From positions 96,001 through 160,000 of the forward strand of contig CAVQUB010000034.1 in the NCBI GenBank assembly GCA_963716725.1: 64,000 nucleotides of DNA. Direction: 5' to 3'. The stretch comes from an uncultured delta proteobacterium (GTDB lineage: Bacteria > Myxococcota_A > Polyangia > Polyangiales > Polyangiaceae). Below the pieces are notes generated by a model that was not told the origin of the DNA, did not search any database, and worked only from the letters and a program-made list of their open reading frames with translations. Below, one piece after another: positions 1-64,000 of the stretch; within the stretch, counting starts at the first letter, position 1, and the number at the start of each line of letters is the position of its first letter. A program made the translations under genes and the position numbers.

Positions 1-3
1 CCG

Positions 4-1527
4 ATGCCGCCATCGCCGCCGGTGAAGCTCTCGGATGCGGACTTCGAGGCGACGAAGATGGTCTACTTCGATCGCTGCGCGGGTTGCCACGGCACGCTGC
101 GCGCTGGCGCCACCGGGCCGGACATTGCCCAGGCCGCCGCGACGAAGGTCGGCACCGACGGGCTGGCGGCAATTGTGCGCAACGGAACCCCTTGGGGCAT
201 GCCCGCCCTGGGAAAAGACGGCGTGCTCACCGAAACGGAAGGAGCGCGGATGGCCGCGTTTCTTCAGCTGCAGCCGCCTCCTGGGCCAGAGCTAGATCTG
301 GCCACGGCGAAGACCACATGGGAGCTGCTGGTGCCCGCTGCATCGCGCCCGACCGCACCCGAGCACGGCCTAGACTGGCAAGACTTCTTTGGTGTCATCC
401 TGAGAGACATAGGCAAAGTCGCCATCTTCGATGGCAAGACCCGCGACGAGATCGCGCGGATCGATACGGGCTACGCGGTGCACATCCTGCGAGCCTCCTC
501 CACGGGTCGCTACTTCTACGCGGTGGGCCGCGACGGCTGGGTCACGCTGATCGATCTGTGGGCGAGTGTGCCAAAGGCCGTGGCGCGCGCGCGCGGCTGC
601 TTCGACGCTCGCAGCGTGGAAAACAGCAAGTTCCCCGGCTACGAGGACAAGTTCGCAATACAGGGCTGCTATTGGCCGCCGCAGTACGTGGTGTTCGACG
701 GTCTGACGCTCGAGCCACTGGCCGTGGAAGGCGTGCTCGGCAAGTCGATTGACGGCGACGACCTCGACGAAGTGCGCGTTGCATCGATTGTGGCGGTGCC
801 CGGCGCAACTGAGTGGGCGTTGGCTTTGAAGGAATCGGGCCACGTCGGAATCGTGGACTACGCAAAGCCTGGCTTCCCCATGGTGTCGCGCATCGCTGCC
901 GAGCGATTCCTGCACGATGGCGGGCTCGACGCCACGGGCCGCTACTTCTTGGTGGCGGCGAACGCTACCAACCGCATGGTGGCGATCGACTTGAAAGAGC
1001 ACAAGTTGGCGGCCTCTTTCGAGACCGGCGTGTTGCCCCACCCTGGCCGCGGTGCGAACTGGATCGATCCAACCTTCGGCCGTGTTGGCGCCACCACGCA
1101 CATGGGTGAGAACACCCTGGCCATCTTCGGCGCGGACCCCGAGGGTCAGCCCCAGAACGCCTGGAAGGTGGTTCGCGAAGTCACGTTGCCCGCGGCCGGC
1201 AGCTTGTTCCTGAAGACGCATCCCGCGTCGCCATGGGTGGTTGCCGACATGACTTTGGCCACGGACACCAAGGCCATGCGTCAGCTCTGCGCGTACGGGA
1301 AGCAGGCTGGCAAGATCGACCACTGTTTCGAAGTCACCACGCACGGCAAGGTGGTGCACCCAGAGTTCAACCGCGCGGGCGACGAGATCTGGGTATCGGT
1401 CTGGGACACCGACGGTGAGCTGGTCATCTACGACTCGACCTCCCTAGCGGAGAAGGCCCGCATCACGGGGCTCAAGACGCCGACCGGGAAGTTCAACGTC
1501 TACAACACGGCGCACGACGTGTACTGA
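4..1527 (+). CDS. nirS: Cytochrome cd1 nitrite reductase (5' end probably upstream of window)
   Basis: CAGCH haem c motif, GTLRAGATG, d1 domain motifs (GYAVHI, FLHDGG, HPGRGAN), C-terminal TPTGKFNVYNT; no signal peptide and frame open to position 1. Confidence 0.92.
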   Translation: MPPSPPVKLSDADFEATKMVYFDRCAGCHGTLRAGATGPDIAQAAATKVGTDGLAAIVRNGTPWGMPALGKDGVLTETEGARMAAFLQLQPPPGPELDLATAKTTWELLVPAASRPTAPEHGLDWQDFFGVILRDIGKVAIFDGKTRDEIARIDTGYAVHILRASSTGRYFYAVGRDGWVTLIDLWASVPKAVARARGCFDARSVENSKFPGYEDKFAIQGCYWPPQYVVFDGLTLEPLAVEGVLGKSIDGDDLDEVRVASIVAVPGATEWALALKESGHVGIVDYAKPGFPMVSRIAAERFLHDGGLDATGRYFLVAANATNRMVAIDLKEHKLAASFETGVLPHPGRGANWIDPTFGRVGATTHMGENTLAIFGADPEGQPQNAWKVVREVTLPAAGSLFLKTHPASPWVVADMTLATDTKAMRQLCAYGKQAGKIDHCFEVTTHGKVVHPEFNRAGDEIWVSVWDTDGELVIYDSTSLAEKARITGLKTPTGKFNVYNTAHDVY

Positions 1528-1555
1528 GGCGGCACCGGCTCACGGTCGTGCTCGC

Positions 1556-3385
1556 TCAGAGCCCCGAGATCAGATCGCCGGCACGCACGAAGAGCTTCCC
1601 GCTGGTCGCAGGCACGTTCACGATCAAGGTGCCGTCACCGGCGACGCTCACGCTCTCGTTCGGATCGAGCACGTTGACCAGGCTCGTGCCGCCGGGCGTG
1701 CCGACCGCCATGCCGGCGCCGCCGAACTGGGTCGCGCTCTCTTGGGCCGAGTTGGTATTGAACACCATCAGCGCGTACGCGTCCCCGGCGTCGCCGCCCG
1801 CGCGCTCGTAGGCGAAGATGCCCGCGTCGCTCTCGTTGCCGGTGCGATCACTGGCCCAGGTGACCTTCAAATCGCCGTGGGTCAGCGCCTTGTACGAGCG
1901 GCGGATGCGCGCGAGGCGCCGCACCCACTGGTAATCCGGGCTCGCTTGGTTGTAGCCGCTCCACCAGAGATCCTCGCGGTTTGCTGGATCGTTGCCGCCG
2001 GCAAAGCCCTGCTCGGTGCCGTAATAGACACAGGGGATGCCGTCTTCGGTAAACAGGAACAAGAGCGCGTTGTTCAGCGCCGCCTTGTCGTTCTTGAAGA
2101 ACAAGAAGCGCCCGACGTCGTGGTTGTCGAGGAAGTTCACCAAGGCCTTGTTCGGCGGCACGCCGATGCCGTCGGGTTGCGGCACGGTGCCGTAGTTGCC
2201 GTTCGCACCCAGGCGCTGGTTCCAGAGGTCTTCGATCTTCTTGGTGGCCGCGCCCTGTTGGAAGACGTCGCGGATCGCCGTGTAGTACTGCGGGAAGTAG
2301 AAGACGCTGTCGACTTGATCGTCGAAGGTGAACGAACCGACCAACTTGTCGTCGCCGTCGAAGGACTCGCCGAACATGAAGAAGTTGTGCTTGCCCTTGG
2401 CGGCCAGGCGCTGCCGCACCGCGGGAGCAAACTCCCTCCAGAACTCGTGCTCGACGTGCTTCAAGGTGTCGATGCGGAAGCCGTCGAGATCCGTCAGCTC
2501 GACCCAGCGCACGAACACGTCGATCAGCGCCTGACGGACCTCGGGATCGCGGGTGTTCAGATCCTTGAGGCCGCCCGGGAAATCGCCCAGCTCGACCTGT
2601 TCCTGGATGTTCCAGTCCCAGACCCGCCCGCGGCGGTTGTAGGCCCGCGGGTTCTGGAAGATCGCGGGCTCCGGCGGCATGTGGTTGGTCGCCGGGTCAT
2701 AGGCAAAGACCACCGGCGCCGGCCCGGCCTCACCCAGGCTGGTCCAGGCCTGCACGCCGCGCGGATCGTAGTCCGGATCGTATTCGTTGATGTGGCTCAC
2801 GGGGCTGGTCGGCGTGCCGTCGGGCTTCACGGGAGCGATCAGCGGCCCCGTACCGCCCACACGCTCATCGGGCTGCCCGTTCAGGTTGATGTCGTAATAG
2901 AAGACCTGGCCCACGTGATTCACGACAATGTCGAGGATCACCTTGATGCCGCGATCGTGCGCCTTGTCGATCATCCGGCGCAGGCTGAGCAGATCGCCGA
3001 AGTGGGGGTTGAGGCGCGTGAAGTCCTGGGTCCAGTAGCCGTGGTAGCCGTCGACGCCTGCGTCGGTCTCGACGTTCTTCACGATGGGCGAGATCCAGAG
3101 CGCCGTGACGCCGAGGTCGTCCAGGTAGTCGAGCTTCTCCTCGACGCCTCGCCAGTCGCCGCCGTGATAACGAGCGGGCGCGTTCTCGACCACTCGATAG
3201 TCGTTGGCGTAGTCGCCGTTCGCGAAGCGATCGGTCATCAACTGGTAGACCACCTCGTTGCGCCAATCTTGCACGTGGGTCTTCATCGGACGCTCGCCGT
3301 CGAGCCCCTCGAAGTCCATGCAGCCCGCGCTCCCGAGGGCCGATAGCAGCACGATCAGCGACGTCTTGCTTGTCTTCATGGTCAT
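1556..3385 (-). CDS. GH13 alpha-amylase family lipoprotein
   Basis: VYQLMTDRF, YHGYW, DGFRIDTLKH, FLDNHD, YYGTEQ; lipobox GSAGC; ATG overlaps porin stop. The ORF-track start at 4534 is over-extended. Confidence 0.9.
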   Translation of the reverse strand: MTMKTSKTSLIVLLSALGSAGCMDFEGLDGERPMKTHVQDWRNEVVYQLMTDRFANGDYANDYRVVENAPARYHGGDWRGVEEKLDYLDDLGVTALWISPIVKNVETDAGVDGYHGYWTQDFTRLNPHFGDLLSLRRMIDKAHDRGIKVILDIVVNHVGQVFYYDINLNGQPDERVGGTGPLIAPVKPDGTPTSPVSHINEYDPDYDPRGVQAWTSLGEAGPAPVVFAYDPATNHMPPEPAIFQNPRAYNRRGRVWDWNIQEQVELGDFPGGLKDLNTRDPEVRQALIDVFVRWVELTDLDGFRIDTLKHVEHEFWREFAPAVRQRLAAKGKHNFFMFGESFDGDDKLVGSFTFDDQVDSVFYFPQYYTAIRDVFQQGAATKKIEDLWNQRLGANGNYGTVPQPDGIGVPPNKALVNFLDNHDVGRFLFFKNDKAALNNALLFLFTEDGIPCVYYGTEQGFAGGNDPANREDLWWSGYNQASPDYQWVRRLARIRRSYKALTHGDLKVTWASDRTGNESDAGIFAYERAGGDAGDAYALMVFNTNSAQESATQFGGAGMAVGTPGGTSLVNVLDPNESVSVAGDGTLIVNVPATSGKLFVRAGDLISGL

Positions 3386-4932
3386 TGCCCGTAGCTCGAG
3401 GAGTTGAACCACCACTCGGCGCCGATGCCGTAGAACTGCTCGACTTTGCGCCGCGCGAACACGTCGTCGTAGGCGTAGAGCGAGCGCGCGTCCTCGTTGC
3501 GCTGTGTGAAGGCCATGATCAGGCGCAGCACCGGCCGCTTGAACACGCCCGGGCCCGAGGGCGAGAGGTAGGGCATGAGCCCGAAGCGCCAGAGCCGGGC
3601 GTGCACCGGCTGGTTGGTCGCGATGTTCAGGATGCCGCGCTGCTGTGCTTGATACGAGCCCTCGACGGCGACGCCGGCGTGATCGCCCAAGAACAGATGC
3701 GGCCTCACGACGAAGATGCCTTCGTCGACGTTGTTGTAGTTGAAGGGCTCGGGCGTCGGCTCGCGGAACGATCGGAAGTAGCCGCCGACCACCACGGCGA
3801 AGGGATGCAGCTCCCAGTTGCCGGAGAGGCCGATCAGCGTCTCGGTCGCGCCCTCGACGGTGCGCTCGGGGCTGGTGCCCTCGGGCGTCGCGAGCTCGCC
3901 GTAGGCCGCCAAGCCGCGACCATGACGGAAGAAGAGATTCACGAAGGTGTCGTGCTCCCCCGTGAACAGCCCGACCTGGCCACCCACCAACATGCCGCTG
4001 TCGCCGGGCACCTCTTTGAAGCGGCCGGGATCGGTCTCGCGCTCGCCGCTCGGCAAGCGATGCACCTCGCCGTAGGCCACGGCCTTGATGCCGCCCTTGT
4101 CGCCGAACATGGGCACGATGTGCGAGAGCTTGAGGCTGCTGATCAGCCGCGGGCGATCGAGGATCTCGACGTCGGTGGTGCCCGGTTGGTTCTGCGGGGC
4201 CGAACGCGGCCGCACTTGGTACTGGAAAGGATGGTCGGCGCGGTTCAAGCCCATGTGCCACGCGGCGAAGCTCTTGCCGTCGCGGGTGTCGAAGCGGACG
4301 CCACCGCCCACGGTGTTCAAGTTGTCCAGCGGCCAGAAGTCGAGCAGGTAGATGTCGTCGCCGCGGTACATGCGGGATCCCGCCCACGCGCTCAGGCCCT
4401 TGTCCCCGATGCCACGCTCTTCGAGGTACAGGTTGCGAACCGCGATCTTCGCGTCGAACTTGCCGTCGTAGTGGAAGAGCGGTCCGCCGATGGCGAGAGT
4501 GGTCACGATGCGCGACGAGAGATCCTTCTTCCACTCGTCGTCGCGCCGCAGCTCGAGCTCGGCGTAGGGCCCTTCGTCGATGCGAGTGCCGTAAGCCACG
4601 ACGTCGGCGTCACGCCCTTCGCCCCCGCGGCCATCGCTCGCGACCACCACGCGGCCGTAGGATCCGAACGAAAACGACGAGCGCGGATAGTCGAGCTGCG
4701 GCTTCGGTGGGGGGACCCGGATCGGGCCCATGAACACCGGCATCTGGCCCCGGGTCACGGGCGGGCTGGCCGGCGCGGCTTCGGCCCGGGCCGGCGGAGC
4801 TGGCTTCGGGTCGGCCTCCTCGGCCAGATCGACGGCCGCTGGCTCCGGCGTCGGCGCGGGCTCGTCCTGGGCCAGAGCCGAGCGCGCGAGCGCGAGGGTA
4901 ACGAGCCCCGTGATCCAGACCCCACGCTTCAT
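3382..4932 (-). CDS. Carbohydrate porin (LamB/maltoporin-like)
   Basis: Signal peptide, FGSYGR, YAELEL, WAGSRMYRGDDIYLLDFWPLD, C-terminal GIGAEWWF; coupled to GH13. Confidence 0.75.
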   Translation of the reverse strand: MKRGVWITGLVTLALARSALAQDEPAPTPEPAAVDLAEEADPKPAPPARAEAAPASPPVTRGQMPVFMGPIRVPPPKPQLDYPRSSFSFGSYGRVVVASDGRGGEGRDADVVAYGTRIDEGPYAELELRRDDEWKKDLSSRIVTTLAIGGPLFHYDGKFDAKIAVRNLYLEERGIGDKGLSAWAGSRMYRGDDIYLLDFWPLDNLNTVGGGVRFDTRDGKSFAAWHMGLNRADHPFQYQVRPRSAPQNQPGTTDVEILDRPRLISSLKLSHIVPMFGDKGGIKAVAYGEVHRLPSGERETDPGRFKEVPGDSGMLVGGQVGLFTGEHDTFVNLFFRHGRGLAAYGELATPEGTSPERTVEGATETLIGLSGNWELHPFAVVVGGYFRSFREPTPEPFNYNNVDEGIFVVRPHLFLGDHAGVAVEGSYQAQQRGILNIATNQPVHARLWRFGLMPYLSPSGPGVFKRPVLRLIMAFTQRNEDARSLYAYDDVFARRKVEQFYGIGAEWWFNSSSYGQ

Positions 4933-5093
4933 GCTGGCGGCGGATAACACATCTGGAGCGGGGAGGGACGCGTTCTGCCCTGGGTCGGGTCTCGTCGACG
5001 CGGTTTCCCGGGGCGATTCTTCGCGCCCGAGGTCGGGCTGGTTTTCAGTCGATCCGCGGTTCAAAGTCCGAGGCTAGGAGCGAAGAGGCACGC

Positions 5094-6056
5094 ATGAGGC
5101 TGGTGAGTCTGCTGTTGGTCGCGGGCACGGTGGGCTGCGGCGGACGAACCTCCGCAGATCGCCCTCCTCCGACGCAGCCGCAAACCGGGTGCCCGCCGAG
5201 CCACGAGCTCCGGGACGGCCGCTGCACGGTGCGCGAGGTGTACGTCCCGGGCGGAAGCTTCACTATGGGGCGGGGCTTCTGTCCTGAATCCGAGACCGAG
5301 CAATCACCAGCGGAGTTCGAGTGCCTGCTGGCCGACGCGCCGCACCTGGTCGAGGTCGCTCCGTTCTGGGTGGATGCGACGTTGCACACCGCCGCCGCCC
5401 TCGAAGCAGGGATCACCGCACCGCCGCTCCTCGACGACGCGAACTGTCCGAGTCGAGAGCTCGAATGCGCGGCGCCGCTGACCTACGCACCGTTTAGCGT
5501 TCCGCTTGGCGGCCTGCCGTATGTGACTCCTCATGAACTCGGCACCGATGGGCTGTGCGGTCTGGTTGGCAAGCGTGCAATCCGTGAGGCGGAGTGGGAA
5601 TGGCTGGCCACGTGGGGCGGGACGCGGACGTACCCGTGGGGCGAGGCTGAGCCGAGCTGCGAGCACGGGTACGTCGACTCGTCGCAGTGCACACCCAATA
5701 ACCCGCCCGAGTGGGACCCCGACGAGGACACGGTCTCGCGCGTTGCGTCGTATCGTCCGACGCCCGAGGGCATCTACGACCTCACCGGCAGCCTCGGAGA
5801 ATGGGTGCTTCCGTCTCCCAACGAAGCGTATACGGACGGCTACCCCGCGCCGATCGCCGAGCTGCCCCAGGTTTGTGCGAGTTCAACCTGGTCCGGGCAC
5901 TGCTCGGGGGTCGGCAAGGATGAGCTGTTCGGACATCGCGGCGGCGCCGCTGATCACCCGACCCACCACTTCAACGGCGCCTATCGGGGCACGAGCCGCA
6001 AATCGAATGGACGCTGGAAGCGAGCCGCTTTCCGCTGCGTGAGAGGTGCGGAGTAG
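5094..6056 (+). CDS. FGE-sulfatase (SUMF1-like) domain lipoprotein
   Basis: VPGGSFTMG, EAEWE, YPWG, GIYDLTGSLGEW, FRCVR; lipobox VGC. Confidence 0.8.
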   Translation: MRLVSLLLVAGTVGCGGRTSADRPPPTQPQTGCPPSHELRDGRCTVREVYVPGGSFTMGRGFCPESETEQSPAEFECLLADAPHLVEVAPFWVDATLHTAAALEAGITAPPLLDDANCPSRELECAAPLTYAPFSVPLGGLPYVTPHELGTDGLCGLVGKRAIREAEWEWLATWGGTRTYPWGEAEPSCEHGYVDSSQCTPNNPPEWDPDEDTVSRVASYRPTPEGIYDLTGSLGEWVLPSPNEAYTDGYPAPIAELPQVCASSTWSGHCSGVGKDELFGHRGGAADHPTHHFNGAYRGTSRKSNGRWKRAAFRCVRGAE

Positions 6057-6126
6057 CGAGGGACTCGACGCCCGGCGCGACGCAGCGTGAGGTGCACAAT
6101 GAGCCGCGCGGGTGTAGGCTTCGGGG

Positions 6127-6666
6127 GTGAGCGTCGCACGTGCACTGGTCACCGAGGCGGAGTTCCTCAGCCTCCCCGAATCGATGCAGCGCATGGAGCT
6201 GATTGACGGAGAGGTATACGTGCCGCCGAGCCCGACTTTCTTGCACCAAGAGACCCTGTCTCGAGTCGTGACCGCCTTGCGCACTTGGGCCGCCACGCAA
6301 CCCGAACCCGTGACCGTGTGTCAGGCGCCACTCGACGTTCGGTTCGCCCCAGGCCGCATCCTCCAGCCGGACGCCTTCGTGGTCTTCGCGCGCATCCCGG
6401 CTCAGCACGAGGGGCCCATCGAAGAGGTTCCCGCCTTGTGCATCGAGGTGCTCTCGACGAACCGAGCGCACGACCGCGTCACCAAGCGCTACATCTATGC
6501 TGAAGCGGGAGTGCAGGAACTCTGGACCGTCGAGCCGGCAGGCCTGGTCGAGCGTTGGAGCGGGGACGGGCTGAGCCAAAGCGAGACGATTCGAGAGGTG
6601 CTCCGATCCCCCTTGCTTCCGGGATTCGACCTCGCCGTCCCGACGCTCTGGCCGAGTGAGGACTGA
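6127..6666 (+). CDS. Uma2 family endonuclease
   Basis: ELIDG..PSP..HQ, QPD, IEVLS, K..Y..AGV.E.W, SPLLPGF. Confidence 0.9.
   Translation: MSVARALVTEAEFLSLPESMQRMELIDGEVYVPPSPTFLHQETLSRVVTALRTWAATQPEPVTVCQAPLDVRFAPGRILQPDAFVVFARIPAQHEGPIEEVPALCIEVLSTNRAHDRVTKRYIYAEAGVQELWTVEPAGLVERWSGDGLSQSETIREVLRSPLLPGFDLAVPTLWPSED
6614..6653 (+). repeat. 40 bp direct repeat copy 1 (Uma2 3' end)
   Basis: tgcttccgggattcgacctcgccgtcccgacgctctggcc, identical to 7489-7528. Confidence 0.95.
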
Positions 6667-6823
6667 ACGCAATCTCGACGCGCGGCCCGGTCGCGTTTCG
6701 GTCAGCACTTCCCGGTGACGGTGTCGGACACCGGCGAGGGTTCGCGGTCCCAATTGGCAGCGCCGGAGGGAGTGACCAGGCGCGCGGTGGAGCTCGACCC
6801 ATAAATATGGCAGAGTGCGTCGG

Positions 6824-7076
6824 GTGAAGACGACGCTCGAGCTTCGAGACGACCTGCTGCGACGTGCCAAGGCCCTGGCGCTCGCCCGAGGAATGACCTT
6901 GAAAGAGCTGTTCACGGAGGCGCTCGAGGAGCGAGTGGGCCGGGCCGCCAGCCAGGGAGGGCCCGCGTGGAAGGACCTCAGCGGGAACCTCGAGATCGCT
7001 TCGGACCGAAACCGCGAAGCTGCAGGCGCGCGTGGACGCCGAGTTCGAGCAAGTGGACGAGGACGACTCTCGATGA
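6824..7076 (+). pseudogene. vapB: VapB-type antitoxin with a +1 frameshift near 6990
   Basis: KTTLELRDDLLRRAK N-terminus; acidic C-terminus SLRTETAKLQARVDAEFEQVDEDDSR* is in the next frame and its TGA overlaps the vapC ATG. Confidence 0.7.
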
Positions 7077-7450
7077 TCCTCGACACGAACGCGGTGTCCG
7101 CGCTCGCAGATGGAGTCCCGGCGTTCGAAGCCGCCGCTGGCAACGTTCACCGCTTCAGTATCCCCGTCGTCGTGCTCGGGGAGTTCTCGTTTGGGGCGCG
7201 CCGATCGCGCCATCGAGTGAAGTACACGAAGTGGCTCGCCCAATTGGTCGAGGTGTCGAGCGTGCTCGACGTCGATCGTGAGACGGCGCTGCACTACGCC
7301 GCTGTTCGCGAAGCGCTTCGCCGTCGGGGTCGCCCGATCCCCTCCAACGATGCGTGGATTGCCGCGCTGGCGTTGCAGCACGAGCTTGCCGTGCTCAGTC
7401 GAGACGCTCACTTCGACGAAGTGGCCGGGGTGCGCCGGGTGGGGTGGTGA
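7073..7450 (+). CDS. vapC: VapC PIN-domain toxin
   Basis: MILDTNA, VLGEF, GRPIPSNDAWIAA, SRDAHF. Confidence 0.93.
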   Translation: MILDTNAVSALADGVPAFEAAAGNVHRFSIPVVVLGEFSFGARRSRHRVKYTKWLAQLVEVSSVLDVDRETALHYAAVREALRRRGRPIPSNDAWIAALALQHELAVLSRDAHFDEVAGVRRVGW

Positions 7451-7488
7451 GCGGCTGCTTCTGAGCCGGCGCTGCCCCCGTTCGACCC

Positions 7489-7528
7489 TGCTTCCGGGAT
7501 TCGACCTCGCCGTCCCGACGCTCTGGCC
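7489..7528 (+). repeat. 40 bp direct repeat copy 2 (orphan Uma2 3' end)
   Basis: Identical to 6614-6653. Confidence 0.95.
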
Positions 7529-7585
7529 CAGCGAAATCCGAAGCCTCTTGCGCTCGGCCCCGAGCCGGGTATGGATGGCGCCGCC

Positions 7586-7720
7586 ATGGAGCCCGGAATC
7601 GTCACCCTCGCGAAAATCGTCGGCCTGCTCGCCTGCGCCATCAGCATCATCCCGCTGGTGTTCGTGTTCTCGCCCGGCAAGCGCGACGAGCCGACGGACA
7701 ACCTCGCCGGCCTCGAGTGA
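7586..7720 (+). CDS. Small single-TM protein (44 aa)
   Basis: MEPGIVTLAKIVGLLACAISIIPLVFVFSPGKRDEPTDNLAGLE; host-like codons; below ORF-track cutoff. Confidence 0.55.
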   Translation: MEPGIVTLAKIVGLLACAISIIPLVFVFSPGKRDEPTDNLAGLE

Positions 7721-7787
7721 GGGCCTTCCGCGGCTAGCGTTCAGGCGACGCGGGCACCTCTCGGCGCCCTGCGCTAGGGTCGGCCTC

Positions 7788-10097
7788 GTGAGGCTCGCGT
7801 ACAGCACGGCTCTGTTGGCATTGGTCGCGTCGCTGTCGCCGCGTGCGTGGGCGCAGGCTCAGCCGCACCGCTCGGCCAACGAGCTCGTGTCGTCGAACGG
7901 CCGCGCGGTCGTCGGCTTCGACGTCGCGCAGCAGCGCATCACCGCCTTCCTCGAGCATCCGTACCGACAGCGCAGCAACGGAGCCGAGACCCGCGACCTG
8001 GCCTTCGACGTGTATCCGGGCGTGCGCGTCGGGTCCTCGGGCAAGTGGCTGGGCGAGGTCGCGCCCAGCAGCGTGGGCTACGAGACGGGCACCGGAATCA
8101 TTCGCGTGACGCGCAGCCACGCGGGACTCGAGATCGACGAGTACATCTTCTCGCCCATCGATCTGCCGGAGCACGCCTTCGTGCAACTCGTGCGCGTGAA
8201 GCGTCTGAGCGGCTCGGGAGCCGTGGATGTCTACGGTCTGTTCAACTTCCACCTCGGAGCGGGCTCACCCGTGCCGACGTCGGCGCAAGAGACCATCTCG
8301 TGGGACGCCGCGCGGGACGCGTTCATGGAGTGGGGGCCGAGCGGGCTGACGCTCGGTTACGGCGGCATCGGCGCGTCGGCGCACCACGCGGTGAGCCCAC
8401 AGAACCCCTACCCCGCGCTCACCGCGGGACAAAACCTCGCTGACAACGCCGGCACCGGCGGCGCCTTCGATGACGCGGTGGGCGGCCTGCAGTGGTCACT
8501 CGGTGACATCGCGGTGGGCGACACCAAGTGGAGCGGCAGCTACGTGGTGCTCGACGACAAGAGCAACGTCTTGCCGCGCATCGACGCGGTGAAGACCTGG
8601 ATCGGAACGAAGACCCCGGATCAGATCCTCGCGGCGGAGAAAGCCGCCTGGGCGGGCTGGCACACGCCGGTGCCGAGCGGCCTCGGCTCGACCGAAGATC
8701 CGCTCTACCGCCAGCAGATGGCCATCCTGCGCATGGGACAGGTGCGTGAGCCCGGCAAGGGCGACGGGCAGATCTTGGCCAGCCTGCCGCCCGGCATGTG
8801 GAACATCTCGTGGGTGCGCGACATGTCCTACGCGGTCGCCGCCTTGGCCAAGAGCGGACATTCGGCCGAGGCCAAGCGCGCCATCGAGTTCCAGCTGGGC
8901 GCCGACTCGGGCAAGTACCAGAGCTACGTCGGGCACCCGTATCAGATCTCGATCACGCGTTACTACGGCGACGGCGTCGAAGAGACCGACAGCAACGAGA
9001 ACGGTCCCAACATCGAGTTCGACGGCTTCGGCTTGTTCCTGTGGACGGTGGGCGAGTACGTCACGGCCAGCAAGGACGACGCGAGCCTGAAGGCATGGTG
9101 GCCGGTGATCAGCGACAAGATCGGCGACGTGCTGGTGAAGCTGCAGGAGCCGAACGGGCTCATCGCCGCTGACTCCTCCATCTGGGAAGTGCACTGGAAC
9201 GGCCAGCAAAAGCACTTCGCCTACACCACCCTGACCGCGGCCGCCGGCCTGTGCTGGGCCGCGAATCTCGCGGAAAAGGTGGGCGACACTGCCCGAGCGG
9301 CGAGCTACCGCGCGGCCGGCAAGAAGTCTCAGGCCGCCCTCATCTCGCACTTGTCGGCGCCCGACGGCACGCTGGCGCAGAGCAGCGAAGATCTCGCCGC
9401 GGGCACGGGCTTCCTCGACGCCGCGGCCATCGAGGCCGTGGGCCTCGGCCTGATCGATCCCAAGGGCAAGGCCGCCAAAGCCACTCTCTCTTCGATGCAG
9501 CAGAAGCTGGTTCCGCCGAGCTTGCGCGGCTTCATGCGCAACGACGACGGCGGTTGGTACGACAGCCAAGAGTGGGTCTTCGTGGATCTGCGCGCGGTGA
9601 ACGTGATGCAGCTCGGGGCGAACCCCGCCTCCAAGGATCTCTTGGGTTGGATCACCGCGCAGGGCACCGAGAACTTCGGGCTGATCTCCGAACTGCACGA
9701 GGCCACCACCGCCGACTACAAAGGCGAGATGCCGATGGTGGGCTTCGGCGCTGGCGCGTACTCGATCGCGCTGATGGATCGCGGCTCGACCTCACTCCCG
9801 CTGCCCTGCGGAGAGTACGCCGCCGAGGGCGGAGGCGGGTCGGGCACCGGCGGCGCCGCCGGAAGTGGCGGCGGCGCGGGCAACGCAGGCAGCGGTGGCA
9901 CCAGCAGTGGCGGCGCGAGCAGCGGCGGCACGAGCAGCGGTGGCTCGGGGGCCGGCGGCTCGAAGTCGAGCGGTGGCGACGACGACGGCGGCTGCGGCTG
10001 CCGCGCGCCCGGACGGTCGAGCGCGTCGGCGCTGGGCGCGTTGTTGCTCGCTTTGGCCGCAGCCGGGCTCCGACGTGCGCGTCGTCGCGCGCCCTGA
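7788..10097 (+). CDS. GH15 glucoamylase-like protein with MYXO-CTERM
   Basis: SWVRD, SIWEVHW, LISEL; Gly/Ser linker then GGCGCR-TM-RRARRR. Confidence 0.82.
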   Translation: MRLAYSTALLALVASLSPRAWAQAQPHRSANELVSSNGRAVVGFDVAQQRITAFLEHPYRQRSNGAETRDLAFDVYPGVRVGSSGKWLGEVAPSSVGYETGTGIIRVTRSHAGLEIDEYIFSPIDLPEHAFVQLVRVKRLSGSGAVDVYGLFNFHLGAGSPVPTSAQETISWDAARDAFMEWGPSGLTLGYGGIGASAHHAVSPQNPYPALTAGQNLADNAGTGGAFDDAVGGLQWSLGDIAVGDTKWSGSYVVLDDKSNVLPRIDAVKTWIGTKTPDQILAAEKAAWAGWHTPVPSGLGSTEDPLYRQQMAILRMGQVREPGKGDGQILASLPPGMWNISWVRDMSYAVAALAKSGHSAEAKRAIEFQLGADSGKYQSYVGHPYQISITRYYGDGVEETDSNENGPNIEFDGFGLFLWTVGEYVTASKDDASLKAWWPVISDKIGDVLVKLQEPNGLIAADSSIWEVHWNGQQKHFAYTTLTAAAGLCWAANLAEKVGDTARAASYRAAGKKSQAALISHLSAPDGTLAQSSEDLAAGTGFLDAAAIEAVGLGLIDPKGKAAKATLSSMQQKLVPPSLRGFMRNDDGGWYDSQEWVFVDLRAVNVMQLGANPASKDLLGWITAQGTENFGLISELHEATTADYKGEMPMVGFGAGAYSIALMDRGSTSLPLPCGEYAAEGGGGSGTGGAAGSGGGAGNAGSGGTSSGGASSGGTSSGGSGAGGSKSSGGDDDGGCGCRAPGRSSASALGALLLALAAAGLRRARRRAP

Positions 10098-10135
10098 CCT
10101 CGAGCCGCGATTCGAGCTACCCTCGTCGCCGAGTC

Positions 10136-12463
10136 ATGCGGCGCTTCACTCCCCTCGCCTTGGTCGTTCTCGTCACCATGGGTCTCGGCACGGCCAGCTG
10201 CGCCGACGACGCTGAGGAAGCCAAGCCCGCCTTCGGCGGCGGCGGGTCGGGAGGCTCCGGGGGATCGGGCGGCGGCGGCGCGGGCGGCGTCACTGGCGGC
10301 AGCGGTGGCGCGGGCGGCACCACCAGCAACGTGCTCTGCACGACGGAGCTGCGCTTCAAGCCCGACGCCGGTGTGGCGGTGAGCACCGTCGAGGCCGCGG
10401 GCGAGTGGAACGGCTTCGACACCAAGCAGACCGTTCAACTCGAGGGACCGGACGCCAGCGGCTACTACACCGGCAGCGTGCAGACCGCGCCGGGGCTCTG
10501 GGGCTACAAGCTGATCCTCGACGGCAACAACTGGGTGCTCGATCCCGGTCAGGGCTATCGCAAATACGTCGGCGGCACCGAAAACTCGGGCCTGCGCGTG
10601 CGCGACTGCAGCCTGCCGCGGCTCACCGCGTCGTCCACTGCGGTCAGTCGGCCGAGCGCCGGTGCAGGCAAGTTCGAAGCGAAGCTTGGCTTCGTGCCCT
10701 CTATCGGCGGCGACGCGCTCGACGCGAAAGGCGTGACCGCGAAGCTCATGCATCACGGTACCGAGACGGACGTGACGAAGAGCGTGACCGCTGCCGGCAG
10801 TGATCTCAGCGCGGCGCTCGGCAGTCTCGCCGACGGAAAATACACGCTCACGCTGAGCGTGGCGGACGCGAAGGGCAAGCTCTCGGAGCCGCTGCTCCTG
10901 GTGTTCTGGGTCGAGGCCGAGAAGTTCGAATGGTCGGACGCGCTGGTCTACATGATCATGACCGACCGCTTCAAGAACGGCGACAAGACCAACGACGCGC
11001 CCAAGACCAGCGGCGTGCAAGACGTACGCGGCGATTTTCAGGGCGGCGATCTCGAGGGCGTGAGGCAGAAGATCGCCGACGGCACCCTCGACAAGCTCGG
11101 CGTACGGGCGATCTGGATGACGCCCTTCCAGCAGAACCCCGCCGGCGCCTACCTCGCCTCGGACAACTTCCACCAGGTCACGGGCTATCACGGCTACTGG
11201 CCCATCAAGGCGCGCGAGGTCGACGCGCGCATCGGTGGCAACGCCGCGCTGCACGCCCTGGTGAAGGAGGCCCACTCCCACGGCATCCGCATCTTGATGG
11301 ACTACGTGGTGAACCACGTGCACGAAGAGCACGAGTACTACAAGCAGAACCCCGACTGGTTTCGCACCGGCTGCGTCTGTGGCACCTCGAACTGCGACTG
11401 GACCGAGAAGCGCCTGGACTGTCTGTTCACCCCGTACTTGCCCGACGTGAACTGGACGGTGCACGCAGCCGCCGAGCAGTTCACCGACGACGCGCTGTGG
11501 TGGATGGAAGAGTTCGACCTCGATGGCCTGCGCGTGGACGCGGTCAAGCACGTCGAGGACATCGCCATCCGCAACATCTCCACGCGCCTGAAGGACGAGC
11601 TCGAGATCGCCGGCACCACCTATTTTCAGATGGGCGAGACGGCAATGGGCTGGAGCGACTGCGGCGTCGACTGCAACAAGAGCCAGTACGGCACCATCAG
11701 CCAGTACATCGGGCCCTTCGGCCTCGATGGGCAGTTCGACTTCGTGCTCTATCACGGCGTGCCGTACCGGGTGTTCGCCTACGACGAGAAGGGCCTGATC
11801 CACGCCGACTACTGGACGCAGCAGAGCCAGCTTCAGTACCCGGCGGGCGCGGTCATGACGCCGTTCATCGGCAGCCACGACTCGGCGCGCTTCGTGACGC
11901 TCGCGACCTATCGCGGCCAGCCGGGCTACGACAAGGGCGTTCCCGGCAATCAGTGGAACGACGTGGCGGGCGCCCCGCCGGACGCCGAACCCTACGCGCG
12001 CCACGCGCTGGCGTTGTCGTGGCTCTTCGGCCTGCCCGGCGCGCCGCTGCTCTACTACGGCGACGAGTACGGCGAGTGGGGCGGCGCAGATCCGGGCAAC
12101 CGCGCGTTCTGGCGCGGCGACGGCACGCTCTCGGCCAACGAGGCCGCTGTGCTCGATCGCACGCGCAAGCTCGGAGCCGCACGCCGAGAGCTGGTCGCGC
12201 TCCGTCGCGGCGCGTATCGCAGCCTGCACGCCACCGAGAACTTCCTGGCCTTCGCCCGCGAGACCAAAGAAGGCAAGGTCGCCATCGTGGCGCTCTCACG
12301 CGACGCGGGTCCGACCACCACCGAGGTCACGCTGCCGCTGACCTTGCCGCTGACGAACGGCACCGCGCTCAGCGATCGGCTCGGCGGCGCAGCCGTCACC
12401 GTCACCGGTGGCAAGTTGTCGATCTCGCTGCCGGGACGCGGCGCGGCGATCTTGGCGCCGTGA
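10136..12463 (+). CDS. GH13 alpha-amylase lipoprotein with N-terminal CBM48-like domain
   Basis: Lipobox TASC; AGEWNG..YKLILDGNNWVLDP; YMIMTDRF, YHGYWP, DGLRVDAVKH, GSHD, YYGDE. Confidence 0.9.
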   Translation: MRRFTPLALVVLVTMGLGTASCADDAEEAKPAFGGGGSGGSGGSGGGGAGGVTGGSGGAGGTTSNVLCTTELRFKPDAGVAVSTVEAAGEWNGFDTKQTVQLEGPDASGYYTGSVQTAPGLWGYKLILDGNNWVLDPGQGYRKYVGGTENSGLRVRDCSLPRLTASSTAVSRPSAGAGKFEAKLGFVPSIGGDALDAKGVTAKLMHHGTETDVTKSVTAAGSDLSAALGSLADGKYTLTLSVADAKGKLSEPLLLVFWVEAEKFEWSDALVYMIMTDRFKNGDKTNDAPKTSGVQDVRGDFQGGDLEGVRQKIADGTLDKLGVRAIWMTPFQQNPAGAYLASDNFHQVTGYHGYWPIKAREVDARIGGNAALHALVKEAHSHGIRILMDYVVNHVHEEHEYYKQNPDWFRTGCVCGTSNCDWTEKRLDCLFTPYLPDVNWTVHAAAEQFTDDALWWMEEFDLDGLRVDAVKHVEDIAIRNISTRLKDELEIAGTTYFQMGETAMGWSDCGVDCNKSQYGTISQYIGPFGLDGQFDFVLYHGVPYRVFAYDEKGLIHADYWTQQSQLQYPAGAVMTPFIGSHDSARFVTLATYRGQPGYDKGVPGNQWNDVAGAPPDAEPYARHALALSWLFGLPGAPLLYYGDEYGEWGGADPGNRAFWRGDGTLSANEAAVLDRTRKLGAARRELVALRRGAYRSLHATENFLAFARETKEGKVAIVALSRDAGPTTTEVTLPLTLPLTNGTALSDRLGGAAVTVTGGKLSISLPGRGAAILAP

Positions 12464-12681
12464 GCTGCGCTGGGGCCGGCGCCGCTGCCGGCGGGACTGG
12501 ACGCCACTCGGAGGAACTACCGGCCTTCGACGGGGTGATCGCCGTGATCGCCTCGTCAGGCGGCTTCACCCGACTTCGGCGGCGTCCACTCTAGACGCAA
12601 CCGCTTCTGATGTACGGCGCAGTCTCGCAGATAGAGATTGATTAGCGTTTGGTAGGGGATCGCGGTTCGCCCCCCGAAACC

Positions 12682-13455
12682 TCAATTGCAGGACGAGGCC
12701 CCGCAGTAGGTCCAGCACGCGTCGGTGTCCCCGAGGGAGCAGGCCTTGGAAGCACGCGCGTCGTTCTGCTTCAGCTGCTGCAGGTAGGCGTCGTCGCCGT
12801 CATCGTCGGCCGCGCCGGCCTTGGCCTTCATGGAGTCGCCGCCCTTCTTGCCGTAGCCCACGCCCCAGTCCGAACCGTCACAGACCGGGCCTTGTCCCAG
12901 CGCAACGTGCATGGGCTTGTCCTTGGTCGGAGGCCAGTTGACGAACAACGAGGCCCGGTCGTCCTCCCGGCAGACGCGGATCTTGGGGTAGTGGCCCTTC
13001 TTGAGCCGGATCACGAATGACGCGTACTTCCCGGCGACGATCTTCTCGTAGTAGTCGACGCCGATCTGGCCGAAGTCTTCCTTCTTCTCGTAGCCGATCA
13101 CCTTGCCCGTGCAGTAGATGTTCAGCCATTCGCGCAGCACGAACATGCTGCAGCGCTTGCCGCGAGAGTTTGCGCCCTGGGTGTTCACGGCGACGCCCTG
13201 ATCCCACTCGATGCCTTGGGGCGGGTTGGATTTTTCGCTGGGGATTTCGGGGACGTCGCCCACCTTGAAGCTGGGAGGTTTGCTGGGTGGCGTGGGCGCC
13301 GCTCCGGTGTCGGCGGGCGCTGCCGCCGTGCCGGTGGCGACCGGCGACGGAGCGGCGGGCTTGGTCTCCCCCGTCGGCGTGGACTCGTTGCTCCTCTTGC
13401 AGGCCAACAAGGTGAGTGCCAACACCAAGGTCATCTGGAGTGCAGAGCGTTGCAT
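12682..13455 (-). CDS. Hypothetical lipoprotein
   Basis: LLACK lipobox, Pro/Ala linker, Cys-containing domain. Confidence 0.7.
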   Translation of the reverse strand: MQRSALQMTLVLALTLLACKRSNESTPTGETKPAAPSPVATGTAAAPADTGAAPTPPSKPPSFKVGDVPEIPSEKSNPPQGIEWDQGVAVNTQGANSRGKRCSMFVLREWLNIYCTGKVIGYEKKEDFGQIGVDYYEKIVAGKYASFVIRLKKGHYPKIRVCREDDRASLFVNWPPTKDKPMHVALGQGPVCDGSDWGVGYGKKGGDSMKAKAGAADDDGDDAYLQQLKQNDARASKACSLGDTDACWTYCGASSCN

Positions 13456-13561
13456 GCGTCGTAGTTCCTTTTCTGCCGAGACGAACGATTCCGGGCACGA
13501 TACCAGAGACCGCAGCGAGCGCTGCATCAAGATCGACCTTCGCTTGTGGCATACTGCCGCG

Positions 13562-14275
13562 ATGCAATCGCGGATTTGGCCTGGGGTGCTCGCCGCGTCT
13601 CTCATCACCAGCGCCGCCGGCGCAGATCTGCCGCCGCCAGATGGGATGAAGCAGGTTGGTTACGCTTTCCAGGTGAACGGGCTCAGGGGCTTCGGAGATT
13701 GGGTGCTGCTCGGGTTCCCGATGCGCGCGCCCGCCGGCAACGCCACCCACGGGTTCACGCCGGTCGAAGACGGCAAGCGCACGCGCGTCGATCGGCGCAA
13801 CGGCACCCCGAAGTTCTACGCGATGAAGAAACAAGCGTACGAACCCTGGCTCACGAAGTACCAACCCGCTGCCGATCCGAACCGCGATCCGGCCCTGGAC
13901 GCGCTCTTCGCCAGCGCCCAGGTGGTGGCGTGCAACCTGAGCCCTCGACCCCTCAACCTAATCCGCAAAGAAGATCCGCGAAGCGAGATCGTCGAGACCT
14001 TTCGAGTCAAGGCGCTCACCAGCACGAACTGCGAGCTCGAGCTCACCTCCGGGACGCCCCCGACCGCTGATCCGAGCGCGGCCCCGACCGGCTCGCCGCC
14101 CGCGTCCGCCGCGCCGGCGACGAGCCCCACGAACTCCCCGAGCGCAGCGCCGCCGTCGGCCAAGCCGGGTGGTTGCGGCGGCTGCGCGCTGTCGACCCAA
14201 GGCGAATCGGGCGGCAGCGCGCTTGCTCTTTGGCTCGGCGCGCTCGGCTTGCTCCGACGCGCTCGACGGCGCTGA
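13562..14275 (+). CDS. Secreted protein with MYXO-CTERM
   Basis: Signal peptide; GGCGGCAL-TM-RRARRR. Confidence 0.75.
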   Translation: MQSRIWPGVLAASLITSAAGADLPPPDGMKQVGYAFQVNGLRGFGDWVLLGFPMRAPAGNATHGFTPVEDGKRTRVDRRNGTPKFYAMKKQAYEPWLTKYQPAADPNRDPALDALFASAQVVACNLSPRPLNLIRKEDPRSEIVETFRVKALTSTNCELELTSGTPPTADPSAAPTGSPPASAAPATSPTNSPSAAPPSAKPGGCGGCALSTQGESGGSALALWLGALGLLRRARRR

Positions 14276-14353
14276 GTTCGGGCGCGTGGCCGTCATTGGC
14301 GCGGGCGACGTTCAGAGCTTGAGGACCGGAGGACCAAGCGCTATCTGAGATCA

Positions 14354-15415
14354 ATGAAGGCTCTCCTTGCCGTCGCGTGTGCGCTCATCTCCGTCGCCTG
14401 CGGCGGCGATTCGGATCCGAGCAAGGGTGGCCCCACGGGTGGGGCTGGTGGAGTGTCTGTGGGCGGCAGCGCAGGCTCCGGCGGCAGCGCAGGCTCCGGC
14501 GGCAGCGCAGGCTCCGGCGGCAGCGCAGGCTCCGGCGGCAGCGCAGGCTCCGGCGGCAGCGCGCCGGGTTGTGCCTTCGAGAAGGCGTCGGGCAGCGGCA
14601 AGCTGTGCGCGGTGTCTCCGTCGGCGATTTCCGCCGGGACCAGCAACGCTTTTGGCTACCACGCCGTTGGCCTGCCGGCAGCGATCACGGCCAGCACTCC
14701 CGTCTACGTGCACTTGGTCGGATCCGGCGGCGATCCGGCGAAACCGGCGACCAAGAGCTTCCCCAACCAACTCTTGATGGACGAGTTGGTCGCCGCCGGG
14801 GTGCTGGTGTTGCTGCCGGCCTACGACAACTTCCCGACCATCGGCTCGCTCTGCAAGAACGACCTCGCATGCTACGAGCCGCTGCGGCGCGAGGTGATGT
14901 ACGGGCAGGCCGCGCCCGCGCCCTACGCGACCCTCAAAGACGTAACGAAGCCCAACGACATCGCCTCGCGTCTGAACTCACTGGTCGCGGCCCTCACGGC
15001 TCAGGGGGCGTTGGGGTCCACGCCCCCGGCCGCACTCGCGGGTGGGAAGTTCGATGCGTCCAAGGCGCGCATCGGCGGCCATTCGCAGGGTGGAGGGCAC
15101 GCTGGGCTGTTCGCGAAGGACACACTGTTCGAACGCTTGTGCATGCTCAGCTCACCCATTGATGCCTCCGACACGGGTGGTGTGGGGGTGGCGGTGCCCT
15201 GGGTGAGCGGAACGTGGGCAACGAAGCTCGGCGCACGTCGGGCCGTGATCCACGAACAGGATCCTGGCTTCATCAAAGCCAAGGCCAACTTCGACGCCAT
15301 GGGGCTGGTCGAAGGGACTCACTGGCAGCGACTCACATGGGCTACGACCGAGGCCCACGCTTCGACCGTCAAAGATGTCGCGGCCGCTGCCGCGCGCGCC
15401 GCGTGCATCCAGTGA
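14354..15415 (+). CDS. Alpha/beta hydrolase lipoprotein
   Basis: Lipobox VAC; GHSQGG nucleophile elbow. Confidence 0.75.
   Translation: MKALLAVACALISVACGGDSDPSKGGPTGGAGGVSVGGSAGSGGSAGSGGSAGSGGSAGSGGSAGSGGSAPGCAFEKASGSGKLCAVSPSAISAGTSNAFGYHAVGLPAAITASTPVYVHLVGSGGDPAKPATKSFPNQLLMDELVAAGVLVLLPAYDNFPTIGSLCKNDLACYEPLRREVMYGQAAPAPYATLKDVTKPNDIASRLNSLVAALTAQGALGSTPPAALAGGKFDASKARIGGHSQGGGHAGLFAKDTLFERLCMLSSPIDASDTGGVGVAVPWVSGTWATKLGARRAVIHEQDPGFIKAKANFDAMGLVEGTHWQRLTWATTEAHASTVKDVAAAAARAACIQ
14462..14562 (+). repeat. 18 bp perfect coding tandem repeat x5.6 (GGSAGS)
   Basis: ggcggcagcgcaggctcc repeated. Confidence 0.95.
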
Positions 15416-15984
15416 TGGCGAAGTCGGCGCTTGCGGCCGGCGTTGTCGCGCTCGCTGCTGGGTGCGCGAACCCTCACCCGTCGACCACGGTCGTCGAGAC
15501 CGCGCGCTTCGCTTCGATCGACGCCAAGCGCAGTCGCGGAACGACCTGCCACGGCGGAGCACGCTACGATCGCGAGCGCGGTTGCGTGGTCGAGGGTTGG
15601 GGCGTGAACGTCACCATCCGTCATCACGACGCCATGGGTGACGGCTTTCGTCTGATCGGAGCGGCCTACGCCCTCGACGGCGTGCTCTTGCTCGACACCA
15701 ATGACCCCGACCTACTCTCGCGGCGGGACTTCCCCGTGCTCACCAGCCCCTTTCGTCCCGGTCCCCACGAGATCGCGGTGCTGCTTCGCTATCAGGGGCA
15801 CGGCTCTGGGGTCTTCAGCTACCTGTCCGGATACCGCTTCGCCGCGAAGCAAGCGTTCTCCTTCGACGTGCCCTCGACCGGATCCGTCATGGTGGTGGTG
15901 GTGGGAGACGAAGCCGGCGACCCGACGGTACCCCTGGAAGCCCGACCACGAATCCGCCTCACGCGCAGCGCGCCGACCCGCTGA
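15415..15984 (+). CDS. Hypothetical lipoprotein
   Basis: AAGC lipobox; ATG overlaps upstream TGA; GHGSGVFSYLSGYRF motif. Confidence 0.7.
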   Translation: MAKSALAAGVVALAAGCANPHPSTTVVETARFASIDAKRSRGTTCHGGARYDRERGCVVEGWGVNVTIRHHDAMGDGFRLIGAAYALDGVLLLDTNDPDLLSRRDFPVLTSPFRPGPHEIAVLLRYQGHGSGVFSYLSGYRFAAKQAFSFDVPSTGSVMVVVVGDEAGDPTVPLEARPRIRLTRSAPTR

Positions 15985-16021
15985 GCGGAACTCGACGCAC
16001 ACTGGGCTATAGTCCAGCGCC

Positions 16022-16288
16022 ATGAAAGCCGTGATCTTCCTGGCTGCTCTGGCAGTCTCCGCCTGCGTCGTGGAGTCGAATACAGCGCACGAGTGGGTGC
16101 GCAAGCGGGCGTCGCAGGACTTCAACTGCCCGATGGGGCAGCTGACCATCTACCACTACACGAACAAGCCCCACGAGAAGGGCGCCGTCGGTTGCGGGAA
16201 GGGCATGGTCTACGTCGAGCAGTGTCAAGGCTCCGACTGCCGCTGGGTCGCCGATCCCAGCCGCGGCGAACCGAAGCGCCCGAAGTGA
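16022..16288 (+). CDS. Small Cys-containing lipoprotein
   Basis: VSAC lipobox; RASQDFNC...GCG pattern. Confidence 0.75.
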   Translation: MKAVIFLAALAVSACVVESNTAHEWVRKRASQDFNCPMGQLTIYHYTNKPHEKGAVGCGKGMVYVEQCQGSDCRWVADPSRGEPKRPK

Positions 16289-16290
16289 GC

Positions 16291-18459
16291 ATGTCGCGTC
16301 TTCTGAGAACGCTGGCGCTGACCGCCGCTGGGGCCGCTTGCGCGCCTGCCTGCGGCAGCGACGAACCGATCGCAGCCGCGCCGGCTGCCTGCGTCGCGTC
16401 GGCGGCTCATCCGCTCGAGGCGGTTGTCGAAAACGTGAGCCTGTACCTCGACGCGCCCGCGAGCGGAGCGCTGGACATTCTGAAGCAAGACGTCTCTGCC
16501 ACCTTGGGTCAACTCTGGGGCCAAGGAGACTTGCCCATCGTCGCTGGCAAGCCCAGCGCCACCGATGCGGTCGCAATCTGGTTCTCGACTTCCGCAGAAG
16601 CTCGCGATCGCATCGGCAGCAAGCTCAGCGAAGGGTTCTCTCTGAAGCGCATCGATGAGGGCGGACGGGTCCTGTTCGTGATCTACGCGCCGGACGAGCA
16701 AAACCTCGCTTACGGCGCTTACGCTTTCCTCGAAGAGCTCGGGGTGCGCTATTTCCACCCCCGCGCGGAGCTCGTACCGAAGTACGCGGGTGTGCGGGTG
16801 CCGACGACCCTCGACCTGTCGCGCCGGCCCGCCTGGAGGATACGGGGCATCCAGGAGCACACGCTGCATCCCATCGAAACCATGACGGTGCTGAACGAAC
16901 CGGGCGCCGAGAACCTGGCCGAGGCCAAGGGCTACATCGACTGGTTGGTGAAGACCGGGCAGAACTTCTTGCAGTGGCCGCTGATGGACGTTCCCTGGGG
17001 GCCGTTTCGCCAACACGCGCAGGCCATCGCCGACTACGCGCACCTGCGCGGGGTGAAGGTGGGCGCGAGCATCGTGCTCTTCGGCGCGTCCGCGCACCAG
17101 AACAACTACGTCTTGATCGAGGACACCACCAGCTGGCAGACGGAACTCGACGCACAGCTCGCCCAATTGCTGGAGGTCGACTGGGACGTGGTCGAGCTCA
17201 CGCTCGGGGAGTTCGTCGGCGAAGATCCGAGCGCCATAGTGACCTGGCTCAATCACGCCACCGATCGCGTCGCCACGACGCACCCGACCACGGAGGTGGC
17301 GACATCGATCCACGTCGGCAACTACCCGAGTCTCTGGGTCGACTACAAAGGCAAGAAGACCTTCTTCTACCACCTGGCCGGCGACGCCGATCCGCGCTTG
17401 ACCGCCAGCGTGCACACCATCGCCTTCTTCGATCTGTACCGACCGTGGGCCACCTATGCCCACGACGACTTCTTCTTCCAGCGCGAGTTCCTTTTCGGCG
17501 AACTCGGCAAGCGCAAGGTGCGCTACTTCCCGGAGTCGGCGTATTGGATCGGCGCCGACGTCGATGTGCCGCAGTTTCTGCCCGAGTACGTCTACGCGCG
17601 CTGGCTGGACATCAGCTCTCTGTCGCGAGACATCCGGGAGAAGAAGCTGCCAAACCTCGACGGCCACGTGCTGTTTTCGTCGGGCAAAGAGTGGGGATTC
17701 TGGCTCAACGACTACCTGACGGCGAAGCTGCAGTGGAACCCCGAGGGTTCGTTTCAAGATCTGATCGGGCACGCGACGGGCGTGTTCGGCGAGTGCAGCG
17801 GCGACGTCACCCAGAGCCTCGAAGGCCTGATCGCGCTTCAGAACGACTACCTCTTCGATCGGCGCTTGGCCGCCTACGTGCAGGGCGAGGACACGGTCCT
17901 CGACCTGGGCTTTCTCGCCGGCATCGAGAGCCATCCGAAGCGAATTCCCTTTCAAGAGGTGGCTGAGCTCGCCCCGGCTGAGCAGGAAGCCTTCGAGAGA
18001 GACGTGCTCGGTGGCTTACTCGAGATGACCAAGAAGCTCGCGCCCTTCGAGCATTCGCTGGCGACCCGCTGCGCCCACGCCGAGCCGGCCCTCGCGCCCT
18101 GGTGCGACGAGTTGGTGGACGGCTTCGCCATCAATCGCCTGCGCGCCGAGCACTCGGTTTGGCTGTACCGAGCGGTCATCGACTGGGCGCGCGGCGGCAA
18201 GAGCCACGGCTCGCACCTGGCTCGCGCTCGCAAGGTCACTGCGCAAGCCGAGACCGTGATCGCGCGACGTGAAGCCGGCTACCGCTATCCGCTCGGGCGA
18301 CTGGTCGATGCCTACGTCAACCCGACCGTCTACGACTTTGGCTACCTGCGCCAAGCGCATGTGGCCTGCTTCTGGCATCGGCAGGATCTCCAAGTCGAGA
18401 CGCTGCTGACCGAGGGTGTGGCCGCGCCACTCTCGACCTTGCCGACCTGCCTGGATTGA
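16291..18459 (+). CDS. Large lipoprotein, possible glycoside-hydrolase-like fold
   Basis: Lipoprotein signal; EGFSL..YGAYAFLEELGVRYFHP and P..RGI resemble GH20/GH67-type N-terminal domains. Confidence 0.6.
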   Translation: MSRLLRTLALTAAGAACAPACGSDEPIAAAPAACVASAAHPLEAVVENVSLYLDAPASGALDILKQDVSATLGQLWGQGDLPIVAGKPSATDAVAIWFSTSAEARDRIGSKLSEGFSLKRIDEGGRVLFVIYAPDEQNLAYGAYAFLEELGVRYFHPRAELVPKYAGVRVPTTLDLSRRPAWRIRGIQEHTLHPIETMTVLNEPGAENLAEAKGYIDWLVKTGQNFLQWPLMDVPWGPFRQHAQAIADYAHLRGVKVGASIVLFGASAHQNNYVLIEDTTSWQTELDAQLAQLLEVDWDVVELTLGEFVGEDPSAIVTWLNHATDRVATTHPTTEVATSIHVGNYPSLWVDYKGKKTFFYHLAGDADPRLTASVHTIAFFDLYRPWATYAHDDFFFQREFLFGELGKRKVRYFPESAYWIGADVDVPQFLPEYVYARWLDISSLSRDIREKKLPNLDGHVLFSSGKEWGFWLNDYLTAKLQWNPEGSFQDLIGHATGVFGECSGDVTQSLEGLIALQNDYLFDRRLAAYVQGEDTVLDLGFLAGIESHPKRIPFQEVAELAPAEQEAFERDVLGGLLEMTKKLAPFEHSLATRCAHAEPALAPWCDELVDGFAINRLRAEHSVWLYRAVIDWARGGKSHGSHLARARKVTAQAETVIARREAGYRYPLGRLVDAYVNPTVYDFGYLRQAHVACFWHRQDLQVETLLTEGVAAPLSTLPTCLD

Positions 18460-18560
18460 CGGCGCGGGCAGGCACGCGCCCAGTTTGGAGCAGAGCTCCC
18501 TCTCCAGCTCTCCGGTCGCGCGGGTAGATCGCCCGGCGGGGAAGCGTAGAATCGCGGGCC

Positions 18561-20711
18561 ATGCGCCGCGTCGCCCAAGGTCTCGCCCTTCTCTTGGTCG
18601 CCTGCGCCGGCGCTCCTCCACCGGCCGTGCAAAAGCCTGAGCGAGTCGCGGTGGTCGAGGTCAAGCCGGAGCCCGAGAAGCCCGAGCCCCCCGAGCCCCT
18701 CGCCGCCGAAGACGTCGAGCTCACCCAGACGAGCGAGTTCATCGCGCTGAGCCTCGGCAGCATCCAGCCGAAGCTCTTGACCGACGACGAGCTCCTGCGG
18801 CGCTTGCCCGCGGCGGCGAAGCGTGAGTTCCAAGCGGTCGAGCGCGCCCGCGCGTCTGCGCGTAACGCGAGGGCGAAGGAGAACCAGGCTGCCGCAGAGC
18901 TCTACGGCTGCGACGACTGCGAACCGAACGCGGCCCTCGAGATCAAGCACAAGCGAGCCTTGAAGGCAGTCGAGAACGCCCACGACGGGCTCGCCAGAAC
19001 CAAAGCGCACGCCGAGAAGTCTCTGGACAAGCAGCTCGATGCGCCCAAAGCCGCGCCTGAGATTGGCATCGCCCTCGCTCGCATCGAGTCACGCGGCTTC
19101 GAGCTCGCGGCTGACGATGGCAGCAGCCCTGCGGTCGAGTACGCTGAGGAGCAGTCGAGCGCGCGCGGCGCGGACGCGCTCGGTCGCGCGCTTCCGCTCG
19201 CCGGTCCGGACCAGGAGCCCGGGCAGCGAGTGCGCCAAGAGCTCTTGAACCGACTCTGGTCGAAGCGTGGCGCAGCGCGCGCCCGGCAGATCATCGATGA
19301 GCTTCTCGCTTCGGGACCACGCGAGTGGCGCGCCGAGCTTCGCTTTCGCGCGGCGCTGTTCGACGCCCTCGACGGGGACGACGCCAAGGCCGCCGAGGCC
19401 TTCGAGCAAGGGCTCCGGGAACACGTCTCGGGAAGCGGCGTGACGCGTGAGACGCTCGCGACCGGCGCGCTCTTCGCCCGCTACCGGGCGCTGGATTTCG
19501 AGCGAACCCTCGGCGCCGCGATGCGCGTCTTCGAAGAGGCCAATCGGCCGGCGCCACCTCCGCCCGAGCCTCCGGCCGCGCCGGTGGCCAAGCCCACGCC
19601 CACCAAGAAATGGTCGAAGCGGCCCTCGGCCGCTGCCGCCCGCAACGCCGCACTGCTCGGCGAGTTCGGAATGTTGGGCATGTTCTCGTCGTCCTTTGCG
19701 AGCAGGCTGGGCGAGCGCGGCGTGGGGCGCTTGGCGGCCGACGCCGTTGAGCGACTGGGCCGCGATCCGACCAGCATCGTAGGGCCGGCGCGCGCGAAGG
19801 CTGCGGTTCTGTCCCTTTTGGCCGCACGAGCGCTCTACCGCAACGACGTCGTGAAGGCGCGGCGCCTGGCCGAGGCGGCGCGTTCGCTCGGAGCCTTGGC
19901 CGAGACTCGCAATGCGATCAAAGTGCTGCACGCGTTGGCGCTGCGCGACGACGACATGCCGCGGGCGAAGGCGTTGCAAGAGCAGGCCTCGAAGCTGCCC
20001 TGGGGCGGCGCTACGTTCGGGCACCAAGCCGAGCCCGACCTCCGCGGCCTGGAGGCGTACCTGCGAGACTCCAAGTCGGTTCACGCCAAAGTCCAAGGAC
20101 GAAACGACAAAGCGAAGGAGCCCGAAGTTGCGAACAACGTCCGTTCGGCGTTGCGTGCGTGTCTCGAGCCGGTGCGAAAGCGCCTGCCCGCAGCCATCGG
20201 CACGGGCAAGGACCGACGGATTGCGACAATCACTCTGATTGCGAAGGTCTTCGAGGACGGCCATGCGGAGCTCGACGTGGACGCCGATCGCAAAGACGAT
20301 GGCATCGCACAGGTCCTCGTGTGCCTGAAGGGCTTGGGTCCGCACGCGCTCGCGCACGCCCCGTCGAGCGTGAGTGCGAAGATCGTGCTCAACGACTCCG
20401 CGCGCTTCCGCAACACTTGGGGCGGGGGTTCTGGCATCGGCGGCCTCTTCGGCGAGGGCGAGATCGGCCAATCGTTCGGGTCCGGCGGCCTCGGCCTGCG
20501 CGGGAGCGGCGGGCTGGGTGTGCGCGGGGGCGGCGGCGGCACGGGGATCGGCGGGATCGGCGGGCTGGGTGTGCGCGGGAGCGGCGGCGGCGGCGGAACC
20601 GGGCGCGGCTACGGCGGGATGCGCTTGGGCGGGAAGAAGCCGATGAAGAAGCCAGTGCCTCCGCAGCCGCCACCCACGCCAGCGCCTATGGCGAAGCCGC
20701 CGACGAAGTAA
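18561..20711 (+). CDS. Helical lipoprotein with Gly-rich C-terminus
   Basis: LVAC lipobox, TPR-like helices, GEIGQSFGSGGLGL tail. Confidence 0.65.
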   Translation: MRRVAQGLALLLVACAGAPPPAVQKPERVAVVEVKPEPEKPEPPEPLAAEDVELTQTSEFIALSLGSIQPKLLTDDELLRRLPAAAKREFQAVERARASARNARAKENQAAAELYGCDDCEPNAALEIKHKRALKAVENAHDGLARTKAHAEKSLDKQLDAPKAAPEIGIALARIESRGFELAADDGSSPAVEYAEEQSSARGADALGRALPLAGPDQEPGQRVRQELLNRLWSKRGAARARQIIDELLASGPREWRAELRFRAALFDALDGDDAKAAEAFEQGLREHVSGSGVTRETLATGALFARYRALDFERTLGAAMRVFEEANRPAPPPPEPPAAPVAKPTPTKKWSKRPSAAAARNAALLGEFGMLGMFSSSFASRLGERGVGRLAADAVERLGRDPTSIVGPARAKAAVLSLLAARALYRNDVVKARRLAEAARSLGALAETRNAIKVLHALALRDDDMPRAKALQEQASKLPWGGATFGHQAEPDLRGLEAYLRDSKSVHAKVQGRNDKAKEPEVANNVRSALRACLEPVRKRLPAAIGTGKDRRIATITLIAKVFEDGHAELDVDADRKDDGIAQVLVCLKGLGPHALAHAPSSVSAKIVLNDSARFRNTWGGGSGIGGLFGEGEIGQSFGSGGLGLRGSGGLGVRGGGGGTGIGGIGGLGVRGSGGGGGTGRGYGGMRLGGKKPMKKPVPPQPPPTPAPMAKPPTK

Positions 20712-20806
20712 CAAGCGGCGTCCACCACTGGTCCAGATCGCGCCCATGCTCCGAGAGCAGACTCACTCACGCAACGGGCCGTGCCCTTCCGCTAGGATTG
20801 CGAGCG

Positions 20807-21754
20807 ATGAACCCCTTGCTCTCGGACGCCACGACGCGGTGGCTGCTCGCCGGTGATCCGACGGTGGTCTGGCAAGTGCAGCGCGATTTGCTCGGGAGAG
20901 CAGCGTCCACGTGGCAGGCGACTCGACGCAAGATCGCCACCCAGGGCTGGGGAGCGCGATTGCTCGCGCGGCGCGCCGCTGACGGTACGTGGGGCGGCGG
21001 GCTCTACAACCCCAAGTGGACGTCGACCTTCTACACGCTGCAACTCCTCACGCAGTTGGGACTCGCACCGAACAACTCCCAGGGCAGGTCCAGCTGCCGC
21101 TTGCTGCTACGGGAAGGAGTCACCACCGGCGGTGGCGTATCGCTCTGGCCGTCGCGGTCCACCGACACCTGCGTGACTGCGATGCTGCTGCACATGGCCT
21201 GCCACTTCGGCTTTGGGCGGGACGAGCGCGTAGAGCGCATGACCCAATGGCTGCTCGGGGAGCAGATGAGCGACGGCGGCTGGAATTGCCGCCGCGAGCA
21301 CAAAGGCGCCACTCATTCCTCGTTTCACACCACCATCAGCACACTGGAAGCGCTGGCGGCGCTGCCCGCGACACCGGGGCGTCGGCGAGCCGTCGACAAA
21401 GCGCTCAGAGCGGGTCGGGAGTTCTTCCTTCAGCATCAGCTGTATCGCTCTTCGAGCACCGGCGGCATCGTGCGACCGTCGTTCTCACGGCTGTCATTCC
21501 CGCCTCGGTGGTACTTCGACCTGCTCCGGGGTCTGGAGCATTTCGCCATGGTCCGAGCAAACTGGGATCCGCGGCTCGCCGACCCGGTTGCGGTGCTCGA
21601 TTCACGCCGCGACAAGCGCGACCGATGGCACGCGCAGAACCCGCACCCGGGACTCGAGCACTTCCAACTCGAAGCCGGGCGCGCCCCAAGTCGGATCAAC
21701 ACGCTGCGCGCGTTGCGCGTGTTGAGCTGGGTGAACGCGAGCCGCCCAGGCTAG
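20807..21754 (+). CDS. Prenyltransferase/squalene-cyclase repeat-like protein
   Basis: DGTWGGGLYNPKW, QMSDGGWNC, SSFHTT, FPPRWYFDLLRGL. Confidence 0.75.
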   Translation: MNPLLSDATTRWLLAGDPTVVWQVQRDLLGRAASTWQATRRKIATQGWGARLLARRAADGTWGGGLYNPKWTSTFYTLQLLTQLGLAPNNSQGRSSCRLLLREGVTTGGGVSLWPSRSTDTCVTAMLLHMACHFGFGRDERVERMTQWLLGEQMSDGGWNCRREHKGATHSSFHTTISTLEALAALPATPGRRRAVDKALRAGREFFLQHQLYRSSSTGGIVRPSFSRLSFPPRWYFDLLRGLEHFAMVRANWDPRLADPVAVLDSRRDKRDRWHAQNPHPGLEHFQLEAGRAPSRINTLRALRVLSWVNASRPG

Positions 21755-21837
21755 AGGCTGGGAAAACGACGCATCGAACGCGGCGTCCACCTCGTCACGG
21801 CTGCTGACCCGAACGGCTCGCGGTGCTACCGAGGGGC

Positions 21838-22527
21838 ATGCGCACCCTCGCCACGACCTCGCCGCTACTCACCCTGGTTGGGCTGATTGCCTGCGGCTCG
21901 CCGCCGAAGCAGGCCGCAGCACCTGCGGCGACGTCCGACGCTGCGCCCGCGGGTCAGGCCGACACACCCGAGACGCTTCCCGAAACCGCCGCGCCGGCTG
22001 CCCGATCGGCGGCGCATGCCTGCGAGGCGGGAAAGGCCTCCGAGTGCATCGCGCTCGGCGTGGGCTATCAGAACGGCGCCCTCGGTCTGCCGGCCAGCGA
22101 CGCGCGGGCCGCGGATTTGTATCAGCGCGCTTGCGATCTCGGCGACACGAAGGGCTGCAACAACCTCGCCGTGATGTTCGAGAAGGGCGAAGGTCGCGCC
22201 GCCGACGCCAAGCGGGCCTTGGAGCTCTACGGGAAGTCCTGCGAAGCGAAGCACGCCCTTGCCTGCCGCAACCTCGGGCGCTTCTACCGCGATGGCCTCG
22301 GAGGGAGCGCCGACGCCGCGAAGGCCAAGGCCGCGTTCGGCACGGCCCGGGAGCTTTCGACTCGAGCCTGTGGCTCTGGCGTTGCGGAGGGCTGCTCGAA
22401 TCTGGGCTTCATGTATCGGAGTGGCGCCGAAGGGATCGCCAAGGACGAGAAGCGCGCGACCGAGTACCTGAAGCGTGCGTGCCAGCTGGGTTATCGGGCC
22501 GTCTGCTCGTTGGTGAGTCCCCAATGA
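21838..22527 (+). CDS. Sel1-repeat lipoprotein
   Basis: Repeats of AC..G...GC.NLG..Y..G. Confidence 0.85.
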   Translation: MRTLATTSPLLTLVGLIACGSPPKQAAAPAATSDAAPAGQADTPETLPETAAPAARSAAHACEAGKASECIALGVGYQNGALGLPASDARAADLYQRACDLGDTKGCNNLAVMFEKGEGRAADAKRALELYGKSCEAKHALACRNLGRFYRDGLGGSADAAKAKAAFGTARELSTRACGSGVAEGCSNLGFMYRSGAEGIAKDEKRATEYLKRACQLGYRAVCSLVSPQ

Positions 22528-22558
22528 CTCTCCAGAGCGCGGCTGATAGCATCGCCGC

Positions 22559-23167
22559 ATGTTCCGACGAGGCACGGCCCTGATCCTCACGCTGACACTA
22601 CAGATGGGAGCCTGTGGCTCCACCTCGGACCAGGCAGAGGGCACGGCGTCGACATACACGTGCAAGAACCCAACCGCGGCCGTCGTTGCCTACGACAGCG
22701 GCTACGTGTCTTGTGACGGTTATTGGTCGCACCGCTCCGCGGTCGTGGCGTGCCAGACCAGCGTGCCCAGGGCCGGTTTTGTCTGCCAAGGCAACGTTGG
22801 AACACCGGGCTGCGCCACCGACGCAGACTGCGCGGGAACGCCCAACGGTTACTGCGCCTTCGGCCCGCCGGGCACCTGCGGGTGCCTCAGCGGCTGCCGT
22901 CAAGACGCCGACTGTGGAGCAGGGTTCGTCTGCGCATGCAACGAGGTCATGGGGAGTTGTGTGAAGGCGACCTGCAAGAGCGACGCTGATTGCAGCAACG
23001 GCAACCTGTGCGCAACCTACGATGCAATGCCGCACTGCGGGCAAACCGTGTTCGCATGCCAGAAGGGCGAAGACCAATGCGCGTCCTCGTCCGACTGCCC
23101 CGACAACCAGGGGTGCACCATTGCCGGTGGCCGCCGGGTTTGCCAGCCGCCGGATTGCGTCCAGTAG
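22559..23167 (+). CDS. Cys-rich lipoprotein
   Basis: GAC lipobox; repeated C..DADC. Confidence 0.75.
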   Translation: MFRRGTALILTLTLQMGACGSTSDQAEGTASTYTCKNPTAAVVAYDSGYVSCDGYWSHRSAVVACQTSVPRAGFVCQGNVGTPGCATDADCAGTPNGYCAFGPPGTCGCLSGCRQDADCGAGFVCACNEVMGSCVKATCKSDADCSNGNLCATYDAMPHCGQTVFACQKGEDQCASSSDCPDNQGCTIAGGRRVCQPPDCVQ

Positions 23168-23588
23168 TTGGAGCGCCGGCGCAGCACCGGCACCAGCTGG
23201 CACGCTGACTCGAAGACGACGCCTCCAAGTCCTGGCTGATCCTGGTGGGGTCGGTCAAACCGTGGGAATCGTCGACGCCCAGCTGTCAGGTCAACGGTTG
23301 GATCAAACCAGACAGTCTCACTGGCGGCTTTCTCTATCTTCCTGGCGAGCAGTCACCGACCACATTCGGTCTCTGACAGGGCACCCGAGCGTCCGGGCGC
23401 GTAGTGCGCGAGGCGCACCGTCAGGTGGAGGGCCCTCTCCGTGCGCTGCACATCCGCCGCGGAACCCGCACACGCCCCAGGCCGGTGCTCGGGGTCGCGG
23501 ACGTTCGCGCCGTCAAGACGGACGTTCGAGCCTGGCGGTCGCCTCCGCGAGGCCCCATCTCCGGAGGTTCCAAGAGGAGGAACGAATC

Positions 23589-24201
23589 ATGAAACTTCAC
23601 GGCCATCCGCTCTCCCAGAACTGCCGTCGCCCGGACCTGGTTGCCAAGCACCTCGGGCTCGATCTCGAGCAGGTCACTGTCGACTTCAAAGATTCTGAAG
23701 AGCCCGGCGTTCTTGCAGTTGAATCCGGCGGGCCGCATCCCGGTGCTGGTCGATGGCGATTTCGTGCTCAGCGAGTCCCGAGCCATCGCCCAGTACCTCG
23801 CCGGCAAGAAGCCCGGCTTGATGCCCTCCGATGAGCGCGGACGCGCCGACGTGGCGCGCTGGCAGTTCTGGGACGGCCAGCACTTCTCGTCGCCGCTCGG
23901 CACCCTCGCCTTCGAGAAGCTGCTCAAGCCCATGATGGGCATGGGCGAACCCTCGGAGACGGCCGTGACGAACGCGCTCTCGCGCTACGAGGCCTCGGCC
24001 AAGGTGCTCGACGGACACCTCGCCAAGAACGAGTGGCTGGTGGGCAAGAGCATGACCGTGGCGGATCTCTCCGTCGCCGCGTCGATGGCCTACGCGCTGC
24101 CGTCCGGAGCACCGATCGATCCCTATCCGCACCTGAAGGCCTGGTTCGGACGGATCCGCGAGCTGCCGGCCTGGCAGGCGACCGAGCCGAAGACCGGGTG
24201 A
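23589..24201 (+). pseudogene. Glutathione S-transferase with +1 frameshift near 23693
   Basis: GAGGAGG RBS; MKLHGHPLSQNCRR..VDFKD, then LKSPAFLQLNPAGRIP..LSESRAI in the next frame. Confidence 0.85.
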
Positions 24202-24204
24202 CGC

Positions 24205-25416
24205 TCAGGCGTCTCGCTCAGCGCTCAGGCGAATGAGCTGGGGCGTGGCCCGGGGGCCGCAGTTGCACACGAAACCCCCGGGCGAACGCGCCGGCAGCGA
24301 GGCCCCCAGCGCGTCCCAGACCTCCGGCGACTCGAGGCAGAGCGAGACGCGGCTCTCGGGCAGGTGTGCGCGGACGATGGCGCTGATCTCCGAGTAGATG
24401 CGCGCGCGCGTGTGCTCGGGGAAGGGCGCGCCCTTGTCGCCGCGCAGTGACTTCGCCGCCGCGCGAGCCGCTTCGAGCGCGCCAGAATCGAGCATGCCGA
24501 GGGGTACGATCCGCGGCAGCTCGTCGAGCTCGATCATGCTGAGGGTCCAGAAAGTGAAGAGCTCGGGAGAGCCGGCTCGGGCGATGCGGCGCGCGAGATC
24601 GTCGTAGGCGTCGCGATAGCCCGCGAAGGGCACGATGGGCGAGAAGCGGACGCGGACCGGATAGCCCGCACGGTGCAGCGCACCAAGCGCCTCGATGCGC
24701 GACGCCGGAGAGGGCGCGCCTTGCTCCAGGAGATCCGCGATGGGCTCGGGCGTGAGGGTGAACGAGGCCGCGGTCCGGCCGGCGTGGTCGAGATCGACCA
24801 GGTGCTCGACGCGGTCGCCCTTCGAATAGAGCAGCAGCGTCGGCCCACCGAGCCGCGCGAAGCGCTGGACCAAGGCCGCGGACAGTCCGTACTCGGGCTC
24901 GAGCGCCAGGGTGTCGCTGCGATTGTTCAGCTTCCACAGGGTCTGGCTCGGCCGTGACTTCACCAAGGCTTCCACCCGGTCCACGAAGGTCTCCACGTCG
25001 AGTCGGACGCATACGAACGAGGTGTATGGACAGTAGGCGCAATCGAAAGGACAACCGACCACCGATTGCACCTCGATGGCGGTCTGACACAAGACGCCGT
25101 GCTGCTGCGCCTGGGTGCGCCCGTTGCGGATCTCTCGCCACGAGTAGCCCGGAAATACCTCGCGCACCGCCGGGCCGTCGCCGAAGCGCGCGAAGGCGAC
25201 CAGGTCCTTGGGCTGCCCGCGGCCATCGAGCCCCGCCCGCGGCCGACCCGAGCGCGGACCGAGGGCCGAGATGCGCCGCTCGACCTCGTCGTCATCGAGG
25301 ATCTCGACCTTGCTCGACTCCACGAAGGGCAGCATCGCCTCGAGGCGACCCCGGCTGGGCGGATCCGTCAGCACGCTGCGAGCGATCAGCACACGTTCGG
25401 ATCGAAGCGGCTCCAC
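24205..25416 (-). CDS. Spore photoproduct lyase-like radical SAM protein
   Basis: GCPFDCAYC, SDTLALEP, LYSK, RFSPIVP, LCLES; start uncertain. Confidence 0.78.
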   Translation of the reverse strand: MEPLRSERVLIARSVLTDPPSRGRLEAMLPFVESSKVEILDDDEVERRISALGPRSGRPRAGLDGRGQPKDLVAFARFGDGPAVREVFPGYSWREIRNGRTQAQQHGVLCQTAIEVQSVVGCPFDCAYCPYTSFVCVRLDVETFVDRVEALVKSRPSQTLWKLNNRSDTLALEPEYGLSAALVQRFARLGGPTLLLYSKGDRVEHLVDLDHAGRTAASFTLTPEPIADLLEQGAPSPASRIEALGALHRAGYPVRVRFSPIVPFAGYRDAYDDLARRIARAGSPELFTFWTLSMIELDELPRIVPLGMLDSGALEAARAAAKSLRGDKGAPFPEHTRARIYSEISAIVRAHLPESRVSLCLESPEVWDALGASLPARSPGGFVCNCGPRATPQLIRLSAERDA

Positions 25417-25692
25417 CCTGAGATCGTGCCGTGCATTGGCACAAAGCGCCAAGAATCTAGGGACTGTCCCGATCCGAAGCTGCCGCTCGCGGATCCGCAC
25501 CCACTGGCGCCCGCCAACGCACGAACCAGCGTCAGCTCCATTCGTCTTGCGCCAACCGCTAGGCAGTTCGCGCCAACGGGGGGCATCTGCACGCCTTCCC
25601 ACGGATACCGTTGAAACGATGGCGCGTCGCCGAGCCATCGCAGCCACCAGGATAGATGGCGAGGGAACTCGGCGCACAACGCGGAGGAGAAA

Positions 25693-27027
25693 ATGTTCCG
25701 ACTCTTCTTGAATCTGTCGCTCTTGATCTTGGTGGTGTCCCTGTGCGCGTGCGGGGGTTCGGAGGACGGCAACAACGGCGCTGGGGGAACCGGAGGAGGA
25801 ACCGGAGGAGGAACCGGAGGAGGAACCGGGGGCAAAACCAGCGCCGTCGTTCCCAAGAAGGCGCCGGTGGGCGACCCGACTGGCGCACCGGTGAGCGCAT
25901 CGATCGGCCCCGAGGGCGGCGTGCTGGTCAGCGACGACGGACGCTTCGAAGTCGACCTGCCCGCCGGCGCGCTCGCTGCGCCGACGGACTTCAGCATTAC
26001 GCCTCTCGACAACACGGCCGGGGGTGGCGTGGGCACCGCGTATCGCGTGCTTCCCAACTTGCAACTCGCGAAGCCTGCGACCGTGCGCTTCAACTATGAC
26101 GACGCCGACGAACTGGGCTCTCTCCCGGAAGCCTTCGAGATCACTTACCAAGACGACGACGCCTTCTGGCGCATCGTGCAAGGCGCGGTCGTCGATGAAT
26201 TCGAGGGCACGGTCAGCGTGCAAACGGAACACTTCACCGACTGGTCGCTGATCCAGGTTTTCGAGTTGGCGCCCAGCAAGGCCAGCATCGAGCCCGGATC
26301 GAGCCTCGACTTCAAGTTGGTCTGGTGTGCGTCAGCACTGGGACCAGACCCCCTCGCGCCGATGTTCTACGACTGTAGTCCCGAGCTTTTCCCGCTGGGC
26401 TTGAAGACGGAGTGGTCCGCCAGCGCGGGCAGCATCGACAACCAGGGCAAGTACACCGCGCCCGGGACTGCCCCGACGCCGAATCCGGTGATCGTGACGC
26501 TGCGTGTGAACTACGACGGCAAGCTCTGGATCCTCCTGGGAGAGGTGTTGATCAGCGACGCAGGCACCTTCAAAGGTGAAATCAACCACGAGAGCCTGAA
26601 CCCCAGCTTTGCATTCAAAGCGCGCGTTGACACCGAGCTGTATTTGGAATCCCAGGACGAGACTGCGTTCTATGCAGCTCGCGGCACCATCAACGTCTTG
26701 ACGGACGTCGATGTCGGCGACGCCCTGTGCACGCTCGCTTCACCCACGGCCAAGTTCGACACGACCACGTCGAGCCTGGTGGCAATCTCCAAGAACGATA
26801 CCTACACCTTCCACTACGTCCTCACTCTCGCTTCCTCTGCGACCTGCAAACCCAAGGACCCGAGCAAGGCGGCGTACACGCTGCCAAACATGCCCGTGGG
26901 CCTGACCTTCTTGCCCGACTGCAACCCGTCGGCGAGCTTCGCGGTGACGGACCCGGCCCTCTTGAAGGATGCCGGCCAAGATGGCTGCTCGCAGAGCAAG
27001 GCGAACTGGGCGTTCAAGAAGCAGTAG
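25693..27027 (+). CDS. Lipoprotein with ZU5-like and Ig-like domains
   Basis: AGGAG RBS, lipobox, IGPEGG..LPAGAL..HFTDW; 12 bp Gly/Thr repeat at 25786-25830. Confidence 0.75.
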   Translation: MFRLFLNLSLLILVVSLCACGGSEDGNNGAGGTGGGTGGGTGGGTGGKTSAVVPKKAPVGDPTGAPVSASIGPEGGVLVSDDGRFEVDLPAGALAAPTDFSITPLDNTAGGGVGTAYRVLPNLQLAKPATVRFNYDDADELGSLPEAFEITYQDDDAFWRIVQGAVVDEFEGTVSVQTEHFTDWSLIQVFELAPSKASIEPGSSLDFKLVWCASALGPDPLAPMFYDCSPELFPLGLKTEWSASAGSIDNQGKYTAPGTAPTPNPVIVTLRVNYDGKLWILLGEVLISDAGTFKGEINHESLNPSFAFKARVDTELYLESQDETAFYAARGTINVLTDVDVGDALCTLASPTAKFDTTTSSLVAISKNDTYTFHYVLTLASSATCKPKDPSKAAYTLPNMPVGLTFLPDCNPSASFAVTDPALLKDAGQDGCSQSKANWAFKKQ

Positions 27028-27078
27028 CGCGCACGCCAACACCAAGTCCGTGCCTCGAGGTTGCGCTGCTTGCAGCCC

Positions 27079-27670
27079 CTAGTAACGAAATCTCCAAACC
27101 AAGTCGACGGCGGCGCTGCCCGCATTGCCCAGCTCGGTGCGCAAGGACCAGCGTGGCGAGAAGCGCCAGTCCAGCGTTCCCGTAAGCGCATCGAACTGCT
27201 CCTGGGGACCGATCTCCTGGCTTTCGGTCTCCTGGGTGTAGCTGCCCTCCAACCACAGTCCCTCGGCCAGACGCACGGCCGCTGCCGCTCCGGTTCGCGC
27301 GTTGTCGCTCTTTGCCCGGAGCTGTAGGCCCTCGAGCGGCGTGTTCTCGAGCATTTGCGTGACTCCTTGGAGCGCGAGGGCGCTGGCCAGAGCAACATCG
27401 CCGCTTCCACCGAGCAGGCGCGCCAGGATCTCGGACTGCGGAAGGCCGGGATCACTGCGCAGCGTGAGGTGTGCCTTCTTCAAGGTGCCGCTCAGATCAA
27501 TGAAGATGACCGTGCCATCCTGCGCGGTCCACTTTGCGCAGCTGAATGTCCGACAAGACTCGCTTGCCGGGTGGATAGTCCCGCTTGAGGCAGCCAGTAG
27601 CGAGGGAGAGCGAGCACAGCAGGGCGAGCCAGAGCCCCGGTTTTGCCCCTCCCCGCCGGCGGACAAAACG
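27079..27670 (-). pseudogene. TamB C-terminal fragment joined to the 5' end of a TamA/BamA-like lipoprotein gene
   Basis: KWTAQDGT..LTLRSDP..EILARLL...DLVWRFRY; upstream in another frame LATGCLKRDYPPGKRVLSDIQL. Confidence 0.6.
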
Positions 27671-27737
27671 CCGTCTGTCTTGGAGCCTTCTCAGTCCGAG
27701 GAAACCGACCACAGGTCCGCGCCGTAACAACCGAACG

Positions 27738-28517
27738 ATGCGAAGACTCGCCGTGCCCCTACTCCTCGGACTCGCCGTCGCGGCCTGCGACAGCAAACCC
27801 GCCGCTCCCCTCGCCCCCGCCGCGTCCGCGCTGCCCGCCGCTGAGAAGCGCTCCGAGTCCGCCAAGACCTTTGCCATCGAGGCCGCCAGCAGCAAGGTCA
27901 CGTTCTTGATGCAAGCGCCCTTCGAGAAGATCCACGGCGACGCCGAGGGCAGCGCCAAAGGCGAGCTCTTCATCGACCCGTCGGACATCTCCAAGACCGC
28001 GGGTCTGATCGAAATCGACCTCGACAAGCTGGTGCTCTACCAGCAAAAGCGGCAGGACGAGAAGTCGGACTACGGTGAGCGCAAGAAGAGCGACCAACAG
28101 AACGAGCACGCGAAGACCTGGCTCGAGATCTCACCCGACGCTCCCGCCGCGGAGCGCGAGCTCAATCGCTGGGTCCAGTTCCGCATCGACAAGGTCATCG
28201 AGTCGTCTGCGCCGGACGTCAGCAAGCTGACCGGCGCCGAGCGCAAGATCACCGCCACCGTCGAAGGCGAGCTCCGCCTGCACCAGCGCAAGGTGCGCAA
28301 GCAAGCCAAGGTCGAGGCGACCTTCAAATACGACGGCGACAAACCGGTCAGCGTCAGCATCAAGACCACCGCGCCGGTGGTCGTGGATCTCGACGCCCAC
28401 GACGTGCGACCGCGGGAGCTCTTCGGCAAGCTGGCGCAGAAGACCCTGTCCGACATGGGGCAGAAGGTCGCAAAAGAGGCGCCCATCGAGTTCCAGATTT
28501 CAGCGAACCTGAAGTGA
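27738..28517 (+). CDS. YceI family lipoprotein
   Basis: AAC lipobox; SKVTF..APFEKIHG, GELRLH. Confidence 0.75.
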   Translation: MRRLAVPLLLGLAVAACDSKPAAPLAPAASALPAAEKRSESAKTFAIEAASSKVTFLMQAPFEKIHGDAEGSAKGELFIDPSDISKTAGLIEIDLDKLVLYQQKRQDEKSDYGERKKSDQQNEHAKTWLEISPDAPAAERELNRWVQFRIDKVIESSAPDVSKLTGAERKITATVEGELRLHQRKVRKQAKVEATFKYDGDKPVSVSIKTTAPVVVDLDAHDVRPRELFGKLAQKTLSDMGQKVAKEAPIEFQISANLK

Positions 28518-28520
28518 AGC

Positions 28521-31466
28521 TCAGCGCCGCACCTGTTCGCGCCCGACACGCAGCTTGACGCTTCCTGAAGCGCGCTCGACCTCGATCACCACGTCGGTGC
28601 GCGTCGGGCCGCTGAGCCGCGAGCGCGCGTCCCGCATGTCGACCACGTCGTGGCCGTCCACCGAGAGCACCACATCCCCCACTGCGAGCCCGGCGCGCTC
28701 CGCCTCGCTCGCGTCGGCCACGTGCACCACGACGACCTCGAGATCGTCACCGTCGCCGCGCTCGCCGAGTGTGACCGCCACGCTGCCGCTCACGGTCGGA
28801 TCGTCGTCGCCGGCGGCGTGGGTCAGACGCAGCGTGATGCCGGTGACGTTGCGCCCCGATTGGATCACGACGTGGGCCACGCCTCGACCCACGTCGGGCG
28901 CGTAGGCCTCGATCTCGGCCTTGCCCGGCGCGACGCCGCTCAGCTTGAAGCGGCCCTTGGCGTCGGTGACGGCCATGCCCGTCGGCAGAGTGCCCGCGGG
29001 CAAATAGGCCGGCACGACGCCGGCGCCGACCCGGGCGCCCTGCACCGGTTTGCCCTGCGCGTCGGTCACCACGCCCTCGACGCCGCCGCCCTCGCTCAGA
29101 TCGATGGTTGGAAGCTCGAAGGCGCGGTCGGCGCGGCCGGTGGCAGTCACCGTCGCGGTCGCCTCGGCGTTGGCGAAATCAGGGTGTGCGACGATGATGT
29201 GCACCGGCGCCGCGGCCACGTCCTTGATCCGGTAGATCCCGTCCTTGTTGGTGAGAGCCGCGAAGCGGCGTCCCTCCGAGACCAAGGTCACGCTGGCCCC
29301 CTCGACGGTGCGTCGACCACGGACCGAGGTCACGCTGCCCTCCACCAATACGCCTCGGCTGAGCGCGATCTCGAGCTTGTCACCGGCCTTTGCCACCTGG
29401 CGCACCGCCACGCCGAAGCCCGGGGCTTCGACCACGACGCGCAGCTCGAGCCCGCGCGCGTCCGCGATGGTGGCCTTGCCGTCGGACGAGGTGAAGACCG
29501 TCTGGCGCAGCGGCGCGCTGGGATCGAGGGAGAGCACCGCGACCTGAGCGGCGTCGACCGCCCGACCGCTCTCGTCGACCACCGAAACAGTGAAAGCGTC
29601 GCGCGGAGCGGGCAGCTCGACGGTGAGGTTGGTGCGCCCGCCCTCGGGGACCTCGATGGTCTTTCGCACCACGAGCTTGGACGGATCCTCGGGCCGCGCC
29701 ACGGACACGATCACCTCTTCGGGCACCGACGCGAAGGCGAAGCTGCCGTCGGTGGCGGTGAGGGTCGTGCGTTCGAGCGTGCCGCGAGCCGCCGTAAGAT
29801 CGACGCGCGCGCCGGACACGCCGCGCCCCGACGCATCGACCACGCGCCCCTCGATGGCGCCGCCGGCGAGCAACACGATCTTCACCTTGGCCCGACCACC
29901 CGGCTGAACGTTGACGGGATCGCTGAAGCCCTCGACGTATGCCGGGTGACGGACCAGCGCCCGCACGCGCCCCGGCGTGACGGGATGCGCTTCGAATTTG
30001 CCATCGAGCCGCGTGACCCAGGGCTCGAAGGCGAGCGGCGCCGAGTCGACGGTGTCCACCGGCTGCCCAGTGCCGCGCGGGATGGGCGGGATCGGACCCG
30101 GCATCACACCCAGCTCGCCCGCGGGAATGAGCGGCCGCGGACCGGCGAGCGCCCACTCGAAATGGGACCGACGGAAGGCCATCGTGGACGGCGAGTCGGC
30201 GATGGGCAGTCCGAACAGATCGATGCCGATGATCTCGACCGTCGCGCCGTCCACCGCCGCGCCCTTCGAGTCCACGACCTCTCCGTCCAGGGTCCCACCT
30301 CGCATCAGCTGGATCTGCACCGGTCCGTCGAGCACCTCGGGCACGACCACGGCCGGACGGGTCACGAAGCCGTCGGCGCTGGCCGACACGGTGGCGGCGC
30401 CGGCGGAAATCGGGCCGAGCGTCACACTGCCGTCGCCGGCGGTGCGGCCTTGGATGGGGAACGAGCTGAGCCCACCTTCGGCCAGCACGACGTCAGCGTT
30501 TCCCACCGGCGTGGGGCGATCGGGCTCGTCGTCGGTGACCGAGACGACCACCATGCGGCCCGGTCCCAGCTTCAGCGTGAGCGTCTCGTGGGCGCCGCGC
30601 TGGACCTCGAAGCCGAACATCGTCTCGCTCACCTGATCACCCTTGGTGGCGCGCAGGTCGAAGTGACCCGCGACCAAACCCGCGATGCTCGCCGTCCCGT
30701 TGGCGTTGGTCTCAGCGCGGCGCGCGGGCCAGAGCGTCGAGCCCGTGATCGCCACCTGCGCGCCGGAAGCCGCAGAACCGTCGACGTTCTTCACGTGCAC
30801 ATCGAGGGACGCAAGCCGTCGGAGCGCCAGCGTCACGTCCGCGGTCACTCCCGATTGCGTCACCGATTCGTAGCCTGGCGCCGAAGCCTTCACCGTCCAC
30901 GGCGATCGCGGCAAGCTGGTGAAGCTCGCCACTCCGACGTTGCTCGTGAGCGCGCCGAAGGGCAGTGGATCTCCGGAGTTCACCAGAACGGTGGCGCGGG
31001 GGAGCGGGGCTCCTTCCTCGTCGCTGACCGTCACGCGCAAGGCCGCCGCGCGCTCGAGCTTCAACGCCGCGTACCGCTCCCCGCCTTCGAGCACGAGCCT
31101 GGTCGAGGCGCGCGCGTGGTGTGCTGCCTCGACGACCACCCAGACGGCGCCGCGCGGCAGTCCGCCGATCTCGATTCGACCGTCGTCGCCGCTGCGGCCC
31201 GTGCCCGCCAAGTAGAAGCGCTCGTCGCGCTCCCAGTACACACGCGCTTCAGCGCCGCGCACCGCAGCGTCGTCCGCTCCTGTGACGGCTACGACGATCT
31301 CCGCGTCGCGCTCGTCGACGTCCGCTGGCGGGGGAGGCGCTTGTAGAGCGAACGGGTGGGGCCGGAGCCCGACATCCACGACGCGCGCGAGCAGTACCCA
31401 GCACGCCAGTGCGGCGAGCACTCCGATCAGACGGTGAACGAGGCGGTCTCGCGACAAGGGCGGCAC
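28521..31466 (-). CDS. Carboxypeptidase-regulatory-like repeat protein with C-terminal PDZ
   Basis: Repeated GRVVD..G..V.GA; AERAGLAVGDVVLSVDG; start uncertain. Confidence 0.8.
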   Translation of the reverse strand: MPPLSRDRLVHRLIGVLAALACWVLLARVVDVGLRPHPFALQAPPPPADVDERDAEIVVAVTGADDAAVRGAEARVYWERDERFYLAGTGRSGDDGRIEIGGLPRGAVWVVVEAAHHARASTRLVLEGGERYAALKLERAAALRVTVSDEEGAPLPRATVLVNSGDPLPFGALTSNVGVASFTSLPRSPWTVKASAPGYESVTQSGVTADVTLALRRLASLDVHVKNVDGSAASGAQVAITGSTLWPARRAETNANGTASIAGLVAGHFDLRATKGDQVSETMFGFEVQRGAHETLTLKLGPGRMVVVSVTDDEPDRPTPVGNADVVLAEGGLSSFPIQGRTAGDGSVTLGPISAGAATVSASADGFVTRPAVVVPEVLDGPVQIQLMRGGTLDGEVVDSKGAAVDGATVEIIGIDLFGLPIADSPSTMAFRRSHFEWALAGPRPLIPAGELGVMPGPIPPIPRGTGQPVDTVDSAPLAFEPWVTRLDGKFEAHPVTPGRVRALVRHPAYVEGFSDPVNVQPGGRAKVKIVLLAGGAIEGRVVDASGRGVSGARVDLTAARGTLERTTLTATDGSFAFASVPEEVIVSVARPEDPSKLVVRKTIEVPEGGRTNLTVELPAPRDAFTVSVVDESGRAVDAAQVAVLSLDPSAPLRQTVFTSSDGKATIADARGLELRVVVEAPGFGVAVRQVAKAGDKLEIALSRGVLVEGSVTSVRGRRTVEGASVTLVSEGRRFAALTNKDGIYRIKDVAAAPVHIIVAHPDFANAEATATVTATGRADRAFELPTIDLSEGGGVEGVVTDAQGKPVQGARVGAGVVPAYLPAGTLPTGMAVTDAKGRFKLSGVAPGKAEIEAYAPDVGRGVAHVVIQSGRNVTGITLRLTHAAGDDDPTVSGSVAVTLGERGDGDDLEVVVVHVADASEAERAGLAVGDVVLSVDGHDVVDMRDARSRLSGPTRTDVVIEVERASGSVKLRVGREQVRR

Positions 31467-31528
31467 GATAACGCGGCCCCGGCCGGGGCGCTTCCAGCAC
31501 CGGCGAAGCGACCTGCTATGCTGCCCGG

Positions 31529-32722
31529 GTGCAACGGCAGTTCGCGGCAGCGGCGCTTCTGACGGGGCTGACGGCGTCGGTCCACGCATGCTCTTCCGGG
31601 GACCGCCCGAGTCCCTTCGACGGCGCGAAGGACGCCGGCGGGGCGGGCGGCTTCGTGGGACTCGACACCGGGCTCGTCGACGGCCCTCCCTCGCCGGACG
31701 CCGACGGGCTCTGCGGCAACACCGTGATCCCGGTCGTCGTCGAGCGCCCCAACGTGTACTTCGTGGTCGACCGCTCCGGCAGCATGCAGGACCCGCTGCC
31801 GAAGAGCAGCTACAACAAATACGTCAGCGCTCGCATTGCCATGAGCAAGTTGCTGCGTTCGGTGGGGCATCGCCTGCGCTACGGCGCCGCGGTCTTCCCC
31901 ATGCCAGGCGGCACGGTGGAAGGCTGCAACGCCGGCAAGGAGATCTTCGTCACGCAAGAAGGTGATCCGCCGAGCTACGCCCAGCAGGGCCTGAACGGTC
32001 CCGTGCTGAAGAAGCTCTTGACGGTGCTCGCGGCCTACGCGCCAGAGGGCGGCACGCCGACCTCGTCCACGCTGGAGTCCCTGATCCCGACCGTCTCTGC
32101 TCTTCCCGGACAGACCTTCGTGGTGCTGGCCACGGACGGCGCTCCCAACTGCAACTCGTCGGCAAGCTGCCCGGCCTCGGAATGCACGGCCAACATCGAA
32201 GGCGCAATGCTCGATCCGACCACGCCTTGCGCGGCGCCGATCAACTGCTGCGATCCCAAGCTGGTCAGCAATGGGCCACAGTTCTGCGTCGATCGACCCG
32301 CGACCGTCGAAGCCGTGACCAAGCTCTTCAGCGCAGGCATCAAGACCTACGTGATCGGCATGCCCGGTGCCGAGGTCTACGCGAACGTGCTCAATGAGGT
32401 CGCCACCGCCGGCGGGACGGCCAAAGCCACGGCGCCTCTGTACTACTCCGTGCAAGACGAGCCGGAGCTCACGGCGTCGCTGCAAGAAATCGGGATCAAG
32501 GTCGCCGTCAGCTGCACCGTCGACTTGGGCAGCGCGCCGCCGGACAAGAATCTGGTGAACGTGTACTTCGACACCAAGCTGGTTCAGTACGATTCGACCG
32601 ACGGCTGGAGCTGGACGTCGGACAAGACCGTGGAGCTCAGCGGTGAAGCCTGCGCCAAGCTCAAGAGCGGAGACGTCTACCAAGTCCAGGTCGTGGCCGG
32701 CTGCCCGACGTCCGTGAAGTGA
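31529..32722 (+). CDS. vWA-domain lipoprotein (CglB-like)
   Basis: DRSGSM MIDAS, GGTPT, LATDGAPNC, TYVIG. Confidence 0.85.
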   Translation: MQRQFAAAALLTGLTASVHACSSGDRPSPFDGAKDAGGAGGFVGLDTGLVDGPPSPDADGLCGNTVIPVVVERPNVYFVVDRSGSMQDPLPKSSYNKYVSARIAMSKLLRSVGHRLRYGAAVFPMPGGTVEGCNAGKEIFVTQEGDPPSYAQQGLNGPVLKKLLTVLAAYAPEGGTPTSSTLESLIPTVSALPGQTFVVLATDGAPNCNSSASCPASECTANIEGAMLDPTTPCAAPINCCDPKLVSNGPQFCVDRPATVEAVTKLFSAGIKTYVIGMPGAEVYANVLNEVATAGGTAKATAPLYYSVQDEPELTASLQEIGIKVAVSCTVDLGSAPPDKNLVNVYFDTKLVQYDSTDGWSWTSDKTVELSGEACAKLKSGDVYQVQVVAGCPTSVK

Positions 32723-32754
32723 CGCGAGGCCCCAAGGCGGGTTAACATGGCAAG

Positions 32755-33033
32755 GTGGACGATCAGCCCAACCTCTCCGAGCTGCGCGACGAGATCGATC
32801 GGCTCGACGACCAGCTGCTCGACTTGCTGGGCGAGCGGCTGGCGATAGCGCTCCGAGTCGGGGAAGCCAAACGCGCCGGGGGCCTGCCGATCTACGATCC
32901 GGAGCGGGAACGCAGCATCTTTCTCAGGTTGTGCCAGCGTGCTCGAGATCCGCTCACCCCAGACGTCGTGCGCCGTATCTTCGAGCGCATCATCGACGAG
33001 ACTCGCTGGGCGGAGCAGCGCGCCAAACGCTGA
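32755..33033 (+). CDS. Chorismate mutase (AroQ type)
   Basis: LRDEIDRLD..LL.ER...VG..K....YDPERE. Confidence 0.9.
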   Translation: MDDQPNLSELRDEIDRLDDQLLDLLGERLAIALRVGEAKRAGGLPIYDPERERSIFLRLCQRARDPLTPDVVRRIFERIIDETRWAEQRAKR

Positions 33034-33035
33034 GC

Positions 33036-34286
33036 TCAGTGCAAGGTGTGCCAGCCGCCTTCGTGCTCGACGCGGGGCACCTCGATTTCTTCCACTCGCG
33101 GCTTGATGTCGACCACTTCGCTGCGTGCCTCGCGTGCAAAGACAATGCGCACTCGGCCGGCCTCAGCCTCGCGCAACCTACGGCGCAGCTCGTCCTCCGC
33201 GGCCTCCTCACGGCCCCAGCGCGCCAGGGTCACTCCCGAGCGCTTCTTGCGCCGGCGCCAGCCCCAGATGAAGAGGCCGATGGCTCCCACCCAGATCACC
33301 GTGCCGCTGAAGATCACGGGCCAGAAGGTGTAGCGACGGGCCACGTCCTCGCGCCACTCGAACTCCAGGGTCGCTAGATCGAGTCCGTACGAGTCGTTGA
33401 GCGCCCGCTCGAAGTCCTGCCCTTTGCGCACTCGCTCCACTAGGCCGGTGAATCGTTGCTGGTCCTGACGCCGGATCAAGAAGCGCACGACGTCAGCGGC
33501 CTGGGCGTAGGCCACCGAAACGCCAACCGCATCGGTGGGAAAGGTCCGCTCCAACCGGCCCAGCGGCAGCAGCTCGTCGGCCACAGTCGCGGTCCACAGC
33601 GTCTGCAGACGGGTCACCGATCCTTCTCCCGAGACGAAGACAGCGACGCCTTCGTTGAACCAGCGAGGCACGGGCCGGCCGTCGACCGCGTCGTGCAGCG
33701 CGACGTGCGCCAACTCGTGTCGGAAGACCTCACCCAAGTCGTGACGTGAGTTGGGATCGACCGGGTGCAAGGTCAGCAGCACGAAACCGATGTCCGAGTA
33801 GGCGACGCCGGCGGCATAGCGCGGGAAGGGCGCTCCTTCGGGAGCGAGGCTCGCCATCTCTCCGGGCGTGCGCGCCACATAGACAGTGACTTTGCTCAGC
33901 ACCGGGCGCCCGAAGCGCCGGACCAACTCGGCGCGCGCCGCGTCGGCCTGCGTGATCAACGGTTGCACGCGCTCGCGCAACCCCGGCTCGTAGGCGAATT
34001 TGATCCAGCCCCCGTCGTGGGTATTGAAGCCGGCCGGAGGGGGTGGGATGGCCAGCTTCGAGTCGATGCGGGGCGCGTCGGCGGGCGGCGCGTGCGTCTC
34101 GGGATCAGGACCCGCGCGCTCGGGCTCCGGAGCTGGCGGCGCCGGGGTCGACACACCGATGCGAACCGGCATGCCGGCGGGCGGCGACTCTGCGACGGCG
34201 CTGCCACCCGTCACCAGCGCGAGCACGAACGCGGCGAGCAGCAAGAGGCGGCGGAAGAAATGGGATTCGACGCGCGAAGCGCCCAT
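33036..34286 (-). CDS. Peptidase MA-like metalloprotease, membrane anchored
   Basis: HELAH, PRWFNEG, C-terminal TM. Confidence 0.82.
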   Translation of the reverse strand: MGASRVESHFFRRLLLLAAFVLALVTGGSAVAESPPAGMPVRIGVSTPAPPAPEPERAGPDPETHAPPADAPRIDSKLAIPPPPAGFNTHDGGWIKFAYEPGLRERVQPLITQADAARAELVRRFGRPVLSKVTVYVARTPGEMASLAPEGAPFPRYAAGVAYSDIGFVLLTLHPVDPNSRHDLGEVFRHELAHVALHDAVDGRPVPRWFNEGVAVFVSGEGSVTRLQTLWTATVADELLPLGRLERTFPTDAVGVSVAYAQAADVVRFLIRRQDQQRFTGLVERVRKGQDFERALNDSYGLDLATLEFEWREDVARRYTFWPVIFSGTVIWVGAIGLFIWGWRRRKKRSGVTLARWGREEAAEDELRRRLREAEAGRVRIVFAREARSEVVDIKPRVEEIEVPRVEHEGGWHTLH

Positions 34287-34320
34287 GGTCCGTTGAAGGT
34301 AAGGGCGGCAACCCACTCCG

Positions 34321-35034
34321 TCAACGTGGGTCGACGGGTCTGAGCCAGCCCGAGAGCCCGGTCAGCACCGGCGCCTGATCGGCGAGCACCCCGCGCATCT
34401 GTGCAGCTCCAAGGCCCCAGCCGAGACCCGCGGCGACGACCACGACCCAAAGCGCGGGTCCGATGCGCGCGACCAATTGCCGCGCCGGAACGAACGCTCC
34501 GACCGCGGCCAGCACCACAGACAAAAGGCCGTCGAGCACCGAGCCGCGGAGTTCCGCGCCGAGGGCGGGCAGCGCGAGCACCAAGCCCAGCGCCAGCGAG
34601 AGGGCGGCGATGACTCGGGGCGCCTGGGCGAGAGCACCCTCGCGCCCAGCCGACCAGGCGATCAAGCGCGCTGCCACCGCCGTCGCGCCGAGCACCAGCA
34701 GCGTCGCGACGATGGCAAACGTGGCGCCACCCAAGGGGCGATGGTGGGTCGCAACCTTGAGCACTCGGGCAAAGAGCATGAGCGGGGCGAGGGAGAGCGC
34801 GAGGCCGAGCGGCAAGCTCCACGCGCTCCGGGAGAGCGGACGCGCGAGTCGCCAGGCCGCGGCGACTGGCGCGATCATCAACGCCGCCGATCCCCAAAGC
34901 GCAACCCACGCGACGATCAGGCCCGCGCCACCGCCGGCCGCCCGGAGCGCCGCCGGAACCACGATCACGGCGGAGCCGAGCGTGGCGATGGCGAGACCGG
35001 TGCTCGCCGCGGCGCGCGCTTCAGCCGCGCTCAC
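34321..35034 (-). CDS. Integral membrane protein
   Basis: Multiple TM segments; GTG overlaps upstream stop. Confidence 0.65.
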   Translation of the reverse strand: MSAAEARAAASTGLAIATLGSAVIVVPAALRAAGGGAGLIVAWVALWGSAALMIAPVAAAWRLARPLSRSAWSLPLGLALSLAPLMLFARVLKVATHHRPLGGATFAIVATLLVLGATAVAARLIAWSAGREGALAQAPRVIAALSLALGLVLALPALGAELRGSVLDGLLSVVLAAVGAFVPARQLVARIGPALWVVVVAAGLGWGLGAAQMRGVLADQAPVLTGLSGWLRPVDPR

Positions 35035-36086
35035 GCCGAGCGCAGCTCCAGACGTACACGGCGTGAGGCGCCCTCGGGCAGGTAGCCGTGCTCCAGGTAC
35101 CAACGCACCGCGCGCGCGAGGGTTTGCCGTGCGGGCCGATGCTGGTAGCCGAGCTCACGCTCGGCCTTCTCGCTGCTGACCCACACGTACGCGCAGGCGT
35201 AGTCGCGAGCGAGCTTCTTGGTGATGGGCGGATCCCCGCCGAATAGCTCGGCCTTGAGCTCCATCAGCGAGCCCAAGAAGCCAATCAGGCCCGGCCCGAG
35301 CACGCGGCCCGGCAAGGCGAGCCCGGTGATGTCGGCCAAGGTGTCGATGAGCTGGTGATAGGTCACGTTCTCGCCGCCGAGCACGTAGGTCTCACCGACC
35401 TGACCCTTCTCCATGGCAGCGATGTGTCCCTCCACCACGTCGTCGACGTCCACGACGCTGAGCCCACCGTCGGTGACGGGCACGCTGAGCGACGGAGGAG
35501 TCTTCATGTAGGTGAGCAGGCTCTGACCCGTGGGCGTCGGCTTCCAGTCTCCGGGACCGTAGATAGCCGAGGGACGCACAACCACGACAGGCTCGCCCTC
35601 GTCGGCGGCTTCGAGGGCGACGCGCTCGGCCTCGAACTTCGAGAGCACGTAGGCCTCGGGATCCTTCAAGTTGAATTCATGCGTCTCGTCCATCTCTTCG
35701 GCGGCCGTCGTCGAGCCCATGGCAGCGACGCTGCTGGTGACGACTATCTTCTCGATGCCGCGACGGCGCGCCGCCTCGAGCGTCGCTCGCGTTCCCTCGA
35801 TGGCTGGCCGCAAGATGGTCTGCGGATCCGGATCCCACATCTTGAAGTTGCTCGCGACGTGGTAGAGCCGATTGCAGCTCGCGAGGGCGCGGAACACCGT
35901 GTGCTCGACGGTGATGTCACCGTAGGCCAGCCGGCAGCGATCGGTGGGCAGATCCGCCAGGTGACGCAGGCTCGATCCAGCGCGAACGAAGGCCTTGACG
36001 TGCTCGCCGCGCTCGACCAGCGCGCGCACGAGCCGCGAGCCCACGAAACCAGAGGCGCCGGTGACCAGGGTCCAGGACTGAGCCAT
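35031..36086 (-). CDS. NAD-dependent epimerase/dehydratase (HpnA/DFR-like)
   Basis: VTGASGFVG, TSS, YVLSK, YGPGD.KPTPTG. Confidence 0.88.
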   Translation of the reverse strand: MAQSWTLVTGASGFVGSRLVRALVERGEHVKAFVRAGSSLRHLADLPTDRCRLAYGDITVEHTVFRALASCNRLYHVASNFKMWDPDPQTILRPAIEGTRATLEAARRRGIEKIVVTSSVAAMGSTTAAEEMDETHEFNLKDPEAYVLSKFEAERVALEAADEGEPVVVVRPSAIYGPGDWKPTPTGQSLLTYMKTPPSLSVPVTDGGLSVVDVDDVVEGHIAAMEKGQVGETYVLGGENVTYHQLIDTLADITGLALPGRVLGPGLIGFLGSLMELKAELFGGDPPITKKLARDYACAYVWVSSEKAERELGYQHRPARQTLARAVRWYLEHGYLPEGASRRVRLELRSA

Positions 36087-36130
36087 GCAGAGCTACCTAC
36101 CATCGGGCCCGCACGGCTGTCAGCCCAAGC

Positions 36131-38596
36131 TCATTTCCGGCCGCGGGTCCGCGTGCCGCAGGTCGGCGGGGACTCGAGCGCGGCCTGCGCGGCCCGCCGC
36201 ACCATCGGGGGCGCGGCCTCACTGGTGAGACGACGAAGTCGCTTGGGCAAGTCCGCGGGTCGGATCCGCGACAGCGCGCCGAGCGCCACCGGTCCGAGGG
36301 CGCGCGCCTCGGCGCTGGCTGCAGGGCTCGCGAGCTCGAGGGCGATCTGGGTGAGCAGGTCGACGGATCCGGCGTCGCACATCAGCCCGAGCGAGAGCCC
36401 CGCCGCGAGCCGGACATCCAGGACCTCGTCCGCGTCCTCGAGCCGCTCCCGCACCGCGTCGGCGTGAGCGTTGCCCCGCCGATCGCCGAGCGCGATGGCC
36501 GCCGGCGCACGGACCTTCGGCGACTCATCGCGGAGTGCACGTGCCAACGCGGCGTCCGCCGCCGGACTCGCGCGGTGTTGGGCCAGGGCGACGGCCGCAG
36601 CGGCTCGGACCATGGGCCAGCGATCACTTTGCAGCAGCGAGGACGCCGCATCCAGGGCGAACGATCCCTGAGGTTTGGTCAGATTCTCGAGCGCATATTC
36701 CCGCACCCGCACCTCGCGGTCGGCGAGCGCATGCAACAACTCCTTTTCGAACGCTTCCACGCGGGGGACTCGTCGCGCGGCCTCTGCCCGAACGTGATGA
36801 CTCGGATCGGAGACGATGGCCCGGGCCAAGAGCGCGCGGGCTCCCGCGTCGCGCGCCGAGAGTGCCGCGGCCGGACCGAGCACCAGGTAGCGCGTGCGGA
36901 AGTCGGCGCCGGGTTTCGAGATGCGTGAGAGCGCCGCGCTCGCTTCCGGTGCGAAGGCCGGCGCGCGATCGCCGAGCGACCTCAAGAGATCGAGAGTCGC
37001 CAGCTCGGGCAGGCTCAGATCGGAGAGCAGACGCCGCACCTCGGTGGCCGCCTTGGGATCACGGGTGGCCCAGCCGAGCGCCTTGCGCAAGAGTCGGCGA
37101 CCACGCGGGTCGCTCGCCGGCAGCATGGGCACGACCAGGCGCACCGCGCGCTCCGGGGCGACCAACGACAGCTCCGACGCGAGCAGCGGACGCAGCCGGG
37201 GCGTCGCCGCGACGAGGGCCTTCTCCAGAGCGTCGGCGGCGTCGGTGCCGCATCGCCTCAGGCGATCGCGCCCGTGGCGCCGTTGCGCCGGAAAGGGGCC
37301 GGTGAGCGCTCGCAGATAGAGCGCGACGCCCGCCGAGCAGGGCGACTGATCGATCACCGCCAGCGCGACGCGTCGCCCGCCTTCGTCGAGGCTATCGAAG
37401 GCCTTGTGGATCGGCTCCACCGCCGCGGCTCCAAGCGCCCTCAGCGCGTCCGCCGCGGCCTCGGCCCGCGGTCCTCCGCCTGCCAACGCGCCGACCAGGC
37501 TGTCCACCGTGTTCCGATCGAACTCGGTGCGCGCCGTGAGCTCGGCAAAGGTCACCCGGGAGTCCGCGGTCGCTCCCTGAGCGCCCTCCACCACCAGCGC
37601 GAGGCAGTCGTCGCGGATCGGTGCATCGAGCGCGATCTCGAAGCGCGCGCCGGGCACCTTCCACGCGTCGGCAGGCAGTGTGACGTGGATCAGCGTGTCG
37701 TGAGTCGCCAGCCAGAAGTCCGAGGCTGCGACGCCCTTGTCCGGCGCCACGCCCGGCGGCCGTAGCACCAACTCGAAGCCGTGGATGGGGAGCTGCGACG
37801 GCGCGTCCATCAGCACGAACTCGCCGCGGCCCTCGCCACCTCGGTTCTCGGCCCAGGTCGTCTCCGGCTTTCCGTCGGTGAGCGCTCCCGGATCGCCGAT
37901 GGCGCTCGAGGCTGCCGTCGCACGCAGCAAGCGGTAGGTCGCGCGTGGCGCGTCGTCCGCCAGGAGTCGCGCCGTCACTTGGCGCGCGCGGTCGCGCTCT
38001 GCGGATCCAAGCCGCTGCACCTTGGCGGGTTTCAGCGTCAGATCAGCGGCGACGATTTTAGGCGCGAGGATGGCGGCTCGTCCGCACAGTGAGAGATCCT
38101 CGCGCTGCTCGCCGATGGCGATGCTCCAGGTGCCGTCCGCGTTGGGATCACCGCGTTGCACCATGGGACCGCGCCGTGCTCCGGGCTCTCCCTCGAGCAA
38201 CCCGGCCCAGCCCTTGAACAGGACCTTGGGCGCGTTGCCGCCGTCGATGGGCGCGGCGACCAGGGCATGCCATGTGCGCGCGCGGCTCGCGTCGGCGATC
38301 TCGATGCTGATCAAGCGCCGCGCCTTCGCGATCCGCACGACGGCGAGCTTCGCCCTGCCGGCCAGCGACCTCGCGTCGGCGGGCAGCTCGAGATCCACGG
38401 CGCCTCGCCCGTCGAGCGCGCACGGACCCTTCGGGCAGACCGCTGCCCGCAAGCTCTCGTCAGCAGCGAAACCGAAGCTGAGCGCCGCCTGTCGATCCCC
38501 CGCTGGCGCGTGCGCCACCACCGGTTTCAGCTTCTGCGCGCGCGCCGGCGCCGCGAGGCACAAGAGCACCGCGAGGGGGAACGGCCAGGCGCGCAC
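36131..38596 (-). CDS. Secreted HEAT-repeat protein with discoidin-like segment
   Basis: Signal peptide; LTDGKPETTWAE; D..P.VR.AAA repeats. Confidence 0.75.
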   Translation of the reverse strand: MRAWPFPLAVLLCLAAPARAQKLKPVVAHAPAGDRQAALSFGFAADESLRAAVCPKGPCALDGRGAVDLELPADARSLAGRAKLAVVRIAKARRLISIEIADASRARTWHALVAAPIDGGNAPKVLFKGWAGLLEGEPGARRGPMVQRGDPNADGTWSIAIGEQREDLSLCGRAAILAPKIVAADLTLKPAKVQRLGSAERDRARQVTARLLADDAPRATYRLLRATAASSAIGDPGALTDGKPETTWAENRGGEGRGEFVLMDAPSQLPIHGFELVLRPPGVAPDKGVAASDFWLATHDTLIHVTLPADAWKVPGARFEIALDAPIRDDCLALVVEGAQGATADSRVTFAELTARTEFDRNTVDSLVGALAGGGPRAEAAADALRALGAAAVEPIHKAFDSLDEGGRRVALAVIDQSPCSAGVALYLRALTGPFPAQRRHGRDRLRRCGTDAADALEKALVAATPRLRPLLASELSLVAPERAVRLVVPMLPASDPRGRRLLRKALGWATRDPKAATEVRRLLSDLSLPELATLDLLRSLGDRAPAFAPEASAALSRISKPGADFRTRYLVLGPAAALSARDAGARALLARAIVSDPSHHVRAEAARRVPRVEAFEKELLHALADREVRVREYALENLTKPQGSFALDAASSLLQSDRWPMVRAAAAVALAQHRASPAADAALARALRDESPKVRAPAAIALGDRRGNAHADAVRERLEDADEVLDVRLAAGLSLGLMCDAGSVDLLTQIALELASPAASAEARALGPVALGALSRIRPADLPKRLRRLTSEAAPPMVRRAAQAALESPPTCGTRTRGRK

Positions 38597-38608
38597 GCGG
38601 CGATTGAA

Positions 38609-39517
38609 TCAGGAGTCGGCGGGCTGCGCCAGCTTGCGAGACCACAAGAAGGCGTCGACGCGACGTGGTCCCAGGGCGATGTGGCCGCGCAGGGTGCCCG
38701 TGCGGCGGAAGCCGTGGAGCGGGAACACCGCCGACATACGCTGATCGTCGGCGGGGCTGAGCGCAAAACAGCCAACCACCTCGCGACGCAGCAGCTCGTC
38801 GCAGAGCAGCCTCACGGCAGCGGAGGTGAGGGCCAGCTCTTTGTCGGTCTTGGGCGCGGTCAACAGCTCGAGGAAGGCGTTGTTGAAGCAAGCCTGGGTC
38901 TCCACCGATGCCCAGAGCGACAGCCCGCCCCGCGCGGTGCATTGGAAGGTGCTGCGGATCACGTCGCGCCCGAAGGGCTCGAAGCCGGTGAGGGCACGAC
39001 CCGATCGAAGGGCGGCGGCCACGGGTTTGTCGGCGTCCGCCGGCTTGACCTGCGAGAGCTTCGCCGCGATGGCCGGCAGCGCCTCGACGTCTTTGATGGC
39101 GCGCCGCACGGCTTGATACGCGCGATCGGTCTCGAGGTCTTCGCCGCTCTCCGTCAACGCAGGTCGGGTGCCCGACTGTTCGTTCTCCTCGTACGCGTTG
39201 TCACCGCCGACGATCGTGCCAAGCACGAAGGCGTCGCTGCGTTTGTAGAAGCCTGGGATGTTTCCCTCTCGAGCGAACCCCATGCGCGTCCAGGCCGCAC
39301 ACTCGTCACGCTCGACCAAGGTGTAGATGCGCTCGGCCCCCTCGCGTCGGGCGGCGCCCAGCACCAAGGCGCGCTTGACCGGGCTGGGCCCACTGCGAAA
39401 GTCGACGACTCGGAGGCTGCGGGCGCGCCGATTGACGAGCAGGCACAGCGAGACGTTGGGCTTGTAGATGAATATCTCTTCGGAAATAGGCTGAGCGGAC
39501 GGAGTGTGAGCAGGCAT
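38609..39517 (-). CDS. GNAT-like hypothetical protein
   Basis: MGFAREGNIPGFY and GFRRTGTLRGH; GAGGGG RBS. Confidence 0.65.
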   Translation of the reverse strand: MPAHTPSAQPISEEIFIYKPNVSLCLLVNRRARSLRVVDFRSGPSPVKRALVLGAARREGAERIYTLVERDECAAWTRMGFAREGNIPGFYKRSDAFVLGTIVGGDNAYEENEQSGTRPALTESGEDLETDRAYQAVRRAIKDVEALPAIAAKLSQVKPADADKPVAAALRSGRALTGFEPFGRDVIRSTFQCTARGGLSLWASVETQACFNNAFLELLTAPKTDKELALTSAAVRLLCDELLRREVVGCFALSPADDQRMSAVFPLHGFRRTGTLRGHIALGPRRVDAFLWSRKLAQPADS

Positions 39518-39675
39518 CGACCCCCCTCGAGGCTGCAGAAGCTGGTGGGTCCGACCAGACTTCGCGTGGTTGAACGCTCCAGGCGGGAGCGCGCTTTCAA
39601 AACTGCAACGCCGCGTAGCATGGGCAATGCGTTCGAGCAACGCACGCCCGAAGCTCGCGTGACGCGGCGCGCTAC

Positions 39676-40575
39676 TCAGGAATAGCGCTGTGCGAACGCG
39701 GCATCGGCGCCGAGCGCGCCGAGCACCACCGGCAGCTGCTTGAGCGGCAACGACACCCGGGTGGGCATGCCGCCGGCCAGCCCGAACAGCGTGAGGAAGT
39801 TCCGCCCGCTGTCGAAGCGTGCGGCGATCGCCACGTTGTTCGAATCGATCACCACGCTGACCGCCTCGCGTTCTTGTCCCAAGAGCAGCAACAGGGTCTT
39901 GTCGAGCTTGCCGAATCCCTGTCGCACGTCGACCACCGCGATTCCCGGCGGGATCCGTTCGTAGCCCTGGGCGGCGCGCCGAGTCTCTTGTTCGACCGGG
40001 ATCAGCTCTGCGGCGGCGCGATCGACCATTTCCCACAGGCTGGCGTCCGCGAGTCCCGTGGCGAGGTGGCGCACGATCAAGCCGAGCAAGCCCAAGTCGT
40101 TGTGCCGCGCGCGCAGGGCCCGGTCGAAGCGAACCGCGACGGCGCTGGGTTCGCCGATTCGGGTGTCGATGGCGCGGGCGTCGTCGTCGCAACCCGGGTA
40201 GGGCTCGATGCCTTCACGGATCCACTTGGCCGCGCTCGCGAGCCCGTCGAAGTCGGTGTGGCAAACGATGGTCTCGATGGGCCCAACGCGCGCCACCAGC
40301 GCTGGGTCGATCATTTCAGGGCAGGCGCCGTGCTCCGACTTCTTGGCCAGCACAAAGCGCGGATCGTTGGCGAACCTCGGGTGTTCGTCGTGGTCGTGGT
40401 GATCGACCCAGGCCCGAAGGCGGTCGCCCAGCGCTTCGATGAAGGGCAACGTCACCTTCTCGAAGCCGGATCCGAGCCCGGCGAAGGCCACGTCGACGAC
40501 CACCACCCGCCCAGAAAGCTGCTGGGGTTTCGGCAGCTTGCGCGGCGTCGTGAAGGAAAGCGCTGGAGTGAGCAT
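39676..40575 (-). CDS. DHH family phosphoesterase
   Basis: WVDHHDH, HTDFDG. Confidence 0.75.
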   Translation of the reverse strand: MLTPALSFTTPRKLPKPQQLSGRVVVVDVAFAGLGSGFEKVTLPFIEALGDRLRAWVDHHDHDEHPRFANDPRFVLAKKSEHGACPEMIDPALVARVGPIETIVCHTDFDGLASAAKWIREGIEPYPGCDDDARAIDTRIGEPSAVAVRFDRALRARHNDLGLLGLIVRHLATGLADASLWEMVDRAAAELIPVEQETRRAAQGYERIPPGIAVVDVRQGFGKLDKTLLLLLGQEREAVSVVIDSNNVAIAARFDSGRNFLTLFGLAGGMPTRVSLPLKQLPVVLGALGADAAFAQRYS

Positions 40576-40638
40576 CGGTTGGCGACCAAGCGCCGTCCAA
40601 CGACGGACATGACAGGCGCCCGGAGCTGGAGCAGAACA

Positions 40639-41682
40639 ATGCGTAGCATGCTTTCCGTCCCAAAGACTGCCACGGCCACGATCTGCACCGCCCTCGCGGT
40701 CGCAGTCACGGTCACGGTCACGGCCGCACCCGCCAAAGCCGACGCCATTCAGACCGGGTCGTGCTCGCTCACTGGCAGCTCGCTGCCGGCGATCGACACG
40801 CTCATTTACGAAAAGTCCAGCGGCGGAGACCCCATCGCTCGGCTCACAGGCGCGAAGATCGGGCTCGTGGCGTCAGACTTCTTCGCGGGCGCGAGCGACC
40901 GGGTGCATGTCAAGACCAGCGTGGGTGCGGGTAGTTTCCGCATCGAGGGGTGGATCGACGCCAAACGGCTGCCGGTCTTCACCAACAAGAACGTTCCGGT
41001 AGTGCAGAGCCACATCTGGATCGGCGCCCTGCGCGAGGTGACGGTCATCGGCGCGGGCAGCGGCAAGCTCAGGGTGAAGCGGCAGGTGGGCCTTCCCTTC
41101 AACCAAGCCTTCACGGGTTGGGCCGACTGCAGCGCGCTCTCGCTGGCGGCCACCGCGCCCAGCGGCTGGACGCCGACGGGAAACGCCAGGGCCTACGTCG
41201 CCAAGAAGGACGTCGAACTCTACGACAGCGGCGACGACGGTCGGAACCTGATCACGCTCCTCAGCCCCGATTCGAAGGGCAACGGGATCGTGCTCTGGAG
41301 CACCGAAAAGAAGGGGGGATGGGTGCGCTTGGTGCATCAGTCCGAGGTGGTGATCGACGCCTGGGCGCGCACGAAGGATCTGAAGGAGCTGCCCCGCGGG
41401 GAGCTGCAGGACTCCCACCCCCCGTCCACCAGCCGGCGCAGCCCACCGGCGCTGAAGCTCAGCGGCAAGGCCAACTCGGCGACGGCCCCGAAGGACATCG
41501 AGATCCGGGCCAGCGCCAGCGACAAGGGCAAGCTCATCGGAACCCTCGAGGCCGGCGCGGAGGTCTACGTGCTGGACATCGTCGCGGGCTGGGCCAGCGT
41601 GCTGCCCAAGGTGCTGAACGTGGCGCCGCACGGCGAGGGTCAGTTCTGGGTCAAGGCCTCGACCCTGGGCGTCCTTCCTTGA
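40639..41682 (+). CDS. Secreted protein with SH3-like domains
   Basis: Signal peptide; IRASAS..IGTLEAGAEV..GWASV. Confidence 0.65.
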   Translation: MRSMLSVPKTATATICTALAVAVTVTVTAAPAKADAIQTGSCSLTGSSLPAIDTLIYEKSSGGDPIARLTGAKIGLVASDFFAGASDRVHVKTSVGAGSFRIEGWIDAKRLPVFTNKNVPVVQSHIWIGALREVTVIGAGSGKLRVKRQVGLPFNQAFTGWADCSALSLAATAPSGWTPTGNARAYVAKKDVELYDSGDDGRNLITLLSPDSKGNGIVLWSTEKKGGWVRLVHQSEVVIDAWARTKDLKELPRGELQDSHPPSTSRRSPPALKLSGKANSATAPKDIEIRASASDKGKLIGTLEAGAEVYVLDIVAGWASVLPKVLNVAPHGEGQFWVKASTLGVLP

Positions 41683-41686
41683 GGTC

Positions 41687-42688
41687 GTGAGCGTCCGCCT
41701 GTGTGATAGCGTCCGCACCGTGCCGAGCGTGGACCGACAGACCGTCGTCGAAGCCCTGAACCACACGCTGGACCAGAGCGACTTCCCCACTCTCGGCGCC
41801 AAATACGAAGGCAAGGTCCGCGACAACTACTCGCGGGACGGCAAGCGCACGATCATCGTCACCGATCGCATCAGCGCCTTCGATCGAATCCTGGGCACCC
41901 TCCCCCTCAAGGGTCAGCTCTTGAATCACGTCGCCGCGTGGTGGTTCGACAAGACGGCCGATGTCGCGCCCAATCACGTGATCGCGGTGCCCGATCCCAA
42001 CGTGCTCATCGCCCACGAGTGCACGCCGCTCCCGGTAGAGATGGTGATGCGCGGCTACCTGACGGGCACCACCTCGACGAGCATCTGGGTGCACTACGAG
42101 AAGGGCGCGCGAACGTTCTGCGGTCACGCGCTCCCCGACGGCCTGAAGAAGCACCAGCGTTTGCCCGCCCCCCTCCTCACGCCGAGCACCAAGGCCGCGA
42201 AGGGCGGCCACGACGTCTCGGCGAGCCGCAGCGAAATCCTCGCGATCTCGGGCATGGCCCCGGCCGACTTCGACCAGGCCGCCGACATGGCCATGGCCCT
42301 CTTCGCCGCGGGCCAGCGCATCGCCGCCGACCGCGGCCTGATCCTGGTCGACACCAAATACGAGCTCGGCCGCACCCACGACGGGCGCATCGTGGTCATC
42401 GACGAGATCCACACCCCCGACTCGTCGCGCTACTGGAAAAGCGCCACCTACGACGCGCGCTTCGCGGCGGGCCAAGACCCCGAGAGCTTCGACAAGGAGT
42501 ACCTACGCCGCTGGCTCTCGGAGCGCGGCTTCACCGGCGACGGGCCGATTCCGGCAATACCGGATGAGATCCGGGTGGAGGCCACGCTGCGCTACATCGA
42601 AGCGATCGAAACGCTGACCGGTGAAGCGTTCGTGCCGAATACGGAAGAGCCGGTTGGGAGGATGCGGAGGAATCTGGGGATTGGGTGA
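41687..42688 (+). CDS. purC: SAICAR synthase
   Basis: GKVRD, TDRISAFD, KGQ.LN, TPSTK, LVDTKYE.G, DEIHTPDSSRYW, FDKE; true start may be slightly downstream. Confidence 0.96.
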   Translation: MSVRLCDSVRTVPSVDRQTVVEALNHTLDQSDFPTLGAKYEGKVRDNYSRDGKRTIIVTDRISAFDRILGTLPLKGQLLNHVAAWWFDKTADVAPNHVIAVPDPNVLIAHECTPLPVEMVMRGYLTGTTSTSIWVHYEKGARTFCGHALPDGLKKHQRLPAPLLTPSTKAAKGGHDVSASRSEILAISGMAPADFDQAADMAMALFAAGQRIAADRGLILVDTKYELGRTHDGRIVVIDEIHTPDSSRYWKSATYDARFAAGQDPESFDKEYLRRWLSERGFTGDGPIPAIPDEIRVEATLRYIEAIETLTGEAFVPNTEEPVGRMRRNLGIG

Positions 42689-42754
42689 GGGGCGGGCGGG
42701 GCTGACGGGTGGGGGATCCCCCCGGTCGAACACCCCGCTGTCTGGTTGGCGATT
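42632..42754 (+). repeat. purC 3' end plus downstream spacer (resident copy)
   Basis: 123 bp, 1 mismatch to 49004-49126; related copies at 47113 and 54530. Confidence 0.95.
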
Positions 42755-42908
42755 CGGGCGTGCTCCCGCGAACGCCGGAGATCATCGTGGCAGAGCGCGA
42801 GGCGCATCCGAGCGGGCGCGTGCCGAAGACAGTGAAGGCGCCCGTGACGCGCAACGTGCGGTGAAACTCGCCTGGCCGGCGTTCGGCGGGTGGAACGGCC
42901 AGTTATGC
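42740..42908 (-). other. attC-like site with degenerate distal core
   Basis: Minus strand starts GCATAAC; inner inverted repeat cgaacgccgg/ccggcgttcg; ends ACCAGAC instead of GTTRRRY. Confidence 0.7.
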
Positions 42909-42976
42909 CGTGGTGGAACACAGAGAGCCGGGTTGCGGAGGCCGTCGGCGCAGCAACCGTGTGCCATGGTCGTCGC

Positions 42977-43798
42977 TCACCGAGACGCAAGCGCCTTGAC
43001 GAGAGTCCAGCAGTCATCGAGGGCGTCGTGGTGCGCTGTGCCCGGTTGGTCATCGAGGGTCTGGCGCATCACGACGTGGCGAAGTCCCGCACGGACGCCC
43101 TCAACAACGAACCCGCCGCCTTCTGCGACGACGCAACTCGCCTCGTGACCACCGGGACCACATACCCTGACGTGGGAATGAACGTCTCTGCTGAAGTCGT
43201 CGAGTGGCGCGGCGTTCCAGAAACCGCGGTCCATGCAGGCGTCGATTCGAGTCCACGCGGTCAGAGGAGCAGACCAGCTGTCGACCGTGTGCGCAATGCC
43301 GAGCCCGTCTCGATCCTCGCAGGGGCCCCAGCGCTTGAGACGCGCGCGACAGAGCGACGCACGACGTTCCAGTGTAACGACGCTTCCAAAAGTTCCGCCA
43401 ACAAGGAATCGATACGCGGGCGCTCCCGACGAGTCTGGCAACGTGGCCTCACCGTGCAGGAGCAACTCGCCCGCGGCGAGGCGGAGCCATCGCGCACTCT
43501 GCAGGCGGGGAGAGAGGCCTGGAAAGAGTTCCGCGGTGGTTGCCGAGTCCGCCGGAGCCGGCGGCTGATCTACGGCAATCGGCTGGGTGGGGCAGCGGGG
43601 GAGGGCCATGCGTTCGCAGCCGGGCACTGTCGCCATGGTCAGGGCGGTCAGGGCCGCGGGAAGGCGGCGCGAAGCAGCGGTTGCGGCAAGCATCAGGTCG
43701 TCGCTGATCTCGCGCAGGCGTTTCCGGTGAGAAGACAGCGGGATAACGAATCGAAATTCAGCTGCGAAGGCAGCCTCAACTTCACTGGATGCTACCAC
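42977..43798 (-). CDS. Cassette hypothetical protein (possible lipoprotein)
   Basis: Only long ORF filling the space between two attC sites; real start must lie below 43741. Confidence 0.5.
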   Translation of the reverse strand: MVASSEVEAAFAAEFRFVIPLSSHRKRLREISDDLMLAATAASRRLPAALTALTMATVPGCERMALPRCPTQPIAVDQPPAPADSATTAELFPGLSPRLQSARWLRLAAGELLLHGEATLPDSSGAPAYRFLVGGTFGSVVTLERRASLCRARLKRWGPCEDRDGLGIAHTVDSWSAPLTAWTRIDACMDRGFWNAAPLDDFSRDVHSHVRVCGPGGHEASCVVAEGGGFVVEGVRAGLRHVVMRQTLDDQPGTAHHDALDDCWTLVKALASR

Positions 43799-43866
43799 TC
43801 CAGCAGCACACCTGGGGCGCTGCGGCTGGCGGGTCAGCCTTCGGCTGCTGAAATTTCCTGTTAGAC
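43741..43866 (-). other. attC site
   Basis: Plus GGATAAC...GTTAGAC; arms aaattcagc/gctgaaattt with one extra base and cgaaggc/gccttcg. Confidence 0.85.
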
Positions 43867-43875
43867 CGCACCCGA

Positions 43876-44667
43876 CTACGCAGCGAGCAGCGCTTCCAAG
43901 TTGGTTCGATCTGAGAACGGCTGAAGCGTGCTGTACTGCTCAATCCGTTTGAGATCCTCGTCACGATAGACACGGTTGATGTCAACGCTGTCGTCCAGCA
44001 AGGTCACTCGGCTCTCTGTCGCGCCACCGGCATTGAGATCGTGCCACTTCCGGAAGACTTCGTTCGCTTGCACATGACCCGAGGAGGTCATGCGAGAGAA
44101 GAGCGTTATGATCGCCGAACGGGTGGATTTTCCGGTAACCACGAAATCAACCGGAACGGGGCCGAACTGGCCGCTCAGTTGAATGGACGGCTCATACTGC
44201 AAACTCGCGTCCGAAAGGAACTCTTCGACGTCCTCGTTGAACGGGCTTTGGAGTTGAAGGCGCTTGGTGAAGAGCAGGTCTGACATTCTCACGCACGCCT
44301 GGCCCAGGAGGACGATCCCTTCCTGCAACGAATCGTCCGTGGGCGTAACCGGCAACTCGAGGGCACCGCCGCGGAGTGAAGCCCCGTAGAGATCGATTGC
44401 TTGTTCAAGCTGGGTTCGCCGCTTCTTTGAAGTCCACGGCTGGACGTCGTGGTCGAGGAGAAATGCCATGGTCTGGCCGAGGTCGCTCAGGCGCATCGGG
44501 GGCAGAAGCGGTGCGCTGGGCTCATCAACGACGAAGACGTCGACGGACGAACCGTCGGGATAGAGAAACCCAGTCTGGATCCGGATGTGCCCCTTGGGGA
44601 GCATGTCGACCTGCCTGACCATGCAGAGGTCAGCAATTGTCTTGGCGAGGGCTGGCGCGTTTTGCAT
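43876..44667 (-). CDS. DUF1828-like protein
   Basis: IQTGFLYPDGSSVDVFV..RLSDLGQT; C-terminal VDFVV nuclease-like segment. Confidence 0.7.
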   Translation of the reverse strand: MQNAPALAKTIADLCMVRQVDMLPKGHIRIQTGFLYPDGSSVDVFVVDEPSAPLLPPMRLSDLGQTMAFLLDHDVQPWTSKKRRTQLEQAIDLYGASLRGGALELPVTPTDDSLQEGIVLLGQACVRMSDLLFTKRLQLQSPFNEDVEEFLSDASLQYEPSIQLSGQFGPVPVDFVVTGKSTRSAIITLFSRMTSSGHVQANEVFRKWHDLNAGGATESRVTLLDDSVDINRVYRDEDLKRIEQYSTLQPFSDRTNLEALLAA

Positions 44668-44679
44668 GATCGAAGCTGA

Positions 44680-45105
44680 TCAAGGGACCTCGAAGGTCCC
44701 GTTGTGATTGATGTTTGCCGCAGCGCAGAAGTCCGCAAAGACGTCTTGAATGGTTTTGCCGGAGAGGTCCGCCCGCGTCTGTACGCCATCTCGAAGGTTC
44801 CTGGCGACACTGTGGTCGTCCTGAACAGAGTGTTTGTGGGAGCGCCCGGCAGATCCGTGGCAGGCCCCATCGACGTCGAGACGACAGATCGGTCCTTCGC
44901 CAATCAGAGTGACGTTGATCGTCTTGGCGCCAGTCTCGAGATTGTAGTTGACGTTCATGACGATGTTCACGCCGCTTGGGTTGGTGATGGGGATGCGCGA
45001 GGCGGTGAGCAGGGGGTGGGTAGCCGCCTTTTCGACGAGCTTTATGTCGACATCGATCGACTTGCCGGACAAGTCGCGCAGCGCACGGAAATCTGGGTTG
45101 TTCAC
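44680..45105 (-). CDS. Hypothetical protein (DUF6978-like)
   Basis: ICRLDVDGACH..SHKH; 12 bp upstream of DUF1828 gene; start uncertain. Confidence 0.6.
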   Translation of the reverse strand: MNNPDFRALRDLSGKSIDVDIKLVEKAATHPLLTASRIPITNPSGVNIVMNVNYNLETGAKTINVTLIGEGPICRLDVDGACHGSAGRSHKHSVQDDHSVARNLRDGVQTRADLSGKTIQDVFADFCAAANINHNGTFEVP

Positions 45106-45274
45106 GCTTCGGTGATCCCGAGCGTACCTGCTCGCCACACACTCGTCCATATTGCGCCAGGGCCGGATGAAGTGTGGACTTGGACAGGACGGCGTGCCCC
45201 CGCAGGCGCACGGAAGCAGGCGCAACGACCGGCGGCGCCTGGCTTCGCTTCGTCCACTGACCGCGTCCGCGGGG

Positions 45275-46273
45275 TCAAACGATCATACGCTTGGTTTCGC
45301 GGTCCCAAGAATCAATCACCCCCGCGTAGGGCAACCTAACGTCGTTGACATCCTCCAGCGCTAGCAAACGAACACAGTTCTTTCCACGTTCCTGCCTGGG
45401 CATCAGGCGCCCCAGCCCTTTCCATCCGGCGGACTGCAGGGTGTTGTTGCACGCGCGGCGGATCACAGACGCCAAAACGTCAACCATTTGAATGCCCGTT
45501 ACCCGGTGCGACGCGCAAAACTTCATGTCGCTCAAGAGAGCGTCAATGTCCACGTAGGTGAACGGTCCGTCCGGGCCAGAGACGCGCTCGCGAAGATGCT
45601 CAGGGGGCTCGGCTCTCTGGCCCATGTACCGCTGGAAGGCCGAGTAGTCAGCGCCCTTCATGCAAGCCAACGGGGTTGAGAGCGACTGGGTTTGTAACAG
45701 GGGGCCGACAATATCTTGCCAAAGCTGCTCGTGTCGCGTGGGAGTTACATCCTTTGCGTCGAGTCGCCAGCAGAATCTGCCAAGGGCCTTTGGAATCCTC
45801 TGGCTGTAGTAGAGAGTCGAAGCGGCAAGCACGGAATGCATCAAGGTCGTGAGCAGCACGGATTGGACATATAGTTGATCCGACAGGCTGCGCACTCGCG
45901 CCGCCAAACCTTCGAGTCGAGCTCGCACGGTTGATGCCATCGCGGGTGTCACGCTCGCGAGGATCTTTACGGCCTGCTCTTCCTTGTGGGACGAGATGCC
46001 TTGCCCGGTATGTATGCCCATGTCGATCACGGTCGCGATCAGAAGGATATCCAACCGCCGAATCGTGCGGATCACCTCCGCCATCTGCGCCTCCAAGAGT
46101 TGGCTTCCCTTGACCTCGCGGCCGCCGACTTTCCAGGGCTTGGTCACCCGGCGGAACTTCCGAAAGAGCGTTGTCGCTAGACTCTCGGGAACAACCAAGG
46201 CCGCGACGCAGGAGACCGCATTCGGTCTGGGCGGTATCTGAAAGGCACCTGCTTCGTCGATGAAGATGTACAT
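45275..46273 (-). CDS. DUF3800 family protein
   Basis: MYIFIDEAG, EVKGS, GIQMVDVLAS. Confidence 0.8.
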   Translation of the reverse strand: MYIFIDEAGAFQIPPRPNAVSCVAALVVPESLATTLFRKFRRVTKPWKVGGREVKGSQLLEAQMAEVIRTIRRLDILLIATVIDMGIHTGQGISSHKEEQAVKILASVTPAMASTVRARLEGLAARVRSLSDQLYVQSVLLTTLMHSVLAASTLYYSQRIPKALGRFCWRLDAKDVTPTRHEQLWQDIVGPLLQTQSLSTPLACMKGADYSAFQRYMGQRAEPPEHLRERVSGPDGPFTYVDIDALLSDMKFCASHRVTGIQMVDVLASVIRRACNNTLQSAGWKGLGRLMPRQERGKNCVRLLALEDVNDVRLPYAGVIDSWDRETKRMIV

Positions 46274-46364
46274 CGTCGATGCTGTCCTCACCTTGAGTCC
46301 GACCGAAGGTTCTCGGGAGCACCACGCGGCGATGAAGCAAGGGCGTTCATGTACGGTTCGGCCG

Positions 46365-47113
46365 GTCTAACTGGCGTTCTCCCTCGAACGCCGGTGGCAA
46401 TGTTAGCGGAAGACACCGCCGCGGGCACCAGCTCAGCGACCCAGCGCCTCCCGCACCCGAGCGAGCGCCTCCGGCAGCGCACGCTCGACCAGTTGCGCTT
46501 CCAGCCGAAGCACGCGGTAGCCGAGCGTCGTAAGCCTGCGGTCGCGCCGAGCATCCGCCGCGCCACGACCGCGGTGTGCGCTGCCGTCCACCTCGATGAT
46601 GAGCCGCCGGGCGGGCACCACGAAGTCGGCGATGAATTCCCCGACCACCACCTGGCGCCGCACCTCGACTCCGAGTTGGTGCGCGCGAAGCACGCGCCAC
46701 AGCGCGGCCTCCGAGGCCGTGGGCGCCGCGCGCATCGCTGCGGCGCGGGCGGCAAGGAGCTGTTGGCGGCGGAGCTGTTGGCGGTCGCGAGCGAGCATGG
46801 TTCCTCCGAGGCCCGGCGTGGTGGGCGGGCTTCGCGGCCCAGGGCGCACGATCTGTGACACGCCGCCCTTTGCGCTCGCTCGGAGGCGCCGGCTCTCGTG
46901 CTCAGTGCGTCGCGCCTGGTGAAAACGCGGCGTGGCGCAGAGCGTGCGCCGCTGAGCGGAGCCCGACCGCCGCGCCGGGCCGAGGCCCACCCGGCTCGCA
47001 TGCGTCACCTCACCGGGAGCGCGACAACCACGCGAACGCGTCCCCCTCAATCGCGCTGCGCGCGATTGGGGGGGGACCGCCGAGCGCAGCGAGGCGAGGG
47101 GGGGCAACCCGAG
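46365..47113 (-). mobile_element. DUF559/hairpin element copy 1 (complete)
   Basis: Half attC + DUF559 gene + leader + hairpin 47040-47077 + GGGGGGGCAACCCGAG; collinear with 48260-49004. Confidence 0.8.
46433..46798 (-). CDS. DUF559 (Vsr-like) endonuclease
   Basis: MR..PT.SE..LW, RRQ, IADF, IEVDG..H, D..RD..L...GYRVLR; GGAGG RBS. Confidence 0.92.
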   Translation of the reverse strand: MLARDRQQLRRQQLLAARAAAMRAAPTASEAALWRVLRAHQLGVEVRRQVVVGEFIADFVVPARRLIIEVDGSAHRGRGAADARRDRRLTTLGYRVLRLEAQLVERALPEALARVREALGR

Positions 47114-47172
47114 TGCCGAATACCGAGGAGCCGATCGCGCGGATGCGGAGGAATCTGGGGATTGGGGGGTGA
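47113..47172 (+). repeat. Orphan purC 3' end (VPNTEEPIARMRRNLGIGG*)
   Basis: In-frame variant of purC C-terminus VPNTEEPVGRMRRNLGIG*. Confidence 0.9.
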
Positions 47173-47492
47173 GGGGCGGGCGGGGGTGACGGTGCCCTGG
47201 CTCCGGTGGCTGGGGATCACATGGTCTCAACGGATTCCAGCAACCTGCCCTGGAAAGAGAGCGGTGCGGCGAGTTCGCCCGGCCGACGCGGCACGTGGCA
47301 CCGGCCGGGCAGAGGGCGGCACCGGATGAGCGGAAACTGACGAGCGGCCGCGAGGTCGACGCGGAGGGGACTTGCGTCGGTTGGGGGTGCGATTCGGCCG
47401 GCAGCGCGCAGACCGCTGCACCGACCAGGAACACGAGCAGCACAACGCATCTGACACCAGGGCTTTGGGCGTCTTGGGAATGTGTTCAGACC

Positions 47493-47576
47493 GGAGAACG
47501 ATCTGGCTTTCACCTGCAGGCGACCGAAGGAGCGCAGCGACCGACGGCGACTCTCACGTGCAACAGCATATTAGGC
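47493..47576 (-). other. Degenerate short attC site
   Basis: Plus GGAGAAC..ttcacctg...cacgtgcaa..ATTAGGC; 7 bp after the stop of the upstream cassette gene. Confidence 0.6.
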
Positions 47577-47583
47577 CGTCTCC

Positions 47584-48204
47584 CTACTGGGATGAGAGTT
47601 CTTCTGCGTAGCGTCCAGCTGCGATCCTCCGCGCAGCGTGAGCGAGGTCACGGAGAAGATCGGCAAGCTCATCCCAGCTCAGTGAGGTCTTGGCGCAGTG
47701 GAGCCCGTCGTTGGCGAGCCAGAGAGCTTGTGGGTGACCTTCGGGAAGCTGCTCTGGAAGGTAGTGCTTGCTCAAATTGTACAGCTGATTGAGTCGACTT
47801 GCCGGACTCTCGTCGCTCTTCTCGAAGAGGCGCTGGCCCGTGACTCGCGCGCCCACATCGAGACCCTGGTAGAGCGTCGCCAAGGCATGCTCAAGGTGTG
47901 ACAACGCTTCGAAGTAGACACCAACTCCGCGGGACTTCGTCTTGTCTCCGCTCAAGTACTGGTTCACCGCGTCGACCCCCGCATCGTGCGCGAGTATGCT
48001 GCTACTGCTGCGCCTGATTACAGCGAAGGCGAGTTGCGTTCCCCTGGGGCTGCATGGCGCGCTGAAGACTGAATTGAGGACGAACTGCTGTAACCAGTGG
48101 GCGCCGTCCGCGAACTCGTCCCGGAGCGGCTTCGCCGAACAGGCGCCCAAGAGCGAGAGTTCCTGTGAAACGAAGGTATCGAGAGCAAAGTTGCTGAGCG
48201 GCAT
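47584..48204 (-). CDS. Cassette hypothetical protein
   Basis: 206 aa ORF filling the space between attC-like ends. Confidence 0.75.
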   Translation of the reverse strand: MPLSNFALDTFVSQELSLLGACSAKPLRDEFADGAHWLQQFVLNSVFSAPCSPRGTQLAFAVIRRSSSSILAHDAGVDAVNQYLSGDKTKSRGVGVYFEALSHLEHALATLYQGLDVGARVTGQRLFEKSDESPASRLNQLYNLSKHYLPEQLPEGHPQALWLANDGLHCAKTSLSWDELADLLRDLAHAARRIAAGRYAEELSSQ

Positions 48205-48241
48205 CGCTTCTTCTGGCCCAGGGACCGCGGGATGTGGAGTC

Positions 48242-49004
48242 AGCTAACGATCGCCCTGGCTGGCGTTCTCCCTCGAACGCCGATGGCAATGATAGCGGAA
48301 GGCACGGCCGCGGGCACCAGCTCAGCGCCCCAGCGCCTCCCGCACCCGGGCGAGCGCCACCGGCAGCGCGCGCTCGACGAGCTCCGCTTCCAGCCGAAGC
48401 ACGCGATAGCCGAGCTTCGCGAGCTTGCGGTCCCGCCGAGCGTCAGCGGCGCGGTGTGCGCGGTGTGCGCTGCCGTCCACTTCGATCACGAGCCGCACGC
48501 AAGGCACGACGAAGTCCGCGATCAGCCCGCCGTTCACCACCTGGCGGCGCACTTCGACTCCGAGTTGGTGCGCGCGAAGCACGCGCCAGAGCGCGGCCTC
48601 CGAGGCCGTTGGCGCGACACGCATCGCGGCGGCGCGGGCGGCAAGGAGCTGTTGGCGGCGGAGCTGTTGGCGGTCGCGAGCGAGCATGGTTCCTCCGAGG
48701 CCCGGCGTGGTGGGCGGGCTTCGCAAGCCTTGGCGCACGATCTGTGACACGCCGCCCTTTGCGCTCGCTCGGAGGCGCCGGCTCTCGTGCTCAGTGCGTC
48801 GCGCCTGGTGAAGGCGCGGCGTGGCGCAGAGCGTGCGCCGGTTAAGCGCAGCCCGCCCGCCGCGTCGGGCCGAGGCCCACCCGGCTCGCATGCGTCACCT
48901 CACCGGGAGCGCGACAACCACGCGAACGCGTCCCCCCCAATCGCGCGCAGCGCGATTAAGGGGGGGACCGCCGAGCGCAGTGAGGCGAGGGGGGGCAACC
49001 CGAG
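48242..49004 (-). mobile_element. DUF559/hairpin element copy 2 (complete)
   Basis: Same layout as copy 1; hairpin 48930-48968. Confidence 0.8.
48322..48687 (-). CDS. DUF559 (Vsr-like) endonuclease
   Basis: 121 aa; 15 substitutions vs copy 1 by manual count. Confidence 0.92.
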   Translation of the reverse strand: MLARDRQQLRRQQLLAARAAAMRVAPTASEAALWRVLRAHQLGVEVRRQVVNGGLIADFVVPCVRLVIEVDGSAHRAHRAADARRDRKLAKLGYRVLRLEAELVERALPVALARVREALGR

Positions 49005-49126
49005 TGCCGAATACGGAAGAGCCGGTTGGGAGGATGCGGAGGAATCTGGGAATTGGGTGAGGGGCGGGCGGGGCTGACGGGTGGGGGATCCCCCCGGTCG
49101 AACACCCCGCTGTCTGGTTGGCGATT
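49004..49126 (+). repeat. Orphan purC 3' end plus spacer
   Basis: 122/123 identical to 42632-42754. Confidence 0.95.
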
Positions 49127-49263
49127 GAGGCGTTCAGCAGCGAACGCCGAGAGTCATCGCAGCAGACCGCGCGCTTGCCGCAGACAGCGAGGGCGTCCGC
49201 GACGCGCGACGGACGGGGAAACTCGCCTGGCCGGCGTTCGGCGGGTGCAACGCCAAGTTAGAC
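49112..49263 (-). other. attC-like site with degenerate distal core
   Basis: Minus GTCTAAC contains the TAA stop of the upstream ORF; ends ACCAGAC. Confidence 0.75.
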
Positions 49264-49650
49264 AGCGCCAGTGAGCTCCTTGTAGCGCCAATAGGATTCG
49301 AAAAAGGCATCGTGGAGCATGGCGCGGTCGTCGTCGTCGGTAGGTTCAACTAGATCCAGCCCAAGCCAGTCCGCGCAGGGGACGAGTTCCGGATCGCCTA
49401 CGCCGTCGATCAAACAGAACAAGCGGAAGATCGTTGTCGCACACGCATCGGCAACGACCTTCTGGAGGGCCGAGTGGGCGTCCGGGGACAAGCCCAGCGT
49501 CTGCAGTGCACGGAGTTCCGAGTCGGACAGCACGGGCTCCGGCGGGTAGCCGACCTTGGCGGAAGCGCGCCCCAGACCCTCGACCGCCTCGCACGCGGCG
49601 TCACGAATCAATCGGTGGACTTCGACGAGGAGAGCATCACGAGGGGTCAT
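49258..49650 (-). CDS. Cassette hypothetical protein
   Basis: 130 aa; stop inside attC core, ATG 15 bp after the previous attC. Confidence 0.8.
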   Translation of the reverse strand: MTPRDALLVEVHRLIRDAACEAVEGLGRASAKVGYPPEPVLSDSELRALQTLGLSPDAHSALQKVVADACATTIFRLFCLIDGVGDPELVPCADWLGLDLVEPTDDDDRAMLHDAFFESYWRYKELTGAV

Positions 49651-49665
49651 GAGGAACGCCCGGCT

Positions 49666-49831
49666 GTATAACGAGAGTGGCGTTCACTCGCGAACGCCGG
49701 AGGACATCGTAGCAGAGCGCGAGGCGTGGCAGAGGCGGGCGAGTGCCGAAGACAGGGAGGGCGCCCGCGACGCGGAACGGACGGTGAAGTCGGCAAGGCC
49801 GGCGTTCGACGGGTGGGACGGCAAGTTAGAC
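49666..49831 (-). other. attC site (long family)
   Basis: Plus GTATAAC...GTTAGAC; inverted repeat cgaacgccgg/ccggcgttcg. Confidence 0.85.
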
Positions 49832-49849
49832 AGCCCTCGCGCCGCTCGT

Positions 49850-50197
49850 TCACTCCGCCGGCGCGTCCGTTGCCCCGGCGTCGCAGGGGTTGAGGCTGAG
49901 GCTGCTGCTGGTGAGCGTGCAACTCCATGTCCCGGTCGGGCAAGAACAAGCGTACTGCCTGAGCCCCGTCACGTACTGCACTCCGGGTTCGCAAAGAAAC
50001 TGGACCGAAAGCGAGCAAGCGGCGCCGGTGACGCACCCACCGTTCAACAGCTGGTGGACGATGGCGCCATCCGCGGGACAGCTTGGATCGATTGGAGTTG
50101 GCGCGGCATCAGGACCCTTTCCGGTCGCGGAATTGTCGTCTGCGCAGCCGGACAGAAGCAGCGCAGGAATCGAGAGGCGGCAGATCAGGGAGCGCAC
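49850..50197 (-). CDS. Cassette Cys-rich lipoprotein
   Basis: LLSGC lipobox; fills the cassette. Confidence 0.72.
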   Translation of the reverse strand: MRSLICRLSIPALLLSGCADDNSATGKGPDAAPTPIDPSCPADGAIVHQLLNGGCVTGAACSLSVQFLCEPGVQYVTGLRQYACSCPTGTWSCTLTSSSLSLNPCDAGATDAPAE

Positions 50198-50216
50198 TGA
50201 ACCTTCCCGGTGGCCT

Positions 50217-50381
50217 GTATAACGAGACACACGTTCACCGGCGAACGCCGAGCGTCAAGTCGTCAGTCGGCAAGGCGCAACAGACGCGGGCGAGTGCCGC
50301 GTCAGAATGTTCGCCCGCGGAAGCGGAACGGATGGTGAAGTCGGCACGACCGGCATTCGGCGGGTGCAACGTGAGTTATGC
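50217..50381 (-). other. attC site (long family)
   Basis: Plus GTATAAC...GTTATGC; cgttcac/gtgcaacg arm with one extrahelical base. Confidence 0.88.
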
Positions 50382-50432
50382 CGCTCTGCGAAGCGCCTCG
50401 ACCGACTGCACATGAGTTGTCAGAATCAACGG

Positions 50433-50612
50433 ATGATTGCCGAGACGGTCGTCCTTGTCGGTGCCGGCGTGGTGGCCAACGGCTGGGATCCAGTGATCGC
50501 CGCGCTGCGGCGCACGTACTTCCCCGACATGCGTTCGCCGGAGGCCGCCAATTTCGCGATGGCGCGGTTCGTGTACGCGGCCCGGCTGACGCGCCCTGGG
50601 GGCGCAACGTAG
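50433..50612 (+). pseudogene. N-terminal gene fragment, possibly SIR2-like
   Basis: MIAETVVLVGAGVVANGW; truncated against the IS4 remnant. Confidence 0.35.
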
Positions 50613-51297
50613 CGCGCACCGAGTTCCTGCGCCTTCGCCAGGACCTCGAAAATGTCCGCTTCGCGGTCCATCACGTGAATGAGCGCGCTGCCGGGGCAGC
50701 GTGCATGGACGGCCTCGAGCATGGCCGGCCAGCGCAGTGATTCGCGCTCGGGGTCTCTCCGACTGACAGACCGGCGGCGCCCGCGTCCACCCTTGTGTAC
50801 GAGGCGGACGTGTCGCTGTAGACCCAGAACTCCGAGTGGCACTCGCTCCTCGCCGGGAAGCACGGCCAGCGCCACGTGTGCGAGAAACCCCTGGCTGCCG
50901 CCGGACGTGACGCCCAACCCAGCTCGCCGACTGGCGCCGCCGAGTGATACTTCGGTCGTATCGTGCGCGACGATACACAGGCCAGCGGAACTCACACGCT
51001 CCACCGTCGCCGACAGGTGCGGGTCAAGGATCTGCTCCGCGTCGAACTGCTCGTTGCCCAGGAATCGGTAGACACCCCCAAGCTCGGACGGAGTGTCGAC
51101 AGCCTGCGGAAACCCAACACCGGGCGCCGCCATCAGTTTCTCAGCGAGCCAACCGAGCCTGTCACTGCGCCGCTTATCGCCGAGCTGAGAGCCCTCGAAC
51201 TCGTCCGAAATCGACCGCCCTAACCATTCTGTTGCCGGCATTTCTCCCGTAGATCACACGCGCCGTCCGCTCGCAATGAGATGTGTATGATCTTGAG
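50590..51297 (-). mobile_element. Truncated IS4-family (IS50/Tn5-like) element
   Basis: LGDKRR..RL, YRFL.N, HDTTE, ES.RW, VMDREAD then breaks; end AGATGTGTATGATCTTGAG (51279-51297) resembles the Tn5 end. Confidence 0.85.
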
Positions 51298-51319
51298 CCG
51301 AAGGGGTGGGACTTCCAAG

Positions 51320-51491
51320 GGTCGTGCTCGGCGAGCAAGCGCGTGATGGCGACCCGGGTCGTGGCGACCTCGGCCCTCTCCAAGAACGCCGGCCAATTCT
51401 CCTCCACCGTCTGGTAGAGCACGGTGCTCTCCGGCCGCTGGCGAGTGCGCGAGCGGACCGGCGGTGCGAGAGCGTGTGCGCCGAAGCCCAA
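51320..51491 (-). pseudogene. Internally deleted IS91-family transposase remnant
   Basis: RPESTVLYQTVEENWPAFLERAE joined to VATTRVAITRLLAEH. Confidence 0.55.
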
Positions 51492-51674
51492 TTCACGGCC
51501 GCATCAGCGAGCGGCGTGCCAGGTGGGCGGACCCGAAAAGTCGGGTGGATCTGCTCGCCGCAATTGGGGAAGCGGCGAAGTCAGGTGGCGATCGCCACCT
51601 GGACTCGCAGCGAAGGCCGAGACAGACCGGCGAATACGCGATGCTCGGAGCCGCCGCCCAGAACGGCTGGGCCC

Positions 51675-51846
51675 GTCCCCCCCATTCGCGCGACAGCGCG
51701 AATTTGGGGGGGACCGCCGAGCGCAGCGAGGCGACGACCCTGGGAAGTCCCTGACGAGGGAGGGGGGGCAACACAGGTCGGAGGCGGATGGGTGAGAGGG
51801 CGCGGCAGACGGTCGGCGGTCGAGGGGTGCAACGGCCGTACGTGGC
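51675..51846 (-). repeat. Degenerate element end (copy 3): hairpin, purC-like trace, attC arm trace
   Basis: Hairpin 51675-51714 then ccgccgagcgcagcgaggcga; ggggggcaac; cggagg..gggtgag; cggcggtcgaggggtgcaacggcc. Confidence 0.65.
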
Positions 51847-52194
51847 GTCGCGCTGTCCGGCGCATTCAAGGCGGAGCTCGACCTGTCCATCGGAGCAGTC
51901 GGCGATTGCAGACACGGCAGCGTGGCTCAGGACCAGATCCCCAAACGCGGGCAATTCCGCGGGCGTTGGGCACCAGGAGTTGGAAGCGTGTTCAAGCTCG
52001 AGGCCCCCGCATGTCCCGCCGGCAACGTGACCACGAGCGCGTTCACGAGACTCCCGCTTCAGCCGGCTCCGAATCTGTCCTGCCCCTGATCGGCCGAGGA
52101 CTTCTGGCCGGCGCGAGGCAGATCGACAACCGTCAGCATCCAAGTCACGCTGGCCCAGCTCCGAGCGTCTCACGACGGTTGGTTGGCCTGCGCC

Positions 52195-53148
52195 ATGCGA
52201 GCTTCCTCTTCCACTTTGAAATCCCAATGGATTGGCGCTCTGCGGCTAGACCCTGCGCAGCATCCGCAGGCACGGGCGCATCTGAGCGCTGCCAGTGGCT
52301 TGGTGCGATCGGGCCAGACGCTGTTTGTGTTGGCCGACGACGAGCTGCACCTGGGGTTGTTCGAAGACACCGTCGCCGCTGGCACGCCACCTGCGCCCGG
52401 AGGGTTGTTGCAGTTGCTGGATGGCGATTTGCCCGGAGACGCAGCGCAGCGCAAGAAGGCCAAACCAGACTTTGAAACGCTGGCCCACTTGCCAACCTTG
52501 CCCGGCTGTGGGGGCGGCGCGCTGCTGGCGTTGGGCTCGGGCTCCAAGCCCAACCGCGAGATGGCCGTGCTGCTGGCGCTGGCTGGTCCCGGTCAACTCA
52601 GTGGGCGCAAAGCCACGGTGTCTTTGTCTGCTTTGTATGCGCGGCTGCGCGAGCAGTTTTCCGATTTGAATATCGAGGGCGCGTGGGTGGACAGTGGCGA
52701 CCTGCATTTGCTGCAGCGGGGCAACAAGGGCGATGCGCGCAGCGCCTGCATCCGATACGACTGGGAGATGACTGCGCCCTGGCTGGCAGGTGCGCGAGCA
52801 CAGCCACCCGCCATCAAGAGCGTGCAGGTGCTGGACTTGGGGACCGTGGACGGGGTGCCGCTGAGCCTGACCGACGGTGTGCCGCTGCCGGGCGGTGACT
52901 GGCTGTTCAGCGCGGTGGCCGAAGACACTAGCGACAGCGTGGCAGACGGTGCCTGTGTGGCATCGGCATTGGGGGTGGTGGCCGCAGACGGCCAGCTGCG
53001 CCGCCTGACGAGTCTGCTGGGCGCGCCCAAGGTGGAGGGGATTGCGGTCCAGACCGAGGGTGATGACTGGCTGGTGACGATGGTGACCGACCCCGACGAC
53101 GCGGCCGTGGCCTCGCAACTCGCGGCCGTGCGCCTGTCCCGCATCTAG
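52195..53148 (+). CDS. DUF6929-like beta-propeller protein
   Basis: [39 protein letters not shown]. Confidence 0.75.
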
Positions 53149-53195
53149 TTCCCCAGCGCGATGAGCTGAACGGACAGGACGCTGCGGTTCGCCCT

Positions 53196-53305
53196 GAGCT
53201 GCCAGACCAGGACGTGACCGTGAGAGGCGCGGTCAGCATCGCCCGCCGGCTGCAAGATCCGCTCTCCGAGTTGGTGAAGATCGATCCCAAGAGCGTCGGC
53301 GTCGG
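53196..53305 (+). repeat. 110 bp copy of tex internal segment
   Basis: 107/110 identical to 63210-63319. Confidence 0.95.
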
Positions 53306-53459
53306 GGGCGCCGTATGATCCTCAGGAGAGCGCATGCCGAAGAAGCTGAGCGCCTGGGTCGGGTTGGGCTGCGTGATGCTCGCTGCTGCCGGTTGCTCCG
53401 CACCCTCGGACGACGCGCTGAGCCTGCGGGTGAGGGAGGCAAAGCACGACCGGCCTTCG

Positions 53460-53767
53460 GCGGGTTCATCGTCTGCCATAATTCTCGTTAGCGATGGTTG
53501 TAAGTTTGTGAGATCAGCGAAGCAACGGCACTCAACCTGCGACGCGAAGCAGCAGGGGTAGTTGGTGCACGATGCCACGATCTCGCCCTTTGCAACGCCA
53601 GCATCCAGCGGACGGCAGGTGCAGGTCTTGTTGACGTTGTCGGCAGAGCAGTGCCATGCGGGCTCGTCGGACACGTGACCGCAGTTGATCGCCGGTGCGG
53701 CAATGAACGTGGCGAGGCATACGCGCACGGTCGTGCGCCAGGTTTGCTGAGCCCTGACACTCGCCAT
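53460..53767 (-). pseudogene. Cassette Cys-rich putative lipoprotein, 3' end disrupted
   Basis: ATG 10 bp after attC; AINC lipobox-like, many Cys; no clean stop or attC downstream. Confidence 0.45.
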
Positions 53768-53777
53768 TGGTGTTGCC

Positions 53778-53873
53778 GCCTAACGAGGCCGCTCAGCCGC
53801 GAGCGGCGCCACGAGTCTACCACCCTTGCGAGACGGGCGAACGCCGGTCGTCGGCTGCAGCGGCTTGTTAGAC
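53778..53873 (-). other. attC site (classical)
   Basis: Minus GTCTAACaagccgctgcagccg...cggctgagcggcctcGTTAGGC; one extrahelical base; upstream stop in core. Confidence 0.92.
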
Positions 53874-54185
53874 CGCTGTAGCCAACTCGAGAAAGCACGT
53901 ACGAAGTTCCTGCTCGACGGCCGGCGTCGGAACTCCAGCCGAGGCGAGGAAGTCAGCGAATAGAAGGAGCGTTCCGTAAAGATCTTCACCGTCAGTCGGG
54001 TACAGCGCGCAGATCACGGCGCGGACGGCAGCAGCGTGCGACGGATCTGAGGCGGCATCAACGAAATGCCAGCACGCAACGCGCGCGTTCACGACATCCG
54101 CTAGCGGTTGGGTTCCGTGGTGATAGTCCCGAATCACGAGCAGTGCGGTGCGAGCGGTCTCCGGCAGGCCCTCCTCAATAAGCCG
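53868..54185 (-). pseudogene. 5'-truncated cassette gene (immunity-protein-like)
   Basis: ARVACW..AVRAVICALYP; stop in attC; 5' end replaced by the element leader. Confidence 0.55.
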
Positions 54186-54530
54186 GTTTCTCCGAGGCCC
54201 GGCACCCCTTCGAGTGTCACGAAGCGCGTCGTGGTGGGCGGGCTTCGCGATCCCTGGCGCACGATCTGTGACGCGCCGCCCGTTGCGCTTCGCTCGGAGG
54301 CGCCGGCTCTCGAGCTCGGGACGTCGCGTCTCGCAGGCGCGCGGCGTGGCGCAGACCGTGCGCCGCCGAGCGGAGCCCGACCGCCACGCAGAGCCGAGGC
54401 CCACCCGGCTCGCGCACGTCACCTCAGCGGGAGCGCGGCGACCACGCGAACGCGCCCCCCCAATCGCGCGCAGCGCGATTAAGGGGGGGACCGCCGAGCG
54501 CAGTGAGGCGAGGGGGGGGGGCAACCCGAG
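54186..54530 (-). mobile_element. DUF559/hairpin element copy 4 (leader and hairpin only)
   Basis: Collinear with ~46800-47113; hairpin 54454-54491; nuclease gene absent. Confidence 0.8.
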
Positions 54531-54623
54531 CGGAGGAATTTGGGGATCGCGGGGTGAGAGGCGGGCGGGGGGAACGGGTGGGGGATCCCCCCGGTCGAAC
54601 ACCCCGCTGTCTGGTTGACGATT
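54530..54623 (+). repeat. Shorter orphan purC 3' end (RRNLGIAG*) plus spacer
   Basis: Matches ~42664-42754 with substitutions. Confidence 0.85.
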
Positions 54624-54778
54624 GAGGCGTTCGGCAACGAACGCCGAGACGAAGGGTATCAGACCGCCGAGCGTTTTCGAGACGGCGCGTGCCGCAACAA
54701 ATTGGGCGCCGGCCGCCGCGGAACGGACGGTGATGCTCGCCACTGCCGGTGTTCGGCGGGTGCAACGTCCAGTTATGC
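54609..54778 (-). other. attC-like site with degenerate distal core
   Basis: Minus GCATAAC...ACCAGAC, same family as 42740 and 49112. Confidence 0.72.
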
Positions 54779-54783
54779 GGTAC

Positions 54784-55077
54784 TCAGCCTCGCGTTTGCC
54801 AGGTTGCCGGGTGGCGCTTGCCGTGAGCGACTGCGACGATCGCGATCAAGTCGGGATAGACCCGATAGTACACGCCATACGGGAACCGGTTGAGGACCGT
54901 GCACCTCAGGCCGCGATACCGGACAGCGAACGAAGTCGGACCTTCGCCGATCTGGCGGACGGCGTCGTCGAGTTCAGCGCGAAACACGAAACCGAGCCCA
55001 GCGCCTTGAGTCTCGTACCACTGGAACGCCTCGAGCGCGTCGACCTCGGCCTCCGTCGTGAAGACGACTGGGGTCAA
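54784..55077 (-). CDS. RelE/ParE family toxin
   Basis: WYE....LG..F, RFPY.VYY, AVAH.KR.P..W; TTG overlaps antitoxin stop. Confidence 0.88.
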   Translation of the reverse strand: MTPVVFTTEAEVDALEAFQWYETQGAGLGFVFRAELDDAVRQIGEGPTSFAVRYRGLRCTVLNRFPYGVYYRVYPDLIAIVAVAHGKRHPATWQTRG

Positions 55078-55289
55078 CGTTTTCCGGTCGTCATGCGAGC
55101 CCGGACCTGGTCCCAAGGCACGCCGGTCGGGCCCTCCCGATCAAGACGATCGAGTCGTCGGTCCAGCTCAGCGCGAAGCTCCGACGAAAGCGGGAGGTCC
55201 TCGGGCTTGAAGCTGCCCCAGAGTTCGTCGATAAGATCGAGCTTCTCGTCGGCGGTGAGATTCGAGATGTCCACGGCAGGTTTCGCCAC
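55074..55289 (-). CDS. Addiction-module antitoxin (TIGR02574-like)
   Basis: LT..EKL.LI.ELW.S, ELDRRL, VPW.QV. Confidence 0.88.
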   Translation of the reverse strand: MAKPAVDISNLTADEKLDLIDELWGSFKPEDLPLSSELRAELDRRLDRLDREGPTGVPWDQVRARMTTGKR

Positions 55290-55367
55290 CCCCGCATGAT
55301 GCCTCCGGTGGGAAGATCGCGCCAGAACCACCAACCGCGAAGGTGCAGCCATGGCTACCATGCGGCC

Positions 55368-55532
55368 GGATAACGAGACACACGTTCACCCGCGAACGCC
55401 GAGCGTCAAGTCGTCAGTCGGCAAGGCGCAACAGACGCGGGCGAGTGCCGCATCAGAATGTTCGCCCGCGGAAGCGGAACGGACGGTGAAGTCGGCAAGA
55501 CCGGCGTTCGGCGGGTGCAACGTGAGTTATGC
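55368..55532 (-). other. attC site (long family)
   Basis: Plus GGATAAC...GTTATGC; 159/165 identical to 50217-50381. Confidence 0.88.
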
Positions 55533-55584
55533 AGCCTCAACCACGACTCGAATGGTTCGGCGGCGCGAAGCACCACGTCTGAGC

Positions 55585-56364
55585 TCATCGCGTGAACTCT
55601 CGCGACAACGTCGCGAGCACGTCGCCAAACGTCTCTTTGATTTTGCCTTTGGAGTACCGAATTTGCTGAATGCCCTGAACATTGCTGAACTCCTCGCACC
55701 CTTCCTCGAGCAGCAAGATTGTGTTTCGGAAGCCCAGCCGCCCTTGGAACAACCCTGCCTCGTGGACAACGTTCTGGCGCGCACGAAGTGTTCCATCGGC
55801 CAGTTCGTCTTCGGCCGTCAGAACTAGCAACGCGAACGCAGAGGTGCTCAGCATTTCTTCGAGTACGTCGCGGACGGTGTGCCCGGCCCGGGCGCCGCTC
55901 TCGAATGCTTGCACCGGGTAGCCGTGGAGCTCGTGTAGGTGATCCTTCAGGTCGCGCCACTGCGCGCTCCTTCCGTGCCCGATGAAGAGTACGGGCTTTG
56001 CACGCTTCGCTGGGGCCGGCTGTGGAATGCGCTTCGCAGCCGAAAGCGCGCTCTCGAAAATTGCGAACAGACTTTCGATTGTTGCACGGGAAGCGGCGCT
56101 GACGGAGGTGCGCGTGCGCCAGCCCCAAGCCGTCTTGCCGTCCGAAGAGCCCTGGTACGCGCCATACGCGCCGACGCTGACAGCCAGGGCGTCCCCACGA
56201 AACATGACGCGGGAATCCCCGCGGGACCGCCTGTAGTCGGCGGCAAACTCGGGAAACGAGTCGTGGTCCCACTCGGCGCCATCAACGGTGATCACGAGAG
56301 ACAGGGGCGCACATGACTCGTCCAGCCTTTGGCACTCCTTCAGCACGCTTTCCAGTGTTTCCAC
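55585..56364 (-). CDS. Nucleotide-binding TIR-like (Cap12/Pycsar-type TIR) protein
   Basis: LFIGHG, FALLVLT.ED, RARQNVVHEAGLFQGRLG, FSNVQGI. Confidence 0.88.
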   Translation of the reverse strand: METLESVLKECQRLDESCAPLSLVITVDGAEWDHDSFPEFAADYRRSRGDSRVMFRGDALAVSVGAYGAYQGSSDGKTAWGWRTRTSVSAASRATIESLFAIFESALSAAKRIPQPAPAKRAKPVLFIGHGRSAQWRDLKDHLHELHGYPVQAFESGARAGHTVRDVLEEMLSTSAFALLVLTAEDELADGTLRARQNVVHEAGLFQGRLGFRNTILLLEEGCEEFSNVQGIQQIRYSKGKIKETFGDVLATLSREFTR

Positions 56365-56440
56365 CCCGAAGTGGGTGAAGTCGAATACCTTGGTCTTCCG
56401 CTCGGGACTTCTCAGTGAGCGGGTCGCTCTCGCGCGGTCC

Positions 56441-56606
56441 GCCCAACGGTTTGGCGTTCACCCGCGAACGCCGAGACCAAGAGATACCAGAGAGCGCGGC
56501 GGTGCACACGCGGGCGAGTGCCGCAGAACGAAGGGTGCACGCGGCTGTGGAACGGACGGTTCAGAGCGGTACGGCCGGCGGTCGGCGGGTGCAACGTGAG
56601 TTAGGC
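56441..56606 (-). other. attC site (long family)
   Basis: Plus GCCCAAC...GTTAGGC; cgttcacccgc/gcgggtgcaacg. Confidence 0.88.
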
Positions 56607-56636
56607 GGCGTCAAGAACACGTGGTAAGTTTGGGGA

Positions 56637-56846
56637 ATGCGCACGTACACGGCAGTCGTGGAACGAGACGCCGACACCGGCTGGTACGTCGGCCACGTAC
56701 CGGGTTGGCCCGGTGCGCACTCGCAAGGCGCGACAGAGGACGAGCTCCGTCGGAATCTCGAGGAAGTCATCGCGATGCTCCTCGAGGATGGCGAGCCGAC
56801 GCTCGAGTCAGAGTTCGTGGGGACGCAGACAGTCCGGGTTGCGTAG
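56637..56846 (+). CDS. hicB: HicB antitoxin
   Basis: YTAVVERD..TG.YVG.VPG.PGAHSQG.T..EL..NL.EVI. Confidence 0.92.
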   Translation: MRTYTAVVERDADTGWYVGHVPGWPGAHSQGATEDELRRNLEEVIAMLLEDGEPTLESEFVGTQTVRVA

Positions 56847-56849
56847 GAC

Positions 56850-57074
56850 GTGGGTGACGTTCCCGTTCTGAAACCGCGCGAAGTGGTCGCGATCCTGGCT
56901 CATCTAGGCTTCGCTGAGGTGCGACAACGCGGCTCGCACAAGCAATTTCGCCACTCGGATGGGCGCGTCACGACAGTGCCGGTTCACACGGGTCGGGACA
57001 TCTCGCCAAGCCTGGTACGCCAGATCGCGCGCGACATTGGTATGGACGTGCGCGATTTCATCGCGCAGCGGTGA
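56850..57074 (+). CDS. hicA: HicA toxin
   Basis: LGF.EVRQRGSH.QFRH.DGR.TTVPVH. Confidence 0.93.
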   Translation: MGDVPVLKPREVVAILAHLGFAEVRQRGSHKQFRHSDGRVTTVPVHTGRDISPSLVRQIARDIGMDVRDFIAQR

Positions 57075-57093
57075 CGAGGGTCGCCGGGAGTCC

Positions 57094-57210
57094 GCCCAAC
57101 TGGCGTTCTCCCTCGAACGCCGGGCTCCCACATCCCCCGAGGCCACTCCGCTTCCGAGACCGCGCGCGACGCGCGAAAGAACTGACCATGCCGGCGCGGC
57201 CGCTGGCGGG
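57094..57210 (-). other. Partial attC (same arm as the element-associated half attC)
   Basis: Plus GCCCAACtggcgttctccctcgaacgccgg; opposite core missing. Confidence 0.6.
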
Positions 57211-57285
57211 TCCTCCCGGGGAAATTCGTGGCCATGGAGTTTCGGGCCCCCACCCACCCCGCGTGGGCTGGAAAAAAGGGAGGAT

Positions 57286-57599
57286 GGCAGCTCGGGCCGG
57301 TCCCGGATTCGAGCCCATATTCCTTCAGCATCGCTCCCTGCCTGGGCCAGTTTGCCGACGACCCAAGCTACCACCTGCCCGCTGTCTGCATGTCCGCTGT
57401 GTCCGTCGAGGCCACCCCGCTCTGGGACGTTGGGCTCAACGAGGGCCGCTGCACCCTGGAGCCCGGGAAGACCTACTACCTCAACACCATCAGCGCCGTT
57501 CTGCCAGATTTGACGACCACCGCGTGCAAGCGAGACGACTATTGCTCCACACCAGTCGATTTCGGCGGCACCGTCGGCTGGCCTTCGCAGGCCCCGTGA
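57286..57599 (+). pseudogene. C-terminal fragment of a Cys-containing secreted protein
   Basis: Host-like codons, CTLEPGKTYYLN; no convincing 5' end. Confidence 0.4.
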
Positions 57600-57658
57600 T
57601 GGTCAAGGGTTGAGGCGGCCCCGTTGAAGCGCTGCCCACCGGTTCCCTCTGGTCCGGA

Positions 57659-58033
57659 GTGTTGGGTGCGGCCGCGGTGGTGGCGCTGATCGCGGTGGTG
57701 GCGCTCATCATCATCTACGCGCGAGCGCCGGCGGAGGGAGCGGTACCTGCCGAACCGTCCGTAGAGATCAGCGGCGCGTCGAACGAGTCGAGCGAAGCTG
57801 CCATGTCGACGCTGTCCGACGCCACCGCCGGCCCTGGACCCATTGCAACTGCGGCTGCGGTCGCCCCGACGCCAACGCCAGCCAGTGCGCCGCCGCCTGC
57901 CACGCCTGGTGTTGTTCCGCCGGGACCCAAGCGTCCGCCCACCGTGCGGCCGCCGAAACCAAAACCGAACTGCGCACCACCGTACACCTTGGACAAGGAC
58001 GGCGTGCGCATTCCGAAACGGGAGTGTTTTTAG
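57659..58033 (+). pseudogene. Myxobacterial Ser/Thr-kinase-type C-terminal tail without kinase domain
   Basis: TM, Pro-rich linker, CAPPYTLDKDGVRIPKRECF. Confidence 0.6.
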
Positions 58034-58067
58034 ACGGCGCGGATCCCTCGCTGCATGCGCAAACCGT

Positions 58068-58766
58068 TCACGCCGGCTCTTGCCGCGTCCACAGCCCGGT
58101 CCACTCGGGCACTCGCGCCCAGCCGCGCGCAAGCACTTTGGTTGCCAGTTCCGGTCCGAAGAAGAAGCCCAAGCAGCGGGCGGCGGACGCAGCATCGTCG
58201 AACGCGTAGTCCGTCGCGAACTGCCTCCGCTCGAAGCCCTGCTGCTCCAGCCAGGCGTAGTACTCGCCAAGGCGCTCGTTCGGCGGCGCTGCCGCTTCCT
58301 CTGCGGTGCCCAAAGTCTCAATCACCGCCAGCGTTCCTCCGGGAATCACCACGCGCCGCATCTCCGAGAGCGCTTGGGCGATGTGCGTCCTCCAGCCCGC
58401 TTCCTCCCAATAGCGGAAGTGCCCAAAGACCCAGCCGGCCACAGCGCCGTGCATGCTGTCGTTTTCGAACGGCAACGCGCGCCCGTCGCCGAGCGTGAGT
58501 TCGAGCTGGTGCGGGACGTACTCCGCGAGCTGGGTCCGAGCCACGTCCAACATAGCGGCTTCCGGCTCAAGGGCGACTACCTGTGCCCCCTGTTCCAGAA
58601 GCAAGCGGGAGACCCGGCCCGTGCCCGCGCCAACATCCAGCAGTCTGCCTGGCACGCTGCTGAAGATGTCGCACAGCGCATGCCTCAGGTTGTCGTCCGC
58701 GTCCTCTGCGGTCACCAGCTCGTGATAGCGGTCCGCGTGGTTCCGATAGACTTCACGAAACTCCAT
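58068..58766 (-). CDS. Class I SAM-dependent methyltransferase
   Basis: LDVGAGTG, GDGRALPF, R...PGG. Confidence 0.9.
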   Translation of the reverse strand: MEFREVYRNHADRYHELVTAEDADDNLRHALCDIFSSVPGRLLDVGAGTGRVSRLLLEQGAQVVALEPEAAMLDVARTQLAEYVPHQLELTLGDGRALPFENDSMHGAVAGWVFGHFRYWEEAGWRTHIAQALSEMRRVVIPGGTLAVIETLGTAEEAAAPPNERLGEYYAWLEQQGFERRQFATDYAFDDAASAARCLGFFFGPELATKVLARGWARVPEWTGLWTRQEPA

Positions 58767-58998
58767 GCTGGGACCTCGCAGCGAAGGGCTACGGAGTCAA
58801 TCTAGTTTCGCGCGCCATACCTAGCGGAAGGAAAGGTCGACGTTGGCTTCACGCACGGGTCCTGTTGGCGCGTGCCCAGCTTGGATGTCGTAGTTCACAC
58901 CTCGCCCTCGTCAGCGAGCCGCGTGCCAAGCAGGTGACGCCAGAATTTCCCGTGACTCCGCTCGCCCTCCAGGTGGCGAACTGGCGAAGTCTGACACG

Positions 58999-59277
58999 AT
59001 GAGTTTCGAATTGAATGAGGTCTCCGAGGGCGCAACTGGCACCGTGCAAGCCTACGTCGGAGTGTCTGGGCCTAGTTCCCAGCAGGGATGGCGGACTCCA
59101 GCGGGCGCTTGCACGATTGATGTCACCGAGCACACGGTGGTTGATGACAACTATCAGGACATGCGCGAGTACCGAATCGGGGGTACGGGCTCCTGCGACC
59201 AGGGCGCGTCTGGCACGTCGGGAATCGTGGACATCGGCGCGTTTTCCATGCGTGGCGTTCTCTTCTGGGAGAAGTGA
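58999..59277 (+). CDS. Short hypothetical or C-terminal fragment
   Basis: 92 aa beta-rich ORF. Confidence 0.35.
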   Translation: MSFELNEVSEGATGTVQAYVGVSGPSSQQGWRTPAGACTIDVTEHTVVDDNYQDMREYRIGGTGSCDQGASGTSGIVDIGAFSMRGVLFWEK

Positions 59278-59494
59278 CCGATCCCGCGCGAGCCCCCCGA
59301 ACGTCTTGCCGCTCAGCCGCAAGCACCAGCAGAGTCGACTCCACGAGACCGCCCCGGAGGGGGTCTCGTCGCTCGCGCGCGGGACCTAGACGACCATCTG
59401 TTCGCAGTGCACCTTCTATCGCGGTGTGAGGGCGGTGGTGGCGTCCACGCGGCGCCGAGGTTCGCAAGAACCGAGGCGCTAAGCCCCGCGCGCA

Positions 59495-59557
59495 GGGCGG
59501 AACGAACAGCAGCCAGTCGGAAAGCCCGCGGTCGTCTGCTGCAACGTCCTGTTAGGC
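59495..59557 (-). other. Partial attC
   Basis: Minus GCCTAACaggacgttgcagcagacg with upstream stop in core; distal end not recognisable. Confidence 0.55.
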
Positions 59558-60040
59558 ATCCTCGGCGCCTTCGTCGTAGATCCTTGAATAGTTACCGAAC
59601 TCGGTACCCTTCAAATCGGTGGCGACGACCTGTTCCGCGACGTCATAGTCGACGACGTAGCAGCACACTTCCATCGTGTCCGAGCCAATACTTCCACCGT
59701 CGCACATGCCGAGCCCCGTCCACCCCAACGTTTGGTCCATCCTGTCCTGCAATCGGTATCGCTTCTTCAAATCGGCAGCATCCCCGAATCCGTCGACGGT
59801 GTATTCAATCAAGAGGATCCGGTGGTCATCGAGTTCGATTGGTTGGTAACCATCACTCACGAAACGATCAATCTCCGCCTGGACCTTCGTCTCGACCTTG
59901 CGCAGCCCGGTCGACCTAACCGTCTTGGATTCGCCTTTCGCGCCCAGACTTCCCCAATGCACCGTGTGAGAACCGTCGTCGTTGTCCCACGTTTCCCAGT
60001 AGAGAATCTGGCTCGGGGTGCGCCTATAAAGCTTTAGCAC
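59552..60040 (-). CDS. Cassette hypothetical protein (WGR-like N-terminus)
   Basis: YWETW..HWG.LG..G; LGWTGLG.CDGG; stop in attC core. Confidence 0.8.
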   Translation of the reverse strand: MLKLYRRTPSQILYWETWDNDDGSHTVHWGSLGAKGESKTVRSTGLRKVETKVQAEIDRFVSDGYQPIELDDHRILLIEYTVDGFGDAADLKKRYRLQDRMDQTLGWTGLGMCDGGSIGSDTMEVCCYVVDYDVAEQVVATDLKGTEFGNYSRIYDEGAEDA

Positions 60041-60053
60041 CTGCTTGATGCCT

Positions 60054-60210
60054 GCCTAACTGGCGTTCTCCCTCGAACGCCGGTGGCAACGATAGCGGAA
60101 GACACGGCCGCGGGCACCAGCTCACCGGCCCAGCGCCGCCCGCACCCGCTCGAGCGCCACCGGCAGCGCGCGCTCGACGAGCGCAGTGAGGCGAGGGGGG
60201 GCAACCCGAG
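60054..60210 (-). mobile_element. DUF559/hairpin element copy 5 (internally deleted, both ends kept)
   Basis: Half attC + last codons of DUF559 fused at CGAGC (60178-60182) to the terminal gcagtgaggcgagggggggcaacccgag. Confidence 0.8.
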
Positions 60211-60251
60211 CGGAGCAGCTTGGTGATCGTGGGTGCTGAGGCAACAGCGAC

Positions 60252-60974
60252 TTACTCCGCGGGGTTGGAAGATCGGATTGCCTCCCACCCGAACGTCTTG
60301 GCCTGATGGACCCAGTCAAGCTCGGCAAGAACGGCTTGGCTGCCGAGCTCGCTTGCATGCTTCCACTGGTCCTCGGTCAGCGGGACGAGCTGCAGCAAAT
60401 TGAGCTCCATCGCGCCGTCGAGCTCGCCGGTAGTAGCCAGCAGATAGCGCTCGTCTTCTTTTCGCTTCTGCCGGTTTGGGAAGTCGAGCATCTCGGCGGG
60501 CTCGGTTGCCGGAACGATCACGAAGTGAAGCAAGTCATGAAACGCGGCGCCCCACAGATCGAATGCCTTGAACGCCAAATCGCCGGGGCCAGCTGTGGCG
60601 ACATCGTGAGCCAACATGAACAAGAACTCCGCGACTCGCGCGTCTCGCTTTGGCGAGTACGCGATCAGTTCGAGATGCGGCATCACGCCCTCAGCGCGTT
60701 GCGGGACGAAGGCGAGGCCCGCGCTGAGGTACGTCCAATACTCGCGGCCCTCGGACTGACCAAACTCCAACACGAGAAAGTCTGGCCGATTCGGCAACTC
60801 CATCCCGGGGTTCGGTTTCCACTCGTCCGTCGGGTCTCCCAAGAAGTCGATCACGTGAGATATCCAGCGAGCGCGGGCGCCCCATTGCGCGGAGAGCATC
60901 CAGTCCGGAACGCGCGCAGTCGCCGGTTCGGCGCCGACGGTTTGCTTTTTCTTCTTACGGAACCAGCCCAGCAT
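60252..60974 (-). CDS. Suppressor-of-fused (SUFU)-like immunity protein
   Basis: WTYLSAGL, LELIA, LLQLVPLTEDQW. Confidence 0.7.
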   Translation of the reverse strand: MLGWFRKKKKQTVGAEPATARVPDWMLSAQWGARARWISHVIDFLGDPTDEWKPNPGMELPNRPDFLVLEFGQSEGREYWTYLSAGLAFVPQRAEGVMPHLELIAYSPKRDARVAEFLFMLAHDVATAGPGDLAFKAFDLWGAAFHDLLHFVIVPATEPAEMLDFPNRQKRKEDERYLLATTGELDGAMELNLLQLVPLTEDQWKHASELGSQAVLAELDWVHQAKTFGWEAIRSSNPAE

Positions 60975-61127
60975 GCCTGGTACTCCCTCGTCCCCACGAG
61001 GTTACCGCATTCGCCTGCAAGGTTCCGAAGAGGCGCGGGGGCGCGGGGGCGCGGGCACGCGGGGCCACGCGTGCCGGCGACACGGTCGGAAGATGGAACG
61101 AAATGCTCGGACATGCGGGCCAGCCCG

Positions 61128-61355
61128 CAGCGCGGCCTCCGAAGCCGTGGGCGCCGCGCGCATCGAGGCGGTGCGGCCGCCAAGGACCTGTTGACGACGG
61201 AGCTGTTGATGGTCGCGAGCGAGCATGGTTCCTCCGAGGCCCGCCGGGCTCGCTCGGCCGCGACAACTCCACGCGAACGTGTCCCCCCCGATCGCGCGCA
61301 GCGCGATTGAGGGGGGGACCGCCGAGCGCAGCGAGGCGAGGGGGGGCAACCCGAG
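61128..61355 (-). mobile_element. DUF559/hairpin element copy 6 (5' 33 codons, shortened leader, hairpin)
   Basis: MLARDHQQLRRQQVLGGRTASMRAAPTASEAAL at 61226-61128; hairpin 61281-61319; same terminus. Confidence 0.8.
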
Positions 61356-61412
61356 CGCGTATGGCGATCGCGGCTCTGGATCAACGCGTCTGCTGCAACG
61401 GGCAGCCCCCCG

Positions 61413-61829
61413 CTACCTGTTCCCACCGTGGCGACCAACCGCGCCCGAAAACCAGGTTGGCGCTGCCGAGGGATCGGCGAACCAGCCCCAGTCGTCGAGC
61501 GTTTGCGAGAACTGGCTCCTGTCGTAGATTTCATAGAGGTACGGACTGAGTCCGGAGGCGTAGAGCCCCAGGGCCTCGGCGACATCGAAGATGTTGTCGT
61601 CCGCTTCTCGCGAGGCGATGACTGTTCCCTTGGGTCCACCAAAGTCAGGCAATAGCCCCGCGCACCAGCAGATCGTTCCGTCGTGCTGCATCGCGAAAGG
61701 TGACTCGAATCGAATGCCGAGGTCGGCAGCCGCGTCTTGCCATGCCCGGGCTGCTCGGCTTGCCGCGATGACGTCGCGATTGCCGGAAGGCGCCTCACAG
61801 TGGCTCACGTTCCGCTTGCGGTAGAGCAT
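61413..61829 (-). CDS. Hypothetical protein, probable first cassette
   Basis: 138 aa; followed by attC-arm trace cgtctgctgcaacg at ~61387. Confidence 0.7.
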   Translation of the reverse strand: MLYRKRNVSHCEAPSGNRDVIAASRAARAWQDAAADLGIRFESPFAMQHDGTICWCAGLLPDFGGPKGTVIASREADDNIFDVAEALGLYASGLSPYLYEIYDRSQFSQTLDDWGWFADPSAAPTWFSGAVGRHGGNR

Positions 61830-61937
61830 TCTCTTGCGCTCCGCCTACGGTGCCGAGGCACCGCGCTCGGGCGGCGCAACCCGCAGGGCGTCCTGGCGCT
61901 TGACGGCGGCAGGCGCCCGCGTTGAAGAATGCGGAGC

Positions 61938-64000
61938 ATGCGTGACGCCGCTCTGGTCGAGAAGATCGCGCGCGAGCTTCAGGTCGCGCCCCGCTCGGTG
62001 ACAGCCGCGCTCGAACTCTTCGACTGCGGCGCGACCGTTCCGTTCGTCGCGCGCTATCGCAAAGAGGCCACCGACGGGCTCGACGAGGTGGCGCTGCGGG
62101 AGATCGCCGCGCGCGCCAAGTACCTCGATGACCTCGCGGATCGCCGGCGCGTCGTGCTCGAGACCATCGCGGGCCAGGGCAAGCTCACGGCCGAGCTCGA
62201 GCGCGCCATCGCAGCCTGCGAGACCAAGGCGGAGCTCGAGGCCTTGTACGCGCCCTTCAAGAGCAAGCGCAGGACGCGGGGTCAGATGGCCAGGGAGCTG
62301 GGGCTGGAGCCGCTGGCGGATTGGATCTGGCAGCGGCGCGGTCCGGGCAACCCCGAGGCGGCCGCGCTCCCGTTCCTGGAGCGGAGGCCGGAAATCGGGT
62401 CGGTCGAAGCTGCGCTCTCAGGAGCCGTCGACATTTGTGCCGAGCGCATCGCCGAAAAGCCGAGCGCTCGCCGCTTGGTGCAAGACGAGCTGCGCCGCGG
62501 CACGCTCCGCGTCAAGAAGGCTCCAAAGTTTCGCGAGCAGAAGACCAAATTCGACAACTACGAGAAGTTCGGCGAGCCGGTGGCGAGAGTCGCCTCGCAC
62601 CGCTACCTGGCCATCTGTCGTGGGGAGGCCGAAGGCGTGCTCAAGCCGAGCTTCGAGCTCGACGAAGCGCGGGTCGCGGGCGCGCTCGAGCGGACGTTGG
62701 GGCTCTCGGGCAACGACCCCTGGACCAAGCTCCTCGCTCGCGCCGTGGACGACGCGCTCACGCGGCTGTTGATACCCTCGGCACGCTCCAGCGTGCGTGC
62801 CGAGCTCGGGGACGCCGCAGAGCGCGACGCCATCAAGGTGTTCGCGAAGAACCTCGAGCAGCTGTTGCTCGCCGCGCCCTTCGGCGCGCGCTGGGTCCTC
62901 GGGATCGACCCGGGGCAGCGCACGGGCTGCAAGTGCGTCGTGGTCGATGCGACCGGCGGCCTGATCGAGCACACGGTCATCTACTTGGTTCAAGGACCGC
63001 GAGCGGAGCAGGCGGCCGAGAAGACGCTGTCGGCGCTGCTCGATCGCCACCCCATTCTGGCCGTCGCAGTCGGCAACGGCACCCACGGCCGTGAGACCGA
63101 GAATTTCGTGCGCGGGCTGTTGAAGCGCCGTGGGAAGCCCGAGGTCCTGTGCGTCTCGGTCAACGAAGCGGGCGCCAGCGTCTACTCGGCGAGCGAGCTC
63201 GCGCGGCACGAGCTCCCAGACCAGGACGTGACCGTGAGAGGCGCGGTCAGCATCGCCCGCCGGCTGCAGGATCCGCTCTCCGAGCTGGTGAAGATCGATC
63301 CCAAGAGCGTCGGCGTCGGTCAGTATCAGCACGACGTGAGCGAAAGCTTGCTCTGCGCCAAGCTCGACGAAGTGGTGGAGAGCTGCGTCAACCGCGTGGG
63401 CGTGGAGGTCAACACCGCCAGCCCGTCGCTGTTGGCTCGCGTCTCGGGTATCGGCGAGAAGCTGGCGCAGCGCATCGCCGATCATCGCGCAGAGAGCGGC
63501 CGCTTCCGCTCGCGGCGCGATCTCGCCAAGGTGACCGGGCTCGGCGCCCGCACCTTCGAGCAAGCGGCGGGCTTTCTGCGCGTGCACGGCGGGGCACACC
63601 CCCTCGATGCGAGCGGAGTTCATCCCGAACGCTACGCTTTGGTCGAGCGCATGGCGCGGGATCTCGGCGTCAGCCTAGAGAAGCTGATCGGGGCTCCAAA
63701 GCTGGCAACCCTAGACCGCACGCGATATCTGTCCGCCGACGTCGGCGCCTACACGCTCGACCACATCTTGACCGAGCTCGACAAGCCCGGGCGCGACCCG
63801 CGGGCCGAGTTCGAAGCCCCGGGCTTCCGCGACGATGTGCGCAGCATCGAGGAAGTGACGCCTGGCATGCTGCTCGAGGGGCGCGTGACGAACGTCACCG
63901 CCTTCGGCGCCTTCGTAGACATCGGGGTGCACCAAGACGGCCTGGTTCACGTCTCCGAATTGGCCGACCGCTTCGTGAAGGATCCGAGCGAGGTCGTCCG
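61938..64000 (+). CDS. tex: Tex family RNA-binding protein (runs off window)
   Basis: [65 protein letters not shown]1 motif FGAFVDIGVHQDGLVH. Confidence 0.95.
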   Translation, partial: MRDAALVEKIARELQVAPRSVTAALELFDCGATVPFVARYRKEATDGLDEVALREIAARAKYLDDLADRRRVVLETIAGQGKLTAELERAIAACETKAELEALYAPFKSKRRTRGQMARELGLEPLADWIWQRRGPGNPEAAALPFLERRPEIGSVEAALSGAVDICAERIAEKPSARRLVQDELRRGTLRVKKAPKFREQKTKFDNYEKFGEPVARVASHRYLAICRGEAEGVLKPSFELDEARVAGALERTLGLSGNDPWTKLLARAVDDALTRLLIPSARSSVRAELGDAAERDAIKVFAKNLEQLLLAAPFGARWVLGIDPGQRTGCKCVVVDATGGLIEHTVIYLVQGPRAEQAAEKTLSALLDRHPILAVAVGNGTHGRETENFVRGLLKRRGKPEVLCVSVNEAGASVYSASELARHELPDQDVTVRGAVSIARRLQDPLSELVKIDPKSVGVGQYQHDVSESLLCAKLDEVVESCVNRVGVEVNTASPSLLARVSGIGEKLAQRIADHRAESGRFRSRRDLAKVTGLGARTFEQAAGFLRVHGGAHPLDASGVHPERYALVERMARDLGVSLEKLIGAPKLATLDRTRYLSADVGAYTLDHILTELDKPGRDPRAEFEAPGFRDDVRSIEEVTPGMLLEGRVTNVTAFGAFVDIGVHQDGLVHVSELADRFVKDPSEVV

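Follow-up and report, generated by a model that had tools for sequence, protein, structure and literature searches.

Islands that carry an integrase leave a duplication of the gene tail at gene 3' ends, and the nuclease Vsr nicks T:G mismatches. For the intrastrand triplex motif of the BoxC/PIT type, it is stated that E. coli loci bearing the motif are more rearranged among strains, polymerase arrest in vitro is cited, and the purine-type triplex is said to be unable to form in RNA (Holder 2015). No published description of elements that join a DUF559 gene to such a motif was found. Here, we analysed a stretch of 64,000 nucleotides (the window) from an uncultured delta proteobacterium of the Polyangiaceae. 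Downstream of purC, two systems are interleaved: a minus-strand array of attC cassettes, and a series of modules that are oriented convergently to purC. The module of about 0.75 kb occurs in six copies or remnants and consists of a DUF559 gene, a strand-specific folded domain of 178 nt (P-domain) and a hairpin followed by a mirror G-run (Table 1).

A repeat-family search of the window found the repeats where the initial annotation had placed them, and decay of the units indeed rises the further they lie from purC; their order along 42-62 kb is taken from one assembly. The terminus ...GGGGGGGCAACCCGAG is present at 47113, 49004, 54530, 60210 and 61355, with a variant at ~51777, and what had been called a half attC is a 30-nt attC arm (at 46365, 48254, 57094 and 60054) belonging to repeat family D10, three of whose seven copies lie within full attC sites. 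A DUF559 gene had been thought to close each unit: it is intact in two of the six, present as a fragment in two others (the 3' part at 60050-60181 and the 5' part at 61125-61246) and absent from those at 51.7k and 54.5k. The transposase remnant at 50426..51241 belongs to a multi-copy IS, since its Logan contig depth is 5-7x higher in three of four runs (X1, X3 and X5; it is lower in X6).

Table 1. Features of the purC downstream region, in window coordinates.
Feature	Position	Strand	Evidence or remark
purC (SAICAR synthetase)	41687..42688	+	PF01259 217.7 bits
attC adjoining purC	42738..42915	-	model R1 163.7 bits, alignment A1; last box non-canonical GCCAACC
Block A (42977..46291), cassette ORF	42977-43798	-	ORF
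Block A, attC	43735-43873	-	42.1 bits
Block A, DUF1828 gene	43876-44667	-	Pfam
Block A, ORF	44680-45225	-	ORF
Block A, gene with weak DUF3800 match	45275-46291	-	Pfam
Single attC arm just beyond stop codon of DUF559 no. 1	46365..46394	-	family D10
DUF559 gene no. 1, intact, 121 aa	46433..46798	-	PF04480 86.2 bits
P-domain no. 1, 47-pair fold	46809..46986	+	folds on strand antisense to DUF559
Triplex motif no. 1	47040..47113	+	one mutation in C-run; the one of 17 copies failing the exact 7-mer test
Displaced purC tail B	47113..47192	+	open frame, encodes VPNTEEPIARMRRNLGIGG, then stop
Block B ORF	47584..48204	-	ORF list; no Pfam match
Single attC arm	48254..48283	-	family D10
DUF559 gene no. 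2, intact, 121 aa	48322..48687	-	PF04480 79.6 bits
P-domain no. 2	48698..48876	+	alignment A3
Triplex motif no. 2	48930..49004	+	exact Y/R/RH 7-mers
purC tail C and native purC downstream spacer	49004..49109	+	99.2% over 123 nt
attC sites	49110-49270, 49660-49838, 50211-50388	-	attC model
Cassette ORFs	49258-49650, 49850-50230	-	no Pfam match
Transposase remnant, N-terminal DNA-binding domain only	50426..51241	-	PF14706 51.6 bits
Triplex motif no. 3, split by 27-nt IS-end remnant	51675..51777	+	no DUF559, no significant purC tail following
DUF6910/DUF6929 gene	52183..53148	+	220 and 215 bits
Short attC	53772..53880	-	R1 37.9 bits
P-domain no. 3, no adjoining DUF559 gene	54222..54400	+	alignment A3
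Triplex motif no. 4	54452..54530	+	
Displaced purC tail D and spacer	54530..54606	+	joint at purC -27
attC sites	54607-54785, 55362-55539, 56435-56613	-	attC model
ParE toxin; antitoxin	54784-55116; 55074-55361	-	Pfam
TIR-domain gene	55585-56364	-	Pfam
Inverted cassette	56637..57123	+	ORF 56637-56846, HicA toxin 56850-57074 (PF07927 73 bits)
Single attC arm closing inverted HicA cassette	57094-57123	+	family D10
SAM-dependent methyltransferase cassette gene	58068..58766	-	PF08241 62.9 bits
Weak attC	59422..59564	-	R1 16.7 bits, E 0.0045
attC arm, then DUF559 3' fragment fused directly to last triplex-motif part	60050..60210	+	families D4, D13
SUFU-like gene	60252..60974	-	PF05076 29.3 bits
DUF559 5' fragment (61125-61246) and shortened leader	61125..61355	+	families D5, D11, D13
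Triplex motif no. 6	61281-61355	+	exact 7-mer test

The hairpin and G-run are not new; they fit the published BoxC/PIT/TM triplex motif: a pyrimidine block, a purine block and a mirror G/T block follow each other as in its class II (Holder 2015). In copy no. 1, the order is C-run, hairpin, G-run, small hairpin and a mirror G-run that ends with CCCGAG. Exact Y/R/mirror-RH 7-mers are present in 16 of 17 copies, with seven covarying block variants, and the genome has 41 triplex sites at k = 8 as compared to none in the reversed-sequence control. All purC copies are joined to the 3' end of this motif, which is a fixed DNA end, whereas the partner points vary within the last 27-93 nt of purC: -93 in G001, -57 in the genome studied here (G000) and in G003, about -45 in G002, and -27 in G000 at 54530 and at C5:22827.

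The working tail of purC, i. e. its last 57 nt (42632-42688), is repeated downstream. This tail is native coding sequence, because matches to purC in relatives extend to at least residue 328 in 26 of 28 cases (the other two end at residues 258 and 300). Of the six displaced tails initially proposed, three are significant when scored against 42590-42760: those at 49004-49126 (99.2% over 123 nt, E 3e-61), 54530-54623 (89.4% over 94 nt, E 5e-29; without the initial 32 tail nt) and 47113-47192 (87.5% over 80 nt, E 3e-21); the tails at 51772, 60210 and 61355, already called doubtful, have E > 1. Tail B differs from the working tail by four synonymous and two non-synonymous changes, and in all, 25 synonymous versus 8 non-synonymous differences separate displaced from working ends (binomial P = 5e-9, too optimistic a value given the small number of tail pairs and their common history). 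Since changes in a dead copy should fall on every codon position alike, this predominance of synonymous changes supports the idea that the displaced tails bear the mark of former working gene ends, from lineages that had diverged. When purC was compared with five relatives in a sliding scan, no clear mosaic 3' part emerged.

With a probability that we put slightly above even, the purC downstream region is shared by two mobile systems, and the gene end has repeatedly been replaced by incoming diverged DNA. The incoming string from a diverged relative would comprise the 3' part of purC, cassettes if any, DUF559, the P-domain and the triplex motif. It would recombine by homology within purC, and its other end would join illegitimately at the triplex-motif end, a joint of the homology-facilitated illegitimate type. 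purC would receive a new 3' end, the resident end would be displaced outward, and repetition would stack the units with the newest closest to purC. In addition, the tail repeats could recombine or undergo gene conversion with each other, and so multiply units, or make them more alike, in situ. It is tempting to speculate that the end is generated or exploited by DUF559, e. g. through nicking of the folded strand at T.G pairs.

The assignment of the two intact genes to DUF559 was confirmed, their PF04480 scores exceeding the cut-off of 20.6 bits by far, and gene no. 1 matches PDB 3HRL (E 5e-11). DUF559 is a Vsr-like nuclease, and it is by analogy with Vsr that T.G nicking, and thus a role in unit formation, is proposed. 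Only 9 of the 41 or more triplex motifs in the genome have a DUF559 gene nearby; therefore, activity or breakage of the motif may not require the nuclease.

Among the alternatives, purely local instability survives best, even though we consider it rather unlikely. The motif would stall or dislodge DNA synthesis, and the nascent end would re-prime upstream within the convergent gene, or unequal crossing-over would occur, resulting in in-place tandem duplications of the segment bounded by the purC tail and the motif; IntI would reshuffle the cassettes, and neither outside DNA nor the nuclease would play a part. This fits well with the location of all joints at the motif 3' end and with the fusion of this same end to module-internal points as deletions: to the leader start at C13:85.9k and C12:66.6k, and inside DUF559 at 60181 of the window and at C13b. 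It is also in line with the rearranged E. coli loci and the polymerase arrest cited for the motif (Holder 2015). The 25:8 bias towards synonymous differences is hard to reconcile with dead copies, however. Moreover, the tandem DUF559 pair has diverged to the extent of genes from separate species (dS 0.33, dN 0.075) and both genes are still under selection (dN/dS 0.23; 0.16-0.23 for gene no. 1 against relatives), which supports the view that they diverged under selection. Between G000 and G003, DUF559 is closer (dS 0.36) than the adjacent purC (dS 0.80). For the 99.2% identical tail at 49004 and for 100% identical rpoC repeats in another genus, in-place duplication is at least as good an explanation as import. 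Given the 99% identity between the copy at 49004 and the working tail, at least one stacking step may be an in-place duplication or gene conversion.

The P-domain forms 47 pairs, and paired cells make up 97.3% on the plus strand as compared to 89.0% on the minus strand. Twelve pairs have changed on both sides, values that none of 500 shuffles reached, and 41 of the 47 pairs occur as at least two Watson-Crick pair types in the model-fitted alignment; several T.G pairs are retained. The domain was found upstream of DUF559 at 22 further sites in other genomes, and the antisense strand scored better at 21 of them. It might be argued that leader and hairpin are just a structured 5' region of DUF559 or an antisense RNA, that DUF559 is an ordinary cassette or repair gene and that the tails are debris of array turnover. 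The end of the P-domain only 2 nt from the DUF559 ribosome-binding site, its conservation upstream of DUF559 in several genera and the recurrence of DUF559 genes within attC arrays of the genus would suit this idea. We regard it as quite improbable: the fold is better antisense to the DUF559 mRNA (56 G.T versus 2 A.C cells on the plus strand), in at least six cases the tails are joined exactly at the motif end, and no Rfam family matches at E <= 0.1 (a GA-cis match at triplex motif no. 2 is sub-threshold, with 23 bits versus a gathering score of 34.7). Finally, covariation in the adjoining motif is that of a purine-type triplex, which is described as impossible in RNA (Holder 2015).

The attC model has 10 matches on the minus strand of the window; genome-wide there are 31, with 8 on this contig (the 7 seed sites of the model and one more), 11 adjoining intI on C8 and 9 adjoining intI on C7. 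The cargo, i. e. ParE with its antitoxin, HicA, a TIR domain and a methyltransferase, is typical for cassettes. The statement that tyrosine and serine recombinases are absent holds for this contig, which has none of the 19 PF00589 matches of the genome, but two integron integrases are encoded elsewhere (C8:394170-395114, 444 bits; C7:157646-158215, 280 bits; cut-off 265); PF00239 has no match in the genome, which is 84% complete. Since the same attC family adjoins these two intI genes, the cassettes need no new mechanism, and a nuclease element that drives their acquisition, as originally envisaged, is dispensable. The array is a CALIN, integron cassettes without their own integrase, and cassette insertion is most likely the work of the IntI enzymes from C8 and C7.

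It is very improbable that the units, too, are small islands at the purC 3' end, integrated by IntI or another tyrosine recombinase acting in trans on the hairpin/G-run as attachment site. The genome does encode candidate enzymes, the tail duplication resembles the trace of integrase-borne islands, and the module copy at C5:377k sits between the two arms of an attC. Yet purC is joined at differing positions, which argues against site-specific recombination: four joint positions within one gene leave no common core. Moreover, no GTT-type crossover box is present at the unit joints, the duplicated stretches vary in length, from 27 coding nt up to more than 100 nt that run through coding sequence and spacer, and the contig lacks a recombinase gene.

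The module and its gene-end duplications also occur in other genomes. The module lies behind purC in five of seven genus members (G000, G001, G002, G003, and as a remnant in G005) and within 1.5 kb of purC at none of 13 loci from other genera; same-genus relatives carry one module with a second purC end, joined at other purC positions, and in G001 the second unit has a 93-nt purC tail. Gene-end duplications, whose lack at element copies elsewhere would have spoken against the initial interpretation, accompany further targets too, namely a gene at C13:81k and rpoC in G139, where the identical repeats span at least 102 nt. Among the fetched DUF559 loci, the downstream flank is repeated upstream, beyond the DUF559 unit, at 14 of 33 triplex-motif sites, the rpoC site being one of them. 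G002 has units of ~800 nt with ~99% identity at four loci, one of which is an empty site in five other genus members (G000, G001, G003, G004 and G005); this insertion is a 1.4-kb composite, in which a further small gene and heptamer inverted repeats are present, rather than a clean module insertion. That the assembler strung strain variants of one locus together deserves hardly any credence: although the assembly is of the metagenome type (35 contigs, 84% complete, 3.9% contamination) and Logan contigs span no whole unit among the matches listed, the units differ by ~10% and hold different unique cassettes, coverage in four runs from three studies extends to each of the 30 bins between 42.2 and 62.1 kb, with 0 differences in the unique pieces, G001 has the same multi-unit layout, and the better assemblies G002 and G003 show the single-unit form with two tails.

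Thus, of the initial interpretation, the joints without a local recombinase or fixed crossover and the tails as former working ends stand, and the need for a nuclease to bring in cassettes does not. With repeated replacement of the purC end as the favoured explanation, at slightly better than even odds, the locus resembles a fossil record of successive DNA captures with no integrase nearby.

The favoured reading of our data is that the end of purC may have been replaced repeatedly, leaving former gene ends displaced downstream. The tail in question is native coding sequence, as 26 of the 28 purC matches in relatives reach residue 328 or beyond (the remaining two stop early, at residues 258 and 300). 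When the region downstream of purC was scored against the true purC end and its downstream spacer, three copies were detected, and no significant match followed the termini at 51777, 60210 and 61355. Thus, the purC tails that the initial annotation had claimed at 47113, 49004 and 54530 all proved significant on alignment to the working gene end, those it had suggested as decayed or doubtful at ~51772, 60210 and 61355 did not, and the repeat families it had described were recovered at their coordinates by a repeat finder. It had also described each unit, i. e. each stretch closed by a module and a purC tail, as ending with a DUF559 gene: this is true of two units with intact genes and, in the form of fragments, of two more, and DUF559 is absent from the units that end at 51.7k and 54.5k. 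The module itself is about 0.75 kb long and consists of the DUF559 gene, a folded P-domain and a triplex motif that forms the terminus.

Coordinates of the features discussed (window coordinates unless a contig of the source genome is named)
Feature	Position	Strand	Description
purC	41687-42688		PF01259; gene end at 42688
purC tail copy	47113-47192		87.5% identity, 80 nt
purC tail copy	49004-49126		99.2% identity, 123 nt
purC tail copy	54530-54623		89.4% identity, 94 nt; begins 32 nt deeper into the tail
Intact DUF559 gene	46433-46798	minus	
Intact DUF559 gene	48322-48687	minus	
DUF559 fragment	60050-60181		
DUF559 fragment	61125-61246		
Rfam GA-cis match	48926-49004		sub-threshold: 23 bits against 34.7
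Transposase remnant	50426-51241		PF14706
Inverted IS/MITE end	51306-51330		GGGACTTCCAAGGGTCG type
Inverted IS/MITE end	51740-51765		GGGACTTCCAAGGGTCG type
Internal tex piece	53196-53305		97% identity to 63210-63319 over 110 nt
intI, full length	C8:394170-395114		TIGR02249, 444 bits (cut-off 265)
intI with attC array	C8:385315-395114		
intI, second match	C7:157646-158215		280 bits
intI with attC array	C7:149677-158215		
Module in attC (L040)	C5:376840-377559		complete module and decayed tail-like stretch between two arms of one attC
Stray joint fragment (L044)	C5:22762-22900		last ~95 nt of a module plus 53 nt of purC tail/spacer, -27 joint type
Debris past window end (L046)	C34:160007-160506		weak attC (37.8 bits) and three short DUF559/leader fragments

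The differences between working and displaced tails are of the coding type: in five pairs from four genomes, 25 changes are synonymous and eight non-synonymous (binomial P = 5e-9, with synonymous sites making up 26% of sites and the pairs not being fully independent), and the pair of the same-genus relative G001 has seven synonymous changes and none of the other kind. All displaced tails have kept the open frame and the stop codon, and the tail at 47113 encodes residues that are also present in the working purC genes of relatives. Between the two tandem DUF559 genes, dS is 0.33 (dN/dS 0.23), which is close to the smallest between-species purC dS in the genus (0.34) and below the others (up to 0.85), and between the source genome and its relative G003 the dS is 0.36 for DUF559 and 0.80 for the neighbouring purC. 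Dead copies that drift in place would hardly account for this divergence of tails and DUF559 genes. The divergence would fit the idea that the displaced tails are former working gene ends from diverged lineages, and that modules have moved between these lineages. The coding-type divergence thus points to import rather than to simple duplication. Three observations speak against a history of import alone, however: the tail at 49004 has almost the same sequence as the working one, the rpoC repeats of G139, a genome of a different genus, are identical, and a sliding identity comparison of purC with five relatives revealed no clear mosaic 3' part.

The joints between motif and gene end are found at four positions in purC: -93 in G001, -57 in the source genome and G003, about -45 in the relative G002, and -27 at 54530 of the source genome and in a stray copy at C5:22827. 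One fixed end combined with a variable partner argues against site-specific recombination. The absence of a tyrosine or serine recombinase from the locus, as stated in the initial annotation, was upheld: none of the 19 PF00589 matches of the genome and no TIGR02249 match lies on C34, the contig of which the window is positions 96001-160000, and no serine recombinase was found in the genome (84% complete). An island that enters the 3' end of a gene by means of its own integrase would explain the repeated gene end; the four joint positions provide no single fixed crossover core in purC, and no integrase is present on the contig or, as far as the sequence examined extends, next to the single units in G002 and G003. 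A crossover of the IntI type was rejected for the unit joints, which have no GTT box and vary in position. The stray fragment around C5:22827 sits between an HNH_2 gene and a gene for an MqsA-like antitoxin, and its presence on another contig means that a joint fragment has moved or been copied elsewhere.

According to the favoured reading, the replacement of the gene end, incoming DNA would be anchored in purC by homology, and its other end, set by the triplex motif, would join illegitimately inside the last 27-93 nt of the gene. Recombination between tails may then multiply or homogenise the units. The participation of DUF559 in the joints is suggested by association only, i. e. by the fact that gene, P-domain and motif go together and that the gene is under selection (dN/dS 0.16-0.23). 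This purifying selection indicates that the protein is in use, and nothing beyond that.

Cassettes have probably been added to the same locus in a different manner. Seven repeats of about 165 nt align as attC sites in minus-strand reading: the first box is GCATAAC, GTCTAAC or GCCTAAC and often contains the stop codon of the preceding ORF, the last box resembles GTTATAC or GTTAGAC, and the stem has about 21 pairs (18-22, read by eye). The attC calls rest on R1, our own covariance model built from these seven window sites. It reports 10 sites in the window, all on the minus strand, and 31 matches in the genome: eight on the contig of the window (the seven seed sites and one more), 11 directly adjoining the full-length intI on contig C8, nine adjoining the second intI match on contig C7, and three lone sites elsewhere. 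The window cassettes are an integron array without an integrase (CALIN); this term and that of the sedentary chromosomal integron, with their definition, reportedly go back to Cury et al. 2016. The window cassettes carry typical cargo, namely ParE together with an antitoxin, HicA, a TIR-domain protein, a methyltransferase, DUF1828, a weak match to DUF3800, a SUFU-like protein and unknown ORFs. As in other CALINs, the sites combine RYYYAAC and GTTRRRY boxes with a stem that is long and imperfect, the short cassettes are co-oriented with stop codons within the first box and toxin-antitoxin cargo, and the attC family also adjoins intI elsewhere in the genome. Since this family is common to the intI-linked arrays, distant integrases explain the cassette junctions. 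The possibility considered in the initial annotation that a distant integrase accounts for all junctions therefore holds for the cassettes and does not cover the unit joints. Indeed, unlike a CALIN, the array is interrupted by joints of a non-attC kind, at which the end of the adjacent housekeeping gene is repeated, and one resident kind, the DUF559 module, lies between split attC arms. The 30-nt arm beside DUF559 was rejected as a complete short attC, as what would be its first box is not conserved among the four copies and R1 gives no match.

The integron arrays of the source genome have features of their own. On both C8 and C7, intI and attC are co-stranded with the array 3' of intI, which we take to be the 'inverted integrase' layout as opposed to the usual divergent one. 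The other side of the C8 intI (395.2-400.5k) contains tightly packed genes and no attC matches, followed by a triplex motif at 400559. The module on contig C5 (L040) looks as if it were nested in an attC loop or had turned into a cassette. With the fragments past the window end, which itself falls within the tex ORF, tex appears to have debris of the array type on either side. In G002, there appears to be a very long attC array near the start of contig C2 (C2:1-160000, loci L081-L085 and L109), in which a DUF559 subfamily with about 61% identity to the window protein occurs at no fewer than five places with near-identical scores.

The terminus consists of a C-run, an inner palindrome, a complementary G-run, a small GC hairpin and, last, a second G/T-run. 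When nine module copies were aligned from the DUF559 start codon to the terminus, this last run resembled a mirror image of the purine run rather than its complement. Exact pyrimidine, purine and mirror 7-mers are present in 16 of 17 motif copies and fall into seven variants, such as GGGAAGA with AGTTGGG or AGATGGG, GGAGGGA with AGGGTGG, and GAGGGGA with AGGGGAG; across the variants, an A of the purine block corresponds to A or T in the mirror block. At 8 nt, there are 41 such sites in the genome and none in a reversed-sequence control. By its block layout, the terminus is an intrastrand triplex motif of the BoxC/PIT/TM type, class II, and triplex formation is predicted from the sequence. In an Rfam scan of 42000-62500 (E <= 1), neither the P-domain nor the triplex motif was matched; the GA-cis match, the sole result, was sub-threshold, and no family was therefore assigned. 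As far as the available parts of the source go, BoxC/PIT/TM elements share with the window motif the order of pyrimidine, purine and reverse-Hoogsteen mirror blocks, and they are likewise G/C-rich, multi-copy, intergenic and tied to rearranged loci (Holder et al. 2015, PMC4666352). According to the same work, triplexes of the purine-motif kind are unable to form in RNA; it also cites in vitro arrest of polymerase and reports more rearrangement of motif-bearing loci among E. coli strains. There, however, the elements are orphan repeats, and the words 'endonuclease' and 'duplication' are absent from the text as available, whereas the window motif terminates a gene-bearing module on one side, and the joints lie exactly there. 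A DUF559 gene is nearby for only nine of the at least 41 motifs of the genome.

The P-domain, 178 nt between the DUF559 start codon and the motif, folds with 47 pairs; the share of paired cells in 14 copies is 97.3% on the plus strand and 89.0% on the minus strand. Both sides have changed in 12 pairs. None of 500 shuffles reached any of the observed measures, a test in which independence is overstated because the copies are related, and slid controls gave 28-49% paired. Moreover, the fold is strand-specific, with 56 G.T and 2 A.C cells. This asymmetry and the difference in pairing indicate that folding takes place on the strand antisense to DUF559, on which the triplex motif also has its Y-R-RH reading and which, by integron convention, is that of the attC bottom strands. 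A model of the domain matched upstream of DUF559 at another 22 sites, which lie in other genomes and genera, and antisense was the better-scoring strand at 21 of them (a comparison of two match lists that left out six short matches of ~60 nt in the genome G120). In the model-fitted alignment of 20 distinct rows, 92.7% of cells are paired, G.T outnumber A.C cells by 50 to 10, and 41 of the 47 pairs show two or more Watson-Crick types. The conservation of T.G pairs in a fold adjoining a Vsr-like gene suggests that the P-domain is a candidate substrate.

The DUF559 proteins of the window belong to PF04480 (86.2 and 79.6 bits, cut-off 20.6, covering profile positions 4-106 and 4-99 of 109), a family with a Vsr-like PD-(D/E)XK fold, and are predicted to be nucleases. 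The module is multi-copy, with nine DUF559 matches in the source genome, 27 in G002 and 14 in G001. The arrangement at purC recurs in relatives: in G002 and G003, both of the same genus, purC is directly followed by one module and then a second purC tail, with no cassettes. In G001, an attC array separates purC from a DUF559 gene that lies at the contig end, and a second contig carries DUF559, P-domain, motif, a 93-nt purC tail and then attC. In G004, attC sites extend from purC to the contig end, and G005 retains a DUF559 remnant. No DUF559 was found within 1.5 kb of purC in G006 or at 13 loci of other genera. Other genes are affected as well: at C13:81k of the source genome, the motif end is followed by a repeat of an unnamed gene's 3' end with spacer (93%, 102 nt), and in G139 by the last 51 nt of rpoC with spacer, at 100% identity over at least 102 nt. 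The downstream flank was repeated upstream, beyond the DUF559 unit, at 14 of 33 motif sites among the fetched DUF559 loci, several of them tandem arrays.

In G002, units of ~800 nt with ~99% identity occupy four loci, one of which is empty in the source genome, G001, G003, G004 and G005. The insertion there, 1.4 kb long, is a composite that includes a second small gene and inverted heptamer repeats; when the DNA was judged by eye, this small ORF looked like a gene of the GxxExxY type with a nuclease fold. Heptamers (GCCACGA/GCAACGA, three to four times, then GAA repeats) lie on the 3' side of DUF559 at one G002 locus (L079, C1:1341964) and at purC (L029), and the arrays recur inverted at the far end of the 1.4-kb insertion. 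In the window, the internal tex piece lies just past the DUF6910 gene within the array, about 10 kb upstream of tex, and Logan contigs from the true tex gene extend beyond 53305 as loose ends. The GGGACTTCCAAGGGTCG-type ends, also found at C13:85.3-86.6k and C1:173.7k, lie in or beside triplex motifs or P-domains, near the transposase remnant.

Logan contigs from four runs of three studies cover all 30 bins of 42.2-62.1 kb, with 0 differences in unique cassette pieces; no RNA run was among the runs listed as containing the sequence. They are short unitigs that cannot order units, the joints lying in repeats and the sides being <35-45 nt, and none of those listed bridges a whole unit. Support for the order of the units thus comes from a single assembly, from the ~10% divergence between units, and from the similar arrangements in G001, G002 and G003.

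Among known systems, restriction-modification (RM) gene units are close in outcome: the accessible sections of Furuta et al. 2010 (PMC2853133, citing Nobusato 2000) describe insertion accompanied by a long duplication of the target and followed by amplification via the repeats, and propose a virus-like cycle of invasion, amplification and release. Both are nuclease-encoding units without transposase or integrase that multiply in tandem and are flanked by long, variable direct target repeats, often over the 3' end of a gene (PMC2853133). Indeed, the duplications are of the RM type, i. e. longer than 30 bp, variable and with no other mobility gene: they measure ~80 to >120 nt at purC, and no less than 102 nt at rpoC and C13:81k. 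However, the module contains DUF559 only and no methyltransferase partner, every joint is carried by a defined folded end, the repeats have diverged in a coding pattern, and the units are stacked with integron cassettes in between; these features set it apart from the RM units as described (PMC2853133). Homology-facilitated illegitimate recombination during natural transformation (de Vries and Wackernagel 2002, cited in PMC6382021) likewise combines a homologous anchor with an illegitimate joint at a few shared bases to give a replaced gene end and a non-homologous joint. By the account available in PMC6382021, it differs in that the illegitimate end at the window is always the same sequence and that the outcome is a target duplication.

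The published accounts that we could consult, listings and abstracts with subscription journals outside their coverage, reported neither DUF559 mobility nor a link between DUF559 and a triplex motif. REP/RAYT systems pair a small nuclease gene with its own dispersed hairpin repeats. In the Ssn/NTS system, an enzyme cuts single-stranded DNA at a motif and modulates transformation (Chenal et al. 2025, PMC11893778, as far as accessible). With both, the module shares the linkage of a small nuclease gene to a multi-copy folded DNA motif; in contrast to their GIY-YIG or HUH folds, that of DUF559 is Vsr-like PD-(D/E)XK, and its cleavage activity is predicted. Homing endonucleases of the Vsr-like EDxHD family, e. 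g. I-Bth0305I, were also considered; a PDB sequence search with DUF559 (E <= 1) returned 3HRL ('endonuclease-like protein', E 5e-11) as its sole match and no intron or intein endonuclease entry.

It is tempting to speculate, although we consider it rather unlikely, that DUF559 is a Vsr-type nickase acting on its own upstream DNA, that the module is an integrase-free 'gene-end ratchet', and that DUF559 is the missing enzyme of the orphan BoxC/triplex repeats. When single-stranded, the plus strand would fold into the triplex end and the P-domain hairpin, whose T.G pairs are conserved. The resulting defined end would let the module, with the DNA up to the converging gene, enter a new genome through a homologous anchor in an essential gene on one side and a joint at the motif end on the other. 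In this way, dated stacks of displaced gene ends would build up, and integron cassettes would be given a landing pad.

The triplex motif, integrase-less integron arrays and insertion with long target duplication are already known. We did not find in print a DUF559 module with the triplex motif as its active end, the P-domain, or stacked gene ends with coding divergence. The window adds a dated stack at one gene, a side-by-side comparison with integron junctions and a strand-specific domain. The locus is unusually informative since an essential gene has left a row of three or more dated, displaced ends here, ends that would have been working when they diverged. Moreover, with the module beside a classical integron array, two routes of gene gain can be separated at single joints, and the strand-specific fold with T.G pairs beside a Vsr-like gene offers a concrete candidate substrate. 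To our knowledge, the BoxC/PIT triplex repeats, known since the 1990s, have no partner protein. If our reading is true, DUF559, a very common domain with no assigned function, the BoxC/PIT repeats and insertion with long target duplication would become one testable system.

Follow-up and report, generated by a model that had tools for sequence, protein, structure and literature searches.

Integron gene-cassette arrays without an integrase (CALINs) are well known and frequent, and a survey of RefSeq counts 2961 of them against 2760 complete integrons, gives almost 6 attC sites per CALIN and proposes that they are degraded integrons (PMC9024848). IntegronFinder applies the term to clusters of two or more like-oriented attC sites that enclose cassette ORFs and have no intI close by. 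Sedentary chromosomal integrons, described in Vibrio and Xanthomonas, occupy a fixed site and combine homogeneous, lineage-specific attC sites with variable cassettes rich in toxin-antitoxin pairs; those of Xanthomonas adjoin ilvD, often with a decayed intI. Two further groups of elements, the IS1111-attC group and the group IIC-attC introns, use attC as their insertion site and carry a gene for a transposase or a reverse transcriptase. An atypical layout, in which intI is transcribed toward attI, is described for Treponema (PMC3607928).

In this work we analyze a 64-kb stretch of Polyangiaceae DNA (Myxococcota), hereafter the window, in which the segment between purC and tex is very probably a CALIN, as originally predicted: a covariance model of the repeat family finds nine attC sites, and intI is absent from the window, having been either lost or never present in the array. 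The segment shares with CALINs the uniform orientation of its sites, the cassette ORFs between them, the lack of a nearby intI and signs of decay, but it is larger than the average CALIN (nine full sites plus remnants) and it keeps attI-like junctions and is organized in repeating modules that each combine a DUF559 gene with a duplicate of the purC 3′ end. Its fixed site, its variable toxin-antitoxin-rich cassettes and its homogeneous attC sites (seven of nine in one family) recall the sedentary integrons of Vibrio and Xanthomonas, from which it differs in lacking intI, in attC sites of ~165 nt and in its Polyangiaceae host. The Treponema denticola-type layout is matched only in a relative (locus L037), where intI lies on the cassette strand and the RYYYAAC core of attI follows its stop codon by 8 nt, whereas the window has DUF559 at the corresponding position. 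The DUF559 unit, like the IS1111-attC elements and group IIC-attC introns, is a discrete gene-bearing unit found repeatedly at integron recombination junctions; unlike them it is located at attI-like junctions, its sole product is a 121-aa Vsr-like nuclease, and no terminal repeats could be found in it.

Location and attC sites of the array

The distal end of the array is flanked by purC (SAICAR synthetase; 41687..42688, plus strand; PF01259, 217.7 bits), a conserved chromosomal neighbor upstream of which synteny with relatives is maintained. Since purC adjoins the same repeat family in two relatives (L002 and L012), the location is old and chromosomal. At the other end, where intI would be expected, tex (61929..64000, plus strand; Pfam Tex domains) extends over the final 2 kb of the window and continues past its end. 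The last gene before tex is an ORF without family match in profile searches (61413..61829, minus strand), leaving a gap of 99 bp (~110 bp in the original prediction).

To locate attC sites we used a covariance model (R1) trained solely on 45 repeats from related Polyangiaceae/Myxococcales genomes; this model is family-specific and distinct from the attC model of IntegronFinder, and a match to it shows homology to the repeats of relatives rather than recombination. Rejection of the sites by the attC covariance model, together with bottom strands that do not fold with R/L boxes, had been named as the result that would count against the array. With the family-specific model, nine full sites were accepted, all on the plus strand between 42744 and 56606 (E 1e-8 to 2e-42), with the strands separated (185 bits on the plus against 23.5 bits on the minus strand for the best site), and no comparable match was obtained in the remaining 45 kb of the window. 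Clustering of the sites is interrupted by a largest gap of 5.2 kb (43866 to 49116), all others being at most 3.4 kb; this gap exceeds the default clustering distance of IntegronFinder, which is 4 kb, so that program might call two CALINs instead of one.

Seven of the nine sites, scoring 92-185 bits, form a single family. Four of these lie at 49666..49831 (139 bits), 50217..50381 (166.7 bits), 55368..55532 (185.4 bits) and 56441..56606 (122.1 bits), and three are of a terminal type in which GTCTGGT replaces the left core, at 42744..42908 (109.3 bits, E 1.9e-24), 49116..49263 (91.8 bits) and 54613..54778 (106.6 bits). The left core is the would-be crossover point, and these three sites may therefore be inactive. 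Both cores (RYYYAAC ... GTTA[G/T]RY) are present in the other six sites, and in three sites the right core is GTTATGC, with T at the fifth position. Outside the family stand a heterologous site of 126 nt (GGATAAC...GTTAGAC; 43741..43866; 42.9 bits, E 1.1e-08) and a short site of 96 nt (GCCTAAC...GTTAGAC; 53778..53873; 41.1 bits, E 2.9e-08; fold z -3.8). Direct-repeat analysis groups eight copies of the right arm and seven of the left arm, all within 42.7-60.1 kb.

Partial sites accompany the full ones. Right-arm remnants lie at 51809-51834, 53444-53495 (plus strand; direct-repeat family D10), 59524-59557 (plus strand; family D8; the right arm of a degenerate attC missed by R1, with a core complementary to that at 60054) and 61375-61408, and left cores stand alone at 46365, 48254, 57094 and 60054. 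The original count of about 12 palindromes, some of them partial, is thus a fair one for full sites and remnants together, but the four isolated left cores among them are attI-like junctions and not attC. Three minus-strand ORFs were said to stop inside a core, and they do: 49258-49650, 53868-54743 and 59552-60040, of which the first and last are cassette ORFs by ORF list and core scan, have as their stop codon the TTA of a GTTAGAC or GTTAGGC core (49257, 53867 and 59551).

Among the 45 sites of relatives, 33 base pairs are paired at 96.4%, against 29-42% when partners are slid, and changes on both sides occur in six pairs, with a covariation score reached by 0 of 500 shuffles. The stem between the arms comprises 19 pairs, with compensatory changes in four of them, and the plus strand carries two bulges of one base each on its 3′ arm. 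The position of these bulges gives the plus strand bottom-strand geometry, which implies that the cassettes run on the minus strand, in the direction from tex to purC. Stability of the folds is modest (plus-strand z -0.8 to -4.9 against simple shuffles), with the plus strand forming the more stable fold in eight of the nine sites folded.

A pattern scan yielded 39 loci, 33 of them from Polyangiaceae, Myxococcales or Myxococcota MAG contigs (including one binned as Phycisphaerales). By blastn, copies of the window attC sites occur in 14 of 20 representative loci, with 2 to 23 copies each, and zero copies were found in the six single-match loci from other phyla. In one relative, on a single contig of a single MAG, repeats of this ~165-nt family extend as far as a true integron integrase, which identifies the window repeats as attC sites of a lineage-specific family.

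We consider it very unlikely that the repeats are instead a palindromic intergenic family, REP- or MITE-like, with a fortuitous likeness to attC. Such a reading could appeal to the bare heptamer GTTRRRY, which is not enriched in the window (61 matches against 57.9 expected; 39 of 100 shuffles reach 61), to a site length of ~165 nt where attC sites are usually quoted at 57-141 nt, and to the unequal spacers that separate core from stem (8-9 nt in the 5′ arm, 4-5 nt in the 3′ arm). The repeats are, however, confined to the array, share one orientation and divide units of one to three genes; in L037 the run of such repeats terminates in a true IntI with attI; neighboring cores are complementary across cassettes; and the heterologous and short sites share with the others just the cores and the hairpin plan. 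The heptamer matches that start with GTTA all fall within 43860-60060 (12 of 12), with none among the 30 matches before position 42000.

attI-like junctions and DUF559 units

The four isolated left cores (46365, 48254, 57094 and 60054) resemble, at the sequence level, the attI junction of L037, with which they have in common the core followed by NNN and CRTTCTCCC. This likeness is a chained one, running through loci L014, L028 and L002: searched directly by blastn, the L037 attI has no match in the window below E 0.19, and it matches L028:324-355 with 88% identity over 33 nt (E 1.2e-4). The DUF559 gene follows three of the four junctions, at the place held by intI in L037, and its fixed position beside attI-like junctions is real.

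The first junction (46365..46410, plus strand; GTCTAAC + TGG + CGTTCTCCC...), supported by alignments A2 and A4 with the L037 attI/intI-3′ junction and without an attC score from R1, is followed by an intact DUF559 ORF (46433..46798, minus strand) encoding a Vsr-like endonuclease (PF04480, 86.2 bits; PDB 3HRL, E 5.3e-11). A conserved, structured leader of 315 nt (46799..47113, minus strand), recognized by sequence comparison, contains nested inverted repeats and a GC hairpin at 47042-47074, has no match in Rfam, and leads into a duplicate of the final 19 purC codons with the stop codon (P1; 47113..47172, plus strand; family D6). In the second unit (48254..49003, minus strand; repeats and Pfam) an attI-like site with a degenerate core (48254-48300) precedes a DUF559 ORF (48322-48687; the two ORFs score 86.2 and 79.6 bits against a PF04480 cutoff of 20.6) and a leader to 49003, which is followed by a purC 3′ copy with the spacer found after the real purC (P2; 49004..49115, plus strand; family D2, 92% identity to 42632-42799).

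Other copies, all on the plus strand, are reduced. A fragment of the leader end runs into a right-arm remnant at 51661..51834 (families D13 and D18), and a leader without ORF precedes a shortened purC 3′ copy and spacer at 54220..54612 (P3; families D7, D11, D14 and D17). The junction at 57094..57123 (family D12) has no DUF559 after it, and that at 60054..60245 (families D4 and D15) adjoins a DUF559 unit with an internal deletion and a degenerate purC 3′ copy (P4). At 61125..61408 (families D5, D6 and D20) the remains of a DUF559 unit, consisting of its 5′ part with the leader (to 61357), precede a right-arm-like remnant, and here the unit joins non-purC DNA. Overall, the unit of DUF559, attI-like junction and purC 3′ copy recurs about six times in the window; besides the DUF559 unit the repeated module would include cassettes, a terminal attC and the purC 3′ copy, and this recurrence makes it most likely that the array expanded as the whole locus was repeatedly duplicated or re-inserted.

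The suggestion that the DUF559 element serves the array found no support as far as a recombinase role is concerned. DUF559 matches only the DUF559 and REase_MTES_1575 families and a Vsr-like endonuclease fold, and carries no tyrosine or serine recombinase catalytic domain; hence nothing shows that it acts as the recombinase of these cassettes. A different role is conceivable though improbable, namely that of a selfish endonuclease element targeting the attI/purC-3′ junction, with break-induced copying that would drag along cassettes and the purC 3′ end, displace intI and build the modules. Several observations are congruent with such an element. DUF559 lies beside an attI-like junction, in the orientation of the L037 intI, at three sites in the window, in MAG.220 (L002, L030) and in a groundwater MAG (L014, L028); three genomes have a purC 3′ fragment directly at the far end of the unit, with variable junction points; where a genome's own purC is available (MAG.220 and the window), the fragment resembles it; selection on the ORF is purifying (dN/dS 0.23); and the family is abundant in the lineage, often on contigs below 2 kb (352 homologues at E<=1e-10). 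Yet the protein offers a Vsr-like nuclease fold with no known activity, target or mobility, neither terminal inverted repeats nor target duplications were found when looked for, the same layout is explained by plain tandem duplication and unequal crossing-over between repeats, the association of DUF559 with arrays is biased by sampling since all loci were fetched with the attC pattern, and our literature search found no paper linking DUF559 to integrons, the single one that mentions both being about something else. It is correspondingly doubtful that purC-linked Polyangiaceae arrays constitute a second form of integron platform, in which the DUF559 unit and not IntI would drive growth through breaks at the attI/purC-3′ junction repaired by copying of modules (purC 3′ end, terminal attC, cassettes, attI-like site and DUF559); if true, this would be a new, recombinase-independent way to expand cassette arrays.

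Integrase and history of the array

Neither intI nor a remnant of it was detected in the window by tblastn with the L037 IntI against six frames of the 64 kb (best E 1.0), and no Phage_integrase domain was matched in Pfam among its 63 ORFs; the window thus holds no intI with an integron-specific domain beside attI, the mark of a complete integron. By contrast, L037:10652-11866 encodes a true IntI that covers the full length of TIGR02249 (440.1 bits; cutoff 265), and in L037/L032 a run of 23 attC sites is followed by attI and IntI.

In the history we favor for this CALIN, an IntI-type tyrosine recombinase would have inserted and shuffled the cassettes, with cleavage of the core at G|TT, as in the relative that has intI next to these repeats. 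The position of intI in that relative, beside the attI-like junction, is occupied here by the DUF559 endonuclease gene with its long conserved leader. Any cassette movement today would require an IntI encoded elsewhere in the genome. Such an enzyme may exist, and it is quite possible, if somewhat short of probable, that the array is one of several in a complete, working system, with intI acting in trans on the attC sites and attI-like junctions, so that we would be looking at a live locus and not a decaying relic. In the relative STL-MYX14, intI-linked and purC-linked arrays lie on separate contigs (49 and 67), with more arrays on contigs 31 and 112; as MAG contigs cannot be ordered, however, contigs 49 and 67 may form one array. 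Retention of both cores in six of the nine sites agrees with a live system, while the remnants, the internal deletions and a transposase fragment within the array point to decay.

Core complementarity bears on the same question. In L032 the right core of a site exactly complements the left core of the next site in 11 of 21 cases, against 2 of 22 for cores of the same site. In the window the match to the next site is exact at two of eight junctions, with one to three mismatches at the other six, and both exact matches (43866 to 46365 and 59557 to 60054) fall at attI-like junctions, as expected of insertion at attI. Same-site matches in the window are about as good as next-site ones, so core matches provide no demonstration of recent IntI activity.

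Cassette genes and their turnover

Between one and three genes make up a cassette, and many of these genes belong to toxin-antitoxin pairs or are candidates for phage defense. A three-gene cassette (43876..46291, minus strand) encodes PDC-M24B-like, PDC-M24A-like and DUF3800-like products (PADLOC, 120.7 and 30.4 bits; Pfam DUF1828; DUF3800 below cutoff) and would constitute a candidate defense system; its right core at 43860 exactly complements the core at 46365. A ParE toxin and its antitoxin occupy 54784..55361 (minus strand; PF05016, PF09720), and a TIR-domain protein is encoded at 55585..56364 (minus strand; PF10137, 89.2 bits; PADLOC PDC-S35/PycTIR).

Content differs among genomes, and only 9 of 27 window ORFs match anything in the 20 representative loci searched. 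Profile and locus comparison show that a HicB/HicA cassette (56637..57074, plus strand) has a counterpart in L027 with 84-86% amino-acid identity and different neighbors, and a cassette ORF at 49850..50230 (minus strand; ORF list and locus comparison) is in part common to L018.

The remaining genes are more varied. Two ORFs without family match (47217-47513 and 47584-48204; ORF list and Pfam) fill 47217..48204 on the minus strand, an ORF at 50426..51241 (minus strand) retains only a transposase DNA-binding domain (PF14706, 51.6 bits), and a DUF6910/DUF6929 gene at 52183..53148 (plus strand; Pfam) lies on the opposite strand and would be atypical as a cassette. A 2.4-kb block at 57124..59523 without attC (ORF list, Pfam and R1) has genes in mixed orientation, including a methyltransferase (58068-58766), and a SUFU-like ORF is located at 60252..60974 (minus strand; PF05076, 29.3 bits).

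Repeats and their relatives between purC and tex

The 19-kb interval between purC (41687-42688, + strand) and tex (+ strand, from 61929 and past the window's end), both recognized with Pfam, contains mostly minus-strand ORFs, many of them without a family match, with repeats between them, and its final ORF leaves a gap of 99 bp to tex. G+C content stays at about 67% all along the window, and the purC DNA sequence shares 83-86% identity with its counterparts in two relatives' metagenome-assembled genomes (MAGs), so that the window belongs in or near the Polyangiaceae. The observation of an integron-type array in this interval is confirmed. On the + strand, a full repeat spans roughly 165 nt and consists of a left arm, in which RYYYAAC and 8-9 nt precede a stem segment of consensus CGTTCACCCGCGAACGCCG, a middle of about 90 variable bases, and a right arm of consensus CCGGCGTTCGGCGGGTGCAACG followed by 3-4 nt and GTTA[G/T]RY. 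The heptamer GTTRRRY alone is not enriched in the whole window (61 observed vs. 57.9 expected); its matches starting with GTTA fall within 43860-60060 in 12 of 12 cases. Folding with DNA parameters pairs the left arm with the right arm and yields a more stable + than - strand in 8 of 9 folded sites, with stability that exceeds that of simple shuffles only modestly (z -0.8 to -4.9).

Related loci were obtained by scanning a collection of species-representative genomes for a 20-base right-arm pattern, yielding 39 loci, none from the window's own genome. Of these, 33 derive from Polyangiaceae, Myxococcales or Myxococcota MAG contigs, including one binned as Phycisphaerales. The three pattern matches of this last contig (L015, 4188 nt) coincide in position with those at the beginning of a Polyangiaceae contig (L003-L005). 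The two sequences are identical at 3372 of 4188 ungapped positions and are probably one sequence put into two bins. Six single-match loci from other phyla (L011, L013, L021-L024) returned no blastn match to the window attC and were discarded as chance. By blastn, 14 of 20 representative loci contain between 2 and 23 copies of the window attC, arranged in tandem orientation and spaced 0.4-1.6 kb. The relatives' arrays are also interrupted or bounded by insertion sequences (L038:2673-4697, L038:13830-16530, L016:1710-4003 and L027:1-2525), with element types that include an IS91-type Y2 transposase with a XerC-like recombinase, IS66 and IS21 istA/istB.

We located 51 full-length sites in 10 of the relatives' loci and aligned 45 of them, dropping five near-duplicates and one short site. 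The resulting structure has 33 pairs, with 96.4% of cells forming standard pairs (29-42% when partners are slid) and changes on both sides in six pairs (18 cells), and its covariation score was attained by none of 500 shuffles. The 3' arm holds two bulged bases. In canonical attC sites the recombining bottom strand has extrahelical bases on its 3' arm; by this rule the + strand would here be the bottom strand and the cassettes would be read on the minus strand, in agreement with the ORFs.

The original prediction had proposed an attC covariance model as the check on its palindromes, and the sites pass the nearest equivalent of that test, a family-specific model (R1) derived from the 45 aligned sites. 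Run over the whole window with no filters, R1 reports nine matches (E 2.9e-08 to 1.6e-42), all on the + strand and within 42744-56606. Seven are family members (92-185 bits), and the other two, at 43741-43866 (43 bits) and 53778-53873 (41 bits), have only the cores and the hairpin plan in common with the family. Minus-strand echoes of the sites reach at most 23.5 bits, and the rest of the window, outside the array, gives a best E of only 0.18; hairpins in the leaders of the DUF559 endonuclease genes described below score E 0.007 to 0.7. A candidate full attC at 59385-59557 was rejected (fold z -0.8, R1 9 bits) and only its right arm kept. A search of the whole window against Rfam at the gathering threshold produced no matches, and the attC sites correspond to no curated RNA family. 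The attC family is long (~165 nt) and lineage-specific.

The same repeat family adjoins purC in two relatives' loci (L002, L012), the gene order upstream of purC is syntenic between the window and L002, and the first site lacks a left core at all three real purC junctions (window, L002 and L012). Comparison of these loci indicates that the array is anchored at purC and that this location is conserved among relatives. Past the distal end of one relative's array, L030:13344-18827 encodes a Schlafen/AlbA_2 protein and a large ResIII/HsdR-like helicase-nuclease; this array neighbours other defence-type genes.

An integron integrase in a relative and its absence from the window

On contig JAXLYN010000049.1 (loci L032 and L037), 23 sites in the window's orientation reach one last cassette, beyond which lies a 404-aa tyrosine recombinase encoded on the cassette strand. 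This protein matches the NCBIfam model TIGR02249, "integron integrase", with 440.1 bits (cutoff 265) over positions 3-315 of 315. A RYYYAAC core (GTATAAC) is located 8 nt past the stop codon of this intI gene, at the boundary of the first cassette, and is by position the attI site. The gene is transcribed toward attI, the same layout as the atypical arrangement described for Treponema (PMC3607928). Upstream of intI and just before pntB, a ~20-nt unit occurs about four times in tandem, along with a repeated segment of ~45 nt (L037:11990-12200). Two further integrases near arrays in relatives were rejected as integron integrases, that of L038 for scoring 182.9 bits against TIGR02249, below the cutoff, and adjoining an IS91-type transposase, and that of L016 for scoring only 21.8 bits.

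In the window, a six-frame tblastn search with the L037 IntI gave a best E of 1.0, and none of 63 window ORFs contains a Phage_integrase domain. Remnants of intI in the DUF559 leader or before tex were considered and rejected (tblastn E of at least 1), and blastn of the regions upstream and 3' of the L037 intI against the window returned nothing below E 0.007, a match that lies inside tex. With sites that pass R1 and a window that lacks intI, the proposed reading as a CALIN, which by definition is a cluster of attC sites without an integrase, is supported. CALINs are a known and common kind of locus, numbering 2961 vs. 2760 complete integrons in RefSeq (PMC9024848). An IntI encoded elsewhere in the genome may act on the sites in trans. 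The region is a new CALIN and documents a sedentary integron-type cassette array in Polyangiaceae, whose integrons seem to have received little description in the literature searched. The only myxobacterial study there to have run IntegronFinder detected no cassettes among the myxobacterial genomes of its own (PMC13616975).

attI-like junctions, DUF559 units and copies of the purC end

Some of the palindromes had been noted as partial. Four of these, at 46365, 48254, 57094 and 60054, consist of a single core followed by TGG CGTTCTCCCTCGAACGCCGG and are not scored as attC by R1. The layout of a core, three bases and CRTT.T.CC recurs at the attI/intI-3' junction of L037 and bounds DUF559 units on the left in L002, L014 and L028. 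Between the L037 junction and L028:324-355, identity is 88% over 33 nt (E 1.2e-4); compared directly with the window by blastn, the junction gives nothing below E 0.19, so that the link to the window is one of chained similarity only. We therefore regard the four sites as attI-like, with confidence that is moderate. Three of the four sites are followed by a DUF559 gene oriented as intI is in L037. Reading the left-core-only sites as short attC (core, hairpin and GTTAGCG) was rejected, since the second core is GATAGCG in two of three copies and R1 assigns only 6.8 bits.

Two DUF559 ORFs are intact (46433-46798 and 48322-48687), matching PF04480 with 86 and 80 bits, and show a relationship to PDB 3HRL, described as an "endonuclease-like protein"; comparing the copies with each other or with L028 gives the same dN/dS of 0.23. 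Conservation between the window's two copies is higher in the 315-nt leader upstream (293/311 identical) than in the ORF (323/369). Leaders occur at 46799-47113 and 48688-49003, partially at 54220-54528 and 61246-61357, and in relatives at L028:2502-2863, L030:4735-5073 and L014:1-272. Their nested inverted repeats end just before the ribosome-binding site, and the stem of a GC hairpin covaries between lineages through compensatory changes. Rfam gave no matches at E<=1 over 46300-47250, the leader corresponding to no curated RNA family, and promoter and terminator scans of 46300-49300 found none of either. The leader may be an undescribed cis-regulatory RNA or DNA recognition structure. Truncated units lie at 51661-51770, 54220-54528, 60084-60212 and 61125-61357. 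Terminal inverted repeats, apparent by eye at the unit ends, were dropped after a repeat search found none. Homologues of the subfamily are abundant in Polyangiaceae/Myxococcales MAGs and metagenomes (352 at E<=1e-10), often on contigs shorter than 2 kb.

Each DUF559 unit is joined at its far end to a duplicate of the final 24-57 nt of purC. Five such copies lie in the array, at 47113-47172, 49004-49115, 54529-54612 and 60213-60245 and as a trace at 51768-51800; those at 49004 and 54529 extend further, into the spacer and the coreless terminal attC found after the real purC. DUF559 units joined to purC fragments occur as well in L030, L028 and L014 (87, 30 and 5 nt of purC). All relatives' loci were obtained via the attC pattern, which biases the association of DUF559 with arrays. 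The C-terminal tail of purC is present in the relatives' real genes, and the fragments are therefore copies of the gene end, not the reverse. The L030 fragment is closer to that genome's own purC than to the window's. The copy at 47113 retains sequence states of relatives' purC that are gone from the window's own gene.

On the cassette strand, the module order runs from the purC 3' end (reverse complement) through leader, DUF559, attI-like junction, cassettes and terminal attC to the next purC 3' end. A module thus comprises an entire integron-like locus plus part of the flank, and about six of them are present; modules decay toward the tex side, and the last DUF559 unit (end 61357) joins non-purC DNA. 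Two origins fit these data equally well. The locus would have been duplicated in tandem by unequal crossing-over, followed by cassette turnover, or an element carrying its own copy of the purC 3' end would have inserted there repeatedly. The DUF559 nuclease might conceivably make the initiating breaks. An IntI-type crossover at the DUF559/purC-3' junction was rejected, the junction points having no GTT. Literature searches on DUF559, DUF559 with integron, and CALIN/attC with Myxococc returned no description of a DUF559-attI arrangement and no DUF559-integron link. The repeated association of DUF559 with attI-like sites and with copies of the purC 3' end offers a concrete, testable lead on the origin and growth of integrase-less arrays.

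Cassette boundaries and content

At 11 of 21 junctions in L032, a site's right core and the next site's left core are exact complements, and the two cores of one site match exactly in 2 of 22 cases. A crossover inside the core predicts this pattern. In the window, exact next-site matches are found at only two of eight junctions (43866 to 46365 and 59557 to 60054), the remaining six having 1 to 3 mismatches. Three minus-strand ORFs stop on the TAA inside a core, just as originally noticed.

The cassettes encode ParE with an antitoxin, HicB/HicA, a TIR protein, a methyltransferase, a SUFU-like protein and several ORFs without a family match. PADLOC identifies a PDC-M24-like candidate defence pair at 43876-45225 (B 120.7 bits, A 30.4 bits). 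This combination of toxin-antitoxin and candidate phage-defence cassettes agrees with the way integron arrays are now seen, namely as reservoirs of such functions. Among 27 window ORFs, just 9 were matched anywhere in the 20 representative loci, and the HicBA cassette recurs in a relative at 84-86% identity with different neighbours.

The PDC-M24 pair is part of a 2.5-kb three-gene cassette between a heterologous attC and an attI-like junction. Directly after an attC, the ORF at 50426-51241 contains solely the N-terminal DNA-binding domain of a transposase (PF14706) and is probably an insertion-sequence remnant in the array. A DUF6910/DUF6929 gene at 52183-53148, on the opposite strand and with right-arm remnants on either side (51809-51834 and 53444-53495), does not look like an ordinary cassette. 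Finally, a 2.4-kb block without attC (57124-59523) has an attI-like junction on one side and a lone right arm on the other. Its genes are mixed in orientation, with two + strand ORFs without a family match, a minus-strand methyltransferase and another + strand ORF, and the block may have split a site by inserting into it.

Follow-up and report, generated by a model that had tools for sequence, protein, structure and literature searches.

The attC sites of integron cassettes are long palindromes that are prone to breakage, and SbcCD cleaves 5' of hairpin loops. Integron biology has yet to settle how cassette arrays without an integrase originate. Elements whose insertion replaces the 3' end of the gene they target are known both with an integrase, as in the case of phage 21 and e14 in icd, and with an endonuclease, as in Allomyces atp6. 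DUF559 is a very large protein family to which, to our knowledge, no role has been assigned.

Several described systems resemble the locus reported here. According to the accessible text of the source, IS1111-attC elements and group IIC-attC introns sit near the attC 5' end, antisense to the cassettes (PMC3001079). Vsr-like (EDxHD) homing endonucleases, including I-Bth0305I and the 'fractured genes' enzymes, are described, in the available parts of two papers, from phages, introns and split-intein loci (PMC3239194, PMC2677866). Cassette insertion outside att sites is attributed to IntI acting at short genomic sites in the accessible portion of a preprint (bioRxiv 10.1101/2022.09.11.507474), while the available text on T-even phage SegB describes segmental amplification driven by a homing endonuclease (PMC13096335). 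A full-text literature search on DUF559 gave no mobility role for the family among the matches listed, and the openly accessible main texts on DUF559, attC-targeting elements, Vsr-like homing, CALINs and myxobacteria, and intronless homing held no description of a module like the one reported below.

Here we analyze a 64,000-nt stretch of an uncultured delta proteobacterium of the Polyangiaceae (contig CAVQUB010000034.1, positions 96,001 to 160,000; hereafter the window), in which cassettes, a DUF559 module and purC are joined in a repeat island. The original prediction that these three are linked proved right. The genome (G000) is a metagenome assembly, 84% complete, and the repeat island could contain assembly joins; the contigs of four public DNA runs, too short to verify the island, gave numerous joints at repeats flanked by sides of 20-45 nt (one run, for instance, had 42685>54747), from which no conclusion is drawn. 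The listed public runs with this DNA included no RNA run.

Results

A DUF559 gene and structured DNA form a module with a sharp right end

The module is about 690 bp long and consists of a gene for a 121-aa DUF559 nuclease (Vsr-like, PD-(D/E)XK) and some 310 nt of conserved DNA rich in hairpins (Table 1). Copies 1 and 2 are 91% identical in BLAST, and their products matched PF04480 with E-values of 1.6e-25 and 6.7e-23 over profile positions 4-106 of 109, and that of copy 2 also matched PDB 3HRL, an 'endonuclease-like protein' (E 4.9e-9). The ORF was intact and carried the acidic/His core motif ADF...IEVDG..H, whose residues we take to be catalytic, in 19 of 21 translated copies, the other two being frameshifted.

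Table 1. Positions of purC, attC sites, module copies and displaced gene ends in the window
Feature	Position	Strand	Remarks
purC (SAICAR synthase)	41687..42688	+	Pfam PF01259, E 2.4e-64
purC 'tail' repeated across island	42632-42688		last 19 codons
Spacer and purC-proximal attC of array	42689..42910		repeat families D3, D9; L' and right-arm motifs
Copy 1 attC left half	46365..46426		IntI-type box GTCTAAC on + (GTTAGAC on -); broken at ...CGCGGGC
Copy 1 module	46427..47112	-	DUF559 ORF 46433-46798 (121 aa); upstream region 46799-47112
Displaced purC tail after copy 1	47113..47192	+	70/80 identical to 42632-42708
Copy 2 attC left half	48242..48315		AGCTAAC box, 12 additional nt, then L' box; break at ...CGCGGGC
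Copy 2 module	48316..49003	-	DUF559 ORF 48322-48687; upstream structured region 48688-49003
purC tail, spacer and next attC start, after copy 2	49004..49171	+	duplicate of 42632-42799
Intact long attC	49668..49833		centre GGCGGGCGAGTGCCGAAGAC; families D2, D18
Further intact long attCs	50219-50384, 55370-55535, 56440-56605
Copy 3, type B right-end remnant	51674..51836		...GGGGGCAACAC and 24-nt insertion; attC right arm from about nt 29
Copy 4, upstream region and right end without ORF	54220..54529	-	BLAST 87% over query positions 447-755
purC tail without first 32 nt, and spacer, after copy 4	54530..54614	+	76/85 identical
Lone truncated DUF559-linked attC left half	57094..57121		box GCCCAAC and TCCCTC L' box
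Copy 5, internally deleted module	60054..60209	-	left half (60054-60120), last ~60 nt of ORF, right end
Copy 6, truncated module	61129..61354	-	ORF start and right end
tex, far border of island	61929..63998	+	Pfam Tex domains

The right end of the module is sharp and reads ...GGGGCAxxxxGA, with five window copies terminating in ...GGGCAACCC followed by GA. In copy 1, cgcgggc (46420-46426) is followed by accagc and then by the DUF559 stop at 46433, while its right end runs ...gggcaaccc to 47110, followed by ga and then gtgccgaa (47113-47120); the same gtgccgaa stands after the copy 2 module at 49004-49011. The original prediction had the copies starting with an attC arm and ending with gcaaccc followed by gagtgccgaa; arms and ends read as proposed, except that GA belongs to the module, being its final dinucleotide in all type-A copies and their relatives regardless of the downstream sequence.

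The upstream region of copy 1 contains a long imperfect inverted repeat, a second hairpin (hairpin 2) and the right end ...GGGCAACCCGA. Hairpin 2 occurred in 12 sequence variants with both-side changes at at least five pairs and is thus covarying, and the long inverted repeat folded more strongly antisense to the ORF (consensus -80 versus -52 kcal/mol). Rfam gave no match in the window at gathering score; a sub-threshold GA-cis hit at 48926-49004 (23 bits against a cut-off of 34.7) was not reproduced in eight related loci, where Rfam returned nothing at E<=1, and was treated as chance. Scanned for promoter and terminator consensus sequences, copy 2 gave 0 sites of either kind. Exact matches between the non-coding region and its own target were 8-10 nt and not longer than those of cross-pairs (6 modules x 6 targets), so that no stretch matching its own target, as in RNA-guided (OMEGA- or bridge-RNA-like) systems, was found. 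No integrase was encoded among the 25 island ORFs (27 scanned including purC and tex); intI was found on contigs C8 and C7, outside the island, and the genome holds many tyrosine-recombinase genes. None of the units examined had a recombinase in or beside it, and the minimal units of two sister genomes (G002 and G003) contain a single ORF.

Displaced purC 3' ends follow the module

In each of the 24 relatives' genomes (of 26) that have a purC match, the C-terminus of the purC product aligned to residue 328-333 (of 333) of the best one, and direct reading placed gtgccgaa within purC at 42632-42639, where it had been predicted to lie. The sequence to the right of the module had been taken for the second arm of the interrupted attC; in copies 1, 2 and 4 it turned out to be 80-114 nt of the purC 3' end. 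These matches, together with that after a right-end fragment at 22.8 kb of contig C5, had scores reached by 0 of 500 shuffles. The duplicate after copy 2 belongs to family D3 and is 92% identical over 168 nt, its purC tail matching at 113 of 114 positions, while the tail after copy 1 resembles the purC end of G002 type (ccgaggagccgatcgcgcgg). The short tail form of copy 4 recurs after the C5 fragment, with 52 of 53 positions identical. Thus GTGCCGAA follows copies 1 and 2 because the displaced purC end begins there. The flanks beyond copies 5 and 6 had no likeness to purC or attC above shuffles (for copy 5 against purC, 190 of 500 shuffles reached the score).

The purC-proximal attC lacks a canonical R' box, and GTCGAAC stands at 42734-42740. 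Comparison of tail and spacer with attC right arms gave a clear right half after the purC tail only in G001 and G005; in G000 the candidate homology was not above shuffles (34 of 300 reached the score) and was rejected.

The attC site is broken at its apex

The same attC half, broken at ...CCGCGGGC, starts copies 1, 2 and 5, and the same left half with the same break base was found at 377.5 kb of C5. Its L' box variant GCGTTCTCCCTCGAACGCC occurs five times in the genome, every time as a broken left half. Aligning 27 stretches with an L' box, taken from contigs C7, C8 and C34, confirmed the predicted distinct centre of intact long attC sites, which is GCGGGCGAGTGCCG, and the broken halves aligned with them up to GCGGGC. 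As an exact 14-mer, GCGGGCGAGTGCCG occurs 18 times in the genome (14 in three arrays, 4 in the window), and the majority of attC sites read GTGCCGCA rather than GTGCCGAA. The break point is the junction of the inner stem GCGGGCGA/TCGCCCGC with the apical loop GTGCCG.... Given that the broken junction is common to copies of G000 and G005, it probably reflects one ancestral event and not repeated targeting.

An attC right arm starts about 30 nt past the right end in the full copy at 376.8-377.6 kb of C5 (47/58 identical) and in the copy 3 remnant (23/26 identical), with 0 of 300 shuffles reaching either; across attC right halves, the copy 3 flank was 23/26 to 27/34 identical (0-1 of 300 shuffles). 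The first 30 nt or so past the right end of the C5 copy matched no attC loop. When both flanks of the C5 copy were folded together as a single attC, 37 of 52 pairs were inter-arm on one strand, but the energy was no better than with a shuffled right arm, and this candidate was discarded; the copy 2 left arm with tail and spacer made 4 inter-arm pairs of 45. In seven genomes of the genus we found no intact attC that has this arm.

The left edge of the module has the make-up of a cassette 3' boundary, an R'-type GTTRRRY box with an L' hairpin. On the minus strand the boxes are GTTAGAC (46365), GTTAGGC (60054), GTTGGGC (57094) and GTTAGCT (48242), with equivalents in G005, and in G000 the left edges adjoin different cassettes at these GTTRRRY boxes. 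A complete attC (R''-L''...L'-R') was not found directly after the DUF559 ORF, the distance from stop to attC centre being 6 nt; where a partner arm occurs, it is on the far side of the module.

The module occupies 3' ends of host genes in sister genomes

In G002 and G003 the module lies directly behind purC without any attC, between two versions of about the last 60 nt of purC. It is flanked there by repeats of 80 nt (G002) and 63 nt (G003), each 84% identical, and both G003 repeat copies begin with GTGCCGAAC; the G003 junction reads ...GGCAGGAAGA/GTGCCGAAC, with GA/GTGCCGAA identical to the window junction. A 142-nt repeat (88% identical) flanks the module at uppS of G002 and a 107-nt repeat (82%) at a host gene on G001:C149, and at G000:C13 a gene tail and spacer are repeated beside the module. 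Direct repeats of gene 3' ends, 63-142 nt long and 82-88% identical, thus flank the module at purC, uppS and two other genes. Repeats adjoining the module were found at 5 of 16 tested loci and were absent at 9 of the 16.

The two versions of a tail differ mostly at synonymous positions. The uppS pair had 12 synonymous versus 4 non-synonymous codons (P ~0.0005 against simulated in-place decay), the G003 purC pair 5 versus 1 (P 0.02) and the C13 pair 6 versus 2 (P 0.02); the bias of the G002 purC tails was not significant (4 versus 3). In tail pairs the first 15-23 nt are identical, and divergence follows.

At uppS the module is present in G002, the site is empty in G000, G001, G003 and G005, and G004 has an attC relic. 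No module or attC was found in about 800 nt past the purC stop of G006; at both uppS and purC, some genomes thus carry the module and others lack it. An empty-site reading at 1341k of G002:C1 was dropped: its right flank was non-adjacent in five sister genomes and therefore gave no target-site reading. Junctions within purC fall at at least five different positions, spread over about 130 nt, and no common motif follows the right end at uppS and three unnamed host genes, contrary to the expectation that junctions from related genomes would reveal a target motif.

A composite order of R' box, attC left half, module, purC tail with stop and attC right half was found in G005 (C66, C110, C123 and C215) and at G001:C148. 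In three species, module and purC tail thus lie between two attC halves, the left edge being an IntI crossover box with varied cassettes adjoining.

Matches to one 761-nt query numbered 17-18 each in G001, G002, G003 and G005 and 18 in G000, where BLAST found 24 pieces of the module. In a tree of 19 ORF copies, the purC-linked copies of five species formed a clade (support 91/89), as did two copies at one other gene (100/99). Five near-identical copies occupy different, unrelated places in G002, and in head-to-tail module arrays the junction of right end and left end is constant. Distant DUF559 genes (nine loci in other genomes, 38-60% protein identity) had neither flanking repeats nor a conserved upstream region, indicating that the module is confined to the genus and its near kin.

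Discussion

The explanation that we consider best is a homing-like, mobile module that brings along a replacement end for the gene, was joined to a cassette array at an attC apex and piled up with it as a unit at least six times behind purC; our confidence in it is evenly balanced. The module would land at or just behind gene 3' ends, where it is flanked by two versions of the last 55-140 nt; the one continuous with the gene body leaves the gene whole, and the displaced one directly follows the module right end. purC may be the oldest shared site of the module family. In the lineage of G000, G001 and G005, a cassette array would have joined the purC-linked module via a break at one attC apex, leaving one attC half next to the DUF559 stop codon and the other after the purC tail. 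The resulting unit (purC tail, attC right half, cassettes, attC left half, module) could have multiplied at least sixfold behind purC by recombination between tails or by excised circles re-inserting through the tail, and IntI acting in trans (intI on contig C8) may have swapped cassettes at the R' box on the left edge of the module. This composite joining seems to be the route by which the cassette stack reached purC. Judged from its fold and its position as the sole ORF, the DUF559 nuclease would start the moves by cutting a gene end in a homing-like manner; the sequence of events and how the attC apex came to break are our reconstruction.

Several observations run against this composite reading. 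The target-gene clades are consistent with plain vertical descent too, the variable purC junctions are predicted neither by a precise site-specific cut nor by simple homing, and the occurrence of GTGCCG at both the attC loop and the purC tail is left as a coincidence. We also count against it the nine repeat-free loci, the flanks of copies 5 and 6, the codon counts of the G002 purC tails, the G000 spacer and the fold of the C5 copy.

A more far-reaching proposal, which we put forward only tentatively, is that DUF559 drives an undescribed chromosomal homing element of myxobacteria, which would cut housekeeping genes at their 3' ends, bring a recoded end and haul cassettes along via the broken attC to give rise to CALINs. 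Its left junction would recreate the target and thereby allow such an element to stack, and the host gene would survive because a recoded replacement end is copied in alongside the element.

The module may instead have no dedicated mobility, DUF559 being an ordinary accessory or cassette gene and the repeats arising by unequal crossing-over, by breakage of the attC palindrome through cleavage of the hairpin followed by end joining, and by segmental duplication. The head-to-tail arrays, the copies that consist of the upstream region only, the single and shared attC break, the generally known fragility of attC as a long palindrome and the ORF clades that track locus all agree with such an origin. 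It leaves unaccounted for the gain at uppS in a single species, where the differences of the 142-nt tail duplicate are mostly synonymous, the five near-identical G002 copies at unrelated places, the joining of one sharp, conserved right end to a wide range of sequences, and the covarying hairpin beside a conserved ORF, and we regard it as unlikely.

The original prediction held that the DUF559 element targets attC, inserting between GCGGGC and GAGTGCCG and hitting purC through its GTGCCGAA, and we now think this quite unlikely. The attC is indeed interrupted in its middle, since left halves break precisely at GCGGGC, the stem-loop junction of the attC apex, and attC right arms lie past the right end of the C5 copy and of the copy 3 remnant; insertion at a shared motif is only partly supported. 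GTGCCG begins both the attC loop and the purC junction in G000 and G003, a 6-nt coincidence that is unexplained and keeps the idea of a motif target alive at low likelihood. Against it, every G000 copy shows the same break junction, to which that of G005 is homologous, pointing to a single event, no empty attC of this type was found in the seven genomes, and the purC modules of G002 and G003 have no attC. The idea of a short target motif common to attC and purC is not supported, as the GA in GAGTGCCG belongs to the module and the GTGCCGAA after copies 1 and 2 is purC coding sequence; with 450 occurrences in the genome, GTGCCGAA alone is no specific target. Moreover, the motif is missing at uppS and other targets, purC junctions are spread over some 130 nt, the stretch of about 30 nt past the C5 right end is unlike any attC loop, and insertion at TTC^GTGCCGAA would remove the last 19 codons of purC unless a spare tail were supplied.

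Very unlikely in our judgment is a satellite moved by a tyrosine integrase or IntI encoded elsewhere, with an attP-like gene tail and DUF559 as cargo: the identical 15-23-nt core at tail-pair starts, followed by divergence, recalls attL/attR of 3'-end-replacing elements, constant tandem-array junctions would fit a circular form and tyrosine-recombinase genes abound, but no recombinase lies in or beside any unit examined, the purC junction position varies, and IntI works at R boxes and not at such cores.

For the composite, homing-like reading, replaced gene ends, empty sister sites and recent multi-copy spread would give one branch of DUF559 a testable function, which, if the reading is true, is to drive a selfish element that does its host gene no harm. 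The reading would likewise offer a concrete route for integrase-less cassette arrays to come to lie behind conserved genes, and if the nuclease is site-specific, its small size (121 aa) would make it a candidate tool enzyme.

Like the module, IS1111-attC elements and group IIC-attC introns are selfish elements within attC sites of cassette arrays. However, IS1111-attC elements carry a DEDD (IS110/IS1111) transposase and insert near the attC 5' end in antisense, whereas the sole ORF of the module is DUF559, its break lies at the attC centre and its ORF shares a strand with the cassette ORFs. Group IIC-attC introns consist of a ribozyme and a reverse transcriptase; the window had no Rfam match at gathering score, and the 27 scanned ORFs had no RT domain. 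Unlike the breaks made by attC-targeting elements, that of the module looks like one ancestral event. Free-standing Vsr-like homing genes share with the module a small Vsr-fold nuclease beside a conserved gene, occupied and empty sites among genomes, and allele-like differences in the flanking gene, although the accessible texts on them report none that has a duplicate of the gene's 3' end, 310 nt of structured DNA or a load of integron cassettes. Elements that replace gene 3' ends likewise bring their own last codons, displace the native end and differ from it largely synonymously; the phages among them use an integrase, whereas the module has the 3'-end direct repeats of an integrative element, and no element-encoded integrase was found in the island or in the minimal G002 and G003 units. 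The tandem pile-up of a segment with a nuclease beside repeats recalls SegB, which the available text describes as a phage system. Finally, the island resembles CALINs in being an attC cassette array without intI beside a housekeeping gene, and it differs from the known routes to such arrays in that here the array is tied to purC by repeated purC ends and a nuclease module.

Results

The window covers positions 96001-160000 of contig C34 in the source genome, a metagenome-assembled genome (7.9 Mb, 67.5% G+C, 84% complete), and in it a 19-kb stretch of integron-type cassettes separates purC from tex. Reading of the cassettes is on the minus strand, the ORFs in them terminate within the R'' box (that of 49258-49650 has its stop inside GTCTAAC), and their products include ParE/antitoxin, HicAB, a TIR protein and a methyltransferase, among others; the HicB/HicA pair lies on the strand opposite to the other cassettes. 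None of the 25 island ORFs (27 scanned, including purC and tex) encodes an integrase, and intI is found elsewhere in the genome, complete on contig C8 and partial on C7, each time adjoining an array whose attC sites are of the same long type; the island is thus a CALIN. In both integrons (C8:385300-395114 and C7:148200-158215) the attC sites share one orientation and the array lies on the 3' side of intI, instead of upstream of a divergently oriented intI. A 110-nt piece of tex coding sequence (53196-53305, 97% identical to 63210-63319) lies mid-island, about 10 kb from tex, so that the island carries fragments of both border genes, purC and tex. Contigs from three public runs give 50426-51300 a depth 5-8 times that of the adjacent sequence, which marks it as a multi-copy IS; a short palindrome at its edge, gaccctgggaagtccc, also occurs within remnant copy 3 of the module and in a copy on contig C13.

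Features of the island between purC and tex (window coordinates)
Feature	Position	Strand	Remark
purC	41687-42688	+	island border
Copy 1, attC left half ending CGCGGGC	46420-46426		IntI-type box, then L' hairpin GCGTTCTCCCTCGAACGCC
Copy 1, right end ...GGGGGGGCAACCC	47110		after ~310 non-coding bases
Copy 2, attC left half ending CGCGGGC	48309-48315		IntI-type box, then L' hairpin GCGTTCTCCCTCGAACGCC
Copy 2, right end ...GGGGGGGCAACCC	49001		after ~310 non-coding bases
ORF with transposase DNA-binding domain (PF14706)	50426-51300		
Right-end variant ...CAACAC	51774		
Same right end as copies 1 and 2	54527, 60207, 61352		
ParE-type toxin and antitoxin	54784-55361	-	
CAP12/Pycsar-type TIR effector domain protein	55585-56364	-	
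HicB/HicA pair	56637-57074	+	
tex	61929-	+	island border

The original prediction was that the DUF559 module looked inserted into the centre of an attC, and that a short motif common to attC and purC might be its target. Read directly in copies 1 and 2, the letters are as it gave them, with left halves stopping at CGCGGGC and right ends as described. The stop codon of the minus-strand, 121-aa ORF (DUF559 match at E 1e-25 and 1e-22) lies six bases past CGCGGGC. When 27 stretches of the source genome that bear an L' box are aligned, intact attC sites have the centre ...ACGCGGGCGAGTGCCGCA... and the broken halves align up to GCGGGC, which places the break at the junction of the inner stem GCGGGCGA/TCGCCCGC with the apical loop and bears out that an attC was broken at its centre. 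The genome holds five L' boxes of the TCCCTC variant, all of them in this broken half; an uninterrupted attC with this arm, by which the prediction could be checked, was found in none of the seven genomes of the genus searched. The GTTRRRY box is the place of IntI strand exchange, and the left edges of the units adjoin differing cassettes exactly at such boxes.

Where the prediction fails is on the right-hand side, which is no attC arm. Copies 1, 2 and 4 are followed by the purC 3' end and its downstream sequence (70/80, 113/114 and 76/85 identical; 0 of 500 shuffles as good), and behind copies 5 and 6 shuffle tests detect no similarity to purC or attC beyond chance. The GA assigned to the target is the module's own: it terminates the conserved right end of each of this genome's six type-A copies and of copies in three relatives of the same genus (G001, G003 and G005), irrespective of the following sequence. 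The earlier observation is partly confirmed, and its target-motif reading is at best partly supported. The full copy on contig C5 and remnant copy 3 have an attC right arm that starts ~30 nt past the right end (47/58 and 23/26 identical, as good as in 0 of 300 shuffles); the 30 nt before it resemble neither the attC loop nor purC clearly. Elsewhere on C5 (22807-22900), in a low-G+C patch remote from purC, a 95-nt right-end fragment is accompanied by 53 nt of purC tail (52/53 identical).

The composite arrangement recurs in at least five copies in G005 (C66, C110, C123, C215) and once in G001 (C148), in the order IntI-type box, the above left half in degenerate form, module, purC tail with stop, ~26 nt, and attC right half ending in a box. 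From this order, and because attC sequence and cassettes directly follow the native purC of G001 and G004, we infer that what the split attC encloses is the module together with the purC tail, an arrangement common to three species. In the ~800 nt covered after its stop, purC of G006 has no module and no attC.

The module is multi-copy in the genus, with 17-18 matches in each of G001, G002, G003 and G005. It sits directly behind purC in G002 and G003, convergent with the gene and with no attC nearby, between imperfect direct repeats of the last purC codons (80 and 63 nt, respectively, both 84% identical); in G003 the displaced copy begins exactly at GTGCCGAAC, preceded by ...GGCAGGAAGA, the same junction as in the window. 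Since the purC C-terminus is conserved across the order (best match reaching residue 328-333 of 333 in all 24 genomes with a match, 26 searched), the tail belongs to purC itself, and its copies in the island are duplicates. Flanking repeats also occur at uppS of G002 (142 nt, 88% identical) and at an unnamed gene on C149 of G001 (107 nt, 82%), a pile-up with a remnant right end in front, and a gene on C13 of the source genome has tandem repeats of tail, spacer and module. Overall, 5 of 16 loci examined have such repeats and 9 have none. The uppS genes of G000 (the source genome), G001, G003 and G005 are without the module. In G004 (C9) an attC relic with centre gcgggcgagtgccg lies ~90 nt after the uppS stop, the gene end that holds the module in G002.

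The two tail versions resemble alleles, not decay. Synonymous versus non-synonymous codon differences number 12 and 4 at uppS, with stop and frame kept, 5 and 1 at G003 purC, 6 and 2 at the C13 gene, and 4 and 3 at G002 purC. When one copy was constrained and the other left to decay in simulation, as few non-synonymous codons arose in 0.05%, 1.9%, 1.8% and 11% of runs, respectively. This suggests that the module arrived with a foreign version of the gene end, as do elements known to replace the 3' end of the gene they target.

The DUF559 ORF is intact in 19 of 21 copies with the core ADF...IEVDG..H kept, and the proteins are still alike where nucleotide identity falls to ~70%; the nearest named relatives are from Polyangiaceae and Myxococcales MAGs. 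Upstream of the ORF lies a long imperfect inverted repeat (arms nearly invariant, variable centre of ~65 nt) whose consensus folds at -80 kcal/mol antisense to the ORF versus -52, with 64 G-U cells. Beyond it is a two-step hairpin of 39 nt, seen in 12 sequence variants, in which five or more pairs have changes on both sides (GTCTTCCCC/GGGGAAGAC versus GTCCCCCCC/GGGGGGGAC; ATTCGGGC/GCCCGAAT versus GCTCGGGC/GCCCGAGC). No Rfam family fits the module, and no stretch of its non-coding part shows a better match to its own target than to others. In a tree of 19 ORFs, two frameshifted copies being excluded, the copies linked to purC in five species form one group (support 91/89), and a second group consists of two copies that sit at one other gene (100/99).

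G002 holds five near-identical copies at different places, head-to-tail in parts with a constant right end/left end junction. At three of its loci (C1:1289k, C3:1990k and C1:1147k) the right end is split at the same point, ...gcggcgagg|cataagacggggg..., by an element whose ORF, starting MDRYIGLDAHSQTC, looks like an IS110-family transposase; if so, this would be an IS targeting the module's right end. Left of G002-type modules (L039, L042-L045), 3-4 tandem copies of the octamer CGCCACGA or CGCAACGA lead into (GAA)n. Inverted runs of similar octamers are present at a G001 site that lacks the module (L122, C18) and 600 nt right of one G002 copy, there adjoining a GxxExxY-like small ORF. The octamers may represent an intergenic repeat in its own right, or else the sequence at which the G002-type subfamily truly docks.

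Discussion

Judged by its sequence, the arrangement is a split attC fused to a module that carries a putative nuclease and would replace gene ends. In the most likely mechanism, the module would be selfish, landing at the ends of genes with a spare end, purC being the oldest shared site. A cassette array may have joined it where one attC broke at its apex, an event topologically equivalent to insertion of module plus tail into that attC, and the unit of tail, right half, cassettes, left half and module could then have multiplied behind purC via the repeated tails, with IntI reshuffling the cassette load. The target would be rebuilt at the left junction, which fits the stacking seen in the island with its six right ends, on C13, and in G001 and G002. 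The initiating cut may be made by the DUF559 nuclease, given its fold (PF04480; PDB 3HRL), its place as the only ORF in minimal units, and its conservation.

Several observations count against this reading, however. The purC junctions fall at no fewer than five positions, many copies are without repeats, descent alone could explain the target-gene clades, and the GTGCCG common to attC loop and purC tail has to be taken as a coincidence. The island sequence is also known from metagenome assembly, and short public contigs gave no confirmation. None of the papers examined that name DUF559 treats it as mobile. The fused module would give this domain a testable role and CALINs a route to housekeeping genes.

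Among elements known to replace a gene's 3' end are phage 21 and e14, both at icd, and an Allomyces atp6 element; the two phage cases rely on an integrase, which the module lacks. IS1111-attC elements and group IIC-attC introns lie in attC, near the 5' end and antisense (PMC3001079); the module shares the attC location but differs in enzyme, place and strand, and by that description is no member of either group. Vsr-like homing endonucleases are described from phage introns and split-intein loci (PMC3239194, PMC2677866), and the module, with its putative cleavage, matches them in nuclease fold and in the pattern of occupied and empty sites.
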